Origin: Oikopleura dioica | Taxonomy: Eukaryota > Animalia > Chordata | DNA length: 64,000 nucleotides | NCBI GenBank assembly: GCA_907165135.1 | Contig: OU015568.1 | Span: 13,950,001 to 14,014,000 of the forward strand | Reading direction: 5' to 3' | The notes under the pieces: model-generated | The model's database searches: none | Told to the model about the DNA's origin: nothing | Seen by the model: only the letters and a program-made list of their open reading frames with translations | Made by a program: the position numbers and the translations under genes | In this document: one piece after another, positions 1-64,000 of the stretch | Numbering within the stretch: position 1 is the stretch's first letter | Layout of the letters: each line of letters opens with the position of its first letter

Positions 1-359
1 TGTGATTGTAAATATGCTCATACAAGGCACACTCAGATTCTTTATCTTGAGAAGGAGTTTCCACAAAATTTTGTATTAACAATTTTCCTAGAGAGAAATA
101 ACCAGATTGTTTTTAATTGTTATTATTACCAGGCGAATACAGGGCGCCTACAATAAGACCATTTCCATTCGATGGAAGAGACAGATTGCTCGGAAGCAAA
201 AGGTCCATTCTTAATGAAAAAATATGTATATTGGGAATCGTGATATGCCTTTTATTTGAACTTGATGGCACGTGGCAGTTGTAATGTGAAAAGTTGATAA
301 AGGGAATGTGAAAAGTAAAACGTAGGTGATCGGCTAGGCTTCCATCTTCGTGTTTTCAT

Positions 360-1838
360 CTAAATAAATAGTGATTGAAAGAAAATAGAGTTATTTTTAC
401 CAGAAAGATGCCTTCTCTCAACCTTGTCGCTTTCGATGGCTTTTTGGACAGCGTTAAGATAGTTGTCAAGAGTGACCTGTTGAGCTCCAGCGCAGTACTT
501 CATCAAGGCCAGGAATGGTATCTTTCGAAGCGTGCGTCCGCTGATTCCTTGAGCACTGTCGGCGATCGCAATAAGGCTTCTCTCGCAGTCAGTTGGACTT
601 AAAAAATATTCACCGAGCATGAAAACCGCTCTTACTTTGGCAGGTCGTATCCTTCTGATCGTAAGGAATATTTGCCTGTAATCATGCCTTTATGATATAA
701 CTCGTTGAACGCAGACTCGAGGATAGTGTAGATAGCTTTGGGCTCTGGTGGTCCAACGAAAATCTTCATGTCGGCGCGATCGATGAATGCCAGATCAATT
801 TTGCCAGTGATGTTCGATGTGCAAACAACAAGAACGTTCGGGTACTTTTTCAGCGAGTCCAGTTGCGTGAGAACAGCGTTGACTACTCTTACGGCATCTG
901 CTGGCTCATTCGCGGAACCCGATCTAGCAGAGGTTAAGCTCTCTACTTCGTCGATGAGGATGATTGTCATGATCGACTTGTCATCTTAAAAATAGTTGTA
1001 GTCGTGATCTGAAAGCGTCAACTTACCCGCATAGTCTCTTATTTTAGAAAACATTTTCTGAACAAGTTTGCCTGACTCCGAAAACCACTTTGAGAAGAGA
1101 GAATGTGAGTTGATTTCCACAAGTGCCGTATTTTGATAGCCGCCTATTTGTCGAATCGCTAATTTTTGAGCAAATGCCTGGAAAAATGATTCTTTTTGAA
1201 CATTTAAATGTTTCTACCTGAGCGATGGAAGTCTTTCCAGTGCCAGGAGGGCCATGAAAAAGAATGACTTTGTTCCAGCTAATGAGCGTGTTGCTGACTC
1301 CTAGTTGCGATAGCCGAAAAGATGTTTCCGCGAATTGAATGAGATCGGTTTTGAGCGGTGATGAGTAGTGCAGCGACTCCCACAGTCCGTAAAAGGCCTT
1401 GTTCGGTAACATCCATGTCTGGCAAGCAGCGATTTCGCCATCTTTAGAAGATAAATTAGTTTTGAAATAAGGCGAGAGTATGTTACCTTCTTCCTCATCG
1501 ATGTGCTCTTCTTCTCCCTCAGCTTTGTCCATGGTGTACAAATAGAACTTCCCGAGGGCAGTATTAGGAATATCACTGTACTTTTCGCTCTCTTCGCAAA
1601 TCATAACCTCAGAAACGCACTCTTCCACGACGTTCAACGCTTCCAGCAGATCTTTCGTCTCAGTTTCGTCCATAATCTCGTTAATCGCCTTCATGATCTT
1701 TTCCTTGTCTTGTTTCGGAATTAAGCTTTTAACTCCATCGTCGAATAGTTCGAAAATGCTCCGAAGACTCTCCTCTATTTCTGTCATTTGATATTTTGCG
1801 TTGCTTTTTAGCCTGACCTCGTAATTGATTTGCACCAT
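360..1838 (-). CDS. TRIP13: Pachytene checkpoint protein 2 / TRIP13 AAA+ ATPase (spliced)
   Basis: Walker A GPPGTGKT, Walker B LIDEVESL, and family segments EPADAVRVVNAVLTQLD and DLAFIDRAD across ORFs 1044-1853, 632-970 and 360-620, joined by short GT-AG introns. Confidence 0.93.
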
Positions 1839-2060
1839 TTTTATACTAAACAAGAGATCTTAGCTATAAGTTAAATAAATATGGTACGAGAGGATTCCTC
1901 TCGATTCAGTTTATTGCACATGCAGTAACTTCGATAAACAGTACAATCTAGTGGATTGACAGACAGAACGAGCAGATAGCGAGTTGAAGAAGCAATGAAG
2001 AAATCAGGATGATATAAAGTACACAAGTATAAATAAATGAAACGTCCTTGAATATAATTT

Positions 2061-5000
2061 CTATATCGTAAAGCGATATTCTGAGCCGTCCGAATTCAGC
2101 AGAACTGCGACTTCTTTATTGACCCAGACGAGCTTCGGGTTTTCCGAAATATTGCTCGACGAAACCTACAAAATTATTGTAACAAGAAATTTGAGACACA
2201 CCATACTCTCAGCGGCACAGTTCCAACAGATTTGACGCATTTCACATGCGAAGTAACCATTCCAAAAATAGACGATACCATCACCCAGAAACTCAATTGA
2301 TTTTCAACTAGAATAAATGATTTACAACGATGCAAATAATCTTCTAACAGACCATTTGAATACGTAGCCAAGTATTTTCCATCCGGTGAAAAGCAAAGCG
2401 CAGATACTGCGCCTCGATGAGCGGAAACCACCTGACTTTTCAGAGTCTTCAAGTCATAAACAATTATCTGCCCATTCTTCGTCCCAGCCGCTATTCTTCT
2501 GGTGTTATTGCAGAATGACAGCATATGGAATCTAACAGCAATTTATAACAAATAAGGGGCAATATCAATGTACCTTTGCAGTGGAGGAAAAGCGTCAGAT
2601 AACCTCGTTTTCTTGAATGCTTGAGAGTCCAAGCAAAACAGAACGATGTCGACAACCTATAAAATATTAGACTTCTCAATTTTGTCGTTATAAGTACCTC
2701 AGATATAAGCAGAGACAGCTCGTTGGGCAGCATTTCTGCCAAAAACTCTATTATCCGTAACACTTCATTTTTCGCTTTGACAAGCGTCGACTGCTGAAAT
2801 TTCTGGGAGGTAGCTGGATTCGCGATTGCGGCTGTATGGCGGGCTACTTCTCGTCCTACAAACAGACATGTTTTATCAGTTATTTATGCATTGCGTTACC
2901 TATTGTCGTGATGAAGACGCTGGGTTTTGATCGGGCGATTTGACAGAGAGCTCTATGCGAAGCGCGGCAGAGCTCCGCGCTTGGCGAAACCATCACCTTC
3001 TTGTTAAATAGTGGCTCCACCATTTCATAGTTGATCGTCATTTCCATAAGAGCCAAGAGAACAGTTGCAGGCTCAACGAAAGGCTCCCAGATATGGAAGC
3101 CACGACCAAGAAGTTCAACAGCAGTCCTCTTTGAAATTGAGTTATCGTTGGCATCCAGAAGAGAAAGCAGCTTCTGAGCAATGATTCGTGTTGTTGATTG
3201 ACCGAGGCAGTTGAGTTCAGCACCGAGCACGCCTAGGATGACAACGGCAGTATTACTTGCTTGCATGTTGGATGATGAAAGTTGATTGAGAAAGTGTTGG
3301 ATAATGCGTCCACGTGTCTTTTCGTCATTACGTCTTAGTTGATCAAGAAGAAGGCTTTGTCCCGTTTCGCGAATTTCTTGCACACGATCAGACCAGCGAA
3401 TCGCCAGTGTTTCCAGAGCAGGGGAGTGTACTTTTCTAATAGATCGCTTAGCAAGGCGCAGTGGAGAGTGACTAGTCCAGACCAACACTGTCTACCATCA
3501 CCGAGGAATTCTTCGGACAAATTCATCAAACTGTTGCAAAGAGAACCAATCGACATGAGATGGAGATTCGTCAAGTCTTTTGAAATGTTCCAGTGCTCGT
3601 TAAAATTGTCTGGTTCTTCAGGGAAAAAGAAAACACAGCAGCTCTGACGACGGACTCCAAAGATCAGTGACTTTTTCGGTCGGGCAAAGGATATCATCGT
3701 CACTAGAAGCTCATCAAGAGATGGCTGAAGTCCCCATGCATGCAAGGTCATGATAAGAATACGTCCGAATGCTAGCGATTGAGGTCCCAAGATGGCACTT
3801 TCAGAAGTATCTAGTGATGGCGCGCTTGATAAGGAAAGTTTCGATGGCGATGTAGCTTGTTGTTGAGGAGACTTTGGTGAGGTCGGAGTTGCTGGAGATT
3901 GGCGACCTGAGCGCGATTCTCTTATTTTTGACTGGACGCTAGAAAATAACTGCATTCCTGTTGTCTTGAGAGTATTGGTTAAATTTGGCTGTGATTTGTC
4001 TTCAGAGGCTTGACGCGATGGCATTTTCTTGTTACTTGTTTGATTAAGTCGATAGTGCTGGATGATATTTTGAACCATTTTTTCGACATCGAAGTGAAAT
4101 GATAAACACTTGAGAATTGGTGGAGAATCAAGCTGATCAAGAAACATTGGTTGGACAAAAATAAGCTGCTGCCTCCTTGCCGGAGGTTTATCATGGGGAT
4201 ATAGCTCAGCTGTTGACTGAATTTCATTCGCTTGAGAGGAAGAAGTTTCCCGTTCAAGAGCCATCGAATATGCATCCCATGTCTTGCATGATCCGTCTTC
4301 ACGAGTGACAATAAGGTACCCATCATTTGTCCAAGCGACATCAATTATCGCTTGACCAAAGCCAGGATCTGAAAGAAGACATTGGTGCGTCTTCGGATGC
4401 AATACGCAGATTCCGCCATCGACATCGATCGAAACGGCCGTGCCAGCTGATTTGCCGACTTTTATCGGGGAAATTGTGAGACTCAGCAGTGGAGCCATGT
4501 GATTGTGGAATTCTACTAACTTTTGTTTATGTGTTAGCGACCATGCTGAGACAGAGAAGTCGGCGCTACCAACAAAAAAGACATCGTCGTCATATGAAGC
4601 GGTGTTATGCTGGTATGGGTACATGAGACAAGTGATCTCGGCGTAATTGGCTACTGCAGATGTAAAGACATCTACGTCTTCGTTAATATCAAAAACACAT
4701 TTTGCAAAAGAAGGAATTGCAGGAGCGATAACAAGATGTCCATCAGAACGACCAAATATGAGGGTATCCTTTTCTTCAACAAAGCAAACCGCAGTGATGT
4801 AGGAGTCATTCGTGCAAAATACATCAAGTTCGCCTTCAACTCCACTGCAAGAAGCAGTTTTAGCTATCTCAATTAGTGAATCTTCCTGCGCTACATATGT
4901 AGAGATCTCAAGAGAAGGAGCAATTGAATGAAGACGTTTTCCAGAAAGTTGAAAGTTCGAGTGCAGGGGAGCAGACGTTCGCCAAATGAGCTGCGGAGAT

Positions 5001-5863
5001 TGGTCATCCGCACTTTGAGGCTTAAGGTTCGCTGTTGTGTAGATCGTGAAATATGACAAGTTCAGAGCTTTGTTCTCCGACACGATGGCGAAGTTTGAAC
5101 TTCCTTGAAGGAAAAATCCATCGACGAGGCAATCGCTATCAATCGACTGATAAGATATGCTTGAAAAATCCGATGAGTCCAAGATATAGAAGGACTTCTT
5201 ACAGACGACAAGGGCGTATTCGCTCCTTAATTTCAGAACAATCGGATGCTCGCATGATCGGATTTGCTTCGACTCTTCCTCCCAAAGTGGCTCTTCTAGC
5301 GATTGTTGATGCTCTGTTGAGACGCGCCATACTTTCAAAGTTCCACCTGCTGTTATGCCGAGCAAAACTGATAGATCGGGGACATTTATTGAGACCGCGC
5401 AAGTTATCCAGTCCGGGTACAAACGGCAGCCAAGTGAGAACTCGCGCTTTCCAGTTTTTGTGCTGAAAACAAGGACTTCACTGAGTTCGCCGAAAGCAGC
5501 TATTAATGTTTCAGAGAGAGTAACAAGACCTCCAAGACGATCAGACGCTTGAATTGAGAATACTACGCGGCCAGAAGGAACATGCCAAAACTGAATCAAC
5601 CCGGAGAGGGAAAGCGTTGCTAGATGATTCTTCCCGTAAGATGATGTGCTCACTATCGGAGATGCATCAGAGTCCTGTATTAGGACGCTTTTGTGGATGA
5701 TGTTCTGATCGGAAACCTTCCAAATGAAGATCTGGCCGCTCTCAAAGGTAGCATAAATCCAGTACTCGACATTGTCAAGGTTGGACTCGATTCGACCGAA
5801 GCAGGTACATTTACAGTTGACATTCCGACCTGACCACAGTCCGATTGGAACTGTCAACACCAT
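2061..5863 (-). CDS. WDR7: WD repeat protein 7 (rabconnectin-3 beta), spliced; one apparent 1-nt homopolymer deletion at 3421-3424
   Basis: N-terminal VLTVPIGLWSG, WD40 repeats, LETLAIRWSDRVQEIRE segment, C-terminal SAHRGAVSALCFSPDGKYLATYS and PKLVWVNKEVAVLLNSDGSEYRFTI*. Confidence 0.88.
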
Positions 5864-6218
5864 AGCCGCATGTTTTTTCTGAACTAAACCTGATCATGCT
5901 TCTGGGAAAAATCGAGAAAGACACTGGGGGGTTCTTTTATCAAATAAAACATGTATTGAAAGTATAGGTGAAAGACACAGGAAGTATGAACTATAATGGT
6001 GGTATTTTCAGTTGCTAAAATCGGTCAGTTTTGTTCTTTCCGAAGTGTAAAATAATCGTTGACTTGGCGGAATAAAATAAAAACAAATATGTGGTGCTCA
6101 GCTTCAAGCATTCAAAAAACAAGGTTTGAAGAGAGTGAGGTTGTGACACTGATCTCAGGAATAATTGATCCTAAAAAGGCTAAAATACTAGATAGGGATA
6201 CAGTAGTTTGTCTGTGAA

Positions 6219-8224
6219 TTATTGAGCGCCGACCGTTCTGACGTCGTCGATTTTTAAGATCATTCGAACGAGCTGTGTTGCTAGCGAGAGCTGCTGTTTC
6301 TTTCCAACGAGGGTCTCCACAACATTTTGGACCTTGAAAAATAGTTAGTATCGCCAAAACATCCATTTTCGATGGTACCTTCATATCTCGATCTCCGGTA
6401 TAAAGAGCATCAACACCAAGTCGGGGGTTTCCAGTGGTCTTTTGGTCAGATCGGAGATCAGTCAAAGTCTCAACTGGATTCAAACCGGAGTTCTCAGCCA
6501 AGGCCATGGGTACGCTTTCAAGAGCTGAAGCGAATGCTCTAAAAATAATTATCGGGTGATGAGAACTTATCAGACTCACCGCATGCCCCACTGGTCGAGT
6601 CCAGAAGTATTGTCAGCTTCTTCAGCAACATCAAGAGCACAAGCAACTTCAGGAGCGCCACCACCGTAGACGATTCTTGAATCTCGGATGAGATTTCGGA
6701 CGACGCAGATAGCGTCGTGGAGGGATCGCTCGGCCTCGGCAATGACCATTCTGTTGGAGCCTCGGATGAAAACTGTGACAGCCTTGCTGTTCTTGCACTG
6801 TTCGACGACCAACATTCGCTCTTTAGTGGTACCAAGGTCGATTTCTCGGACGATACCAGCTTCGCCGAGTTTCTCTTTGGTGAGCTCCTTTAGGAAAATG
6901 CGCTTGGTTCAAGATTGATATCAACGAAGAGTACCTGGAATCGGGGGACGATACGACCGCCAGTGGCGATAGCGATAAGCTCAATTTCGGGACCACCGAC
7001 CCATCGGACAGCTGGTAAGTTATTCTGGAGGAGGAGATGGTTGGCTTCGTCGTCGAAACCCCACTGGCAAATGGCGAGGTTAGCTCCAGTATCCTTCACT
7101 TGTTTGATCATTTCCTCGAATTTTTCCCGCTCGTAAGTTTGTAATTGCTAAGAATAATGCTAGGGATAGTTTTAAGGAAAAAGATCTCACTTTGTAGTCT
7201 TCTACACAGGTGACATCAAGCTTGTGGTTCGTCTTTGGCTTTGGAGGTTCGAATGGGCAAGTCAAAATTGCGAGTTTAGCGTTTTCAACTTGCTTGGGCA
7301 TCTGAGGGTGACTAAAGTCCTTGTCGATGACAACGCCCTTGATCAACTGAGTATCATCGAGCTTTCCTCCGACCTAGAAATATGGCTTGAAAAGAGCCAG
7401 TAAGTAAAGATGTACCTTGGTGAGCATTTTGATGAGTTCAAAGTTAACATCTTTCTTTTCGAAATCAGCGACGGCAAGAACGGACTCAACAGCGATGTCG
7501 GCGAACTGATCATGGCATCGGTTGACAATTTTAGAGCCAAGAGTAGTTCTGGCTGTTCGCTTGAGCATATCCTAAAACAATCTAAACGACTGTTTGCTTT
7601 GTTGTCTTTTACCTTGTCAGAGATAGGAAAATCCTCGGCAATTCTGTCGAGAGTTTTGAGGGCAACTTGACAGGCCTTATCATAACCATCAGCAATTCGG
7701 ATAGGGTGAATTCCTCTGTCCAAGAGTGGCTCGGCTTGTTCCAAAAGAGCACCAGCGAGGACGACGACGCCAGTGGTGCCATCACCAATCTCATCATCTT
7801 GAGATTTGGACAGTTCGACGAGGAGCTAAAATGTAAAAAAAAACGGAAGGTTATTAATTCCTCTACCTTGGCAACGTTATGCTGGACATCCATCTTGTCA
7901 AGAATGGTGGCACCGTCGTTAGTGGTCGTGACTTCACCGTCTGGAGAGACCATGATTTTATCCATACCGTTGGGTCCGAGAGAAGTTCTCAGAGTAGAGC
8001 TGACAGCCTTGGCGGCAAGAATGTGAGCTTTGATAGCTTCGACTCCGGTGACTCGGTTTTGTTGCTCCTAATCAATGAAAAACTCGTGCTACAAGGAAGA
8101 AGTTTACCTGGTCACGCATGACAAGAAACGGCCTGCCATACTCGTCAACTGCGATTCCGACGTTTCCAGGAAGCTGTGGCATTCCACCGGCGCCCATGGG
8201 CATCTGCATACCTGGCTGCATCAT
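6219..8224 (-). CDS. CCT5: T-complex protein 1 subunit epsilon (spliced)
   Basis: [70 protein letters not shown] and MILKIDD motifs. Confidence 0.96.
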
Positions 8225-8315
8225 TTTCTAAAAATTCAACTATCAGAATCTGATCTCATCGGTCATCGAAAATAAAGGGATGTCTATCTGTTCTAGAGAC
8301 TATGTACAAAATTAG

Positions 8316-9224
8316 TTAGCAGAGAAGTTTTTCAGCGACAAAGTTGATTTCATCTCGCTCGATGTGAGTTAAATCTGGCTGCCAGCGGTCAAAAATAAGA
8401 ACAGTTCTAGAGAAGATCCCCTTCTTTAGCATGCCCGGTTTCGGCCTAAATCTGACCAAGTGTGCGTAACTGTCATCGAGGTCGAAAGCGGTTTTCCAAG
8501 TCATGGAATGTCCACCGGCGAGAATTTCGACATTATCGATGATCTCTTCGTCGATCTCGATTGGAATGTGCACCCTGGACTTTGCAGTCGTACAGCCAAA
8601 ATGAATAGCAATTAGCTCTTCATCTTCTTCACCGATTTTCGAGAGGTCAACAGTCAACTTCGAAAACGAAGCGTTGAAAAGAATATTTGACGGGACGAAT
8701 TCTGCCAAATGACTGACCAAAGATCCATCGAAATTTTCTGCGCACTGTCCTTGGTCAATAATCTTCGCAATTTTCCATGACCCGGCCGATTTTTCAACTT
8801 CATTCCATACCAAAGTGCTCTCCATCTCTTTATACTTCATGTAGTAGAAATCCTGATGCGGTATGTCCAATTTATTGACTGGACGAGACTTGATTCCAGG
8901 AATGTCAAGGATCGTTCCATATTGAAGAAATCCCCACATGCCGTTAGGATTTGCCTCCCAGAGCCGGGACTTTTTCGCCGCTTTGAAATTGAACCAGTGA
9001 AAGAACAAGAGAGCGAGTCGGATTTCGTATTGAAGAGGGCGGCGACCACAGCGAGCGCAATCCTTGCTTCCGCACATAGAACTGTATCTAACTCTATAGC
9101 GCCAATTGCTCACAAATTTGATGATTTTGAAAAGCCAGTAAAGCAGGTCAATCATTCTATATGGAGAAATTGGATTAGGTTTGTCTGGATAGTTGATCAT
9201 GGATTTTACAAAAATAAATTTCAC
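8316..9224 (-). CDS. Hypothetical protein, 302 aa
   Basis: Long open frame between RP2 and CCT5 in the same orientation; no recognisable family motif. Confidence 0.6.
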   Translation of the reverse strand: MKFIFVKSMINYPDKPNPISPYRMIDLLYWLFKIIKFVSNWRYRVRYSSMCGSKDCARCGRRPLQYEIRLALLFFHWFNFKAAKKSRLWEANPNGMWGFLQYGTILDIPGIKSRPVNKLDIPHQDFYYMKYKEMESTLVWNEVEKSAGSWKIAKIIDQGQCAENFDGSLVSHLAEFVPSNILFNASFSKLTVDLSKIGEEDEELIAIHFGCTTAKSRVHIPIEIDEEIIDNVEILAGGHSMTWKTAFDLDDSYAHLVRFRPKPGMLKKGIFSRTVLIFDRWQPDLTHIERDEINFVAEKLLC

Positions 9225-9242
9225 ATTTAAAAAAGTTAAAAA

Positions 9243-10442
9243 TCATAGATTGTGATTGCCGAAGGCAGAAGTATTGAAGAAGTTGTCATATTCGGTGCGT
9301 GCTTCGTCCCCAAAAGCGAAAAATGAGCAGCCAGGCTCGGCCTCGCTGGAGATTTCAGTGGCGAGTAATTGGCCCTCGAAAATGAGGATGACGATTTGTG
9401 AGCCTTCCGAGAGTTGGAGAGACTTTTGGGCTCGGGTTGGCAGACTCAGGGGAGACAATTTTCCGGCGGTGCTTCTTATTAGTTTTGCTGGGAAGGGATA
9501 ATTCTTTGAAGTAAAATAAATAACACTTACCCTTTTTAAGAGTCCCCGTGACTCTGTAGTAACAGTTCGTTGCGAGATCTTCTGATTTCTCTCCAGCGAA
9601 AAGCGCAAAAACCATCTCGTCTTTAACTTCGGCAGCAGAAGGATATGGATACGCAACTTGAGGGAAAATCGTTCTCTCCAGCGAGAGTCGAGGCGAAGAG
9701 TCAAAAGTATCATTAAACTCGTCGAAAACATCTTTGAGCGCGATTTCGACGTCCGTTCCGGGCGCCCAGTTCGGCTCCCCTGCATGGTCCACTGGGCCGA
9801 AGTCATGAATCTTAAATGAAAATTCTAGCGAAACAAAACCATGATTTCGACTTACATCTGCCCAGTTGTTCAAAAACTTCGAACGGCCGAAGTCAGAGAC
9901 GATTTCTTCGATGCTCTCGAAGTCGATCGGGAGTGGATAAGTGGTCACTTTTTGAGTTGTTTCGATTACTGGTTGAGTGGGGCAATGAAGATAGAGACGC
10001 ATTGAGCGACAATCGCGAGTTCGAAGCTGCCCGCAAATTGTGACCAATTCTACGTTGCTAAAACATGTTACAATCGCCTACTTCGGAGGTAAAGATACCT
10101 GGAGTCGCGGATATAGACAGAACCTGAGGCAAAAGTAATAATTTTCATGTCTTGGCAGTTGTCAATCGTAACTTCTTTACACAGACCATTGAGAAAGATG
10201 ATACAGGACTTGCAGTTTTCTATCGTCATCGGTAGATCTTTTACATCGCTAAGAAAAAGATAGACAATCGTCGTATACTAAACTTACTTTCTGCAAACTG
10301 AATTTTCGATATTTTCGACATCTCTAACGTAGAACTTCGACTTGTCCTCCTTTTTCCTTTTGTCCCAAGAATACTCTTTCGGGGCTTCCTCAACCTGCTC
10401 TTCCTCGACCGGTTGGCCTTTTTTTGAAAACCAGCAACCCAT
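9243..10442 (-). CDS. RP2: Protein XRP2 (C-CAP/cofactor C domain, ARL3 GAP), spliced
   Basis: Reconstructed N-terminus MGCWFSKK...PKEYSWDKR (acylation MGC motif), CGQLRTRDCRSMRLYLHCPTQPVIE, C-terminal YDNFFN. Confidence 0.9.
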
Positions 10443-10525
10443 ATTTTAGCCGATCGGAACACTAGCTACCTCTCATCTGAATTATTTCAAATATTATTGT
10501 TTTGTTTTTAATAGTTAAAATTAAG

Positions 10526-11717
<1,192 letters not shown>

Positions 11718-12178
11718 TTTTCACGAATTCCTTCTTCCTTCAAAAATTCCGTGCCAGACCGATTCTTTTCTCGAATTCTTCCTTTTCCCTAGCGACGGGC
11801 GCTCATTGGCGCGGATCCCAGAAGAAGTGAGTCAGGCGAAAGAGAAAAAATCCTCCGGTTTTTCTTTCTAAAATACCGTGTTCAAAGAGAAAAAAAAAGG
11901 CTCAAAAGAAACAGAAATCCATCTTTTCAAAAAATTAAGCCCCATGGCGAGAGAGAAGAATAAGAGTCAAGAAAATTTTTCGCCTCGAAATTTCCCGAAC
12001 CTTCCAGTAAAAACACTAGACAGTAAAAAATCTCTCTAGCAACCCGGCATTAAAAATAAATAGAAAGAATAGAGGACATCCGAAAATTTCTAAAAATGCT
12101 AAAAATTTTCTAGATCCACATCCCTTTTCTCTGTTTTCTTCACTTTTTTCGCCATTTCTGAAAAGAATCGTCTTTAGA
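11718..12178. promoter_or_regulatory. Probable bidirectional promoter between head-to-head TRMT61A and CCT3
   Basis: 461-nt non-coding gap between divergent start codons; function inferred from position only. Confidence 0.5.
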
Positions 12179-14151
12179 ATGTCACAGATCGCAGTTCTCA
12201 AGCCAAATACTGAACGTGAGCAAGGCTCAAAGGTAAATCTGAATTCCGATTTTAAATTGTACTTAAATAATAGGTCCAACTTGGAAATGTCCAGGCCACA
12301 AAGCATGTCGCTGACATTATCCGAACCTGTCTCGGTCCTCGATCAATGTACAAGATGTTGATGGATCCTCAGGTAATCGAACAGTCCAATATCGATTCTA
12401 GCTGTTGATTTAGGGTGGTATCGTTGTCACCAACGACGGAAACGCCATCCTCCGAGAGATCATGGTCAAGCATCCAGCTGCCAAGTCGATGATCGAAATC
12501 TCGCGAACTCAGGACGAAGAATGCGGCGATGGCACCACTTCCGTCATCATCCTCGCCGGTGAAATCATGTCCGCCGCGCAGGAGTTCCTTGAGGATCAAA
12601 TGCACCCAACCAAAATCATCAACGCCTACCGATTAGCTCTCGAAGACATTGACGAATTCATGAACAATGATTTCGGCAAGACCATTGATCCAAACAATGA
12701 CGAAGACATGGCCAAGTTGGTCAACTCAGCTCTTGGAACGAAATTCATCAGGTACTCATCCTTACTTTTATTTCAAAACGTAACGCTTGTCAAAGCCGAT
12801 GGATGGATTTGGCTACCAAGATGGCCATCAAAGCTGTCCGAACCGTTCATATCAAAGAAAATGGCCGAACTGAAATTGATATCAAACGATTTGCGAAAGT
12901 CGAGAAGATTCCTGGTGGCCATATTGAAGATAGCGAGGTACTGTATTCGCATCTTGAACAGTTACAGTAGCCAAAATTTAAGGTGCTCAACGGAGTTATG
13001 TTGAACAAAGACATCACTCACCCAAAGATGAAGCGACGAATCGAGAACCCACGAATTCTTCTCTTGGATTGCTCCCTTGAATATCAAAAGGTAACAACTT
13101 CCAAAGCCCTTTTCCCATCTAACCCACTTTCCAGGGAGAGAGTCAAACAGACATGGAGTTGTCGAACGAAGCCGACTTCACCCGAATTCTCCAGCTCGAA
13201 GAAAACTATATCAAAGAAATCTGTGACAACATCATCGCTCTCAAGCCAACCCTTGTTTTCACCGAGAAGGGCATCTCCGATTTGGCACAGCACTTCTTGG
13301 CCAAGGCTGGAATCACTGGTAAGTCTTTACTTTTCATAGCTCTCTACTCTTACTTCTTTTTCAGCTATCCGACGAGTCCGAAAAACAGACAACCTTCGAA
13401 TCGCACGATGCTGCGGCGCGACAATCAAATCGCGAACCGACGAGATCAGCGAGGACGACATTGGAACCGAAGCCGGTCTCTTCGAAATTAAAAAGTTCGG
13501 CGAAGAATACTTCACCTACGTTACTGAGTGCAAGAAGAACACTGCCTGTACAATCATCTTGAGAGGCGCTTCCAAGGACGTTCTCATGGAAGTTGAGCGA
13601 AACCTTCAGGACGCCATGCAGGTTTGTTTCTTAGTATAAATTTCAATATTTGATGGTGTTTTCTAGGTCGCAAGAAACGTGCTTCTTGAATGCAAAATCG
13701 TCCCCGGAGGCGGCGCTTGCGAACTCGCTGTCGGCAGCTTCTTGAATCAAAATGCAAAGAAATACCACGGCGAAGAACAGTTCCCCTACAGAGCTCTCGC
13801 CCGAGCCCTGGAAGTGATTCCCCGAACACTCGTCCAGAACTGTGGTGGCAACACGATCAGAACACTGACAGAGCTGCGAGCATTGCACGCCAAGGGAAAC
13901 AACAATCACGGCGTGAACGGCGAAACTGGAAAGATTTGCGATATGGAGAAGCTTGATATTTGGGAGCCTTTGACTGTCAAATTGCAAGGTTAGATTTCCA
14001 TCGACCAAGACAGAGAATGAACTAAACGTTCATTTTAGTGTACAAAACCGCGATCGAAACAGCGACTCTTCTGCTGAGAATCGACGACATCGTCCAAGGA
14101 ACGAAACGCGCGGACGGTAGCGAAGGAATTGGCGCAGTTTCGCAAAACTAA
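12179..14151 (+). CDS. CCT3: T-complex protein 1 subunit gamma (spliced)
   Basis: HPAAKSMIEISRTQDEECGDGTTSVIILAGE, VEKIPGG, NPRILLLDCSLEY, VEVERNLQDAM, VPGGGACE, LLLRIDDIV. Confidence 0.96.
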
Positions 14152-14542
14152 AGCTCCTATCCAACTTCCGTTTTATCGTCATCACACGCCGCCTAGATTT
14201 TTTCACCTTTTATTTACCCTATTACTGTATTCAAGGACCAAGCCTGAGAATAGAAAATAATAATAAAAAATGCACGCCACAGAGTTTTGGCGTTTAGGAA
14301 TTCTTTTATCGCTACCTCTTGTCTCTCGTTGGATTCCTGTCATTCCGCGCCGTATCAACAACCATGTATTTTTACTTTTCAAAAAACTTAACCTGATCAC
14401 ATGTACGGCCAGATGCCTTCAATACACAGTTTTTACTCCTGTTAGTTCAAAATAGAAAATTTTAAATATATATTTTATGTTCCGTATCTGCGAGTCTCTT
14501 TCGTTCAATCATTTATCAAGCAATAGTTCTTAGCATTGGAAG

Positions 14543-17500
14543 ATGTCCGATTACGATGAAATGAAGCCTGTACTAAGAGAGGATGGCACTGTCGATGAAC
14601 CTTTTCGCGCAAAACAGTGGCCATTTAATGTTCCTATTGCGAGCTACCCTTTTGTCAACGATCCAACCGAGCCGTGCGATTATTTCACCGTTTTTGAGCA
14701 GCATATGATCTTACCCCTGTTTAATCAGCTTCAAAGAATGAAGGAGTCACATGAAGGTAAACTAGAAAAAATTGGAACTCTGTATTCTGTTTATTTTATT
14801 TCATTTTATTCACAGCTTTGAGCAAGTTTGAAATGCTAGCTTCGACAATAATGGCCACCCCAAAATGCCCTGCCGAGCTAGTTTGTATAATATAACCTCA
14901 CTGTCTCTAAGCTACAACCTGCAAGAAGAAGAGTCTCTGGGGGGAAGTCTCTAGCTGCAAGTTTATTTCTGAACTTGGCGGCAAAAAGGAGTATAAAATC
15001 GGTAACTCGGGCCGCACTCGACTGAGATGCGCCCGGTCGGTCGTTGCGTATTTATGGAGCGGCGGTGGCGATGGCCGCCCCCGCTCGAAATCCATGCACA
15101 AAAGGCACAATGGGCAACGCGCAGTTGCCGAAGCTAGCAACCCCCTTGCATGGTTTCGATCGGCAAGGTGGTCGCCAGCAGCGACAATGGCAATAATGCA
15201 GGACAGGTGAAAATGCGGCATCTTCGCGTAGAACTGGACAATCGTGGTGGAATCTTGGCAAGAGCGATGTGAGGGAGACTGTAGCAGATCATCGAGCCGG
15301 AGCCGATTCCAGAGTCGTTCTGCAGGCCGAATTCGGATTTTGCTTTTCAAGGCAGCGACCCTGAGTTCGAAAACTCTAATTTTACTAAAGGATCGATGCC
15401 CTGTCCTGATTATTCTGTGCTGGCCTCGGTGCCGGAGCTACCAAGCCTGATGTGGTAGGTGGCACGGGCCAGGGAGTTGAAGTTGTCATGGGAGCACCCG
15501 AGTCAGTTGAAGCAACGGTAGTTGCGACTGCGGAGCTCTTGGTAAGGTAATCAAAGTTGTTGGTGCCGGTGCAGCCGCCGCGATTGCGGTCGGTGCATGG
15601 CAGTTCTTGTTGATGCCAGAGCACTCGCCGCGGTAGCGGTCGGTGCTAGGCTATTTATGTGAGTCAAAGGAGCGTCTCAGCTAGTCAATTTTGACAATAA
15701 TGCAGAGTACGAACTCCTGAGTAGCGTGTAAAAATGATTGGTGCCTCGAGCACTCGCCGCAATCGCGGTCGTTGCTCAGGAAACTGTTGGAGGCACTGGA
15801 GCCGATGTAATCCGAGAGAGCGCGTTGAAAATCACTGTATATCTGAGTTCAAAGTTTATCCAGCTGTCTAACCGTGTATCACCCCCTGGACAGAAGGGTA
15901 CACTTTCTACTCAATATCCGAAAAAAAAATTTTCACTCAAAGCAAGAATACAAGCAGAGCGAGTACTTGCTGAGTCACATCTTCTCATTTTGATTATCAG
16001 GCGCGCACCCGACCGGGCACTCGCCAGAAAGGTTTTGTCGAGACTTCTTCTCATGACAAATAGCTTCGAAAATCGAGTTTGAGGCATTTTACGCTCAGTT
16101 GGAGGATGAAATTTGTCAGGAGCGCCTTCAATCAGCGGTTTCCACATAATTGGTGGCGTATCAATAGTTGGGGCGAAGGTACTCTCATGGAGGTGAAGTT
16201 GAGCACTTGACCTAATTTAGGCAGACGCACAGCTTATTGAGCATGTTGAGAACTTTTGAGAAATACCTTATTACCGGCGTAAAATTGCGATTCTTCGAAT
16301 TTAGTAGAGAAAATGTTGAATCAATAATAGGATGTTCGATATGAATATAAAAGTGCTAGTCAGCTGAGAATGGAAATCGTATATGATGACTTCCCTTCGA
16401 GTCAGAACGTGGCTACCAATACGAATTGATATGATCAACCATATTGGATGATGAAAGGTGATTCACATTTGTATAAACGCACTCTTCGCCGCTTTTATTT
16501 AAAATTCGAATTTTGAAAGGGCGTTCTCAGAATATCAATTTTCGGACTAAGCCAGTAAATCAGTTGTACATGAATTAAGGGTACGTTTGTAAACTAGGAC
16601 CAATTCATACCATGCGCAACATCGTTGTCGCTGGTGAAAAGATCGTCATTGTAAAATTTTACTAGTAGAAAAACTTGAAGCCGACGATTGTGGCATTTGA
16701 TTGACCATTGGACCATGCCACGACCAGGTTAGGTTCTAGTGGCTGGTCTCCAATGACCGCTACACAATGCGTCTCGGTCATTTGTAGAGGGAGAGCGCTA
16801 AATCTGGTATTCGCATGAACTACCCGCTCTTGATTTATTAAAAATTTATAGAGGCATAAGGTTTTGGTCGGAGAATTTTCTCGACGACCCCCTTGCCTAT
16901 ATTATGGACTGGTCAGTACTAGCAGTTACCGCTTTCCTCAACATTTATCATTACTATTGGTCTGTTGGTACTAGCGATCGTAACCGCGTTCCACGAACCA
17001 TTATATTGCGGTTACAAGGCTTTTCTTAGCCGTTCTACCCCCTTCGGTAGTATAAACCGACTTTGGAAATATCATGGTTCGACACAGCTCGAATTAAGAT
17101 CGCTGACTACGCACCGCAGTCCTGGCGAATCGGTCTGCGAAACTTTCAGGATCCTAAGAGCATCGAAACCGTCGCGAGAGGATGACTGATTTTTCATCTT
17201 TACAAGATATCTTAAAAATTGATTTATGAGAACCGATTGAAATGTATGGAAATCTGTGATATCAGCAGTGTCGAATTATTCGAAACACTTTTGCTGATAC
17301 ACTTGTTGAATGTGTAAGTCCTTTGATAAGGTAAATGATGGACAAGCACTTATGATTCTACCTTTGAATCAATGTAGAAGTTCCACTCTGCTCTCCCTAA
17401 AGGGTTGAGAGGGCGCGGTTGTCTGACCATTCATTACCCTTTGGAAAGTAAGGCTTTGTTATTGATAGACATTTCGGTTCAGTAGGGGCATAGAAAGCAT

Positions 17501-18558
17501 GTATTGTGAAATAAAAGACCGAAAAATATCATAGGCCGACCTCTCAAGCGACTTTAAAAACTTTTGACTTTTTAAAAACTTGTTGTGCGCATGGAATTTC
17601 TATTTTTATCGATGAATTCCGTTTGGGCTAGGGGCTACAACTGTAACGCGTCTGTAATTGTGCCCTCGATGGGCCTGATAACTAGTATTTCGCCGTTAGG
17701 TCTCCATCACCCGCGCAAATGTATTTTGAACTTATCGCGCGATCATTCGATGGAGCCAGTATTTTGCTCTTGCTGGTCTCGATCGCGCGCGAAAAATATT
17801 TGGAAATTTCCCGCGCGGCGGTTAGGCCGACGCGGGTGGCCGATTCGCGAACGACCGTTGGGTTTACGTCGCGGGCGTTGCTGACGTGGCAGGGGACTAC
17901 TGGCCCTCTGATTGGCCGAGCGCGAAATCGGTTATGTAATCCTAACAATTTACTGTATTGCCGGATCTTGCACAGTACCCACACAGTAAATATTACTGTG
18001 CGTGTCTGCTCCCTAACTTGAGTCGAAGTCCAGTCTTTGGTTTGCTAGGATCAGTGGGTTTTATTCAGCGTGAGTTATTTAAATGAGAAGATAATGATTT
18101 TCAACGAAAGATTATTGAATAATATTCCGAGGAAAATCATTCGATTGACTCGCTTAGTTTTGTTACTAAGGAGTCAGAAACTCAGGGAGTATCTGACACC
18201 AGGGCTCGAAATCCCACTTCGACATCAATGCTAGCTTCGACAATAATGGCCACCCCAAAATGCCCTGCCGAGCTAGTTTGTATAATATAACCTCACTGTC
18301 TCTAAGCTACAACCTGCAAGAAGAAGAGTCTCTGGGGGGAAGTCTCTAGCTGCAAGTTTATTTCTGAACTTGGCGGCAAAAAGGAGTATAAAATCGGTAA
18401 CTCGGGCCGCACTCGACTGAGATGCGCCCGGTCGGTCGTTGCGTATTTATGGAGCGGCGGTGGCGATGGCCGCCCCCGCTCGAAATCCATGCACAAAAGG
18501 CACAATGGGCAACGCGCAGTTGCCGAAGCTAGCAGAAATTTTAACTGATTCTATTTGA
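14543..18558 (+). CDS. Small hypothetical two-exon gene whose last exon is interrupted by the LTR element
   Basis: ORF from ATG 14543, GT-AG intron ending before 14816; removing the LTR element and one GAAA copy gives ...ESHEALSKFEILTDSI* with stop at 18556-18558. Confidence 0.45.
14834..15139 (-). repeat. 3' LTR (306 bp)
   Basis: No differences from 18229-18534 by eye; bordered on the minus strand by purine tract CAAGGGGGT (15140-15148). Confidence 0.93.
18203..18227 (-). other. Primer-binding site resembling the complement of a tRNA-Leu 3' end
   Basis: Minus strand TGATGTCGAAGTGGGATTTCGAGCC versus TGGTGTCAGAAGTGGGATTCGAACC expected for tRNA-Leu (recalled consensus, several mismatches). 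Confidence 0.55.
18229..18534 (-). repeat. 5' LTR (306 bp)
   Basis: Copy of 14834-15139, followed on the minus strand by the PBS-like sequence. Confidence 0.93.
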
Positions 18559-19805
18559 CTGGAGTGTGGCGGGCTTCTAATTCAGTTCTATACATTTGCC
18601 GCATCGCTATAATATCCGATAGTGGTATCTGTTTGGATCCGTCATCTATTGAATTCAACGGCTTGAAGTTTGCAAGCCAAGAAGGAAAATCAGCGATCCA
18701 TTCGTCTCGTATTGTTAGCTTCAGATCCACGTCCTCGATTTCATCTGGACTTTGATAGAGAGGTTTGTCGAGCGAAAAGTCTGCGAAGAGCTTTTCCTTT
18801 GCTTCATTTGTCAAAATCGACTCCCAGCGTTTATAGACACCGAAAAGGTCAGTACATCTCCCTGGGTATTGCAGAATTTCTGCGTCTTTCGGGGCGTCAG
18901 ACTCCTTTTGCTGCTTATCATCATCATTCTCAATTTTTTCGCCAGTATTCTCCAGCTCAGGAGAATCGCCATCATTGGAGGTCGAAGTCGTAGCTGCTGC
19001 TATATTAGCAGAACCACCTTCTGCGACGAGTGATGCTTCTGTACTGCTTGCAACTAGAGTTGAATTACTCGGCTTGTCGTCTGAAGGTATTGATATTTGA
19101 GTCGAATTCGTAGGAGCAAGGGTCGCATTATGATAAGCTATCAATTTGGCAAACGATTCTGATAGATTCACCGGTTGATTAATAATGTTGTTCAAAGAGA
19201 TGTCTAAAATCATCTTTAGACAAATTAATTCACAAAAAGTTACCATTTCCATCGTCATCTTCGACGTTTATTTCCTGAATCAGAGTTCCGTCATTTTCAG
19301 CATCCATCGGCTCGACTTTCACTTGTTCAGAATTAATAGTAGTAAGCTCCATTATTTGAGCCTCAGTAAGCTGATTTCGCGGCTCGTTTCCTATGGCGAG
19401 AATGGTTTGATTCCTCAACACATGTCGCACTTTCACACTTCTAGTGAAATTATATTAGAATGTTCAAAATGAAAATAATTACTGAAGGTGTTCTTCGATA
19501 GTTATTTCAGTTACTGGTTCTCCTCGTTGTTTTCGTTCGACAAGTCCGTAGATGAACACAAACATTTCTTCTGTTGTCCAGAAATCTCGGGGAAGGTCAT
19601 GTTTTGACAGCTTTGTCATGATATCCGCACAGGTTGCTACAACCTCTTGTGTCAGGTTTAGCTTCGCTGTAGCTTTCTTCTGAACGGCAGTTTGATGCAT
19701 TTGTTGAGAGATAAGATTATTCTGTTCTTCGGTCAGAGGGTATTTCAATTTATGTTTGTCGCACATCGCTTTTACTGCTCGACGATCTGTTTTTGTGCTA
19801 TTCAC
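18551..19805 (-). CDS. Hypothetical spliced protein (exons at 19479-19805, 19230-19436, 18551-19200); may extend to ORF 19852-20187
   Basis: Consecutive ORFs joinable in frame by short GT-AG introns (e.g. ...DDGN|DISLNNIINQ...); no recognisable domain. Confidence 0.5.
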
Positions 19806-20525
19806 GTAAGTTCTTAATTTCTTAAATTCGAGTTAGTTTCTTCTTAAGTCATTAAATAAAGACCTTTCCGTAACATGGGCATCCTTCTAAACGACATCGT
19901 AAAAGACCAGTTCTATACAAACGGGTATCGCCAGGATAGGTACCGCATAAAATGAGCTCTTCTAGTTCCATCACTCGTGGCTCTACCAGATCGTATACTT
20001 TCTCAGGGACGTTCCATGGTACCCAGTCATCCCCATTCCAAGGATTGTCAACCCGGTCTTTGACAATGCCCTTCCAATCCCCGGTCCAATCTTCGTTCAT
20101 CCTCTGTCTTTTATACATTTTCAAAATCGTGAAAAAAAATTGCTGCTTTTGAGCGGACACAGATAAAGGGACAGTTTTTGTTTTCAATTCAAAACAGGTC
20201 GCCCTGTGCGCAGAAAACTGCCCTGAGTGCCTATTCGCCCGCGAGACTTTCTGTCTCGTCCAATCAACACAGGTTTAACCCTGTGTAACCTGTCCCTGTT
20301 CTCAGGTTTCGCTGAAAACTCAGAATGACTCTTGCGCCGTGATAAAAATCGATTTTCAATGAAAAATCAGGATGCATAGTATAGGGTTGAAAAGCAGGAA
20401 TGAGAATTTAGCTCTTAATCTGACATTAAAAAAAACAGGGTGAAACAAACAGGGTCTCAAACTTGAAGCGCCTTTTAGAGATCTTGGAATCATTTCAGAA
20501 CTTTTTAATTAATCAATAAATATGA

Positions 20526-20893
20526 CCTTTAGATTTTGTTAACTCGCAGACAATCAAAACTGAAGCAGATGTCAAGGCTGAAATCAAAAACGAATCTGTC
20601 AAAACAGAAATCAAGGAGGAACCATTCTTCGAACCTGAAATTAATAGTAAATACGTCGATAAGAAGACCGACGGTGCCCAGTCTGACGTCTGCCAGTCTC
20701 GTTCAGATAACCAAGAGCCGACTATAAAAGAGTATTACGATCCAGTTATCAAGACGAAATACATCACTCTCAACGACGGAACCCCTGTTCTAGGCGAAAA
20801 CTACACGGAGCCATGCAAAGAGTATCAAAAGCTTCCTCACTGGTTGTTACGGGTTCCTCGATTTTACTTTTATTTTAACCAAATTGGAGAGTA
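20526..20893 (+). CDS. Probable internal exon not in the ORF track (no start codon), rich in psi-K-x-E motifs
   Basis: Open frame DFVNSQTIKTEADVKAEIKNESVKTEIKEEPFFEPE... preceded by TTTAG acceptor. Confidence 0.4.
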
Positions 20894-21687
20894 ATCGCAA
20901 AACCCTGAAAAGCCGAAAGTTACACGCATTCAAATCGCAGCTGGTGAGCATCTCGCCAAAAACGATCAACCCTCTCCCTTCGATCCAGTACCGTACTGGA
21001 GCAACTTGCCTAGCTTTCAGAAGTGATACTGCCAAAGCACAAGAGTTCAATTATTTATTAACAACTAAGTTTCAAATTTAATTTTTACCATTTATCTTTA
21101 AATAAGTTTCTCTTATTTTTTTCACTTTCTTTTTGCTTCAAAACAGCGTTCAGAGCTCCAGGACTCTTGAGTAAACTGCCGACGTTAAAAGTAATTCATT
21201 TATCTACACCTCAGTTATATTTTTGCACAAAAAAAACGAAAACCAAATAAAAAATTCAAAATTTCAAAAACTTGCGCGTTTTATTGCATGTACTCGAGGA
21301 GGAACAAAGAACAAATGTGTAGCTTATCATGCCGAAGTGCAGAATACGAACTTGAAATTCAAATGTTCAATTGTTATGGATGATTAGCAGATGACGACGA
21401 AAAGGAGGATGAAGGTCTAGGGAAAATACAGCTAAACAAGCCTTTCAGTCAGCTTTTTCTAGATAAAATAAGGATCCGATTTGAACAACATTTTTCCCTC
21501 GCAACGGCGTGAACTCAGTCTATTTTTTAAATTTTCACCTGCAGCTTGTTTTCAAAAACTTGAAAACACAAAAACAAATCTTAGATCGGCAAGTTGAACT
21601 CCGACGATCCTAACTCCGCTGATAACTCCGCCAGGTTTAATCCTAATTGAGATCTTCGCTGTAGCCAACGACAAAATCTAGAGCAGC

Positions 21688-21725
21688 GAGCGCGATTGGT
21701 GGATCTCAAATCGCGCGCTTTTGAA
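21688..21725 (+). promoter_or_regulatory. Candidate cell-cycle promoter elements (inverted CCAAT, CDE/E2F-like CGCGCG, CHR TTTGAA) upstream of HMMR
   Basis: GATTGG and TCGCGCGCTTTTGAA about 80-110 nt before the ATG; CHR consensus TTTGAA is established for G2/M genes. Confidence 0.35.
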
Positions 21726-21804
21726 CGACGCAGCCTTGGCGCTTGTCCCTCACTTGCTCTCTTGAAAATCAGAGAAAATAGCCAAAATTTTAAGTTTTTA
21801 AAAA

Positions 21805-24800
21805 ATGTCTTTCGCAAAATCCAAACGAACAACCTACTTCGACGACGTTACCAAAAATAAAGAGAATCTTCCTGGGCCCGAGCGATACAACCCTCAAAAT
21901 GACCAGGTGAGTTTTAATTAAAAAGGAAAAAATTGCTAACCAACATAAATTTCACTAATCTAATTCAGTCAATCTGGGGCTATTACGGTCAAAATGGCCA
22001 GGTTTGTTGAAAAACCCAAATCACTCAAAAATTGGTGTATCTTTGGTGATCAAATAAACTTGCTTGATTGTACTTGAATCGATAACTAAAAAATTATTTA
22101 AAAAAATCTACATTTCTTACTAACCATTCGAACCGTTTTCCCGAACGACATTTAACCATCTTTTAGAGAGTCAAAGGCGGCTTCCAGTACCGCGACCAGA
22201 GCATGATGGACATAAGCAGCATCAGCGGAGCCTACCAAACTGACAAGTCTATTCTTGGTCCTCCTCAATCGACCCCGTCAAAAGAGCCCTTCAAAATCGC
22301 AAAACGAGGGACCAGAAAGTCAACAGTTTCAAAATCGCTCGAAATGAGCATGTCCCAAGAAATGGCCAAATACAAGGTCAGTATTTCGAAAAAAGTTATC
22401 TTTAATCTTGAGCTGTTTTCAGGAGCTCGAGTCGGACCATTTTCAACTGAAACAGCGCTATCAGAAGATCTCCGATTTGAAAGACGAGCTCGAGGAAGAC
22501 TACACGCGAGTAAAGGAAGAAGCGCAAAAAGTTCCGCGACTCCAGAAGCAGCTTGAAGCCTTACAGGACTCGCTAGAAATCAGCAAGACAAAGGTAAGCT
22601 ACCTTTCTTTACTTATTCTGACAGAAGATATCAGGGCGAAGAAGTAAAAATCCTGGAAGATCAGCTGCGCCAGTTGAAAGAAAAAGAAGACGAGACTTTC
22701 AAACAGATCACAGAAAAGGAGTCTCAATTGGTCACGCTCAGAGGTCAAATCGTCGCGCTAGAAGGAAGAATTACAGAATCAGAGGTAAGAGTAAAAATCG
22801 GTGTTTTCATCGTTGATTTCTTATTTACAAAAGAAAAGAAAACTCATTCATCCTGATTCATTTTAAAAAACTTTTCAAGGTCCAATTACAAGAACACAAG
22901 GTTTGTATATTTTAAATGCATGATATTTTCTGATTCATCATTTTACACCATTTATTTCAATCCCACACGGCGCTAGCTACAGGACTTAACAAACTGTAGC
23001 TTGTGCCCCCTGGAATTCACTCATTTTTATACTTTCAGAAATCCATTACCAATTCTTTTTCAGACAACGCTGAAAAACAAAAGCGACGAGTTACAAAAGG
23101 CGAACCTGGCCAACTTCAACCTGGAGCACAGAATCGCTGAGCTCGAGCCACTGAAAGAGAATGTCGCCTTGCTGAAAGAGGACAACGCCGTGTATGCAGC
23201 AGAGATCAACGGGCTCAAGCAAACGCTCGAAGAAGCGCACAAGACGTTGAAAATAAAAGAGTCCGAGAATGCATCGCTCAAGCAGAATATCGGCTCCCAA
23301 GTGAGCGAAACTGACTCGCTTGTGAAGAAACTCGAGCAGATGCGTTTTGAGCGGGATGAGTGCAAGGCGCTTGAGAAGGATCTCAGAGAAGTCCAGGTAA
23401 ATTTGATTTTGACCACTGCTTTTCTAAAAGCTAACTTTCATTTATAGGGAACTACCGAAGCAAAAGTGCGAGAATTAATCGCTTCTGTCGCTGAAAGAGA
23501 AGACCAAATAAAAGTCCTCGAGCAAGAGATCAGAACTCATCAAACCGCGTTGACTAGTGCTTCTGAAAAATCCGCAGCTTCTGAGGAATCGAAGGCGGCG
23601 CAGATCCAGGAGTTGAGCAACGAACTCGCAGGGTTGAAAGAAAACTTGAGCGAAAAGTCAGCCGAGCTTGAAGAGAAACTCTCCGAAAATCAGAAAATCA
23701 GCGAGGCTCTCGAAAATTTGAAGGCAGCTCTTCTCCTGGAAGAAGAAAAGCTCAAAAAAGCCGAGGAAAGCCATGAGAAGCAGCTGAAGGCGAATTCTGA
23801 AGCTCGAGATTTAGAAATAGCTGAATCAGAAGCGAAGATTTCTGAACTTCAAAGCGCTGCCCAAGCGAAGGACTTGCAGATTTCGCAATTCGAAGAATCG
23901 ATCAAGGTAATTATCTATTTAGCACTTTAGTGCTTTTTAAAACTTACTTTACACTGAAAATTTAGGCAACTGCGGCTGAAAATGTCCACTTACTCGAGAA
24001 GATCGAACAATCAGACTCTGCAATGAAAGCCTTCGAGGAGAAGCTCAACTCGGCTGAATCTGCGCAATCTGATCTTTCTTCTGAAATTGCTCGCTTGAAA
24101 GCTGAACTTGAAGAAGCCAAGGCGAAGAATGTCTGTTCTTCTCAAGAGTTCACGGCGCTGAAGGAAGAAGTCTCGACTCTTAGGGCGGCATCGAAGGATC
24201 ATGAAGCGAAATTCGTGAAAATTGTCAACGAGAAACGAGAAATCGCAAAAGAAGCTGAAATTCTTCGAGAGCATGGGTAAACCGTTCGCGATTTTCTCAA
24301 TTAACTTTCTTTCCTAGCGCCAAATACAAGATAAAGCGAGACAATCTTCGAGCCATATACGACGAGCAGCTGCAGAAGACAGAGCAACTAGAGCTCTTCA
24401 AGAAGGATCACGAAGGCACTCTGGCTGCGCTCCAGCAAAAGCTCAAGGCGGCCGAAACTGAGAAACAAAACTTCCGAGCTCAGTTGACCGCTGCCGAGCG
24501 GAAATTGGCCGACGCTACAGATCGGTAAGTAAGAATACTCGATAGTAGTATGTACATAAGCTTTTTTCAATAATGGAGATAATGTAAACAAAGAAAGGTA
24601 AATAATTATAAATATTTATGAAATATATAAACAAGTTAAAATATTTATATTAAACGTAAACATATGATAAATATTAGTAAACTAAATATAAAATATAAAC
24701 ATGAGTCTTCAAAACAAAGGAAGCTCAAAAATAACATAAAAATTTCTAGAAGGTTATTTTAATAACCAAGTTATTCAAATAACTTGTTATTGAAATAACT

Positions 24801-27800
24801 TGTTATTCAAATAACTTTTTATTACGATAACCGTTATTCAAATAACCTTCTAGAAACTTTTATGTTATTTTTTACAAAAACTGTCCCTTGGATGAGACTT
24901 TTCAAATATAAACATGAGTAGGATTTGTATCGGGAAGGCGGCGCGCGGCGTGGCGCTTTTCGCCCAAAATGACGGAAATCTATTTCGCGTAACTTGAAAG
25001 ACTTACAGTGGAAAACCTATGAATATATGAAAAAATTTGAGGCTTGTTCATAAATTGACCTTAAAAACTTAACTTTCCATCAAAAAAGCGTAGTTTTCTC
25101 GAAAATTAAACAAAAACCTGTTTTTTGTGTTTCTAACCGACCTTCCGAATCTCTGATTTTGAGATATGTGAAAGAACAACTTTCTAGTGTCTGTTAAAGT
25201 TTGAAGACCGGGGAAAAACTAGAAGGCTTTCAAATGTCCCGTTAATGGAGTCTTGTATAATAAATTTTTTTCAGAAAAGATTAAGGTGAACAAGTCACAG
25301 AGCTGAATAAGATTCTTTGCCTCTTTTTCATGTCTGTTTTGAATTATTTATTTTCAACTAAAATATTTTCTTCAATAATTTCGCTTGCGTCAATGTTTAC
25401 GACCAGTGTTATTTTTATAATCATAATTGTTTAAAGAAAGAAAAAATAATTTTTGGCTCTACTACAACCGTTTTAAGTTAAAATATTTTAAAACAAAATC
25501 ATTGCCAAGTTATTGATCCAGTGTTTATTGTTGTAAATAAAAGGAGCGGTGAAAGATATGATCGCGTAATTAAGAGAAAATGTCAACGATGATAAGCGGA
25601 GAAATTCTTCCTCAAAAAGAGTTTGCATACCCTTTTCGTATATTGCTAAGTGGATCATCTGGTGCTGGAAAAACTTATATTGCAAAGCAAGTTCTGCTGA
25701 ACAGGCATCTGTTTCAGAAGAAAACAAAGCGGGTCCTGTATTTTTATCCCTGTTTCCTTGAAGAAAAACCCGTTCAGTGGGATGATCTTGGAATTCCTGT
25801 TAGCTATCGCGTCGGTATCCCATCACAGGATGATATTGATGAGATGATGCCCCATACAACGATTGTTCTTGATGATCTTTATGAAGAAGCGATTCAAAGT
25901 CAAGCTATAGATCATCTTTTTCGAGTCACAAGCGGCAAGCGAAGCCTGAACGTTATGATTATGACTCAAAATAATTATGCTGCTGGAAAATTTGGTCGTA
26001 ACATTCGTCTGAACTGTAACGCAACGTTTCTCTGCCGAAACTGTCTAGACGGAACAATCAATAAGAGAGTTTGCAATACAGCTGGGCTGCAAAAAGCGTT
26101 CAAGAGAGCGTCCGAAGATATCAAGAACAAATCATATCCTTACATGTTTCTTGATCAATCGCCTCGAGGTCATGCCTCAAGCTACCGGCTGTACACGGAT
26201 ATATTCTCAAAATATCCTGTTGTCTACTCAGTCACCGGTATGAAGGCTTGCATCGTACCCTTCAACGATTTCAAGCAAAACTTCAACATTATCGAAAGAG
26301 AAAATACTTTCGAAGCAACAGCGAAGAAAGATGACGAAAAATACTCATCGTGCAAAACAATCGAAACATCAAGGGTTAAAGCAAAAACAAGATGTGACAG
26401 CTTTACAGATGACTCGTCAGAGTCGGAGGTTGAGAGGAAAAGAACCAGAAAACGACGAAAGAGATCTGTCCCCGAGAAGAAATCAAAGAAAAAGACAAAG
26501 AAATCCAAGCGAAGACGACCATCAACTTCCTCCGAAAGTGAAACATCCTCAGCAAGCTCAAGCTCAGGTAAAGAATCAAGTGAATCAACAAGCGACTCTG
26601 AAAAAACAGAAGAAGACAGTGACGGATCAGATTCAAGCCCTGTACGAAAACGTTGCAAGCGCTCCAGCGTTCTCAGCGAAAGTAGCGGAGTTTCTCAGGC
26701 AGAATAAAACTCATAGTACTCACCGTCGAATAACTAAAAAACGATTTCCCAGAAGAAAAATCATAGTCGACTCGCCATTCAAAATTTTTATGGGTGACTT
26801 GATTGAATACAAGAAATTCAAATTTTCAAATCGTCAGTATGCTTATGTTCTACTTATAATCGATTGCTTCTCTCGCTTTATATGGACACGACCTGTAAAA
26901 ACAAAAGGAGGAATCGATGTTGCTAACGCTCTCAATGATATATTTCAAGATTTTCTCGAATGGCCTAATTCTCTTATCACAGACGAAGGCTTGGAATTCT
27001 ACAATGTCAATGTAAAAAAAATTCTTGATCGCTATGGAATGCATCACTATAGTATCAAAACAAAATTGAAAGCGAGTATGGCAGAACGAGTCAATCAAAC
27101 CATCAAAAAACGAGTGGAGCTGTTTATGAAATCAAACAAAACTAAAAATTGGATCGATGTTCTTCCAGAAATAGTCAAAGGCTACAATTCCACTCCTCAT
27201 CGAGCCATTGGAATGGCACCAAGCCAAGTCTCACATGAAAATAGAGCACAGGTCTTCGCTCATCTCTTCCCGGATTTCGATTTGAAAGTCAAACCAAGAC
27301 TCAAAATTGGGAACGTTGTCCGAGTAAAAATAGAGAAGGGTATCTTCGAAAAAGGATATACACAAAACTGGACAGACAAAATTTACGTCATAATCGATAT
27401 CAGACAACGAGCCGGAGTAGTTTGGTATAAAATTGCAGACGAAGAAGGAAATAGACAACCTGGAATAAAGTACTACTTTGAGCTTAACTTCGTTGCAGAT
27501 GATCTTGAATCTTTTCGAGACAATGACCAAGGAGCTGAAAGTTCCTGAAATTTTCTTTGAAAAAAAATCAAGAGTACAATGTTCAAATTATAAGCGCTGT
27601 CTGTAATCTGATGACGACTCCGCGTGACATGGACATTGCTTTCATAACGTGTAACTCAATTGCTTCTTGCTATGGAGAACCGAATACGCTGATGATGGGT
27701 CAAATCCGTCCAAACGACAGGTGGTGCCATTTCTCCGACCAACGCTCCGTTACCTTCCCTTTAAACATATATAACTGGCGGGATACACGATTTTCAATCG

Positions 27801-30800
27801 ACTTAGGCAGTCAACACATCATTCAACACTTTTCACTCCAGATACTTATCACAACAAGAGAATGAAAACAATCATTGCCTCGCTTGAAAATCGTCCAAAA
27901 AAATGGTTTCCAAAATCTCAATCCGGCGCGGGCAAACGAAAGTCAAAAAACGGTCCAACAAAACTCAAGCTAACACCAGGTCGAAAACATCCAAATACCA
28001 AAACAAAGAAAAAACGAAATCAAACAACAAAAGATTTGAAAAAATCAAAGAAATCATCGAAAAAGAAAAAAGCATGAACTCATACCTAATTGCGAAACGT
28101 TTAGAACGAGTTGAACATTTTCAAGGTGTTTACTCCATTGATACTTTACCCAAAATTGAAAATTTTCCTTCTTTTATTGTTGTCAACTTATCGCCTGAAA
28201 TTTCAAAAGGCTCTCACTGGATCTCATTACGAATTATAAAGAGTAAAATTGAAATATTTGATAGTTTAGGCCTTAAAAAATATCCTACGCAGCTTTTTGA
28301 CTTTTTTGGTGATAAAGAAACCTTTTTTTATAAAAGAACCCAGTCAGACTCGTCATTTTATTGTGGTTTTTATGTTTGCTTCTTCGTTATTTTCCGTTCT
28401 CTTTATTCACGACAGAAACTTTCTTCTCTCTTTACTCATTCCTTTACTGTTAACGATCAATTACTTCTTTTCAAACTTTCTCAACTCTGGTGACTAAAAT
28501 TGGTGATATAATTGTCTAACTTTTTGCTCTTTTTAGACTGAAATCATGACAGAAGTTGAGTACTACGACCAAAAAGTTGTTAAACGGCATTATCCAAGAG
28601 AAGAGGACAGCTTGACCGGAAGGCTTAGCTTTAAGTTTGACGCCGATCCGAATCTTTTCCTTGTGAAAAATAAAATTGCGATTCATTTCACAATCGAGCT
28701 TGACAAGAATTATATTCCTTCAAATGGCTTTGCTAGCAAACAGTTCGGAAAGACTGAAGTTGCGGTGAATTCTCAGATTATCGATAACTCAAATTCAAAG
28801 TAAGGACTTAATTTTTGTTCTGATAATTATTTTTTCTTTAGTTCTCACTACTTGTTGGCAGACTACTTGACCAAACGTGTCAATTTCGACCCACTTTATG
28901 TTAATTCCGCATTCCAGATTGAGGGGTACTACGATGAATACAACTATGAGAATCTTGTTGATAGTGACTCAAAGAAAATGATTATAAATGGACGACGCCC
29001 ACAATGTTACGAAACATCTAACGGAAATTATATTTATGAACTTATCTTCCTTCCGACTCATGGTTTTTCATGGAGAACAAACCTCTTCCTCAAAACACAG
29101 ATCTTTCAATTACACTTTATCGTCTTAAACATGAGTTTTCGACAATGTTTATCGGAGAGAATGAAACTGATATGCTTCCAGCAGGAGAAGTCCTTAAAAT
29201 AACTGATGCCTACGCTATTGCTGAATACGTGTCATCGCCGAGCCTGAGAAACTACTTTGGGAGAATCAAATCAAAGCCAATCACATATAAATTCAATGAT
29301 ACTTTGATAACAACAATGAGTTTGCCAAAAGGAAGAAAAAATGTGCAACTTCTTAATGTGACTGGGGGAAATACCCCTGCATATCTGTTCTTTGGACTGA
29401 TTCAAACAGAAGCTCTTCATGGATCTTCTAAAATTGATTCTTCGAATTTCAGCTTTTTCAACAATCTTGTTCAAGTGAATGTCATGTTGAATGGTCAATC
29501 TTTAAATGGATATCCTCAGGTTTATCTTTTCAATTTCTTATTTTTTTTTATCCTTATCTTTAGAAAATCACAAATCAATATCCGATTCTTCCCTACTGGA
29601 AATATCTGGACACGCTTGGGCGAGTTAGTCAAGCTGATTTGTCATATGTTGTATCAATGGAAAACTACAAAGTGAACAACATTTTTGCTCATGAGTTTGA
29701 AGGAGAAGAAATCTCACAAGGCTGGCTATCTTTCTCTTTCGATTTTAGCACACCACTTGAAGATGATTACTCAATCGTTATTTGGTCTATCGTCTCGACC
29801 AAGCTCACGATTGACGAACATAAACAAGTTGAAAAAACCCTTCTTTGTAAGTAAACATATAATTAATCACTGGTTATGAATAGAGCACTGATTAACCAGC
29901 GCTTTAGAACTTCTGGTCTTCTTTTGCCCGCTCATCTCATTATCAAAATGTTTGTCACGATCAAAACTTTCACTTTTCGCTCCTACAATGGGGGCGGCTT
30001 TTTCAGGGTCAAGGGAACTTACATTCCTGGTTTTGAAACTGACCTTGATTATTCACGACCGACCAAAGAGATCAACTTACGACTGTTTGCAAAGACTGGT
30101 GATGAAGTCTCGAATGTCTTCCAAGCTCTCCAAATGCACACAGAATCACAACGTCCTGCAGATCTCTACACCACTTCTGATGCCAAACAATCCGACTGGG
30201 AAAAAGAACACAATGTCAAGCCTTCCTACACTTTCCGATTCAATCGTCCAGTCGACCAGAAAATCTAATTGTTTCTGCTTCTTTTGATCCCTCTCTTGAA
30301 AATTTCTTTCCTTTTCTTTTCAATTTTTTATTTACTCGAGTAATAAATTTGTTTGGTGATTATCTCTTTGGTCTTTCTTTGAAGCAAGTTTCTATTTACA
30401 AGCAGGCAATAATCAAAATTTCTGGTTCAGTAAAAAAATATGCTCTCGTATGCCATCAGCTTTTTCGAACCTTATGTCGAAGTTTTATTCACCCGTCATT
30501 CGAAAAATGTCCTTCTTGAATAAAATCAAAAAGTTTTTTTGCGGGTATGCTAACTCGACTACAGAAACTATAGAAGTTACTGCTGAAGAAGCTGCGATTA
30601 TGAAAGGTCACAAGAATTACGAGGATCATAGACATCCAGAATGTCTTATCTGTGCAATGCTTGATGGATATGTAGCGAAACGTTTGAAGAACTGAACAAA
30701 ATCATTTTCCATTTTTTTTTAAGAAAAACAAAAATGTCAAAAAAAAAGAAACTGCGGTGTATTCTTCCTGTACATAAAATTGGTGATAATAAAATTGGGT

Positions 30801-33800
30801 GATGAATTTCTTTGTCTTTCTTTATTTGTTTTTTCGCATGTCGAAGTTCCGCTTGAGCTATTTTCCTAAACATATCCAGGATAGCAAAATGTGCACGGAG
30901 TAACCAGTGCTTTTGAACCTCATGGCTAAAATTTCAAGTCTCTTCACAATAAGAAAAATATGTTTTTGCAGAAAGTTGAGAGTTTTAGCTGCACTTCTTA
31001 CAGAAGTGGTGTCTTACTCAATATTGTCGGTATCTGCGGTGATGATGAAAATTCAAGCCAAAAAGTTCGTCTCCACTACACGTCTGTCAATGTGACAAAT
31101 AATGTTCTTGCTTTTGAGAAAATAGCGATAATGAACAAAAACAGAAAAAGTGGCAAAGAAAGCTGGATACCTGTACAGATCCTTGGAACGGCGCCTAAAA
31201 AGGTCGACGATGAGCAGAATAATATTGTGTCATCTTACTTCGTTGATTTCAAAGATTTCACTCTTAAATACGAGCGACAAGACCTCTCCGATGACTGTCC
31301 TGTCTGCAAGACAAAAGACGTTTTTCGCTGGATTCAGAAAGAAGATAATGAACTCTGAGATATAACATTTCTCCTTCCTTTTACTCAAAAAAAAAATTGA
31401 TAAAAAAAATTCTGGTGAAACTCTCCTGTAAATAAAAATTTTCGGTGAAAATAAACTTTGGTGACAAAATTCCAAGTCTTTTTTAATTTGTATTCATTGT
31501 CGATAGAGTAAGTTCTAGTTTCCACAGGCATTCATGGGATCAAAGCAGTTCTGAGAGGTATTTTTGGGATCGGGGAGCTCAGAGAGGTATTTTTGGGATC
31601 GGGGAGCTCAGAGAGGTATTTTTGGGATCGGGGAGCTCAGAGAGGTATTTTTGGGATCGGGGAGCTCAGAGAGGTATTTTTGGGATCGGGGGAGCTCTGA
31701 GAGATATAACTGGACTTAGGCGATGAGAAAATCAAAAAAGACTCACCTCAGACTGACGGGGCTCTGACCCATTGACAGGTCTCTGACCCGTTGACAGGTC
31801 TCTGACCCCTTGACAGGCCTCTGACCCCTTGACAGGCCTCTGACCCCTTGACTGGCCTTAGTCCACCCTGACAGGCCTCAGACCCGTTGACAGGCCTCTG
31901 ACCCCTTGACTGGCCTTAGTCCACCCTGACAGGCCTCAGACCCCTTGATAGGTCTCTGACCCGTTGACAGGTCTCTGACCCCTTGACAGGCCTCTGACCC
32001 CTTGACAGGCCTCTGACCCCTTGACTGGCCTTAGTCCACCCTGACAGGCCTCAGACCCCTTGATAGGTCTCTGACCCGTTGACAGGTCTCTGACCCCTTG
32101 ACAGGCCTCTGACCCCTTGACAGGCCTCTGACCCCTTGACTGGACTTAGTCCACCCTGACAGGCCTCAGACCCCTTGATAGGTCTCAGACCCCTTGATAG
32201 GTCTCTGACCCGTTGGCAGGTCTCTGACCCCTTGACAGGCCTCTGACCCGTTGGCAGGCCTCTGACCCCTTGACTGGCCTTAGTCCACCCTGACAGGCCT
32301 CAGACCCCTTGATAGGTCTCAGACCCCTTGATAGGTCTCTGACCCGTTGACAGGTCTCTGACCCCTTGACAGGCCTCTGACCCGTTGACAGGCCTCTGGC
32401 CTCTTGACAGGCCTCTGACCCGTTGACAGGCCTCTGGCCTCTTGACAGGCTTCTGGCCCCTTGACGAACCTCTGGCCTCTTGACTGGGTTCTGGTCCCTT
32501 GACTGGCCTTAGTCCACCCTGACAGGCCTCTCTCCACCCTTACTGGCCTTAGTCCACCCTGACAGACCTCAGACCCCTTGACAGGTCTCTCCTCGACAGT
32601 CTATAAACGGGCAAACTGAATCTAGACCCTTCCGATTAGTCTCAGCCATGCAAACTTTGAAAGTGTTCTGAATTATCAACAGCAGCAATTGGGATAAAAC
32701 AAGTGAGACTAAAATGCATTTATTTCATCTTTGTTATGTAAAGACTACAGGTCAAGAGTTTTGTGATGTTGTATCCGCTTTTTCGAAACATGCTCTGATT
32801 TTGATGGGTAATGTCGACGAGGCGAGGGATGTCAGTCCAATCTGGAATGTTCTGCAAGAATTCTTTTTTCGATGACTTGTTTTTGATAAGGTTAGGTTCT
32901 ATTGGAAGAGAGGTCGAGATTTGAGGCCAAACAAATCGAAAGCGTGAGTCAGGATCTTCTGTGACGGGGTTTTCCAGCAAAAACGCAAAATCGATTCCAA
33001 AACGAAAAGGCGGTGAGATGAATTCGAATAGATCATCCACAACGTTAAACAAGTCGAAGTTCTTGTTAATCAATAGTCTAACGTGAGCATGTTCTACGAT
33101 CCGACCTGGTTTCGGAGGAGCAATGATAACACGATTCTGAAGTTGTCCCATCTTCTCCGTTTTCTCAAAGTATTCAAGCTCCTCCTTAGAGAGTGGAATG
33201 TATGTACCACCATACTCTTTGCGAATTGCTTCTAGGTCTACTCTTTCACTTTGATAGAATGGCATAGCGACGAGAAATTTTGATCACGTTTATATGGACT
33301 TTACAAATTTATTCTAGCGGAAAAAACAGTGAAAAATAAAGAAGCTTGTTTTTTTTCGGAGATGGATGAAATAAACAGTTAAAGCGGCTTGCCGTCGAGG
33401 GTCAGTGGCTCGCAGGTAATGCCATCATCCATGACGCGCATTTTTACAAATAAATTTGAAAGTAGAACTTTTTCAGTTGAAACTCGTTTAACAACATTGT
33501 TGGTAGTAGGGCGTAGAGTTCGCAAAGTGAATCGATTATTTGTTTCTATGTTTCCATACAAGCAATCAAGGAATTCTTGCAGTTTTAACTCTTGGTTATG
33601 CGGAACTCCTTTTGTTGATCGCTTAACCTTGTCATTTTTCGGATCATAGCCGAAATACATTTTGTTTCCGAGGCAAACAAGTGCTCCCGAATCTGTCTCC
33701 CATTCAGCTAGAAAGATTTGAATTCTACTTTTTAAGAAAATGGTTCTTACATTTTAAGAGACCAGGAGTTTTCTCGTTTAGGTTGGTGTTTTCAAGAACA

Positions 33801-36800
33801 AGCCATTTGCCACATTCTTGGAGAAACTCGTATTTCAACTCTTGGTGAACACAAGGTAAGAATGAAGTCATCATTTTTGAACGATTCGTGTCGATACATT
33901 CTTCACTCCTGGTAAAAGCTAGATATATTTATAAGACAAGCAATATTTAATAATAACTTACATATTGCGAGACTGTCTGTATCACAATAATTCAGCTTGT
34001 ATGATCCTGGCTTCAAATACTTGTGAAGAAATTTGTAGACGAAGGACAGAAAGTGAAGCTTTGAATTTTGAAGGATAGCAACTCCAAGAACAGTCGGTTT
34101 GTCGTCTTTGATTCGCTTTTTTTCGAAAGTAACCTCTGAAATTGAGTATTCTCCGTTTTCTTGATAGAGAGGCTGTGTTGATTTGAATGTTGGTTTAATT
34201 ATTGATCTAGCTAGTTGTTTTTCATCATCAAATTTGAGACTTGGTCGATCAACAACTTCGATGGCTTTACCGAATCCTCCACAGTTACCGATCGTTTTAA
34301 AAGCCAAAGCAAGGGCTTTATTAGGAGGATTCTCGTCTAGAGCGCTGACTCGGCCATTTGTTATAGAATCAGCATATTCGCTTAAAGATTTTGACGCTCT
34401 ATACTGTGTAAATGATCTTATATTTGTTATCTCTAAACCAATATCAAGATAGAATTTAGCCAGAGTTGTGAGAAGAAATATTTTCTTACCATTGTATGTC
34501 TGAATAACTGTTTCCTGATCACAATTTTTACCAAGCTTACTAAATTGGCTTTTCATGTATGGACTAAGAAGCTGATCTGTAATTTTCATTCTCTTTATAA
34601 TTGGTGGAAAATTGAGATACGATATTTTCTCGTATACTTCTTTGGGACAAGTTACATCAGCAACTATGAATCCATAAATTTGATCATTTTTTATACCCTC
34701 TATCAGACTTTTTTCTGTTTCTTTCGATTTGAAAATATGACCCCAATATCTGGAAATTTTTGTCAAATGAGCTTCATTTCTTCTTTGATTCCATTCACAC
34801 TCGCGCATTACATGAACCTGACCTAGTTCATTCAATCGACGAAACTTTTTCTCCCATTCCTTGTCAGCTCCTCCTGGATTGCAGTCAACACAGTGAGTAT
34901 GGTAATAACATCCAAGAAATTCAAAAAAATGATGTTGACCATCGACATTAGCATATCCGTCGATTTTGAAGTTCTCTACTTGATGTTCACCCCTAAAATA
35001 TTGATGTTCCAAAGGAACTCTTTCACCATTTGATTGAACAAGCAAGGGGCTAAATTCGTCAATGAATGTTAGCCACTGCAGGGCTGCGAAACTGTTTCCC
35101 GTAGACATGATCCTTTTGCGGAAAACGGCGTTGTCAAATTTCTCCCAAGTAATGCCTAAACATTCTTCGATTTCACCTTTATTTTTGCATTTTGAATTTA
35201 CCTGGCGTTGTCGGTAAGCTCATCTTTTGAGCAAACAAATACAAGGCATTAAAATCCAAAAAGACGATACGCGTGAAGGGATCTCCGTTCGGGGCAAACT
35301 TGGCATTTTTAGGGGCATCAACATCCGGGCGGAGCTCAGTGTAGCGAGAAAAAACGTTAACCAGCCCACCAATAATATTTTCACGCAAAAGTTGGTGCTC
35401 TTTTTTGAAGTTTCTGTGAAACGAGTCTAGATATAAATAATAAGAATATATATCCATAAGAAAATTGCTTACATGTCAGGGGCGAAGCTTTGGAGTAGCG
35501 CTGGAAAACACAAGCCATTGCGAATTTCGGTAAACTCATGCAGAATGAGGGATCGATCTTGAAAACATCAAAGAAGACACGAAACTGGTTGTCGATGGCC
35601 TTGGCAAATGGGGTGACATCCATGATGTTATAATGGCGGAGCCAATGTCCCATTGAATAATTCGGATTGATCGCTTGATTTTGATAAAACTCCTTTTTGC
35701 ACTTTTCATACTCTTCCTCATCGATTCCCTTATTCTTTAGGCTCGAGAAAAAGTCCTCAATTGGTGGAAATGTCCTGTCATTGACAATTTCCATTACGCT
35801 GTGATATTTTTCATACGGCCAAATTGACTTTACCTCAGTGATACCACCTTGTTTTAAGTACCCAGCTAAGTTTGTTGGAGAACTAAATAGCCGAGCATCT
35901 TTAAACTGATAAAAAGGGGTGGAAATAGTGAAATATTGGGTTCCCTTTTTATACAAACCAATTTCGCTTTATACTTTGTCTTAAGAAAAGGAATTATATA
36001 TGGAGCTAAAACTTTTAAATCAAAACCAGAACTATTGAATCCAAAGACATTCATCTTTGAATAATTTTCGAGCTCTCTTTTTATAAACCTTATTCTTTTC
36101 CTGATCGAAACAGGCTCCAATTTTATGTCAATTCCATCAAGTTTTTGAATGGCTTCTAAAATCTCACTTGGAAGATAATTTCTTTCATATGAAGCAAGAA
36201 GTTCAAGCTCGTCAAGAAATTTTTCAACGAGTTGCTGCGCTCCTTCGTTTGAGTCACATCTACGAATGAAAAATTTCTCGTAGCCAAAGTTACTTCCGAT
36301 AGCAATCGAAAGCAAGCGAAGTTCAGCGTGAATCGTCGTCACTTTGTTTGTTGTATTGACTGGACATTCCATTGTCTCGATGTCGAAAGTGACTAAAATT
36401 TTTTAATTTGGAGAGTTTGTTATTCAAGGTCTACCGAAACGAGTCTTTCTAAAGCCTCTCATCCTTTCTGAAAGGTAACCAGCTCGTATTGCTATTTCGA
36501 TCGGATAAATTGTATCGCCATATGGACATTGGAGTGGTATCGTTTCTTTTTTGTGTTGACAAGCTTTAACATGTGCCTCGAAATTTGATTTCTTAACATT
36601 TTCGTATCCACAAGAAAGGTTTTCGCATTTATAAACATTGGAGAAAACATCCATGTTATACAAAAATCTAAGCTGAAGAGGCTCGCTTGATGAGACAAGA
36701 TCTTGCTTTTTGACAAGAAAATTCAACGGCTTTTTTTGAAGAGAGTTTTTTGGGTTAAAAGACTGTAAAATATTGAATTTATGAAAAGTGTCAATATAAA

Positions 36801-39800
36801 GATACTCGTAGAAATTGATTTCTCTCTTCATTTCAGCAGAAATTTTTGAAAGATTTCTTGCAAATACATCTTTTGGTCCATCAAAAATATCAAACCCGTC
36901 AATCTTGAAAGCAAAATCTAATTTCGATGAGCATTTTTTTGCTCTCACTAATTTTTCCAAAACAGTTTCAAACGTGTAGTAATAAAAACAATCTTCCTTC
37001 TCTTCCACAAAGATGCTTGTTTTAGTTATCAAATTATCGTCAGCAAATTTGATCTTGATTGACTGTTTCGACATTGATCTTACCCGCACAATTTCAAGTT
37101 GATAAAACGCAATAATTTCTTCATTTGTTTTAGAAGAATTACAAATTGTCAATGACTGACAGTGTGCTAGAAATTTTCTGTCAGAAAGCTTACCATCTTT
37201 GAAAAATTTCTTGAATTTCTCTTTGTGTTTTTGTATCTCTCCTAAAGCTATCCAAGGATTAATTCCCGGAAAAAAGAAATTAAAGCGTTTCATAAGCTCC
37301 TTACCCTTTCCGGTTCATTTTATCTCAGACTTTTCCAGCAGACTGATTTTATCCGATTTGCATGCTCATCAACGCTCATTGATGGCGCTAAAATAGGAAG
37401 TATAAATTATCGAAAATATTTCTGTTCAAACTGAAAAATGCTCGCTGTTAAGCTTGTCAAAATAACAGACGAAGATGCGATAATTTACTGTCGCATATGT
37501 CGTAAGAAGACAAGTCTATCTCCGACATTCAGAGAAGTCACTCGTGCTCAGCTTGAAACAAATTCAGTGCCTGGTGGACAATGTAAAGACTGTTTCGGGA
37601 GATGGTACTATCCTTATACAAAATCTGAATGGAAAGAATTTATGGATAACGCAGATGAATTCGCCGAGGAGTGTTTTGTTGCTCGATCACCGCTTCTCCC
37701 GAGATTACTTTGTCGAACTTTTTCTCCGGGTGCCTGCATTGGTACAATTATAATAAGATCTCGCCAAATCAAGCTTGCATCACGAGAAATCTCGGAGGAT
37801 GAAAAGAAAAAATGCGTGATATGCTGGGAAGAAAACAAACAAATGGTAGTTAGCAAGACTGATATTTTGATAACAAATTTTAGGATCCTACACCCTGCCT
37901 TCACTACACGTGCGCTGATTGTCTAAGAACGCTCAAAGCGGATCCTGAGGAAGAAAGGAACAACAGATGCCCTATATGCCGGACTGATTTCGAATACCGA
38001 AATATCCGCCAAATCATCCGAGCTGAACGACGCCTGTAATCATCGTCATTGTTGTCTCCTTAGTTTCTTTGTTCTTTTTTTCATCCAATTTCTTGTGCAA
38101 ATTTCGACAAATAAATTCATTAGATCTAAACAAAATCTTGTGTTTCTTTATCTCAGCTTTACAATTTAGTCTCTCAAGTATAAGGCCCTTTTGAGTCGAA
38201 GTATTCAATTAAAATATTCGCAAACTTAATTTACTGAGATTACTGATATTCTTGAACTCGCAAAAACCTTTTCTGGAAATTCTAAAAGACCTTTTGTGAA
38301 ATTCGAAAAAGACCAAGGTCCGAGAGCAAGAAAACCTCTGTTAAAAACTCAAAAACTGTCCTCAACTCAGTAATACCTCCGGAAACTGGCCTGATCCTAT
38401 GAAAACCTCGAAAAACTGGTCCGAGCCTAGAAATACCTCCAAAAACTGACCTTAGCTCAGTTATAACTCTGGAAACTCGCCTGTTCCAAGTAAAACCTCT
38501 GGAAACTGGTCTGAGCCGAGTAATACCTCTGGATACTGGTCGAGCCCAGTTATACCTCCAAAAGCTGGTCTCAGTTCAGTAATACCGTCGGAAACTGTCC
38601 TGAGTCCAGTCAATTCCTGAAGACTGCTCTTCATCGAACAAGGCCCTTTATTTGCTTGAGTCAATCCGTAAACTATAAAATATATTTTTCCTGTCATTTT
38701 ATTTGCAATAAAGATGAGAACCTTTTATCTTTGAGAGCTTGTTTGTCTTTTATTTTTGTTTTAAAGGCACATTTTTCTACAGGAAGCTTATTATCACGAA
38801 TGTTTTTCTTGGCGGTTTGAAGAAGCTGCGTCTTGCTCTGGATGAATCTAAATAAATGATTAGGTTTTTGCCTGCGAATTTGTTTTCTTACCTAATAGCG
38901 TTTCTGTCTGTGACAGATTTGTAAGGGTTGAGTGCGCGTCCGTCGGCGTTGTGGTCTGTTGGCCTCTAATTTGCGTTTATTTTCTGTTTGGAAGAAAGCT
39001 TATTTTACCTTCAGCTTGATGATCCTCAATTGCCGGGCGCTGAGTGATATCCATTTCGTCCTCACTCTCCAATTCTTCGATTCGATCCGGATTCCGAATC
39101 ATTCGAATTCTTCGGGGCTCACGTTGTCTCTGTCTATTTCTTCCGTCTATTGAAAACTTTAGAACTCCTTTGAAAGATTTGATTTCTTACTTTCGTAGAC
39201 GATATAGAAGAAAAGTAATAGGATGAGAATAGCGATGACGCGATCATTCGTGCGCACACGTCCTTTTTGTATGTCGACATCGAATTCGAAGTCATCGTCT
39301 GGATTTGTACATTCACCCTCTGGGTTCGAATGATTTCTGCTCTGATCGTCTTGCTGTCTGCCTTGATCCGGGAATCCCTCTCCGTTTCGGCCATTGTTTC
39401 GATTTGGGCCACTGAATCCTTTGAAGAATGGAAAGAACATTTCTGAATGGAAAAACTGTCTACAATATTCTAGTTTTAGTTTCATATCAGTATTCAAAGA
39501 CAGCTTTTCTCCTTTAAGTGGCAGGTTTAAATGTCGAGTGGAAGTGGTGCTGAGATCGGCGTGTAGTGAACTAAGAATATATTTTATGAAGGCGAAAAGG
39601 AATGATAGAGATTACCGTTTCTTGTTGGCTTAGGTGTCTTCTTCTTCTTGTGGCAGAGGATGAGGATCAAGGTGAGAAGGAGAATAGTGTTGAAGGCGAG
39701 GAGGGTGATGACGATCATTTCAACCATGGAGAAGGTTTTTGGCGTGTTGTTTTCGTCTATTCAAGGTAAGAATCTTTTTGTCTATCTACTTTTACCAAGT

Positions 39801-42800
39801 TGGTTGACGTTTGAAGTTTCATTGATAATGGATGACGTAGCAGTCGGTGGTGTCCGTGTAGAGGTGATATTTGCCGACTCGTTACCGACTATTTATGTAA
39901 AATTCTGTTTTTCATTAATTCTTACGAAGACGGCATAGCTCGGAGACGGTTCGTTCATCATAGTAGTCCCATCGATAATCTTGGTCAAACTCCGACGAGT
40001 CGTCCATCGCGTCACGATTTTCAGTCTTATTTATGAAAGAATTTTATGCAATCTCTAGCGATCTGAGTTTCTTTCACAGCCTAAACATTGTCGGGGTTCT
40101 GGGTCGACGGAACAAGAACCAGACAAGGTTGATGAAGGGGAAAATCGCGAAAGCCAGTCCAGCAAGGTAGATGATGAATGTAGCGAGAAGACCAACGCAT
40201 TGAATCGCGAGAAAGACAAGGATCGAGGATTCGATGAAAGTGAGACCTTTTTTTAATTAAGTTAAAAATGAAAGAGTTTTCTGTTTTCTTTTTACCTCTT
40301 TGCTTGTTGACTTGCTGCTCAAGGTCCGAATCGTGAACGTCGTCGCCTTCGTAATTGTCCATTAGCCCAGATTACCGATTCAGTCTTTTATGCAAAAAGA
40401 TGTTATTTATTCACTTTCTTTCTAATTTAATCATTCAAAAAACATTCTTTTCACAGTCCTTTTTCAATCACCAACTGTCGATCCATTCTTGCCAGGATAC
40501 TTGAGGGCACCTCCATTCGTCCTTCTTGTCCTCTTTGTCATCTTCTTGCTGTTCTGTCTGCGTGTTGCTATCCACAGTCGGTTTCCGTCCGTCTTTCTTT
40601 TGCCGTCTTTCATTCAGAATCATTCGTTCTTCGTCTGCGCGTCTGTTTTGCAATTCGAGGTCGCGTTCTTCTAAGAAGACTTTTTTAGTAATAAAATAGG
40701 CTGATCTAACTACCTTCATTATCACAGCAATGCAAAACAAGCACTCTCCGTAAGTCAACCCAGAAGGAGATTATTCGAACTCGTCTTTTGTAAATGAGGA
40801 TTGCGAGCATGACCACTATTATAACCGAAACTGGGGCTAGAATGAAAATGAGAATGATCTTTCTATGTAACTCAATTAACCCGCTATTCCGACAGCGATT
40901 ATTTTTCCATTGAAAATTTCGTCGGGTTCGATTGTATTCGTTGAGGTACCATTGGTAACGGTCGAAAATGTGTGAGTGGTCGACGTTGATCCAAGAGAAG
41001 TTGTAGATGTTGTGTCCGTTGTGTGACCGGGGAACGTCAAAGGAGGGTGGATTGTTGGGAAAAAAAACATTCTTAACTCTTTTCGACTTTATTTTAACAT
41101 AATTTTCAGCTGATTTTATTCAAAATAGGGCATAGATTTTGAGATGAATTTAGTTTGCTTGAAAGAACAACTGCCTGAAACCAAGTTTACATCAAAATCT
41201 ACATCCCAGTTCAATTATCTTCAGCGAAAAAAAAAGAAATTTGTAAAGCAGGTCAGATAAAAAGTCGAAAACAGTCTTTGAGCGTCAATTTGGCGGCTAA
41301 TTCATATCGGTTATTATAATTTTGGCAAGTGGAAGAATTCTTTGAACGTTAATTTAACTCTTATTTCATATCGCCTTGTCTTATTGGTTGTAAATAAATG
41401 ATAAACGCAAAATTAAACCTTTCTTGTTTCTTGAGATGCACTCTATCGTCCAAAGCCTTTGTTACGCTATATTAGAATTTTATTAATCTGTTTTTTCTTT
41501 TTTTTTTTTGTTGTAATACCTTGTTTCGGATAAGTCGCATGTGGACGAATTTTGCGTGGAACATTTTGTCGTCTCTATAAGAATGTCTCTTTAGATTAAT
41601 ATATTAAGCCATTTTAAGTCAATCAGTTTTGAATGAAGAAAATAAAAAGGTTGATTGTCTCGTGATCTTGTTTGCGCTGTATGGCAACTTCAAGTTATGA
41701 TCTGGTGATGAACCTGCATCAGGTGGTTTGATTTTATTGCCTACGCATTCGAGGGTGAAGGAGCGTGCTCAAAACTCGCGCGCCCTGCGGTTCTCGCTAC
41801 CGATTCGCCGATTCATCCCCACGCGCTTAAGACTGCGAGTAACAGTAAAGCGCGCGCTGCTACAGATTCTCCACTCGGCCAGGCGCCAAAAACTTGCATT
41901 CTTTACACATTTTTGATAAGCGTGAGAAACCACCTATTCCCACGAGAACAAAGATGATAAACCTGCAAGATCAAACAAAGATACTAGATACGAATGAAGA
42001 GAAAGATCTCATAAGCAAAATCGAACAGGGAGATCTTGCTGCCCTCATCAAAATTCAATCTGAATTAGGTACTTTTATTTTCATCTATTCATTTATAAAA
42101 CATAATAGATGCCAAGCAGGCAGCTTCGACTTTCATCATCAAGATCACTAACGGTCAACTTGCAGAGTTGCAAAAAATCGTGACAGGTAAATTTCAATCG
42201 TGAAAGAAAAATGACTTATCTCTCCTCAAGAAAAGATCGCGTCTAAAATGGATACTACCACGGAGGATCTGACTGAGGTAATGGAAATGGAAACTTCCGG
42301 CTCTGCTAAATCTGACGATATGGACACAAACTAGGTAAATTTATGTCTCTTTTCCGATCAGAAATAAGCTCTTTTTACGGTTCCAGCTCAAGCAACCATT
42401 ATTGAGTAATCATCCGAAGCATAAAAACAATTCTCCTCTCCTCGTTGATTCCGACAATCACCACTTCATTGAAAATTTTCTCCAGTTTGTTCCTGACGCT
42501 ATTGATAATAGATAAATCCGCTCGTTAATAACTATCAAAACCGCTTATCACACCAGTTCATTTTCTTTTGAGTTCTTAAAGATACCTGCGCCACTTATCG
42601 AAAAAGTTCTTCCCTCTTTTATAACCTGCTATTATAATTCAAATGAACAGTTCCTCAATAATTTAATTGAAATAAAAAAGAAACTCGGTCATATATCTAC
42701 TTTGTTTTTTTTTTTTGTTTTATTTAAACAAGAGTATTATGGACGGCATCAAAAGGTTCTGAAATCGTGATATTCTCACGTCGGTCAGGATTTTTTCGGG

Positions 42801-45800
42801 AAACATTCTTCTTTTTCTCACAGATGATCATACACAATTTTGTGTAGAAGCCAACTGTGATGATAAGACCAATGAAGGCAACGCCGGAAACCCCAGTAAA
42901 GAAACGATGCTGGATTGAAAGAAGTTGATCTTTGAGCTCGCAGATAACATCGAAAAAAGGAAACTCTTCCGAAAGTGGAAGTGAGCGATTCATTTTTTTT
43001 TTCTGATTATTTTGGACCTTATCGTTGCATATTTATGGACTTTTCAGTGCTTATTATCAGTGCTTTTTTCAAACTTGGCAACAAAATGACAAAGTCAAAG
43101 TTTTTTAAACACCATTTTTATTTATAATTTTTTCGGTAAACATGAGTAAATAAGGACAAACACGAGATAAAGAAAGAACACCAAGAAACGCATAAAGAAA
43201 GGTAGAAGTTAGAGTTGAGTGTATGTTTTTATGGGCGAAATTGTGGGAGAAGGATCGGAGTAGGCTTCTTGTTCATAGATGGTCTCTTCGATAAACTCTA
43301 TGGCATCTTTTGTGATAATCCCAAATCTGAAACAGTCATCAAGTGTTTCACCTAAGAGATATGGGCTGAGACAGTGATCAATGATCGTGTCCGGCGTACC
43401 TCCGCGTGAAGGATTTTCCAGTTCTGATTGAAGTTGCTGTCTTTCTCTCTCCTCTGCTTCGGCAACCAACCCATTGATCATGTCATCGTCAACACTGTCG
43501 TCGTCGTCAAAGGTATCAGTGAGATCGATAACTATGAAAATATATTTATATATCTTTTTTTTTAATAATAGATACCTTCTGACCCGTCTTTCATATGACC
43601 ATCGACGTTGATTTTCCGATCAGGAGAGCCTGTTAAGTCAATAACTGAATCATGATAAACAATCTGGTAGAAAAATGTCTCTAACCTTGATCGTTTTTGT
43701 TTTCAGCAGGTGCGGCGAAGCGGATAACGCTTCTCCCGAAGCGCTGGTTAGGATCGTAGTCAGGTGGAGGTGATTTACCGATGATTTCCCATTGGGATGG
43801 ACTCCAGAGTTGCCATTTTTGAGACTTCTGCTGATCATCTTGACGTCGACAGCTTGATTCAGGACTGCCCTGGATCAGTTGAGAGCTTGGTCCAGGAGTG
43901 TCCTCGATCAGTTGAGAGCTTGGTGTAGGAGCGTCTCCGATCAGTCGTGAGCTTGATCTAGGTGTGTCTTCGATCAGTTGAGAGCGTGGTGATGGAGCGT
44001 CCCCGATCAGTCGAGAGCTTGGTCCAGGTGTGTCTTCGATCAGTCGAGAGCTTGGTCCAGGGGTGTCTTCGATCAGTTGAGAGCTCAACTCACCTTCGGT
44101 TTGAGAATTTTGTCCTGAGTGATGGTCTTTGTTATTGACATCATGAGCAGGCTGAAAGACTTCTTCTTCCGACTCGTAGTCCTCAACGTTTGAATAATCG
44201 TCACTCTCTAAAGCATCAGGCTCATTTTCGGACTCATCTTCCTGTTGATTGTTTTCTTCTAAGTCGTCAGCGGTATTCTTTTGCTTTTCTTCGTGTCGTG
44301 TATAACCGAAACTATCACGAGTTTGCTCATCCTCGATGTCATCGAAAACGTTTCTTGGTTGGACAGCTTCTCGGCGGACTCGTTTTGAAGGTTGTTCCGC
44401 GGCTTCTTCCTCTCGCAGTCTCTTTGAGGAATGGGCTTTTTTCTGCTTGAGTTTATCCTGACGCGCTTCCTCTGAAGACTTGGTTTCCTCCTCGGAGTCA
44501 AAGACCAAACGCCGTCTCGCGCCTAGAAAGTTTTAAAACTCTTTCGTAAACACCATGATATACCGCGAAGATTCGACCTCACATATGAGAGTTTTTCCTT
44601 CCGGGGAGCTTTTGGAATGGAATTACCTCGGGTGTGGGGAGGTGTGGTAGGAACCCATTCTTCATCACACGAGTCCTCTTCAGAGGAAGACTCATAAGCG
44701 CTAGAAACGTCACAATCGATCTCACTGCTAAATTCTTCGAGAATGTGTTCGAGCCTGAGGTTGCACTGGGAGCTTTTATCAGTCATATCAAGTGTCCCCC
44801 CTGAAAATATGATAAGATAATAAGAATCGTATTTTTGTCTACTTACGTAAATCACGAAGGACTGGTTCTTTGTCCTCGACATTTGCGAGTTCGTCCTCAA
44901 ACTCGCTAGCAAGTCGGTCTGTTTCATTGCGGTAATTAATATCTGCTTTTTGTATCTTCTTGAGAATTTTCAAGCACTTAGCCATTTTAAAATTTGACAG
45001 ATAGGTCAAATTTTGCACGATATTTATACGGACTGATCTTCAGCGCCGACGTAGATTTTTTGGCACACTTGTTTATCAACGCCAATTACCGGTTGCTTTG
45101 AAAATTCAAGCGATCATTTGTTCAAAATGTCAGTTTATTTTCCAGCGTTTGAACAAATTCACAATATTTTATTGACTCTGGACCTATATTGACTCAACTC
45201 ATGCATATTTTTCTTTGATGTATTTATAAACAGTGTCAAAGGACGTTTCCTCTTTTGAACTGCATGAGATCTGGTCTAAAACGAAAGACCACTTGTAAAA
45301 ATATCGCCTTAGCTCAATAATATCTCTCAGAAATCTGTCCGATCCCGAAAATACCTCAGAAATCTGTCCGATCCCGAAAATACCTCAGGAATCTGTCCGA
45401 TCCCAAAAATACCTCAGATATCGCCCCGATCCCAAAAATACCTCAGAAATCGCCCCGATCCCAAAATACCTCAGGAATCGCCCCGATCCCAAAAATACCT
45501 CAGGAATCGCCCCGATCCCAAAAATACCTCAGGAATCGCCCCGATCCCAAAAATACCTCAGGAATCGCCCCGATCTCAAAAATACCTTTCAGAATCGGTC
45601 TGATCCCAAAAATACCTTCGGAATCGGCCTGTAATACTTTCAAAAGCTGGTCTGAGCCCAACAATACTCCGTTTCAGCTTGAGCTCAGTCCACATGCTGG
45701 ATAAAATCTCTCATTCCAATAACACTCTGTAGCAGCTAAGAACTCGATATTGTTGCTCCTATTTCTGAGCTGGACTTCTGCGACCCTGATAATTTTCCTT

Positions 45801-47962
45801 TTTAACTTCATGTTAACACTTTTTTCTTGAATAGAAAAACGACTTATTTATATTTGAGATAATTTATTAAGGATATCCAATGACGATGACAATAAATAAA
45901 TATCAAGCTTCATTTTACAGAAATAGAAACATTGAGAGTAGCTTACAAAGGAATAAGTGCTTTAGAGTTTCATTTTACTTTTTCTTAGAAGTATAAGTAC
46001 TGTTCATGCTATTCATCTTCTAGTTTCATTTTATGTCGAGTGTGAAGATTCTTGCCGCTCGAGCGAACTTGATTCGAAAATGAACCAAAAGAGGGAGCCA
46101 CATTCTTTGAGATAACCCACTGAGTCCGTCTATTTGTTTTACTTCTTTGAAACGGAAATCGATTAGTTACTTGATCCTTTGAAAGATGAAATTTTGATCC
46201 TGATGATTAGTTCTCATAAAAATGAATTTCTTACTATGTTTGGATGGCTAATGTTACATGTAATAATGAAGAGCAAATAATGAAGAAGTTTCATCATTTT
46301 AGTATCCAGAAAGTTTTTTCATTGAAACTTTATCTGAAAGAACGAAATAGATTTCCGTCATTTTGGGTGAAAAGCGCCACGCTGCCCGTCGCATTCCCGA
46401 TACAATCCCTACTCATGTTTATATTTGAAAAGTCTCATCTCAGGGTCAGTTTCGGGTCTCAAGGGATTCGCCTGCCCCCGAACAGGCGGGTGACAAAAAT
46501 GATCGGACCAAGCGGGTGACAAGCCGGCGATGCTCGAACTGCCCATCTCCGCAGGGAACAGCGAGTCTCGGTTGGTCTTATTTTTACAGAGGATCAAGAT
46601 TATTTTCGACCCTAAATTTTTAACGGTAAGTTCTCCTTTGTCAGATTTCTATTGCTAGAAATTTACTCTTTTCTGTTAAGGCTACTGAAAAGATCTCTGG
46701 CAGCAAATTTCCAGAAAAGTTATGTTTTTACCATAAAATGATGAAAGATAAGAAGAGATCAGCTGGATAATTAAAAAAGACTTTTCAAACGGAAAAAGAT
46801 CACACGACAGCTAAATTATAATTAGATTACAATAGGATGAACTTTGATGGAGGTTTTATTGAATAAACTCAAGTTTTCAGAAGTTTTGAGTATGATTTTC
46901 GGAATCTCCATGGTCGAATTAGTATAAATCACTTTTTCCTGAAAATTTTTGAGCAAAAATGCTCATGGCCCTCCGAAAAGTGAGCCTTGTGCAGATCAGC
47001 TGGACCGTCGCAACAAACGTCTGATTATGATTTTCCTCGGTGGATTAGCGATTTCCCACTGAAACTCGCTGTTTTTGTTAATAAACAACATAAAAGTTTC
47101 TAGAAGGTTATTTTAATAAGTTCAAGTTATTTGAATAACGGTTATCGTAATAACAAGTTATTTGAATAACAAGTTATTTCAATAACAAGTTATTTGAATA
47201 ACTTGGTTATTAAAATAACCTTCTAGAAATTTTTATGTTATTTTTGAGCTTCCTTTGTTTTGAAGACTCATGTTTATATTTTATATTTAGTTTACTAATA
47301 TTTATCATATGTTTACGTTTAATATAAATATTTTAACTTGTTTATATATTTCATAAATATTTATAATTATTTACCTTTCTTTGTTTACATTATCTCCATT
47401 ATTGAAAAAAGCTTATGTACATACTACTCTCGATGAGTCGGTTTTGACATGTTTTCAGCACTACGGAAATCGAAGATCTCCACGTTAAATTGGCGGAATC
47501 AGATGCCATGTGCGAAAAGTGGAAGGCGGAGTACGAAGAGCTCGAGAACTTCTACGCGCCGATCCGAGCTGATCTCGCTAAATTCGCTGAAGAGAGCAGA
47601 CACTGGGGGTAAGTCAAATCAAAAGTTAAAACGTTGTTACATGAACTGTTCAGCTCTGAAAACGAAAAGAAGTCGAAGGAGTTGGCAGCTCTGAACTCGA
47701 AATTGGCGGACCAGATGAGCCACGCCAATCACAAGCAAAAGATCAAGTACATGGTAAGTCAATGAATTCAAGAGCGCCTTGTTCACATTCCTTTCAGAAC
47801 AAGATCAAAGACGAGAACGAGCTGCTCAAGACCAAACTGTCCTTCGCCGAGTGTCAGATGAAGAAGCTCAAGAAAGAAAACGACGCTCTTCGTGATGACC
47901 TCAACGTCGTCCGAAACGTACGACGCTTCGACCCCAAAAAGGCTTTCCAAGGAAAGCAATAA
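21805..47962 (+). CDS. HMMR: Hyaluronan-mediated motility receptor (RHAMM) coiled-coil spindle protein, split by the Polinton insertion in intron 24525-47458
   Basis: N-terminus MSFAKSKRTTYFDD...PGPERYNP, long coiled coil, C-terminal HANHKQKIKYM-NKIKDENELLK...RRFDPKKAF motif; exons join in frame across the insertion (DR|TTEIEDL). Confidence 0.85.
24544..24878 (+). repeat. Left terminal inverted repeat
   Basis: Reverse complement of ~47072-47428; the right copy has an extra ~19-nt segment and a few substitutions. Confidence 0.93.
25580..26707 (+). CDS. Polinton A32/FtsK-like packaging ATPase, with Ser/Lys-rich tail overlapping the integrase frame
   Basis: Walker A GSSGAGKT, Walker B IVLDDL, then SGKRSLNVMIMTQN typical of Polinton ATPases. 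Confidence 0.92.
   Translation: MSTMISGEILPQKEFAYPFRILLSGSSGAGKTYIAKQVLLNRHLFQKKTKRVLYFYPCFLEEKPVQWDDLGIPVSYRVGIPSQDDIDEMMPHTTIVLDDLYEEAIQSQAIDHLFRVTSGKRSLNVMIMTQNNYAAGKFGRNIRLNCNATFLCRNCLDGTINKRVCNTAGLQKAFKRASEDIKNKSYPYMFLDQSPRGHASSYRLYTDIFSKYPVVYSVTGMKACIVPFNDFKQNFNIIERENTFEATAKKDDEKYSSCKTIETSRVKAKTRCDSFTDDSSESEVERKRTRKRRKRSVPEKKSKKKTKKSKRRRPSTSSESETSSASSSSGKESSESTSDSEKTEEDSDGSDSSPVRKRCKRSSVLSESSGVSQAE
26331..27548 (+). CDS. Polinton retroviral-like DDE integrase
   Basis: FMGDL, YVLLIIDCFSRFIW, LITDEGLEF, ASMAERVNQTIK, YNSTPHRAIGMAP; C-terminal VRV...FEKGY...NWT module. Confidence 0.95.
   Translation: MTKNTHRAKQSKHQGLKQKQDVTALQMTRQSRRLRGKEPENDERDLSPRRNQRKRQRNPSEDDHQLPPKVKHPQQAQAQVKNQVNQQATLKKQKKTVTDQIQALYENVASAPAFSAKVAEFLRQNKTHSTHRRITKKRFPRRKIIVDSPFKIFMGDLIEYKKFKFSNRQYAYVLLIIDCFSRFIWTRPVKTKGGIDVANALNDIFQDFLEWPNSLITDEGLEFYNVNVKKILDRYGMHHYSIKTKLKASMAERVNQTIKKRVELFMKSNKTKNWIDVLPEIVKGYNSTPHRAIGMAPSQVSHENRAQVFAHLFPDFDLKVKPRLKIGNVVRVKIEKGIFEKGYTQNWTDKIYVIIDIRQRAGVVWYKIADEEGNRQPGIKYYFELNFVADDLESFRDNDQGAESS
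27499..27865 (+). CDS. Candidate minor capsid (penton-like single jelly-roll) protein; needs a 1-nt correction in the A8 run at 27560-27567
   Basis: MILNLFETMTKELKVPEIFF + EKNQEYNVQIISAVCN...AFITCNSIASCYG...FPLN...FSIDL...FSLQILI; beta-strand pattern and position between integrase and protease; family assignment is inference. Confidence 0.4.
27862..28077 (+). CDS. Small highly basic protein, candidate virion core protein
   Basis: 71 aa, 27 K+R versus 2 D+E, contains QSGAG; ATGA overlaps with both neighbours. Confidence 0.6.
   Translation: MKTIIASLENRPKKWFPKSQSGAGKRKSKNGPTKLKLTPGRKHPNTKTKKKRNQTTKDLKKSKKSSKKKKA
28074..28493 (+). CDS. Adenain-like cysteine maturation protease
   Basis: GSHWISL (His), IEIFDSLG (Asp), TQSDSSFYCGFY (Gln, Cys); ATG at 28074 within ORF 27903-28493. 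Confidence 0.92.
   Translation: MNSYLIAKRLERVEHFQGVYSIDTLPKIENFPSFIVVNLSPEISKGSHWISLRIIKSKIEIFDSLGLKKYPTQLFDFFGDKETFFYKRTQSDSSFYCGFYVCFFVIFRSLYSRQKLSSLFTHSFTVNDQLLLFKLSQLW
28546..29854 (+). CDS. Polinton major capsid protein (double jelly-roll), ~407 aa, two introns (28800-28841, 29520-29563) and a 1-nt deletion in the T5 run at 29064-29068
   Basis: Joined frame gives ...KPLPQNTDLSITLYR...GGNTPAYLFFGLIQTEALHGSSKIDSSNFSFFNNLVQVNVMLNGQSLNGYP..., matching the recalled Polinton MCP pattern; size and position next to the protease fit. Confidence 0.78.
29876..30268 (+). CDS. Polinton hypothetical protein, 130 aa
   Basis: ORF 21 nt after the MCP stop, same strand. Confidence 0.5.
   Translation: MNRALINQRFRTSGLLLPAHLIIKMFVTIKTFTFRSYNGGGFFRVKGTYIPGFETDLDYSRPTKEINLRLFAKTGDEVSNVFQALQMHTESQRPADLYTTSDAKQSDWEKEHNVKPSYTFRFNRPVDQKI
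30450..30695 (+). CDS. Polinton hypothetical protein, 81 aa (HxxHxxCxxC motif)
   Basis: ORF with DHRHPECLIC; small, so uncertain. Confidence 0.4.
   Translation: MPSAFSNLMSKFYSPVIRKMSFLNKIKKFFCGYANSTTETIEVTAEEAAIMKGHKNYEDHRHPECLICAMLDGYVAKRLKN
30960..31358 (+). CDS. Polinton hypothetical protein, 132 aa
   Basis: Open frame with CPVC near the C-terminus; last gene of the plus-strand block. Confidence 0.5.
   Translation: MFLQKVESFSCTSYRSGVLLNIVGICGDDENSSQKVRLHYTSVNVTNNVLAFEKIAIMNKNRKSGKESWIPVQILGTAPKKVDDEQNNIVSSYFVDFKDFTLKYERQDLSDDCPVCKTKDVFRWIQKEDNEL
31546..31700 (-). repeat. 29-bp tandem array (GAGGTATTTTTGGGATCGGGGAGCTCAGA), ~5 copies
   Basis: Direct reading; the core is the reverse complement of the 45320-45640 unit. 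Confidence 0.95.
31755..32590. repeat. 19-bp minisatellite (CTCTGACCCCTTGACAGGC variants) with higher-order blocks
   Basis: About 40 units; variant ACTGGCCTTAGTCCACCCTG recurs at multiples of the unit length. Confidence 0.95.
32720..33265 (-). CDS. Polinton hypothetical protein, 181 aa, downstream of pPolB
   Basis: Clean ATG-stop ORF with TATAAA 24 nt upstream. Confidence 0.75.
   Translation of the reverse strand: MPFYQSERVDLEAIRKEYGGTYIPLSKEELEYFEKTEKMGQLQNRVIIAPPKPGRIVEHAHVRLLINKNFDLFNVVDDLFEFISPPFRFGIDFAFLLENPVTEDPDSRFRFVWPQISTSLPIEPNLIKNKSSKKEFLQNIPDWTDIPRLVDITHQNQSMFRKSGYNITKLLTCSLYITKMK
33379..37293 (-). CDS. Protein-primed family B DNA polymerase (pPolB), five introns, 1-nt deletion at 35946-35950; true start uncertain
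   Basis: ExoI FVTFDIET (made by splicing), ExoII FNSSGFD, FKDA, motif A DFNALY, motif B KTIGNCGGFGK, motif C YCDTDS, PGLLKSE, KRSTKGV; introns 36393-36434, 35427-35472, 35156-35201, 33919-33961, 33708-33750. Confidence 0.95.
37438..38039 (+). CDS. RING-HC (C3HC4) E3 ubiquitin-ligase-like protein, 187 aa, one intron (37846-37883)
   Basis: After splicing: CVIC-x11-CLH-x2-CADC-x17-CPIC; extra N-terminal CxxC pairs (CRIC, CKDC). Confidence 0.85.
38350..38620 (+). repeat. Degenerate ~30-bp tandem array (AATACCTCYGGAAACTGGTCTGAGCC-like)
   Basis: About 8-9 diverged units sharing AATACCTC with the other arrays. Confidence 0.85.
39159..39497 (-). CDS. Polinton small protein with one hydrophobic segment (VIAILILLLFFYIVY); likely spliced to downstream exons
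   Basis: ORF plus a GTAAG donor right after the hydrophobic stretch and an acceptor near 39146. Confidence 0.45.
   Translation of the reverse strand: MNTDMKLKLEYCRQFFHSEMFFPFFKGFSGPNRNNGRNGEGFPDQGRQQDDQSRNHSNPEGECTNPDDDFEFDVDIQKGRVRTNDRVIAILILLLFFYIVYESKKSNLSKEF
39582..39970 (-). CDS. Polinton candidate type-I membrane glycoprotein (Ser/Thr stalk with NES/NIT/NET sequons, TM IVITLLAFNTILLLTLILILC, KKKK)
   Basis: Exon fragments read by hand; one junction is off by one base, possibly the A5 run. Confidence 0.45.
40710..41070 (-). CDS. Polinton candidate mucin-like single-pass membrane protein, intron 40837-40880
   Basis: Thr-rich HTTDTTSTTSLGSTSTTHTFSTVTNGTST; splicing yields TM IIAVGIAAPVSVIIVVMLAILIY followed by KRR. 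Confidence 0.55.
41954..42334 (+). CDS. Polinton hypothetical acidic helical protein, 98 aa, two introns (42069-42108, 42187-42230)
   Basis: Both GT-AG introns keep the frame to a stop at 42332-42334. Confidence 0.65.
42724..42993 (-). CDS. Polinton small single-pass membrane protein, 89 aa
   Basis: FFTGVSGVAFIGLIITVGFY hydrophobic segment then basic KKK; TATA-like motif 39 nt upstream. Confidence 0.55.
   Translation of the reverse strand: MNRSLPLSEEFPFFDVICELKDQLLSIQHRFFTGVSGVAFIGLIITVGFYTKLCMIICEKKKNVSRKNPDRRENITISEPFDAVHNTLV
43209..44985 (-). CDS. Polinton acidic disordered protein with RxL motif, 11-aa repeats and two VIDLT SIMs; at least 4 introns
   Basis: Start MAKCLKILKK at 44985; introns 44801-44846, 44523-44563 and 43532-43575 keep the frame; the junction near 43665-43730 is unresolved. 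Confidence 0.65.
43850..44090 (-). repeat. 33-bp coding tandem repeat (SSQLIEDTPGP x~7)
   Basis: Direct reading of the DNA and of ORF 43681-44508. Confidence 0.9.
45320..45660 (+). repeat. 29-bp tandem array (CGCCCCGATCCCAAAAATACCTCAGGAAT), ~10 copies
   Basis: Direct reading; inverted relative of 31546-31700. Confidence 0.95.
47072..47428 (-). repeat. Right terminal inverted repeat
   Basis: Reverse complement of the left TIR, ending ...GTACATACTACT. Confidence 0.93.
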
Positions 47963-48296
47963 ATATTTAAATATTTCATCTTGTATATTTATTTTCATTC
48001 ACAACACATTTTTATTGTATATATTCCTGTACTCACATGACCGTTTCTCACTGTGCACACAAGTTCAACACACACATTCCGCGGAATAAAACTGCCGTTT
48101 TGTTACACGACCATGTTCTTTCTTGTTTTATTGCAGAGCAGGAATTGTCAAGTAAGAGGTAAATGAGGATGTTCGGATTGGATAGTTCTGTCCAACAGGC
48201 AGTAACATCTTATAATCGGGTCATTCCTAAGGGTATCATCGTCAATGAATCATTGACAATGATCCATCGAAAAACCAACCCGTTTTCGATTTAAGA

Positions 48297-49309
48297 ATGG
48301 GTTCAAAAATATGCTGGAAGCGATATTATTGCCAAGGAGCAAAAATAAACGAAGTAGAGGATAGAACGCACGAGTTCAAGAACCATTGGTTCATTACACA
48401 GAAACAGATAAAGCGCGGAGGATTTAGGCTCCATCCCATCACCACCGTCATCTGCGGCTTTCTCAATCAAGGTTTAGGAAAGGGATGAAAGGTTTGATAG
48501 ACCCATTCGAGACGGATGCGAGCCGGATAAATTTTTATTCCCTTAGAAAGGCGGGACAATTTATTTGGGCATCCGCGACTCAGGTCAAGTCCATGGCCTA
48601 AGTCTGACTCCAAATCAAATGGCTCACCTGTCAGTTTCTGTCTTTGATGCACTTGAAAGATTCAACCCAGTAGTTCGCCCTGGACTTGTTTCTGTCACAT
48701 TTCTGCCAATAATTAGTCGGGAAGAAGCGGTCTCGGCAAAAGCGTCCATCACTTCAAAGCGAAAAGACTTTCATAAGATGAAAAACGATACAAAAGAAGA
48801 TGATTTCAACCCTCACGAAATCAATGGAGAATCTTCAAATTGCTGGTGCGGTAAAGAAGCAGTTGTTCTGCAGAATAACGGCGAGGAAATACCTAACTGG
48901 ATCGTCGAAATCGAAGTGGTCCAGCACGAGGGATTTGAGACAGATATAGAGGACAGTATGACTGACGTTCCAAAGATGAAATATCATCTGAAATACGAAG
49001 ACGAAGAAAAACAAGCGTTTTTAAGACACGATGCAGTTAATCGACGCATGTTTCCTTTTGATATTTCCAGGTAGAAAAATTTACGGCTCTATTTTGTATT
49101 GTCATCATTACTATAGGCACATAAATGATCAAGTGAGAAACCACTATGAAAAGATAAGAGATGACCTGAAGAAAGAACTACATGAAGAGCTGGCTAAGAA
49201 AGGCCTACCAAATAAGCTGGAGCATTTAGCACCAGTGGAAATCGAAGGAACCATGAGAAAACAATTGGGAAGGCCGATTCTCTCTGACGTTCAAAGAATG
49301 CTCTCTTAG
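48297..49309 (+). CDS. Hypothetical spliced protein
   Basis: Adjacent ORFs 48297-48488, 48565-49074 and 49031-49309; exon structure not resolved. Confidence 0.4.
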
Positions 49310-49402
49310 ACTGCTCTCATTGAATTTAACTTCACTGCTACTTGCTTTCTTACTTCCTTAAATTTCAATTTAATGAATCTAGCTTCCTTTTAAATTCAGA
49401 AA

Positions 49403-50383
49403 ATGGAAAAAGAAAAAACAAATGATCGATACATCAAATTCGTAAAAAAATATCTAAAGACATCAGGCAGGCTAGAATCCCTCGATGAACTGAATAAAAG
49501 TCTCAAAAGGAAGGAATTGAAAGGTTGACTTTTCTTGAATGAAACTGTTTTACCCTTGTATTAAGTTGAAAGAAAGCCAGTTTCGCTGAGTTTTAAAATT
49601 CTGAAACCTCCTGAACGAAAGAAAGTCGACATAGAACCGGCAAAAATAGACAAGAAGCGAAAGAATAAAACGAAAGATAGTGTGAACGAAGAAAAAATTG
49701 TAGAAGTTCCCGATGATTTTAAAAAACTCGCTAAACACTTTGGGTTGCCAGAAGAACATCTCGATTTTTTCTACGAAAACAGGGATCATTTCCACTGGGA
49801 GTGTAAAGATAAAACATTCATCCACTGCAGTGAGACTGGCTGTAAATTTACGATCAAAGTGTCGAATGGGTGCCTCGTAAACCATGTTAAATCTGTTCAC
49901 CATTACGTTGATATTCCATGCGGTAAGCCTGACTGTTCATTCATTGCATTTTCTCAGAAGAATCTCAATCTTCATCAAGCTGCTTTTCATGGGCACGGAA
50001 AGAAGCCTGATGCACACGGTAGTAATAACTGTCCTTATCCAACTTGCAAGGCATCTTTCCGGTTTCATTCTGCCCTTGAAACTCATATCAATATTCATGA
50101 GAATAGAGCCTTTTCCTGCAATTACTGTCTTTATCGAGGATCCACCAAATCAAACTTGGCTCATCATTTAAACACTCATTTTGATATTCGAACATATATC
50201 TGCGATATTTGTTCCAAATCTTTTACCCTTGAGAAAAACCTGAAGGAGCATAAGTTGTGTCTCCATGATGATGATAATGATTTCGAATGCTCTAATTGTG
50301 GATTCAGTGCACCGAAAATGTATATGATCAAAAAGCATAGACTTACCTGTAAAGAGCGCCTTAAACATTCAAGAATACTTTGA
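49403..50383 (+). CDS. C2H2 zinc-finger protein (one intron)
   Basis: About 6-7 fingers, e.g. CSETGCKF...HVKSVH, CPYPTCKASF...HINIH, CDICSKSF...HKLCLH; 5' exon MEKEKTND joins in frame. Confidence 0.88.
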
Positions 50384-50460
50384 CTGCAATTTCATGCTAC
50401 TAAACTGCACTTATAGTTATCTTATCGGTCTGTTATTGATGTGTTTATAAAGTCATTAAG

Positions 50461-53400
50461 ATGGTCAATCTTTCGGATATTCAAGAACTAAACAGAAAGG
50501 AGCTTCTGCGATGCCTTCGAAAGTTCGATTCGCCGATTTCCTTGATTTGGGATCCCAACCTGACCGCACCATTCACTCTCTTCAGCGACGTGAAACTGCT
50601 CCAAGAATACGGCGTCGAAAAAATGGTCGCTCTTCCAGAAAGCGGCCGACTCGCGGGATTCCAGACGAAATATGCAGTATTCCTGTGCTCAGATACAGTC
50701 TCGATAATCGAGCGCGTTGCAAATGTGACTCCTGCCCAGTCCAATACAGAGTATCATTTGATAATCGTCCCCAAGATCTCTGTTATCAATAAAAAGTTGC
50801 TCAGGGAAAAGACAGGATACAACAGTTAATGCTTTTTCAATCTGTTTTTATCGCAACTTGTTAATCCTTCTGGAAGGGATGCTATAACGATCAGACAGAT
50901 AAGCCCGGAAAGATCGCTTCAGTAATTCCCTGCTTTATCGAGCTCTTCATGCTCAACACGAGTCTTATCACGCTCAACATTGTGAACTCTTATCGCAAAC
51001 TGATCGACCGGGACCAGTGCTTGCCTTCGACCACTGCTCGGTCTCTCATGACTTTCCAGGTTCTTGAGCAATCCCAAATATGTTTTCCAAACTCGTTCAG
51101 GCTACTTTTGGCGTTTTTCCGAAAATACTCGCTTGTGGCAAAACCTCCTGCGCAACTGTTGACCTTCTCTTGAGCTCGAGAAAGGAGCTCATTCCTCAAG
51201 AAGATAAAATCTCGTCGCCTCAGTTTGCTACGCTGCTTTTAATCGACCGAAGCACGGATATAGTGAGCCCATTGCTCACCCCGACTTCGTACAATGCTTT
51301 GCTCGAACGCTTCCTCGAGGCGAAATGGAATAAAGTTCCGGTCAAACAAGCGGAAAAGCCGGATAAAACCGTGCACCTAACAAACGATCCGTTCTTCAAT
51401 GAAATACGCAATGTCCATGTGAAGCACGCTGCACGCATCATTTCACAGAAACTAAGAACGTTGAAAAGCTCGTTCGACGAAAGCCACGGGAATATACTTC
51501 TCAATTATACACTTTTAAGTTTCAAAAATCAAATAACAAAAAGTACTACATAAAAGAATCGGTTTGATATTCCATTTTGAGGGAAAGTGCGAAATCCATC
51601 CAAGAATACAAAGACAGTGTTTTTTTTAAATTGCACAAAAAACGGGCTTCTTGGGGAGCGCTTATTCTCAGGCTACAGTAATGCTACAGAAGTGCCAAAG
51701 GGTGGAAAATGTAGCTAAGGGTCTAATCTAGTGCGTAAGGGGTTTGCCTAGCTCTAGAAATAACTAAATCATTGCGTAATCGACGCTCGAAGTTGACCTT
51801 CTCTAAAATTGGTGCGGAGGACCCGGAGGACTCTGTGGGAAACTTACTGGAAGAAAGAATGAGGGAAGAATACACGTAATTCGACGACTGTAAACTATAC
51901 TTAAAAAATTTAATAAAAACCATAAGAAAACTAAAAATAAGGTCTAAATAAATTTTAACATGGAGGTGGGTGGGGTTGGGGACGCAACTGAGAATGATCA
52001 ACTCAGGCTTCCCAGCCTTTGTCAAGCCCCTTAAATTTAATAATCAAGGGACGGGGCTGAAACGGCCCGAAGGGCCGTCAAGCCCCTTAAATTTAAAAAT
52101 CAAGGGACGGGGCTGAAACGGCCCGAAGGGCCGTCAAGCCCCTTAAATTTAAAAATCAAGGGACGGGGCTGAAACGGCCCGAAGGGCCGTCAAGCCCCTA
52201 AATTTAAAAATCAAGGGACGGGGCTGAAACGGCCCGAAGGGCCGTCAAGCCCCTTAAATTTAAAAATCAAGGGACGGGGCTGAAACGGCCTAAAAAGGGC
52301 TTTAAAATGATGTATGACTCAAAATGTTTTGTTTAAAACTTCTTGGGGTCACCTGAGGTCATGTGACCCCAAATGACCTCTATCAAGTGTGAATGTCAAT
52401 CATCTTTAAAAATTATTCAAAAATATATATCACTCATTATTAGGAAGCTTTTTATTTATATCGAGGTCATTTGGGGTCACATGACCTCAAGTGACCTCAG
52501 TCGAGAAAGAGGATGAAAAATGACGTCGATAGGTATACTTTTGATATCTGTAACCTTACTTACTGGAAAAAAACATGATATTTCCTATATTACGTAATAT
52601 TACGTAATATCACGTGGGCTCTAGAATTTCTAAACCCCCTTACGCACTAGATTAGACCCTAAGCTACAGTTTAAGCCTTTTGGGGACATTCTACGGCGAT
52701 CCTGCTCGGAGATAAAGGACTCCCCAGATTTTGTGCAATTTAAAAAAAACACTGTCAAAGCCTTCGTAGCTAGAATGCCTCAATTGAATAAAGAACGCGA
52801 AACCTTAAATAATCACAGCGACCTGGCAACTGAGATCTTGGACAAACTATCCACCCAACCAGTTGAGCTTGAGCACGCAGCGCTTGCAAATTCGCCAGAA
52901 GAAAGCATGGAACTCATTTGCTCTGGGGAAATTGAGGTGATCTTCTTTTAGCTTTTTCGATTCAACAAAATTCAAAGGTTCCTTTCGAAGAAGCGTTGAA
53001 AATTTTCGTTCTTCTTTGCTGGAGAAATAACGGACTGAGTCAAAAGTTTCTTGACGCTTATCGCGCCGATTTATTGAACATTTACGGGCACGATAGACTT
53101 TTGTGTTTTATGAAGGCCGCCCAGGAACTGGTGCCAAATCCATGTCAAGATTCGTTCCGGTACTGGAGCGCGGATTAACGAGTTATCAGAACAAGTTTTT
53201 GGCACCTCGATTACTAGTGTGGAATTTTGTACGCTCAGAGCGAAAAGAACGCACGCCTCGGGCGCGACATTTTCATCAAAGGACTCAAACTCAACGAGAC
53301 AAATAACGACCTTTTCAACCCTTCGAATCAAAGCTTCGTCTTTGGCAACAAATGGACCCCGCTAGTTTCAAGACTCGTCCTCGAATCAAGCGCGGGAAGC

Positions 53401-53750
53401 TGGCGAAGAATCGACGAGCTCCTGAAGTCGACGAAGATCCCATTCAGGTGCTTTCCCAATCGTAAATTTTTCATAGAAAAGGACGAAAATGATCGATACG
53501 TCTTAGCCCCTTGGCGCACCGCCATTTTTCAGTTGACGTTGATCCCAATCCTTCTGATCCGTTTTTTTGTCTTCTAATATCGATATTTTGACACATGGCC
53601 CCTATTTAGAAAAATGGCCGATCACAATTCACACATGCTGTTTTTTGTACCTGAAAATTTCGTATATCAGTTACAGTCGAGTAATTTTTCGCGCGAATCG
53701 AAGCATTTCGAATTTCGCGCTCAATTGGCTTCGAATAATTTTGTAATTTG
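50461..53750 (+). CDS. VPS33A: Vacuolar protein sorting 33 (Sec1/Munc18 family), spliced; ~1.2-kb intron containing a MITE; 3' end approximate
   Basis: LIWDPNLTAPFTLFSDVKLLQEYGVEKM, LLLIDRSTDIVSPLLTPTSYNALL, DPFFNEIRN, KAFVARMPQL...HSDLA. Confidence 0.82.
51719..52659. mobile_element. Non-autonomous PIF/Harbinger-type element (941 bp)
   Basis: TIR GGGTCTAATCTAGTGCGTAAGGGG and its reverse complement; 3-bp TSD TAA (51716-51718, 52660-52662); no transposase. Confidence 0.9.
52022..52290. repeat. 56-bp tandem repeat (~4.8 copies) with nested GC hairpin
   Basis: Unit TCAAGCCCCTTAAATTTAAAAATCAAGGGACGGGGCTGAAACGGCCCGAAGGGCCG. Confidence 0.95.
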
Positions 53751-53872
53751 AAAACTTATTTTTATTTACGGCGATCAAAGAGGCATTTCTTGGAAACGAA
53801 TCAATTTTATTTACAGAAATATTTCCACTGAACTTGTAGAACTCAAATTGTCAATTTGAAAGGATGAATAAT

Positions 53873-54304
53873 TTATAAAACAGCTAGAATTTCGAGTTTT
53901 GTTCCAACAGCGTCTGTGTGGTATTTCATATCGTGAATTTTTCGTCGAAGGGTGGAGGAGAACTTTTTCTTGCAGCTTGTGCATTTCTTTGGCGATCCTT
54001 GGTTGGAGTCTTCTGATGAAGTGCTCAGATCGAGAGTCGAGTGGATCAATTGATGAGCCTCGAGTGCGCTTCTGTGATAGAAGCTTTTGTCACAAGACTT
54101 GCAAAAGTACTTCTCAGAAGTGTCGATTTCCGGAATCTCCACGATGCGCATGTTGCCAAAGGAACTCATTCGAGTCTCGATAAATCGTTTTTTTCGCATC
54201 TTTTCGTTGCTCTTTTCTTCGATGTTGATCTCTAGTCTATCAGGCGCAGAGTTCAGCCTAGTTCGTCGAGCTCTTGTCTGGGTAACCATGGTGTCTTTTT
54301 TCAA
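53873..54304 (-). CDS. Small C2H2 zinc-finger protein (2 fingers); 5' end uncertain
   Basis: YFCKSCDKSFYHRSALEAHQLIH and KCTSCKKKFSSTLRRKIHDMKYH. Confidence 0.75.
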   Translation of the reverse strand: MKKDTMVTQTRARRTRLNSAPDRLEINIEEKSNEKMRKKRFIETRMSSFGNMRIVEIPEIDTSEKYFCKSCDKSFYHRSALEAHQLIHSTLDLSTSSEDSNQGSPKKCTSCKKKFSSTLRRKIHDMKYHTDAVGTKLEILAVL

Positions 54305-56160
54305 AGTTTCTGTTTTTGAGTATGTGTGTCTCTTGCCCCTTTACTCGCGCTGGTTTTATATTTTTTGTCGACAGCGCCCGCGTGGTGGCGCTCGATGATC
54401 CAGCTGGTGCGAGCGCGCGCTCCACGAAGGGCACAGCGTGAGCTAATTGGCGATCTGATACTAATTACTGGGTCACTACTAGCTACAAAAAGGTCATGCT
54501 TTGGCTTTACACCTCTGGTACGGGCTCCTACTGCGAATGTTCTATTTCTTCTTTCGGAGTCGATTTTACCCTTTTGTATCTGTAAGCCCATCATTTAGAC
54601 AGGTTTTTATCCAAATATTGTGACTCTTATACGGATTCTTGCCAGAAGAATCCACCATTCGCGTCGTTTCCGTTTTTTAAATTTTTTCTTGCTGAATCCT
54701 GACATTTTTTTATGAGTTCAAAAGTTCAACCGCTTTGTCTAAAAATTTACAGTAACAAGAAAATCAGCACAATAGCACTCTGTGATTTCAAAAATTGCCT
54801 GATTAAATATAGCTAATCTCTCAAGAGGTCCAAATAAAGCTTCTAGTTCCGCCACTTCATAAATCCAAACGGAAATTCGCCCCGTATACTCACGATGCAG
54901 GTGACCCATTCTTATGATTTTTTGAAAAACTACAACGATTAAGCCGACTACTTCTTCCTATCCAGTTTACAGTTTCTGTGGGATTATTCGGGCTGGGAAT
55001 TTCCTAATCTGATATCTACAAATTGCGGCTTTTATGCGCTCCGGGAAGCATAAAATTGAAATTTGCCAAGTTGAAACACTTCCAGCGAAACTACCGACCG
55101 GAAATCGGAAAAAGTCGCAAGAAATTTCACGACTCAAGTTCAAAAGAGAGAACCGTCTCAAACGACTCAACTGTTGATATTTCCAGGTCACCGTTTTGTC
55201 AAGCCCAATCGCGATCTGTTTATCTAGCCGTGGATTAGGGCTACTTCCAGGGGATATTTACGTTGAAAATGGTATCACTCAAATTTGATAAACACGAAAA
55301 TCCCCGAACTTCATGGGTCAGTTAATTGGGCCAAAGAATAATTTCGGATTCGAAAGGCGTCACTTCCGGGCCTATAAAGGGTTGATGATTTATGACAGCT
55401 CGGTTTATTGATCCCATGCTCTACCATAAAAACGAACTCTTGACAGGTCATTTAAATTTATTGGTTGTTTTTTGAAGTTCCCTTTGAATTTTGCTGGCTT
55501 GAATTTCTAAGGTGCCTTAAATATACAACTCATTACGTGCCCTGGTTGACATCTTGTGATTGAGGCTAATGACTTTAGCATCGATCGCCAATATCCATAC
55601 TACATGTCTTTGCATAATCCCCCAAGTTCTGTTACCCGTGGTGCTTCTCATGATTTCAGCTTCGTCTTCCTCATTCTTTTGCCAAAAGAAATCAATAAAA
55701 AAAGTTATACTTCAATGATACTCGAGGGCCAGATAGTTTTCTATAGCCACGTCTTAGCATGCTCGCTATTGATTTACTGTAATTACTCGATCTTTTCAGG
55801 GAGGAGCAACAAGATGTCGAAATTGCTGAGAATCAAAGGGCGACAGCGATTTTCGTGTTCATGATTGGTGGCATTACTGCTTCCGAAAGTAAGTATATAC
55901 ACTCAGTTTCGTAATGCGCATAAAATTCTAGTCGCTGCACTCAGCCACCTCAGCAACCAGCTGGGACGCGAAATCATTGTGGGTTGTACCGAGACGATCA
56001 CCGGAAAATCGTTTATCTCTCAGATTGTCAACTAAGATTACAATCTATAATTCTGCATAACTCTGCTTTCACTTCATATTTTCTGTCAACTTCAGCGAAA
56101 TTCTTCATTCTTCATTTCCACTACCGTTTTTACAATCAGCGCTTTCAGAATAAATACAGA

Positions 56161-56771
56161 ATGCTCCGGCAAAGTAGAATCTGTCGACCCTTGATAAATC
56201 AATGCAGGAGATCCTCGGATACCCTCGCATCAAGTGTTGTTCCGATAATTGCTCTTGGTGGCGTCGGAGTTGGAGTTTATTACGCTTCTAAAGCAATTTT
56301 GCACGACAAGTACTACGGGCAATCAGCCGCAGTCGAGGTGATGAAAGACATCGCATTTCTAAACGACGATTTGGACATCAAACTCGACTCTCCAAAAATA
56401 GCATTTTCCGACATCAATGAGCTGGTCGACTATTACAGGAACAATCGAGAGCCGCGCCGCTCTTTTGATCCGCCTTTCAGCAAATATCAAGGTACTAAAT
56501 TGCGGAACTAAGGGGAAAATTTGTATATTTAGAAAATGGTGTTGAATTTTGTCGCTCACAGTTTTACGTGAAAGGACCCAACGACTGCTCTTCCGGTAGA
56601 AAAGTCGCCCAGATTTATGCGGAAACGAAGATGACTGAAGACGGGCCAGAGATTTACTACGCCCAAGCGGATATTTTTGACGTTGAGTCTGTCATTAAGG
56701 GTAGCCCTCGTCAAATTTCAAAACCTATTCTTATTGCCGATAATAGACCTGTTGAAAAGAATGATGAATAA
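56161..56771 (+). CDS. TIMM21: Mitochondrial import inner membrane protein Tim21-like (one intron)
   Basis: Presequence-like MLRQSRICR, single TM, C-terminal FYVKG...VAQIYAE...ILIADNR resembling the Tim21 IMS domain. Confidence 0.65.
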
Positions 56772-56809
56772 AGGTCAATAATTTCTTTTCTGAATTTGCA
56801 TGATTTAGA

Positions 56810-57650
56810 ATGGTCATAAAACTTGTTCGACGATCTATATCGGGTTTGCCCCAACTCCGAGTCGATGGTACTCGGTTGGTGCGAGAGCCATATCCTCTTT
56901 ATTCAAAATACACCCTTCTAGCGGGATCAGCTGCGCTTGGAGGACTTTTTGCTGCAGGAACTTATCTTTATCCACAGTTCCCAAGACATCCTTACACAGA
57001 CTTACTTAAGGTTGAACGCAGCAGTTTTCAGTTTCAAAACTTCTTTCAGGACGTTAGCTACAGAGGCCTTCTTGTAACAGGATCATTAACCCTCGCATTT
57101 CCCGTTCTTCTTGTTGTCTACAGAAGAAGATCGTATTGGATCTACCGAGGAGCTCCTCAATATGTTGCGACGCTCTTTGGTTTACTAGGAAACGGTCGGA
57201 ATCAATAGTACTCTTCCTTGATTTCAGAATAATTTCGATTTCAAAATAGCATATTTCAAATATGTCGAATTATTTCCAAATGAAATTACTGGTGATTTAC
57301 TGGCTCAAGGCATGTTTCAAAAGATAATTGCGTTGTTTTTATTCTTCGTAATATTTTAAACACGAAAAAAAGCTTTTGGTACGACGTCAGCTGCAACAAT
57401 GAGCGCTCTTTTGTCTCCTCTGGCGAAGGATGGTTGGTTTATGACCGCGATTTCGAGCAGTTTGCTGGTATTTTTCCAATCTATTCATCGAAAATATTAC
57501 TTTCTTTAGGTCTTCACACTAACGTGGGCGCTATCAAAAGGCTATTATCATAATATTCTTTACGAAAGCAAAGCCGCTAAGTGGCAGAGAGAGCTAGAAA
57601 TGAAGAATCTACAAGCGAAAAGTAATATTGAAGGATCTTCAAGTTGTTAA
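56810..57650 (+). CDS. Hypothetical multi-pass membrane protein (spliced)
   Basis: Several hydrophobic segments across short exons, within the co-oriented cluster. Confidence 0.5.
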
Positions 57651-57698
57651 TTAATTTAAAAATCCTGAAAAGAAGTTAGCGAAATCCTCATTTATAGA

Positions 57699-58923
57699 AT
57701 GGCAGATGAGAAATCGGTCAAGCCAGAAAAGTCCTTTGGTGATAAAAGTCTTCTTCACAAAATCGGTTTTATATGGATGGCGATTGCGTTAATATGCGTC
57801 CCTATTTGGTGGAATAGTACAAGTGTCGAACGAAAGCCAATTTCATATGATAAAATTAACCAGCTATATGACCAAACTTCTGGAATTCCAGAGCGGGAAA
57901 GGTATCCCATCGACGAGTCTATTTTTTATAACGGATTAAAATAGCCTGATGACGCTATCGGACAACTACGATATCCTCTTATCTCTTGTTCTGCCCGACG
58001 TAAACGCCGATTGGAATATCGAAACTCACATAAACATCCTCGAGGACTGGTGCGCCAAAATGAAGCCATTCGCAAATTTCTCTGTGACGACGCAGGTCAT
58101 TTACCATCCCGGAAAGCTGCATCCGACCAAGTATTTTTACCAGAGAACTGTTTGGTCCAAGGCTGTTCTGTCGACAGTTATCAACAACTTAGAAGGTCGG
58201 CTTCAGAGCAACCAGAATCCAAATTCAAAACTTGTCCAGGCGGTTGTGTTTGTGACAAACCGGAGGATTGTTTTAGAGGTATTTAATCTCATCACTTGAG
58301 ACCAATTTTAAATAATTCAAAAGGATAAGAAGAATTCCGCGATTTTACCCGACTGGGGTATCTTCCAGTTTCTCTCGCTCGATGAACAGAATATTGAAGG
58401 AAAAGTCCTGGACACCGAGCAAATGCTAGAAAATGTCGTTTCAGAACTAGAGATTATTTTCGGCGATGTGACGGAAGAATCAAAAGGCTTGATGATTGAA
58501 AAGTTTATCAAGTCGTCTGGAAAGGCACTGAACAGTCTTTCGAAACTCGTCTCGCAGGTGAAGGTATGTTTTTTATTTGTTTTCTTGACTTTGCATATTT
58601 AATTTCCATTTCAGAACATGGTGATCAACACGCGAGTGTCAGAAAACATCGAAGAAGCCGCCACTTGTGGGCTTCAAGCGCTCGAATCAGAAAGAGAACT
58701 CGATGAACGTCTTTCACTTGCCCGAAAGTCCTTTCGAATGTCTGAAGGCGCGTTTTTCGACCCTTCCCTTCTCGAACTTCTTTATTTCCCCGAAGATCAA
58801 AAATTCGCCATTTACATTCCTTTCTTTCTGCCTCTCGCTCTACCAATCCTTTCTCGCTTCAAACGAGCCGTTGTGTACTTCAAAAACCAAAACTCTGCCG
58901 CTTCAAAAGTCAAATCTGACTAA
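57699..58923 (+). CDS. PIGS: GPI transamidase component PIG-S (spliced)
   Basis: [15 protein letters not shown] and [28 protein letters not shown]. Confidence 0.93.
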
Positions 58924-58980
58924 ACTTGTATAACTATTTTTATTGAATTTTGATGTTGATTCAAACGCTTCAGAATAATA

Positions 58981-59252
58981 ATGGCTGTCCATACTTACAA
59001 TGTTGCCATGACCTGCGGAGGATGCAGCGGAGCTGTTACTCGAATCTTGACCAAGCAACTTGGCGAAGGCGAAAAATTCGATGTTTGTTCCCAAGTCACT
59101 AAAATAGCAGTAAATAATTCTTTCAGGTGAATCTCGAAGCAAAGACTGTGAAAGTCCAGACTGCCCGGTCCGCCGATGAGATCAAAGAAATCATCGCCAA
59201 GTGCGGAAAAGCCACTACCTTCGTGAGCACCGACGATGCCGCGTCTCTTTAG
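58981..59252 (+). CDS. ATOX1: Copper chaperone ATOX1 (one intron)
   Basis: MTCGGCSGAVTRIL (MxCxxC) and C-terminal KCGK. Confidence 0.92.
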
Positions 59253-59350
59253 AAAAATCTTTTTTTTCTGTGCAATAAGACTACAAGTCTTCTAAATGAT
59301 TGAAACTCCCATTGATTCATTATTCTACTTATGCCTTACACAGTTATTAA

Positions 59351-59823
59351 CCCGTTAACAGGCGCGAGGCCCTGTCAGGGCCTTTTGGCCTTTGGAGCGC
59401 GATAAAATGGTCTAGGCTCTATTTTTCACGAAAAAATTTTATATTTCTGTGAAATTCAATCGATTCTCTATCCGTGTGTTTGATTCCGGAAAGAATTGGC
59501 CAGAAATTAAAAAAATGAGAGGCGAAAGAAAAATTTCAATCGGCGAAAAAAAGGGAAAGCGTAATACAATGCGCTCGCGTTTTCCCTTTTTTTTGAATCT
59601 CAGCGCCGAAATTGACGTAACTTCAACCTCAATTTTTACCCACTAAACGAGTCAGGAAAAGACTAAATCAAAAAATAGAGGAAAGATTAGACGCTTGTGA
59701 ATCATCTTGTCTTCTCAGAAATGATTTTCTTAAACCCAATTACTCAGAAAACGCCAAAATGTGCGAGGCCCTCTCACGGCCTCGCGGCCGTTAACCCCTA
59801 ATATTCAGTGCCTAGTTAACGGG
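59351..59823. mobile_element. piggyBac-type MITE (473 bp)
   Basis: TTAA on both sides (59347-59350, 59824-59827), termini CCCGTTAAC/GTTAACGGG, subterminal GCGAGGCC repeats. Confidence 0.8.
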
Positions 59824-59905
59824 TTAACCGTCCTTTAGCATGTGTTCTTGATTAAATCATAAATTCTCCCGGTGAAAAAGCATTCAAAATTTCACAATTG
59901 CTAGA

Positions 59906-61095
59906 ATGGAAAACTCAGAGCGTCTATCAGAAGCAGTTGAGCAAGCAAAACTAGAGCAGCAAGTTGTGATTGAAAAATTAAACTCGAAGTTAAAAGAATA
60001 TGAAGCGCTCGATAATCTCTTGTCGACTTTCACGGACAAAAGAGTTCACGAAGCAATGATTCCTATTTCAAAAAGTAAGGGGTATCGAGGTGCATCATTA
60101 AATGACCATGTTCAGTCGCGTTTTGCCCAGGAAGATTTGTAAATACAAACGATATAACTGCGTATCTTGGAGCGGAGCACTTCGCGGTCGTTTCATGCAA
60201 AACTGCTAGAAAACTCGTTTCACATCGAAAAGGGATGATAGACGAACAGATTCTAAAGCAGAAACAAGCAGCGGATCTTGTCAGTCAGCGAACAGACAGC
60301 TTGAAGAACATCGAAGAGGATCTCATAAAAGAAGAATTGACCGAAGATGACGAAAAACTGGCAAAGACCTTTAGCGATCGGAAAGCTAGGAAGACTGACG
60401 AGGAGATTATGGAAGAAATCGCCGAAAAATTAAAGTAAGATTTATAGCTATAAAGTCTCTGATTATTTTGTAGGCGAACAAAATTGCGATCAGATGAAGA
60501 AATCTGGAGTGAAATCAGCGGCTCTTCCGGAACAGAAAGAAAGAAAAACGAGACTCTAAAGACAGAAAGTAAACCTGCTCCAAAACAAATCAAAATTGAA
60601 GAGATCTCCGATGAAATTATTTCCCCAGAGCTAGAAAAGAAAGAAGAGCTTCCAAAACATAACGTCCACTTCGATTTTGACGAAAAAGCTTCATCATCGT
60701 CCGATTCTGATCCGGAGCCACCCCTCTCCCTCAAGTTCAAATTTACAAACACGGATGTTTCTCCGAAGTTCTCCGATAATATGGAGTACAAGACCCCCTG
60801 GGATATTTTAAATAATCACAAGAAAAGGAAGCAACATGGAATTTTGAAAGCAAAGTCTTCAGTTGAAAATACTCTTCCCTTGCAAGCTGGGTCTTCAGGT
60901 AACTAAAGATTCTGAGTAAAAGATTAATGAGTATCATTAGGAATGTTCCCGACGCAGATTCCGAGAATCCCACCGAAGAGACAGAATACAGCTTTTGGAG
61001 ATGATATTCTTGAACGAAACGTCTCGTCCCAAACATGTAAACCTCCAACAAAATCCAAAGGCAGTCTTTTCAAGCAAAGACGATTGCGTTCATGA
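59906..61095 (+). CDS. URI1: Unconventional prefoldin RPB5 interactor (spliced)
   Basis: Prefoldin-alpha segment LSTFTDKRVHEAMIP...FCPGRFVNTNDITAYLGAEHFA, acidic middle, C-terminal SLFKQRRL. Confidence 0.82.
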
Positions 61096-61343
61096 TCTTC
61101 TTGATAGTTTTTTTGTGCTTCGATGCTGCCGTGTGAAATAAATAAGTGAAAAACCAAGTACAGTCAGTAGGTTTATTAGAATAAATATCGATATATGTGC
61201 TGGGAAATGAGTCCAGTCATTAATTGCAGAGAGCACATATCTTTTTTGCACATAGAATTTTTGGGTGAGTGAGCGAACGTAAGGCGGTACAAGCTTTTAT
61301 CAACCTAAAACATTTTGCTAGTTTGCTGCGTTAAATTTTAAAT

Positions 61344-63835
61344 TTAGCCTAGTCCATGCGACGCCTTGATCTTACCGATAATATTTCCGTCGTTGCCACT
61401 CTCAGGGCGGATTCTCATCGTTGTCTTCGCAAATGAGTAGTATTTCCCACGGGCTAAATAGATTTCAGGGAATAAATCCTTCTCTTTTCTTACCTGATTG
61501 CCAAAAGACTCCGTCATGTACACCGGTGTACTTTCCATTGTGATAAACGCCGTTTAAATTTGAGCTACCACAGGCACTAAACCACCAGCCAGACTTTAGC
61601 CAGTATCCACAGCTGTACTTTGAGTGCCTAAAAATTATAGAATGCTCACTTCTATAGCCTCATACCTATCATTATCCTGATCAGGCGTTGAGAATCCTAC
61701 GTTGTTCCGATAGAAGCTATTTCCGGCGTTGCCTCGGACGTATTCTGCCTGTCGGACGGCATAATTCAAGCTTTCTCCGGTGATGGAAAAGCTAGAAAAA
61801 TTATTGCAAGTTCCCTAAATATCACCTACTTTTTGTATACAGCGGTGTAAGTGCGTCCATCAGTATCTTCCATTATGATTTCTAAGAGCATCGGTTTGTT
61901 CATTGTCAACCGGTAAATTGCTTCAAGGCCCAGCCACAGCTCACCGCCGCTCAACTAGAGAATATCTTTATTTACTTGTTTCTCTCCTTTTTCATTACTG
62001 TTCCGAAGCCATTTTTGTAATCGTTCCATCCTCTGGTAAAGTTTGTTTCGCCATCCACTCGGCGCTGGATTATTATCCAGCCTTTTCCCTTTATAAATTC
62101 GCAGCGAACAGTCAGCGCCTTATAAAAATAATAATTTCAGACTTTTTTCTATTCTTACCCTTCCACGAACGTCGCGGATTCCACTCATATCATATTTTCC
62201 GTCTACTGCATTAGGCCCGTCAAAGGCGCTACAGTCGGTCGCGTCAGTCTTTTTCGTGACCGGCTTCGATTTAGCAATTTGATACAACTCCCTTTCGAAT
62301 TGCTCAGGCATACTGATATCCGAGCGACTAGGCGAAGATTGATAGTTGTCTTGGTCGTTCCGGCGGTAAGACGACGGCTAAAGACGGTTGATTGGATATT
62401 GATTTTTATAAATACCTGTGGTTGTTTTTTATATCCTGCCATTTCATTCACAATCATATCCTTTCTTGGGATTAGAACTTTTTGACTTCTAATTAATTTT
62501 TGAGCTCTAAGACTTTCCTTCATTGTGCTGTGGATGGTGTTTACGCCGTCCATCATCTCCTCGAGAATTCGCTTCTTTTTCTCCATTACATCTACCATGT
62601 ATGCATATTTCTGATACATATTGTCTATCTCCCCAATTTTCGGCTTTAGGCTTTCTCAAGAAAGGATCAAACATATTTCGCCTTCCAATACTCGCTGTTC
62701 TCATTATTTGATCCGTTATCTAATGTTCTACTGACACGACTTAGCTTCTTTTCTTGCTCTTCAGTTCTTTCTTCAAGCCTCCTAGAATCCATGTCTACTG
62801 CGCCAAGCTCATTAATGATCTTGTAACTCGTCTCATCTTGTTCTGTCTTCACGCGATTTACCATATCGATCGTGCTAAAGACGCAGATAATTTATGTGAC
62901 TCGCGACAAATTTAATTTTTACCTTCTAAGTTGGCCCTCTAAATGAACAATTCTGTCCGGAATGTTTGCCAGAATCTCCTGGCATAAACGCTTTTGCTCA
63001 AAATTTCCAACAGGAAAGTTTGTCGTGCAGAAATCGGTCATCTCAACGGACCGTTCAAATGGGTTTTTGTAAGTCTTTGGTCTGTTGTAATTAAGTTCTT
63101 CTGTAAAGAGTGGTATCGGGATCGGCTGAGTTGTCGTCGTTCTCTTCGTTGTGGTGGTCCTCCTGGTTGTTGTAATTACTTGAGCAGGTCGAGGGGTAGT
63201 GTTTGGAGGCTGATACATGTTTTGAGCGGCGGGAGGATTATTTGACGAGTAGGAATTGTAATTGGTGTTGCTTGGCTAATTTAATACCGTCAGTTTCAAA
63301 AAGCTGTTTTCGCTGACCTGTTGTTGATAGTACCCATAATTATTTTGGCTTCCATAAGACGATTGACTGCTTGAGTAACTGTTGGACAAAGAACTGCTTG
63401 AAGAGGATGATCCGTAATTGTTCGACACGTTTCTAGGAGTTATTACGTAATTACCGTTGGTGACAACGGCCCTGTATCTACCTGTCTTTATTAGGTCGAC
63501 GGTATATGTTGCCCTTGTTAGAGACAAGTTCAATCTTCAATGGGTTCTTGACCACAATTCCCTGATTGAATCTGTAGCTTTCAAGAACTTTGTTGAAGTT
63601 GATCGCATTCGTGAGATCATTTTTCCTGTGATACAAAATCACTCTTTGTTGATGGCTCCGCTCAGTAGGGTCGGATGAGTAGCGATTGTACACAAATATT
63701 GGCGCTTTTACTTTTTCTTCGTAACTATAAAAATGATAGAGAAAAGAAAATTATAAATTTTTAGTTAACTTACGGGTCATTTTGCGCTAGAATCTGTCCA
63801 ATAAGGAACAGAATTAAAAATTTCCTTCTTTTCAT
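61344..63835 (-). CDS. Secreted coiled-coil plus fibrinogen C-terminal domain protein (angiopoietin/ficolin-like), multi-exon
   Basis: Signal peptide MKRRKFLILFLIGQILAQ, Ser/Thr-rich linker, coiled coil, then FSTPDQDND, GWWFSACGSSNLNGVY, DGVFW and YYSFAKTTMRIRP. Confidence 0.87.
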
Positions 63836-64000
63836 ATCTGCACTCTCAATTTATCGAATTTCGCATATTCCCTTCTCGCTGCTCTTGTGAAATGAAGTCA
63901 CACATTCGAAACCTGGAGCGTTTGATTAAGTCAAATTGATTGATTAAAACATTGATTAAAATTATTATTGGCATAAGTTAATTAAGCTCGCTACAAATCT

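Follow-up and report, generated by a model that had tools for sequence, protein, structure and literature searches.

A Maverick or Polinton spreads as a linear copy that is made by its protein-primed DNA polymerase B (pPolB) and inserted by its integrase, with a 6-bp duplication. The end motif of these elements is (AG)3 or (AGT)2 (PMC8097293), and Mavericks have been listed among the transposons of the chordate Oikopleura dioica (PMC5240408). Maverick or related core genes are called intronless in three papers, and in the reports on intact animal Mavericks or their core genes introns are mentioned in cargo genes only (PMC8097293; 10.1101/2022.07.12.499685). A description of conserved introns in Maverick core genes was not found among the openly accessible listings and passages that this search covered, and the accessible passages of PMC10748475 and PMC8502044 contain none on introns of such kind. 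Three further systems bear on the locus described here: i) the maverick-polinton-like proviruses of dinoflagellates, full-length Maverick-like elements which do contain introns, these being repeated introner families that mostly arrived after integration (PMC11957031); ii) the eri-6/7 Polinton of C. elegans, a polymorphic insertion splitting a host gene, now present as remnants and an inversion that is rescued by trans-splicing (10.1101/2024.01.15.575659); iii) the Tor retrotransposons of O. dioica itself, whose insertions are young, polymorphic and mostly hemizygous (PMC4402516).

The window, i.e., the whole stretch of 64,000 nucleotides that was analysed (O. dioica contig OU015568.1, positions 13,950,001 to 14,014,000), contains an element inside the eighth intron of HMMR (Table 1). 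It shares with animal Mavericks/Polintons the 6-bp target-site duplication (TSD), the (AGT)2//(ACT)2 ends, the terminal inverted repeats (TIRs), the two modules, pPolB, integrase, ATPase, protease and both capsid proteins. It differs from them in that pPolB and the major capsid gene carry five and two predicted introns, respectively, at lineage-conserved positions; intronless core genes, a described trait outside the formal Maverick definition, are thus not what this element is predicted to have. Unlike those of the dinoflagellate proviruses, the introns are unlike one another, while their positions are common across deeply diverged elements. In contrast to eri-6/7, the HMMR locus holds one full-length, clean insertion in a mini-intron; TIR-derived repeats affect splicing in C. 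elegans, and by prediction may do so at HMMR too. The insertion resembles those of Tor in being young and polymorphic, but Tor is an LTR retroelement and the element here a self-synthesizing DNA element. As a whole, the locus probably represents an intron-bearing full-length Maverick that inserted, likely recently, into the 43-nt intron 8 of HMMR, with a filled allele that is likely mostly truncated and an empty allele that covers for it.

Table 1. Features of the HMMR locus and of the element in its eighth intron (positions in the window).
Feature	Position	Strand	Remarks
HMMR exons 1-8	21805-21906, 22167-22376, 22423-22593, 22635-22784, 23064-23396, 23448-23906, 23966-24276, 24318-24524	+	647 codons, coiled coil; frame chain
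HMMR intron 8	24525..47458	+	phase 2; empty = 43 nt, filled = 22,934 nt; donor and acceptor intact
HMMR exons 9-11	47459-47608, 47654-47753, 47798-47962	+	138 aa with HMMR_C/bZIP region
Left TSD copy CTCGAT	24538..24543	+	6 bp
Right TSD copy CTCGAT	47429..47434	+	6 bp
Maverick/Polinton element, by sequence	24544..47428		22,885 bp; ends AGTAGT...ACTACT
Left TIR	24544..24846	+	303 bp, 1 mismatch vs right TIR; internal palindrome, 16-mer repeats; weaker match on to 24987
Right TIR	47126..47428	-	303 bp
A32/FtsK-type packaging ATPase	25580..26707	+	Walker A and B; no intron
Retroviral-type integrase (rve)	26331..27548	+	overlaps ATPase tail; no intron; PF00665 E=1.2e-9, above cut-off
Minor capsid (penton) gene, predicted	27498..27865	+	frame break in homopolymer run near 27560
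Small basic protein gene	27862..28077	+	counterpart in L001
Adenain-type cysteine protease	28074..28493	+	His/Asp/Cys present; PF00770 E=0.0054, below cut-off
Major capsid gene (double jelly roll), predicted	28547..29854	+	predicted introns 28800-28841 (42 nt, phase 2), 29520-29563 (44 nt, phase 0); frame break in homopolymer near 29063
Three small ORFs	29876-30268, about 30453-30695, 30960-31358	+	first one also in L001
29-mer and 19-mer tandem arrays	31553..32590		between two convergent gene modules
Conserved 181-aa ORF behind pPolB	32720..33265	-	in 9/41 loci
Protein-primed DNA polymerase B (pPolB)	33379..37293	-	predicted introns 36434-36393, 35472-35427, 35201-35156, 33961-33919, 33750-33708; frame break in homopolymer near 35951
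Accessory region	37438..46300		ORFs, several candidate mini-introns, 30-, 33-, 29-mer arrays

CTCGAT is the only direct repeat of at least 6 nt found at the ends of the element and is present once in the empty allele, while the two TIRs agree at 302/303 positions. A 6-bp TSD, long TIRs and ends of the (AGT)2 type were all found; given this TSD, this end motif and six core genes, the element belongs to the Maverick/Polinton family and is, judged by its sequence, full-length. The earlier note had described it as virus-like, which the TSD, the TIRs, pPolB, the integrase, the ATPase, the protease, the major capsid and the penton bear out, but its Maverick identity and the predicted introns of its polymerase and capsid genes were absent from that note. 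Inside the right end, ~620 bp (46453-47070) are without a left counterpart, and beyond this segment the inverted match resumes (24878-24987 / 46343-46452, 91%). Dispersed copies exist, as TIR ends with other flanks were found in X1, X2, X3 and X5; depth in X1 was ~500 on the element core and 116-185 on HMMR, a ratio that is not a copy number.

Relatives of the element came from a metagenome scan, which yielded at least 41 related loci from at least 596 pattern matches (8 assemblies by contig name, near-duplicates included). The sense module (ATPase, integrase, penton, basic protein, protease and capsid) and the antisense module (pPolB and accessory ORFs) keep their gene order in the locus L001 and, for the matching genes, in L005 and L006. 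The ATPase matched PF04665 directly at only E=0.033, while relatives ~45-52% identical to it carry this domain (many of 106 relatives), and the His, Asp and Cys of the protease are kept in 3/3 relatives (L001, L005 and L006). The penton was assigned via its intact L001 relative (34% identical, same gene position), whose predicted fold (pLDDT 87) resembles the penton of mavirus (Z 10.0, rmsd 2.9, 117 aligned) and that of Sputnik (Z 9.2), pointing to a single jelly-roll penton. Single-sequence folding of the L005 penton reached pLDDT 39; comparison of the penton family with PDB sequences and Pfam found nothing useful, and that with BFVD gave mixed jelly-roll matches. A candidate assignment of the fragment as a Ulp1 protease (Atlas 0.90) was discarded after the fold search. 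The major capsid gene had no direct Pfam match; its class was judged on P0025, a public gene model with 97% identity over the query (Atlas score 0.97), whose Atlas clusters carry PF21738 on 65% and 24% of members, and by this route its product is predicted to be a double jelly-roll major capsid. Likewise, the window's own pPolB pieces had no Pfam match, while the relatives P0005 (46%) and P0008 (35%) pass PF03175 and are collinear along the whole gene. The accessory ORFs matched neither Pfam nor any of the 41 loci. Related 29-30-bp tandem arrays lie at 31553-31707, 38368-38618 and 45339-45626, the first and last being mutually inverted. The reading frame is broken by a single base at three places, each within a homopolymer (near 27560, 29063 and 35951), which would count against the window copy being functional; near 27560 and 29063 the homopolymers of the X1 contigs have, at full depth, another length than those of the window, so these two breaks may be assembly errors, or else private changes.

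The interrupted host gene forms a frame chain of 11 exons from 21805 to 47962, encoding 785 aa with a single terminal stop, 647 codons upstream of the insertion and 138 downstream. Its three downstream exons match HMMR_C (PF15908) in order (profile 19-53, 60-90 and 92-142), the last exon passing the cut-off at E=3.9e-10, and the HMMR architecture, an HMMR_C (bZIP) domain C-terminal of a long coiled coil, is present; exons 1 and 2, each scanned singly against Pfam, gave no HMMR_N match. It is via the C-terminal region that HMMR is targeted to the centrosome (PMC7226759). The contigs of X4, a run labelled DNA by guess and yet spliced, contain the seven upstream exon joints and run from 24524 straight into the first 30 letters of the exon at 47459, thus the two HMMR halves are one gene. 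X4 also splices out 21907-22166 directly, for which reason a candidate extra mini-exon at 21969-22001 was dropped. Much of what the earlier note had said of this gene holds: the intron is 22,934 nt long between the coordinates it gave, removal of 24544-47428 plus one CTCGAT leaves a 43-nt GT...AG intron with exons in frame, the gene is HMMR with its conserved C-terminal domain downstream, and same-strand genes lie inside the intron (25580-31358). Its phrase of a genome of mini-introns needs one qualification: other HMMR introns include ones of 260 and 279 nt and 2.4% of introns in O. dioica exceed 1 kb (PMC5240408), so long introns are rare, not absent.

Truncated HMMR is likely the main product of the filled allele, with the empty allele covering the loss. 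If exon 8 is read on past its donor, the very first intron codon brings a stop. Splice-site scores, obtained from a small matrix with 71 training introns (9 from the host and 62 from related loci), were at or above that of the true acceptor for 28 of the 1267 AG sites in the element, the first of them 225 nt from the donor. Among six acceptors checked, five led to a stop within 3-37 codons and one, the capsid acceptor at 28841, was in frame. By prediction, an HMMR transcript that enters the element would come upon this first-codon stop, numerous stronger sites of acceptor type and, on its own strand, the 3' ends of the module that runs from ATPase to capsid; most HMMR transcripts from the filled allele would accordingly end short of the last 138 codons. 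The 24 AATAAA motifs on the sense strand of the element are a weak argument, because HMMR's own transcribed region passes four without ending. Two coincidences of position were also seen: phase 2 is common to intron 8 of HMMR and intron 1 of the capsid gene, so that joining donor 24525 to acceptor 28841 would keep the frame (a one-in-three coincidence), and a weak GT at 47417 in the right TIR (score 3.7) lies exactly 42 nt before the HMMR acceptor, which would give transcripts leaving the element a mini-intron again.

Alternatively, the filled allele could be largely spliced correctly, with TIR pairing looping out 22.3 kb and the element genes silenced, which would make the insertion near neutral. 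The scores of the intron 8 donor (9.9) and acceptor (7.8) are those of ordinary host splice sites, and at 35-70 nt from the donor the AGs are poor acceptors, with scores of 0.6, -0.3 and 1.9; nevertheless, the 28 acceptor-like sites within the element would compete. A TIR duplex predicted at -436 kcal/mol could bring the true sites together, but each TIR (-48 and -56 kcal/mol folded alone) could fold on itself first. Introns above 1 kb exist in the species, and the filled junction occurs in two samples, although a same-strand module of at least eight ORFs lies within the intron and the eri-6/7 Polinton rearrangement of C. elegans, which has another geometry with inversion and trans-splicing, reduced the joined product to a median of 10% (10.1101/2024.01.15.575659). 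Moreover, the spliced X4 contigs carry the window's letter at 5/6 exonic sites that differ in an X1 contig (among the 40 of 363 rows listed), a weak hint that the window's haplotype may be expressed and spliced in X4. On balance correct splicing is an unlikely outcome, and a mostly truncated product from the filled allele is preferred.

The element's own predicted introns lie in two of its core genes. pPolB carries five predicted GT-AG introns of 42, 46, 46, 43 and 43 nt and the major capsid gene two, of 42 and 44 nt; all seven are AT-rich and host-like, and each either shifts the frame or contains an in-frame stop. Compared pairwise they gave 21-33 matches over 42-46 nt, no more than AT-rich sequence does, so the mutual similarity that would point to introners was not found. 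Spliced alignment of the 41 loci plus the window called 148 pPolB introns at 55 sites, the window's five included (median 49.5 nt), with at least one call in 40/41 loci; the remaining locus, L010, ends just past a GT donor at a shared site. As the spliced aligner favours splice signals, it was rerun blind to them: GT..AG could be placed within 6 nt for 120/136 long gaps, against 6/136 for the reverse complement, 28 for AG..GT and 82 for AA..TT, the last figure reflecting AT richness.

Positions of the window's pPolB introns are shared, by the same codon and phase, in 23/32 covering rows at site 967, 11/39 at 911, 4/16 at 441, 3/18 at 516 and 4/9 at 127, while random placement of sites never gave more than four shared in 2000 runs, under a null that ignores kinship, itself the proposed explanation. 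Of the loci with site 967, twelve have a pPolB protein 32-59% identical to that of the window. A quick tree of 34/42 rows and 15 added proteins, with SH-aLRT as its only support measure, put all 10 of its rows that have site 911 into a single clade of 15 rows (99) and all 11 that have site 883 into a different clade of 18 rows (93); site 967 occurs in both. Between the window and L001, identity by codon position in pPolB was 67/76/38% over 1013 codons, with all five intron sites kept. Capsid intron 1 was present in 4/4 covering loci and intron 2 in 2/7, and P0025 is spliced at both sites. Among L001, L005, L006, L018, L029 and L033, no introns were called in the ATPase (5 loci), the integrase (4 loci, one edge artefact) or the protease (3 loci), the artefact being a 3.3-kb 'intron' at profile column 6 of the L006 integrase, which was rejected. 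In viral_contigs, 0/7 pattern matches (single query) and 0/71 (alignment) were confirmed as pPolB relatives. P0008, an uninterrupted ORF nested among these loci, may be an intron-free element or a transcript. Within the groups of closely spaced sites 800/804/805 and 904/909/911, the site that carries the intron differs between clades. L015 and L030 have up to 13 and 7 pPolB intron calls with longer introns (40-1074 nt), which suggests hosts with other intron sizes. The element is thus a member of a Maverick lineage whose genes for polymerase and capsid contain predicted spliceosomal introns that are conserved and old.

It is very improbable that the gaps in pPolB and capsid are instead insertions gained after integration in decaying copies, rather than spliced introns of an active lineage. 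Spliced RNA of the element was not seen, cover of its core genes being near nil in X4 and 39/52 placed reads in X15 being less than 90% alike; the window copy has its three frame breaks, and dinoflagellate introners mostly entered viral elements after integration (PMC11957031). Against this, i) codon and phase are the same in relatives only 32-59% identical; ii) intron sites follow the clades of the tree; iii) a pPolB stop or frameshift was found in only 1/41 loci; iv) the seven introns resemble one another no more than AT-rich sequence does; v) near-identical TIRs indicate recent copying, with the introns already in place. Old introns inherited within the lineage therefore remain the preferred explanation.

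The HMMR insertion, in turn, is young and polymorphic. In X1 the empty junction occurs together with the filled junction on the left, which has 26 loose letters, and a contig at 47399-47476 represents its right filled junction, at a depth of 139 versus 252 on the shared flank and with 30 letters on the TIR side, one below the bridging rule. Its flanks resolve into two haplotypes at depths of 127/120 and 116/99. X1 thus fits one heterozygous animal, possibly the very one from which the window was sequenced. Another sample, to which both X2 and X3 belong and which comes from the same study as the X1 sample, shows the empty allele in X3 and the left filled junction in X2 (at least 255 exon-side letters), while X5, from another study, has the TIR only with a different flank and no cover at the insertion site. 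Of the checks that the earlier note had set beforehand, the comparison of empty and filled alleles, made here on contigs, found both forms in X1 at about half depth each. The choice that the same note had put, between skipping the element and truncating the gene, has less force than it suggested, since the allele is polymorphic and X1 carries both forms, so that splicing across the element is not required for viability. The misassembly it had named as a refutation fails, and an assembly artefact or a pair of HMMR paralogues is extremely improbable: no single record spans the element and homopolymer-length differences exist (small errors or private changes in the window), but the TSD and the inverted repeats are exact, short X1 contigs contain the empty allele as well as the two filled junctions, the empty allele and the left filled junction recur in the second sample, and the X1 flanks show two haplotypes at roughly equal depth.

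The rest of the window includes ordinary host genes, Pfam matches in the flanks at 632-13500 and 50461-58300 being to an AAA ATPase, a WD40 protein, two TCP-1/cpn60 pieces, TBCC, GCD14, Sec1, a C2H2 finger and PIG-S. A 3.7-kb element at 14834-18534 has two ~300-bp direct repeats that are 100% identical, TG...CA ends, a 4-bp GAAA duplication and no internal frame above 120 codons, and is by these features a young, non-autonomous LTR-type insertion. At 51613-52756 lies a 1.1-kb foldback element, in which 28-bp perfect TIRs surround a 56-bp tandem array and inner palindromes.

In the sequence of events that we infer, the integrase would have inserted a linear, pPolB-made copy at HMMR intron 8, duplicating 6 bp. 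The genes of the element would be transcribed in the nucleus, and the host spliceosome would be needed for its polymerase and capsid. Its introns may be a long-standing inheritance of the lineage, further ones having come or gone in individual clades; since the element is copied from DNA to DNA, any intron that it acquired would stay. A wider reading is offered tentatively and is rather doubtful: that of an old, widespread and still mobile clade of marine-animal polintoviruses, in which host-type introns in polymerase and capsid predate divergence to about one-third identity, which moves between hosts with its introns and which ORF-based surveys have missed, and in which the HMMR donor could also splice to the capsid acceptor at 28841, giving an in-frame HMMR-capsid fusion.

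By itself, the HMMR insertion is an ordinary young polymorphism. The locus could nevertheless show well, in nature, if splicing machinery adapted to introns of 40-50 nt is able to pass over 23 kb, and exonic SNPs separating the two X1 haplotypes exist (47565, 47573, 47594, 47690, 47720 and 47726). The introns of the element matter more than its insertion in HMMR. At least one large Maverick survey used a prokaryotic gene finder, assuming intron-free genes (PMC10120064), and with such gene finding too few members of a clade with introns would be counted, or they would be taken for degraded copies. Where intron positions are conserved, they would also provide an independent marker of descent versus horizontal transfer. 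Moreover, the predicted introns imply that the polymerase and capsid of this lineage would be made in the nucleus, under host splicing control.

Follow-up and report, generated by a model that had tools for sequence, protein, structure and literature searches.

A young Polinton of Oikopleura dioica with probable spliceosomal introns in its polymerase and capsid genes, at positions likely inherited from an old element lineage

The core genes of Polintons (Mavericks) are usually described as intron-poor, and the available portions of the vertebrate and nematode papers agree with this description: intact vertebrate Mavericks are reported to be without introns, in line with Kapitonov and Jurka (PMC8097293), and in nematodes the core genes are intronless, with introns in cargo genes only (bioRxiv 2022.07.12.499685). 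Since a 64,000-nt stretch of O. dioica contig OU015568.1 (hereafter the window) holds a capsid-encoding element in which short GT-AG segments interrupt the genes for polymerase and capsid protein, two questions present themselves, namely (i) whether these segments are introns that the host removes, and (ii) whether they were gained in this element, as proposed in the original prediction of a Polinton rebuilt with host-style mini-introns. The element is a young, multi-copy O. dioica Polinton. From our point of view it is probable that the host spliceosome removes the GT-AG segments in the genes for its polymerase and capsid protein, for which splicing is very likely, and that these segments owe their positions to an old lineage of Polintons with introns, which is likelier than a gain in this copy.

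That the element is a Polinton is borne out by its termini, its gene set and the double-jelly-roll family of its capsid protein. The terminal inverted repeats (TIRs; 302 nt, 99% identical) and the 6-bp target-site duplication (TSD) fit the definition adopted here, with TIRs of 100-1500 bp and TSDs of 5-8 bp as given in the available text of PMC10748475. The predicted span of 24544 to 47428 was correct at its end and one base early at its start, which lies at 24545 (Table 1). The insertion occupies a phase 2 intron of an HMMR-like host gene, whose HMMR_C match (E=0.015) stays below the cut-off, and reads of RNA run X9, from a diverged lineage, cross the host exon junction at the insertion site, with a loose end at 24500. 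As a side effect, the intron is stretched from 44 nt to 22.9 kb in a genome with a median intron of 49 nt.

Table 1. Coordinates of the element, its genes and the homology-supported introns (positions in the window; fractions are metagenome loci having the intron out of those covering the site; FR, placed by frame restoration only)
Feature	Position	Strand	Remarks
Host intron holding the insertion, HMMR-like coiled-coil gene	24525..47458	+	44 nt without the element
Left TSD	24539..24544	+	6 bp
Complete Polinton/Maverick	24545..47428	.	22,884 bp; AGTAGT termini, TIRs, TSD
Left TIR	24545..24846	+	302 nt, 99%
Packaging-type ATPase	25580..26707	+	intronless; low-complexity tail; Walker A/B read in sequence
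rve integrase	26331..27548	+	intronless
Penton candidate	27523..27865	+	position and size only; frameshift near 27560
Adenovirus-like protease ORF	27888..28493	+	intronless
Major capsid protein (MCP) gene	28546..29854	+	2 introns; frameshift near 29063
MCP intron 1	28800..28841	+	42 nt, phase 2; also in L001, L003, L006
MCP intron 2	29520..29563	+	44 nt, phase 0; also in L001, L002; absent from L003, L006
ORF	29867..30268	+	homolog in L001
Tandem arrays between the two gene blocks	31518..32600	.	29-bp and 19/20-bp units
Conserved gene downstream of pPolB	32723..33283	-	homologs in 10 loci
pPolB (protein-primed DNA polymerase B) gene	33379..37314	-	5 introns; frameshift near 35945; start uncertain
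pPolB intron 5	33708..33750	-	43 nt, phase 1; 15/15
pPolB intron 4, directly past motif C	33919..33961	-	43 nt, phase 1; 10/18 (L004 uncertain)
pPolB intron 3	35156..35201	-	46 nt, phase 1; 2/8
pPolB intron 2	35427..35472	-	46 nt, phase 1; 3/7
pPolB intron 1, at ExoI	36393..36434	-	42 nt, phase 1; 3/4
C3HC4 RING gene	37438..38039	+	finger interrupted by intron 37846-37883 (38 nt, phase 0)
Predicted membrane-protein gene	38892..39440	-	introns 39190-39147, 39008-38966 (phase 1); FR
Predicted type I membrane-protein gene	39527..40007	-	introns 39925-39889, 39795-39757, 39615-39571 (phase 1); FR
Thr/Ser-rich (mucin-like) membrane-protein gene	40468..41070	-	introns 40880-40837, 40713-40671 (phase 1); FR
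98-aa gene	41954..42334	+	introns 42069-42108, 42187-42230 (phase 1); FR
534-aa acidic protein, SIM-like motifs	43209..44985	-	introns 44846-44801, 44563-44523, 43685-43645, 43575-43532 (phase 1); FR
Right TIR	47126..47428	-	
Right TSD	47429..47434	+	6 bp

The element belongs to a young, multi-copy family with several near-identical copies; its youth follows from the nearly identical TIRs, the intact TSD and these copies. DNA runs X1 and X2 contain it with the intron segments retained, and in run X2 its contigs reach a depth of 480-626 as compared to 116-137 for the host flanks, about fourfold. The three named O. dioica MCP models form one cluster at 90%, a 150-aa piece of the capsid protein matches a named model from the OKI2018_I69 assembly at 100% identity, and the closest pPolB proteins are gene models of that same assembly (46-69% identity), so that the host belongs to the Okinawa lineage of O. 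dioica. Three single-base frameshifts in homopolymer runs, in the penton candidate, MCP and pPolB genes, are probably long-read errors, since short-read contigs of run X1 or X2 disagree with the window at these sites.

The plus strand carries the genes for ATPase, integrase, penton candidate, protease and capsid protein, and pPolB lies on the minus strand. The integrase matches the rve domain PF00665 above the cut-off (E=1.2e-9), and the ATPase and the protease show matches below it (Pox_A32, E=0.075; Peptidase_C5, E=0.012), with motifs and position that fit. Among PDB sequences the protease ORF found no match, nor did the penton candidate in Pfam. The double jelly roll of the capsid protein is supported by the MCP relative P0205, which, folded from 63 sequences (pLDDT 89.8), matches the MCPs of SGIV, PBCV-1, mavirus and Sputnik with E-values down to 4e-14, and with whose family the window gene aligns end to end; a single-sequence fold of the O. 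dioica MCP model (pLDDT 33) was uninformative. The window pPolB exon by itself gave no Pfam match. Its identity is supported by DNA_pol_B_2 matches in 6 of 14 aligned relatives (best E=9e-10) and by the Exo and Pol motifs read in the window. The large pPolB exon also holds an inserted nuclease-like stretch whose motifs resemble the VSR type, and for which Pfam and PDB searches returned no domain match. A VSR insert is described for marine pPolB2 Polintons in the available portion of PMC10748475.

Between 38892 and 41070 three or four small predicted membrane-protein genes, one of them mucin-like, stand in tandem, without a homolog in the metagenome loci. The element further encodes both a RING protein and, separately, an acidic protein with two motifs that we take to be SIM-like, a pairing which presumably recalls the viral SUMO-targeted ubiquitin ligases that counter silencing.

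All of the at least 14 GT-AG introns claimed originally can be placed, and the present model contains 21, of 37-46 nt. In 17 of them the length is not a multiple of three, and the remaining four hold in-frame stops. The counts for pPolB (five), MCP (two), the RING gene (one), the gene at 41954 (two) and the SIM-motif protein (predicted at three or more; four modelled) agree with the prediction, and so does the absence of introns from the ATPase, integrase and protease genes, which are unbroken in the window and in the relatives L001 and L003. The mucin-like gene does contain an intron, but two are modelled where one had been counted; likewise, the ExoI motif and the RING finger straddle splice junctions as claimed, but so do two SIM-like motifs and not only one.

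Evidence for introns comes from homology. A purpose-written spliced aligner with a profile of 13 pPolB proteins of ENA origin, all with unbroken ORFs (P0006 and P0031 cover all five junctions, some others end early), recovered blind all five claimed pPolB introns at 42-46 nt, plus the frameshift; it also called one unneeded in-frame gap of 123 nt in an open, poorly conserved stretch. When five wrong dinucleotide rules were imposed instead of GT-AG, 30-107 nt were still removed at or near the same five places, with scores of 808-874 as compared to 888. The pPolB segments are thus insertions by homology, with GT-AG as the best fit, since the wrong rules cut at or near these places at a lower score. 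Both MCP introns were recovered blind with a profile of 21 ENA ORFs that are unbroken at both sites, and in L003 and L006 the coding sequence runs uninterrupted across MCP junction 2; the unbroken ENA proteins could themselves stem from spliced transcripts and not from intronless DNA. In the RING gene, positions 1-19 of the Pfam profile zf-C3HC4_3 match before the intron and positions 18-47 after it, in a different frame. The segments have GT-AG ends, are absent from homologous coding sequence and restore the frame upon removal, as spliceosomal introns do.

Public gene models point in the same direction. AUGUSTUS models, which are predictions, splice the same MCP junctions and the homologous pPolB junctions, and those of OKI2018_I69 were trained with RNA hints according to the available text of PMC8008620. 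GenBank likewise contains an O. dioica polymerase model of 1465 aa (AAS21407.1) in spliced form. From these sequence comparisons, it is very likely that the core-gene segments are introns spliced by the host.

The second question, whether the introns arose in this element, was addressed with a metagenome scan, which yielded 19 loci at 28-76% identity, 18 of which were analysed (L018 was dropped because of poor alignment). At the window's profile position and in its phase, all five pPolB introns recur as GT-AG introns in some or all of the covering loci (Table 1), with unrelated-looking sequences and other lengths, and the relatives carry additional introns that the window lacks. The last pPolB intron keeps its exact position and phase in every covering locus across about 30% identity. 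Trees were built from 82 of 83 and, in a second analysis, from 26 sequences. The O. dioica clade is united with a sister clade (SH-aLRT 98.5), and in both of them the last two pPolB introns are present. The last one also occurs in a third clade, which has AT-rich introns of 47-240 nt; the placement of this clade is weakly supported, as is that of the unbroken P0006 and P0031. As distant relatives have introns at each of the five positions in pPolB and the two in MCP, most core-gene introns appear to be old traits of the element lineage carried by a copy that is itself young, and the notion that this element was rebuilt by intron gain does not hold. Some of the shared positions could be parallel gains, since several different positions crowd around motifs B and C.

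The size of the introns corresponds to that of the host, as had been claimed (37-46 nt as compared to a host median of 49 nt in the available text of PMC8008620). Among the relatives, most loci of the O. dioica clade have introns of 37-48 nt and most of the sister clade of 42-56 nt; the last pPolB intron alone measures 40-43 nt, 43-50 nt and 159-240 nt in the O. dioica, sister and third clade, respectively. That intron length follows the host is shown for O. dioica only.

Many related database proteins end where introns would be expected. Of the related pPolB proteins, 47 of 165 end at motif B (profile 940-959) and 18 of 165 at motif C (1040-1049); 44 of 107 MCP matches start at profile 70-99, at or just past MCP intron 1, and 28 of 107 end where L006 and L007 have an intron. 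These ends presumably mark places where gene callers ran into introns, the sources having been checked for some of them. Three side observations concern the same loci and proteins. In the related pPolBs there seem to be several separate breakpoints, some no more than about 12 codons away from motif B and others around motif C, which suggests intron hot spots or sliding at catalytic motifs. L011-L017 form a marine Polinton clade with long, very AT-rich, TA-repeat-like introns of 47-240 nt. In L004 (2860-3420), about 560 nt interrupt pPolB past motif C, and the copy has a frameshift and a stop; it is probably a decayed copy with an insertion.

It is, however, conceivable that the introns are real but recent, each host having acquired them several times over at hot spots, through mechanisms of its own or of the introner kind, so that the shared positions arose in parallel. 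O. dioica is known for intron turnover. The patchy presence of some introns (2/8 and 3/7 loci) and the clustering of several different positions a few codons at most from motif B or motif C would agree with such a history, and introners are reported, in the available portion of PMC11957031, to colonise polinton-like elements of dinoflagellates after integration. Nonetheless, we regard recurrent gain as improbable. An exact agreement of 15 of 15 loci in both position and phase, at such low identity, would be hard to arrive at in parallel, the phase distribution is unlike that of the host (uniform in Oikopleura according to the available part of the review PMC3488318), and the introns share no sequence: no family was found among the 21, the best pair scoring 13 as compared to 12.4 in shuffles, on which ground an introner origin is rejected. 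Introns are weakly enriched at conserved columns, with p 0.21-0.32 when the five introns of the window are taken and p 0.03-0.10 when 19 distinct positions are taken, and a model in which introns target catalytic motifs is hence not claimed. Inheritance within an old lineage therefore remains our preferred reading.

For the 13 introns of the five accessory genes, the evidence is frame restoration only. The splice-site score by itself does no better than chance, with 50 calls in the element as compared to 34-52 in 10 shuffles, and for this reason these introns stand less firmly than the eight homology-supported ones. One could thus argue that the core-gene introns are real and most of the accessory ones over-called or misplaced, as they lack homologs and AT-rich GT-AG segments are common. 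We consider this slightly less probable still than recurrent gain, because all 13 are in phase 1 at 37-46 nt, each chain yields a single open frame from ATG to stop, and a blind codon-and-splice scan found 7 of the 13 donor sites in the same phase.

The RNA runs used come from a diverged lineage and are hence no test. For positions 33301-43300 no RNA run was listed. Runs X9, X6 and X8 placed 2, 0 and 1 partial reads, respectively, on positions 32700-45250, and no splice joint was seen on the element; in X9, 96 of 174 reads were less than 90% alike and all of them fit only partly, so that the runs are silent on expression and splicing alike. Run X12 looks like DNA. A few diverged poly(A) reads of X9 partly fit the integrase-penton region (27180-28037) at a depth below 2, and may stem from the transcription of a related element of some other lineage. 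That the segments are never spliced and represent insertions in a dead element, with frames restored on paper only, is very improbable: the missing splice joints come from these uninformative runs, and the three frameshifts and the chance-level splice score are outweighed by the GT-AG ends that many divergent elements have at the very same codon positions, open and conserved flanking exons, young and multiple copies, and other runs that disagree with the window at the frameshifts.

In one respect the introns are not host-style. Their size and ends are, as predicted, but 18 of the 21 modelled introns, including every accessory one, lie in phase 1 (p=1e-6 if one third is expected, p=7e-4 if one half is), and a blind scan called phase 1 in 8 of 31 host introns as compared to 10 of 16 in the element (p=0.026). 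Proto-splice-site composition was rejected as a cause, as it predicts at most 47% phase 1 where 86% is observed. Such a surplus suggests that new introns pass through a filter peculiar to the element. One could tentatively speculate that this filter acts through read-through, our preferred guess but one that we rate as possible and doubtful: in an in-frame intron with GTAA...TAG ends, phase 2 would bring in a stop at the 5' end, phase 0 would do so at the 3' end, and phase 1 alone would keep the ends stop-free, such that at an early, weakly spliced stage only new introns in phase 1 would survive. Present-day lengths show no excess of multiples of three (4/21) and offer this guess no help.

If the introns are spliced as proposed, the production of pPolB, MCP, the RING protein and the accessory proteins would need nuclear transcription by the host RNA polymerase II and splicing, and the element would thus depend on the host spliceosome, which the original prediction had also envisaged; integrase, ATPase and protease would need no splicing. 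Inheritance of the introns would be vertical in the lineage of the element, some being gained and others lost along the tree, with a sequence that drifts freely and a length drawn to the range of the host spliceosome. In a wider form, the proposal would be that a marine lineage of Polintons that encode a capsid, at once deep and widespread, is active today in larvaceans and relies on the spliceosome for polymerase and capsid, with introns that are inherited, resized by the host, filtered for phase 1, and responsible for hiding the lineage from ORF-based surveys; we see the chances of this wider proposal as evenly balanced.

With the animal Polintons and Mavericks described in the available portions of PMC8097293, bioRxiv 2022.07.12.499685 and PMC10748475, the O. 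dioica element shares TIRs, a 6-bp TSD, pPolB, rve integrase, a putative ATPase and protease, a double-jelly-roll MCP, two gene blocks and the range of 13-25 kb, whereas its pPolB and MCP genes are split by five and two introns and theirs are reported as intronless. The dinoflagellate maverick-polinton-like elements (PMC11957031) have spliceosomal-type introns inside full-length capsid-encoding elements in common with it. However, as far as the available text goes, those introns are repeated, transposon-derived families that mostly entered after integration, in contrast to introns without shared sequence at positions conserved across a deep clade. The public O. dioica models (AAS21407.1, CBY15127.1 and OKI2018_I69 models such as CAG5101999.1) already join the homologous pPolB and the same MCP exons, but they are unnamed and often fused predictions, none of which our literature search found described as an intron-bearing Polinton.

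Polinton anatomy, introners in polinton-like elements and unnamed spliced gene models of O. dioica are therefore already known. What appears to be new is a Polinton lineage with old, position-conserved and phase-1-biased introns of the spliceosomal type in its core genes. Searches on Polinton, Maverick and adintovirus introns and on Oikopleura and larvacean Polintons, consisting mostly of listings and with the founding papers and Repbase outside their scope, did not bring up any account of Polinton core genes with spliceosomal introns that are conserved, and a term look-up in the available text of PMC8502044, PMC5718144, PMC9004415, PMC4028283 and bioRxiv 2026.10.13.758929 gave nothing on spliceosomal introns in Polinton genes. 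As far as their available portions go, a pPolB genome survey excluded Chordata (PMC10748475), protist PLVs contain group I introns (PMC12220804), and for Oikopleura Mavericks are listed as a TE class without detail (PMC5240408).

Endogenous viruses have been assumed to be intron-free for gene calling with prokaryotic tools (available text of PMC10120064). In the databases of such surveys the relatives of this element are for the most part pieces with ends at intron sites, so that a whole branch of endogenous DNA viruses is probably undercounted. IMG/VR scans and one GTDB scan found no relative of the element, an absence that for IMG/VR is weak evidence. With few genes of known intron presence and absence in a cultured animal with tiny introns, the gain, loss, resizing and phase selection of introns become testable, and the predicted tie of capsid and polymerase expression to nuclear splicing would constrain how the element could act as a virus.

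Lastly, several repeats were observed in the window. Within the element, inner inverted repeats of 110 nt (91%) lie at 24878-24987 and 46343-46452, and 29-bp tandem arrays, related and oppositely oriented, at 31518-31700 and 45290-45620. In the host DNA, an identical direct repeat of 300 nt (14832-15131 and 18227-18526, 3.4 kb apart) perhaps represents the ends of another mobile element, and a 56-bp tandem array with an internal hairpin (52028-52290) is flanked by a 64-nt inverted repeat.

Follow-up and report, generated by a model that had tools for sequence, protein, structure and literature searches.

Does the accessory gene at 43209-44985 of a Polinton in the invertebrate chordate Oikopleura dioica encode one half of a split SUMO-targeted ubiquitin ligase (STUbL), or does its product act alone? 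How Polintons evade silencing by the host and schedule their replication is, to our knowledge, little understood. The accessory classes described in PMC8502044 (in excerpt) point at Rb and apoptosis. A preliminary description of 64,000 nucleotides of O. dioica DNA (the whole 64-kb stretch analyzed, hereafter the window) had tentatively joined a protein with two SUMO-interacting motifs (SIM1 and SIM2), a cyclin-docking motif and CDK sites to a separate RING protein of the same element. We call its gene the SIM gene.

The SIM gene lies in an element that bears all of the structural marks of a Polinton (terminal inverted repeats, AG-type ends and a 6-bp target duplication):
24544..47428, no strand given: Polinton/Maverick element, complete-looking, 22.9 kb, with AGTAGT termini and terminal inverted repeats.
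The inverted terminal arm is 308 nt long and 99% complementary, and the duplication CTCGAT stands on both sides (24538-24543 and 47429-47434). The core gene set that characterizes Polintons is present, namely a protein-primed PolB, a retroviral-type integrase, adenain and a packaging ATPase. The integrase exceeds the Pfam cut-off (PF00665) in the window itself. For adenain (PF00770), the match in the window is weak (E 0.01) and that in the homologous locus L020 exceeds the cut-off, PolB (PF03175, protein-primed) is above the cut-off in the homologous locus L003, and the adenain and PolB of the window are tied to these two loci via tblastn. The P-loop ATPase is A32-like, with a weak Pox_A32 match only (E 0.037). 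A four-exon gene downstream of the protease, for which no library match was found, is presumed from its position to be the capsid gene. The best match of the integrase is an O. dioica protein (P0001, 80% identity); next come proteins from marine metagenomes, with identities of 72-73% and of about 55%. Other O. dioica records fall in the second cluster of integrase matches. The host gene around the Polinton encodes a coiled-coil protein and matches HMMR_C weakly.

Several other features of the window were recorded alongside. With the element removed, the host intron (24525-24543 / 47435-47458) would measure 43 nt, and the insertion has stretched it about 500-fold; the flanking host exons remain in frame, with weak HMMR_C similarity. 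Host DNA also holds an exact 300-nt duplication (14832-15131 and 18227-18526, 3.4 kb apart) and, at 51695-52683, a unit of 1 kb that may be a non-autonomous transposon: its inverted ends measure 64 nt and flank a 56-nt tandem array. Within the element, the ATPase frame shares ~460 nt with the integrase frame (25574-27548), an S/K-rich tail lying over a Q/K-rich head. This overlap is seen again in L002 (1315-3367), and the public annotations P0129 and P0130 fuse the two into one protein. The conserved gene directly downstream of PolB is a single open frame in the window (32723-33283) and two frames with a short gap between them in L002 (6636-7224), which suggests intron gain or loss. Several junctions have no clean GT-AG solution (PolB 35869-36010 and 35384-35450; presumed capsid gene 29040-29080), and non-canonical donors or frameshifts are possible there. 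Two short plus-strand frames (30504-30695 and 30957-31358), each with a terminal CxxC, had no match in L001 or L002 by tblastn. A single family comprises three scattered 29-30-nt tandem arrays (31553-31707, 38368-38618 and 45339-45626), the outer two being mutually inverted, and a 19-nt array of about 44 copies (31754-32590) adjoins the first; these arrays could be enhancer- or origin-like repeats. Two small membrane proteins with no Pfam match are predicted on the minus strand at 40450-41120 and 42727-42995, one spliced and Thr-rich with a hydrophobic segment and an acidic tail, the other of 89 aa with a hydrophobic segment. Between the RING and SIM genes, at 38800-40370 (minus), lies a multi-exon gene of basic/acidic low complexity, possibly two genes.

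The SIM gene runs on the minus strand from 44985 to 43209, with five predicted exons that encode 534 aa without an internal stop. Its start codon (44985) and stop codon (43209-43211) agree with the limits proposed before:
45022..45028, minus strand: TATA-like box, 43 nt above the start codon.
44847..44985, minus strand: exon 1, 46 codons, start codon in an A-rich context.
44564..44800, minus strand: exon 2, with an acidic Ser-rich CK2-type tract and a Fbw7-type T-P-P-x-T site.
43686..44522, minus strand: exon 3 in the best model, frame open in 0/5,000 base shuffles.
43645..43685, minus strand: intron 3 in the best model, 41 nt, phase 1; alternatives are acceptors 43664 and 43630 and donors 43728, 43778 and 44093.
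43576..43644, minus strand: exon 4, with SIM1 and then a full CDK site, SPDR.
43209..43531, minus strand: exon 5, with SIM2, an acidic flank, weakly predicted helices, SPIK and a C-terminal YTQL.
The four GT-AG introns (44846-44801, 46 nt; 44563-44523, 41 nt; 43685-43645, 41 nt; 43575-43532, 44 nt) are all in phase 1, and introns across the element, including that of the RING gene, measure 35-46 nt. GC content is 41-49% in the exons and 11-32% in the introns of the SIM gene. The frame of exon 5 is open in 0.14% of shuffles, and the 56 codons that follow the repeat array are open in 7%. Synonymous codon usage, applied as a frame test, did not separate the frames.

The third junction had been placed at 43665-43730, which corresponds to an intron of 65 nt (43728-43664). 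This intron is in frame (527 aa), but its splice sites are weak and its GC contrast runs the wrong way. With matrices built from six donors and eight acceptors, some of them taken from the SIM gene itself, donor 43728 scores -1.45 vs 7.86 for 43685 and acceptor 43664 scores -1.05 vs 2.14 for 43645; a 49%-GC stretch would become intronic and a 26%-GC stretch exonic. The better splice scores and GC contrast lead us to prefer intron 43685-43645, so that SIM1 spans a splice junction. At 41 nt, this intron is in line with the others of the element. Some choices are closer: the in-frame acceptor 43630, 15 nt from 43645, scores 2.10 vs 2.14, and its use deletes SIM1, and the in-phase donors 44093 (equal in score to 43685) and 43778 give 398 or 503 aa with loss of the repeats and/or the PPxY motif. 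SIM2 and the docking motif RRLVF are retained in all four splice models tested. Homology-guided intron finding in the core genes gave clean results at three of nine junctions (42, 44 and 46 nt); one further junction had a 43-nt solution ranked fourth, and for the other five no clear solution emerged.

SIM2 was borne out as described: EVIDLT is made across intron 43575-43532, with an acidic run directly after it. For SIM1 the VIDLT core holds and the proposed DSVIDLT context does not, the best model reading Q-V-IDLT over the junction. In that model both VIDLT motifs straddle splice junctions, each joining a junction Val to IDLT (codons at 43642-43631 for SIM1 and 43529-43518 for SIM2), and they are 23 residues apart. 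Two motifs of the form [VI][VI]DL[TS] arose in 0/20,000 composition shuffles from whose pool the four junction positions were excluded. In six frames of the whole window the pattern occurs twice, both times in the SIM gene, and in 46 related loci (148,736 nt) it has two matches, each just after a stop. The IDLT codons of SIM1 and SIM2 differ at 5/12 bases, all silently, which points to likeness at the protein level rather than to a DNA duplication; the corresponding figure (8.5e-5 under random placement) expresses that protein-level likeness and is not an independent probability, since the sites were chosen for their match.

The EVIDLT hexamer over the exon 4/5 junction is identical to the Ubc9-binding motif of adenovirus E1A. 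In E1A, EVIDLT is necessary and sufficient for binding Ubc9, disturbs polySUMOylation and alters SUMO-chain-dependent bodies (PMC5030357, PMC5930299, both in excerpt). The VIDLT core is also the high-affinity type-b SIM of PIAS1, tandem peptides of which bind di-SUMO2 at 3.8 uM (PMC3901395, in excerpt), and phosphorylation beside a SIM increases affinity (PMC12751080, in excerpt). The proposed binding to the SUMO pathway is thus supported at the level of motifs, VIDLT being the PIAS1-type core, and EVIDLT, through Ubc9, would offer a RING-independent route to the disturbance of SUMO chains.

The cyclin-docking motif ARRRLVF is present at 44520-44500 (minus), followed by DSEEE, and its RRLVF is identical to the cyclin A2 motif of CDC6 (LKGRRLVF). 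Of the shuffled sequences, 1.3% contain R[RK]Lx?F and 0.14% contain RRLx?F[DE]. The favored docking form has an RxLxF core and an acidic C-flank, with viral motifs the strongest binders, but in the screen under 15% of the RxL peptides that fit the strict consensus bound cyclins, and the consensus alone predicts binding poorly (PMC12356897, in excerpt). Cyclin-CDK docking is likewise a supported motif-level prediction, given the RxLxF core and acidic C-flank. The S/T-P sites number 15, two of which are full CDK consensus sites: SPDR, directly after SIM1, and SPIK (43238-43227). Two full sites arise in 14% of shuffles, so SPIK alone means little; the eight S/T-P sites outside the repeat array are reached in 0.9%. 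We also recovered the 11-aa repeats, seven copies of 33 nt each at 43855..44085 (minus). Every copy holds exactly one S/T-P, in four of them as T-P-x-x-S, and two repeats without TP have SP or TP two residues further on, possibly through one event. Silent changes make up 5/13 of the repeat variants vs 25% expected, no clear excess. Two ideas were set aside: kinship of the 33-mer with the non-coding 19/29/30-nt arrays of the element (4-24/100 shuffles reach the score) and an SQ/TQ cluster (reached in 31% of shuffles without the repeats). Position 1460 of L003 has ARRLVFSD in another reading frame that overlies the beginning of the integrase; a stop follows directly, and the match is probably coincidental.

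Other short motifs, picked among many patterns tried and defined by general consensus forms, are treated as leads:
44371..44424, minus strand: KRLR-x-KRVRR, which we take to be bipartite NLS-like, with basic clusters at aa 159 and 172.
43756..43767, minus strand: PPDY, a PPxY WW-domain ligand motif, found in 4.4% of shuffles and presumably connected with WW/Nedd4 ligases.
PPDY stands 27 residues before SIM1. TPPHT (44645-44631, minus) and four TPxxS are presumed to be Fbw7-type sites, and the C-terminal YTQL, PDZ class I-like, is reached in 2.5% of shuffles. The protein is 12% E, 11% S and 10.5% D, and no domain was found in Pfam, PHROG or PDB. Neither a RING nor a Cys/His cluster is present: its seven Cys are scattered, with no CxxC or CxH, and no Pfam RING appeared in the scanned exons. 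A search for LxCxE, CR1, paired CxxC, a zinc finger and PxDLS found none of them in the protein. AlphaFold, run on exon 5 without an alignment, returned pLDDT 55.6 and pTM 0.24 with four low-confidence helices, and exon 5 had no usable match in the Atlas. Exon 3 had no homologue among 2,092 candidates of 153-489 aa, a range that a full-length 534-aa orthologue would fall outside. Scans of viral contigs, prokaryote genomes and one metagenome were empty. Another metagenome scan gave the 46 related loci, none of which extends past the PolB start into the arm of the SIM gene; L002, the longest close relative, ends about 300 nt past that start.

The separate RING gene invoked in the preliminary description does exist:
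37438..38039, plus strand: RING gene, with an N-terminal CxxC-x26-CxxC domain and a C-terminal RING-HC (C3HC4).
Its exon 2 reaches 29.2 bits vs PF13920 (cut-off 27, E 8e-7), and the best PDB matches of this exon are RINGs at E about 0.02. The RING-HC is interrupted by one intron, from 37846 or 37849 to 37883 (38 or 35 nt), and the C3HC4 ligand pattern of exon 2 is completed by the CxxC of exon 1. No homologue of exon 1 was found among 15 candidates, and against the Atlas its RING leads score 0.75-0.77 only, below 0.8. The RING protein has neither a VIDL-type SIM nor LxCxE. A distance of 5.2 kb, with other predicted genes in it, separates the RING gene from the SIM gene, and the two are convergent. 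Upstream of the RING gene, TATAAAT(T)ATCG at 37401 resembles the TATA-like box of the SIM gene, a shared pattern chosen after both sites had been seen, and only these two matched within the element.

Could the two genes together make a STUbL, the SIM protein serving as the SUMO-targeting subunit and the RING-HC protein as the catalytic one, through direct contact or, in the manner of ARKL1 and RNF111, via SUMO on the RING protein? Both genes are intact within one element, and the RING has its C3HC4 ligands without a VIDL-type SIM of its own, together with an Arg after the last Cys whose role we presume from general knowledge. The multiple SIMs of a STUbL are there by pattern (two VIDLT, one dependent on acceptor choice), the 23-residue spacing suits chain binding, the similar TATA-like motifs upstream of both genes were noticed post hoc, and a single LKAD in the RING protein resembles a SUMO-acceptor site, of a kind common by chance. 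Such a complex is possible because ARKL1, a RING-less protein with two SIMs, helps the ligase RNF111 through SUMO on that ligase (PMC10542384, in excerpt). Against this, a STUbL carries a RING in the same chain as its SIMs or in both subunits, as in Slx5-Slx8, where Slx5 has its own C-terminal RING (PMC3873881, in excerpt), whereas the SIM protein has neither a RING nor a remnant of one. The viral STUbLs ICP0, ORF61 and K-Rta are each a single protein (PMC5030357, in excerpt). The two genes are non-adjacent, 0/46 related loci reach this arm or match either gene, and RING-like clusters also occur in other eukaryotic DNA viruses (Atlas leads of 0.75-0.77 only), so the RING is explicable without a SIM partner. 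We consider the split STUbL improbable. We also give little credence to a more elaborate, cell-cycle-gated version, in which the RING-less SIM adaptor, switched by cyclin-CDK beside SIM1, would steer the RING-HC protein to SUMOylated silencing factors while the 15-nt alternative acceptor toggled between one and two SIMs. If true, such a two-gene STUbL would give a transposon-like virus a module devoted to countering SUMO-based silencing.

The SIM protein might instead recruit a host ligase, the SIMs (and RxL) choosing targets and the PPxY or Fbw7-type sites bringing in a host HECT or SCF enzyme, for SUMO- or cyclin-targeted degradation without the RING of the element. This fits PPDY at 27 residues before SIM1, TPPHT and the four TPxxS, and E1A does bind Fbw7 complexes (PMC5930299, in excerpt), but PPxY arose in 4.4% of shuffles among many patterns tried and is lost with donor 43778 or 44093, and the degron sites are equally explained by control of the protein's own turnover; we regard such an adaptor as doubtful. 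A self-limiting or latency role, in which the SIMs would bring SUMOylated co-repressors onto the element, or binding to cyclin would block activation in the wrong phase, and the integrated copy would stay quiet, is suggested by the SIMs of a viral persistence factor (KSHV LANA) and of the host restriction factor SIMC1 (PMC12751080, in excerpt), and the motifs themselves give no direction. No DNA-binding domain was found that would aim repression at the element, however, and the E1A-identical motif works against SUMO chains, which makes this role rather unlikely. The gene may also be real only in part, a low-complexity accessory protein that in its true spliced form lacks SIM1 and/or the repeats and most of whose motifs are incidental. 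The similar scores of acceptors 43645 and 43630, the equal scores of donors 44093 and 43685, the chance opening of the 56 post-array codons and the lack of homologues in our searches leave this a slender chance, set against the retention of SIM2 and RRLVF in every model tested, the silent-only divergence of the IDLT codon sets, which argues that both are translated, and the match of the 41-nt intron to the other introns of the element.

The element, its open frames, the fit of the splice sites, the motifs and their excess over chance are read directly from the DNA. Building on these, the interpretation that we prefer, with middling confidence, is that the SIM gene is a Polinton accessory gene for a largely unstructured, probably nuclear, E1A-like motif hub that would act alone, bind SUMO/Ubc9 and be gated by cyclin-CDK. 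The predicted protein likely helps the element to escape silencing and to time itself to the cell cycle. It would be imported through the bipartite NLS-like stretch, and the probable partners of its two VIDLT motifs are SUMO chains and/or Ubc9, the SUMO E2. Avid binding to poly-SUMOylated repressors on the chromatin of the element, or a block to chain building by Ubc9, could then weaken SUMO-dependent silencing. In flies and worms, silencing by the piRNA/Argonaute route makes use of SUMO (10.1101/533091, PMC8131101, both in excerpt). RRLVF likely docks cyclin A/E-CDK, and the kinase would phosphorylate many S/T-P sites of the protein; such multisite phosphorylation (SPDR by SIM1, one S/T-P per repeat, the Fbw7-type sites) may tune SUMO affinity and may cause the protein to be destroyed at a set stage of the cell cycle. 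The element would thus become active at a time when the host can furnish what replication needs, and the RING gene, under the motif-hub interpretation, would encode an independent ligase. Whether the effect is anti- or pro-silencing is not readable from the motifs, and the anti-silencing direction given here is one that we infer.

The adenovirus lineage, we assume, is related to that of Polintons. Human adenovirus E1A resembles the SIM protein as a disordered motif hub with an identical CR2 EVIDLT that targets SUMO and cell-cycle machinery (PMC5930299, PMC5030357, both in excerpt); unlike E1A, the SIM protein lacks LxCxE, CR1, the CxxC zinc finger and PxDLS, has two VIDLT motifs rather than one, RxLxF and a length of 534 aa, and no sequence homology was found between the two. 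The Oncoids of adintoviruses and Polintons are also motif-defined accessory genes upstream of PolB in animal Polintons, with acidic CK2 tracts (PMC8502044, in excerpt). Oncoids are defined by LxCxE, CR1 and CxxC (PMC8502044; 10.1101/2024.03.25.586562, both in excerpt), whereas the SIM protein has neither LxCxE, CR1 nor paired CxxC and is proposed to reach the cell cycle via cyclin docking and SUMO rather than Rb; it would therefore resemble an Oncoid or E1A in its mode of action but be neither. With the STUbLs RNF4, Slx5-Slx8 and viral ICP0/ORF61 it shares tandem type-b SIMs in a disordered region and a RING-HC in the same element, but SIMs and RING are here in different genes, the SIM protein is RING-less, unlike Slx5, and the complex is hypothetical. 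ARKL1 is likewise RING-less, has two SIMs and CK2-type Ser tracts, and assists a separate RING ligase, RNF111 (PMC10542384, in excerpt); unlike the SIM protein, it is a paralogue of its partner's N-terminus, and the partner here is hypothetical. With CDC6, HPV E1 and MuHV-1 M97 the SIM protein has in common the RxLxF core, the acidic flank and clustered CDK sites, RRLVF being the same as in CDC6, but it has no AAA+, helicase or kinase domain, and its N-flank differs from that of CDC6.

In the open-licence full-text literature, with the supplementary genome maps of PMC8502044 outside its scope, we found no SIM- or RxL-bearing Polinton protein, and a term search of PMC10748475 and PMC11131425, both in excerpt, gave no mention of SUMO or a RING protein. 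If SUMO/Ubc9 binding and cyclin docking serve escape from silencing and the timing of replication here, the SIM gene would be a case of convergent motif mimicry of E1A and CDC6 in a Polinton of an invertebrate chordate, and its SIM and RxL motifs would allow SUMO-dependent silencing to be probed directly as a battleground for Polintons.
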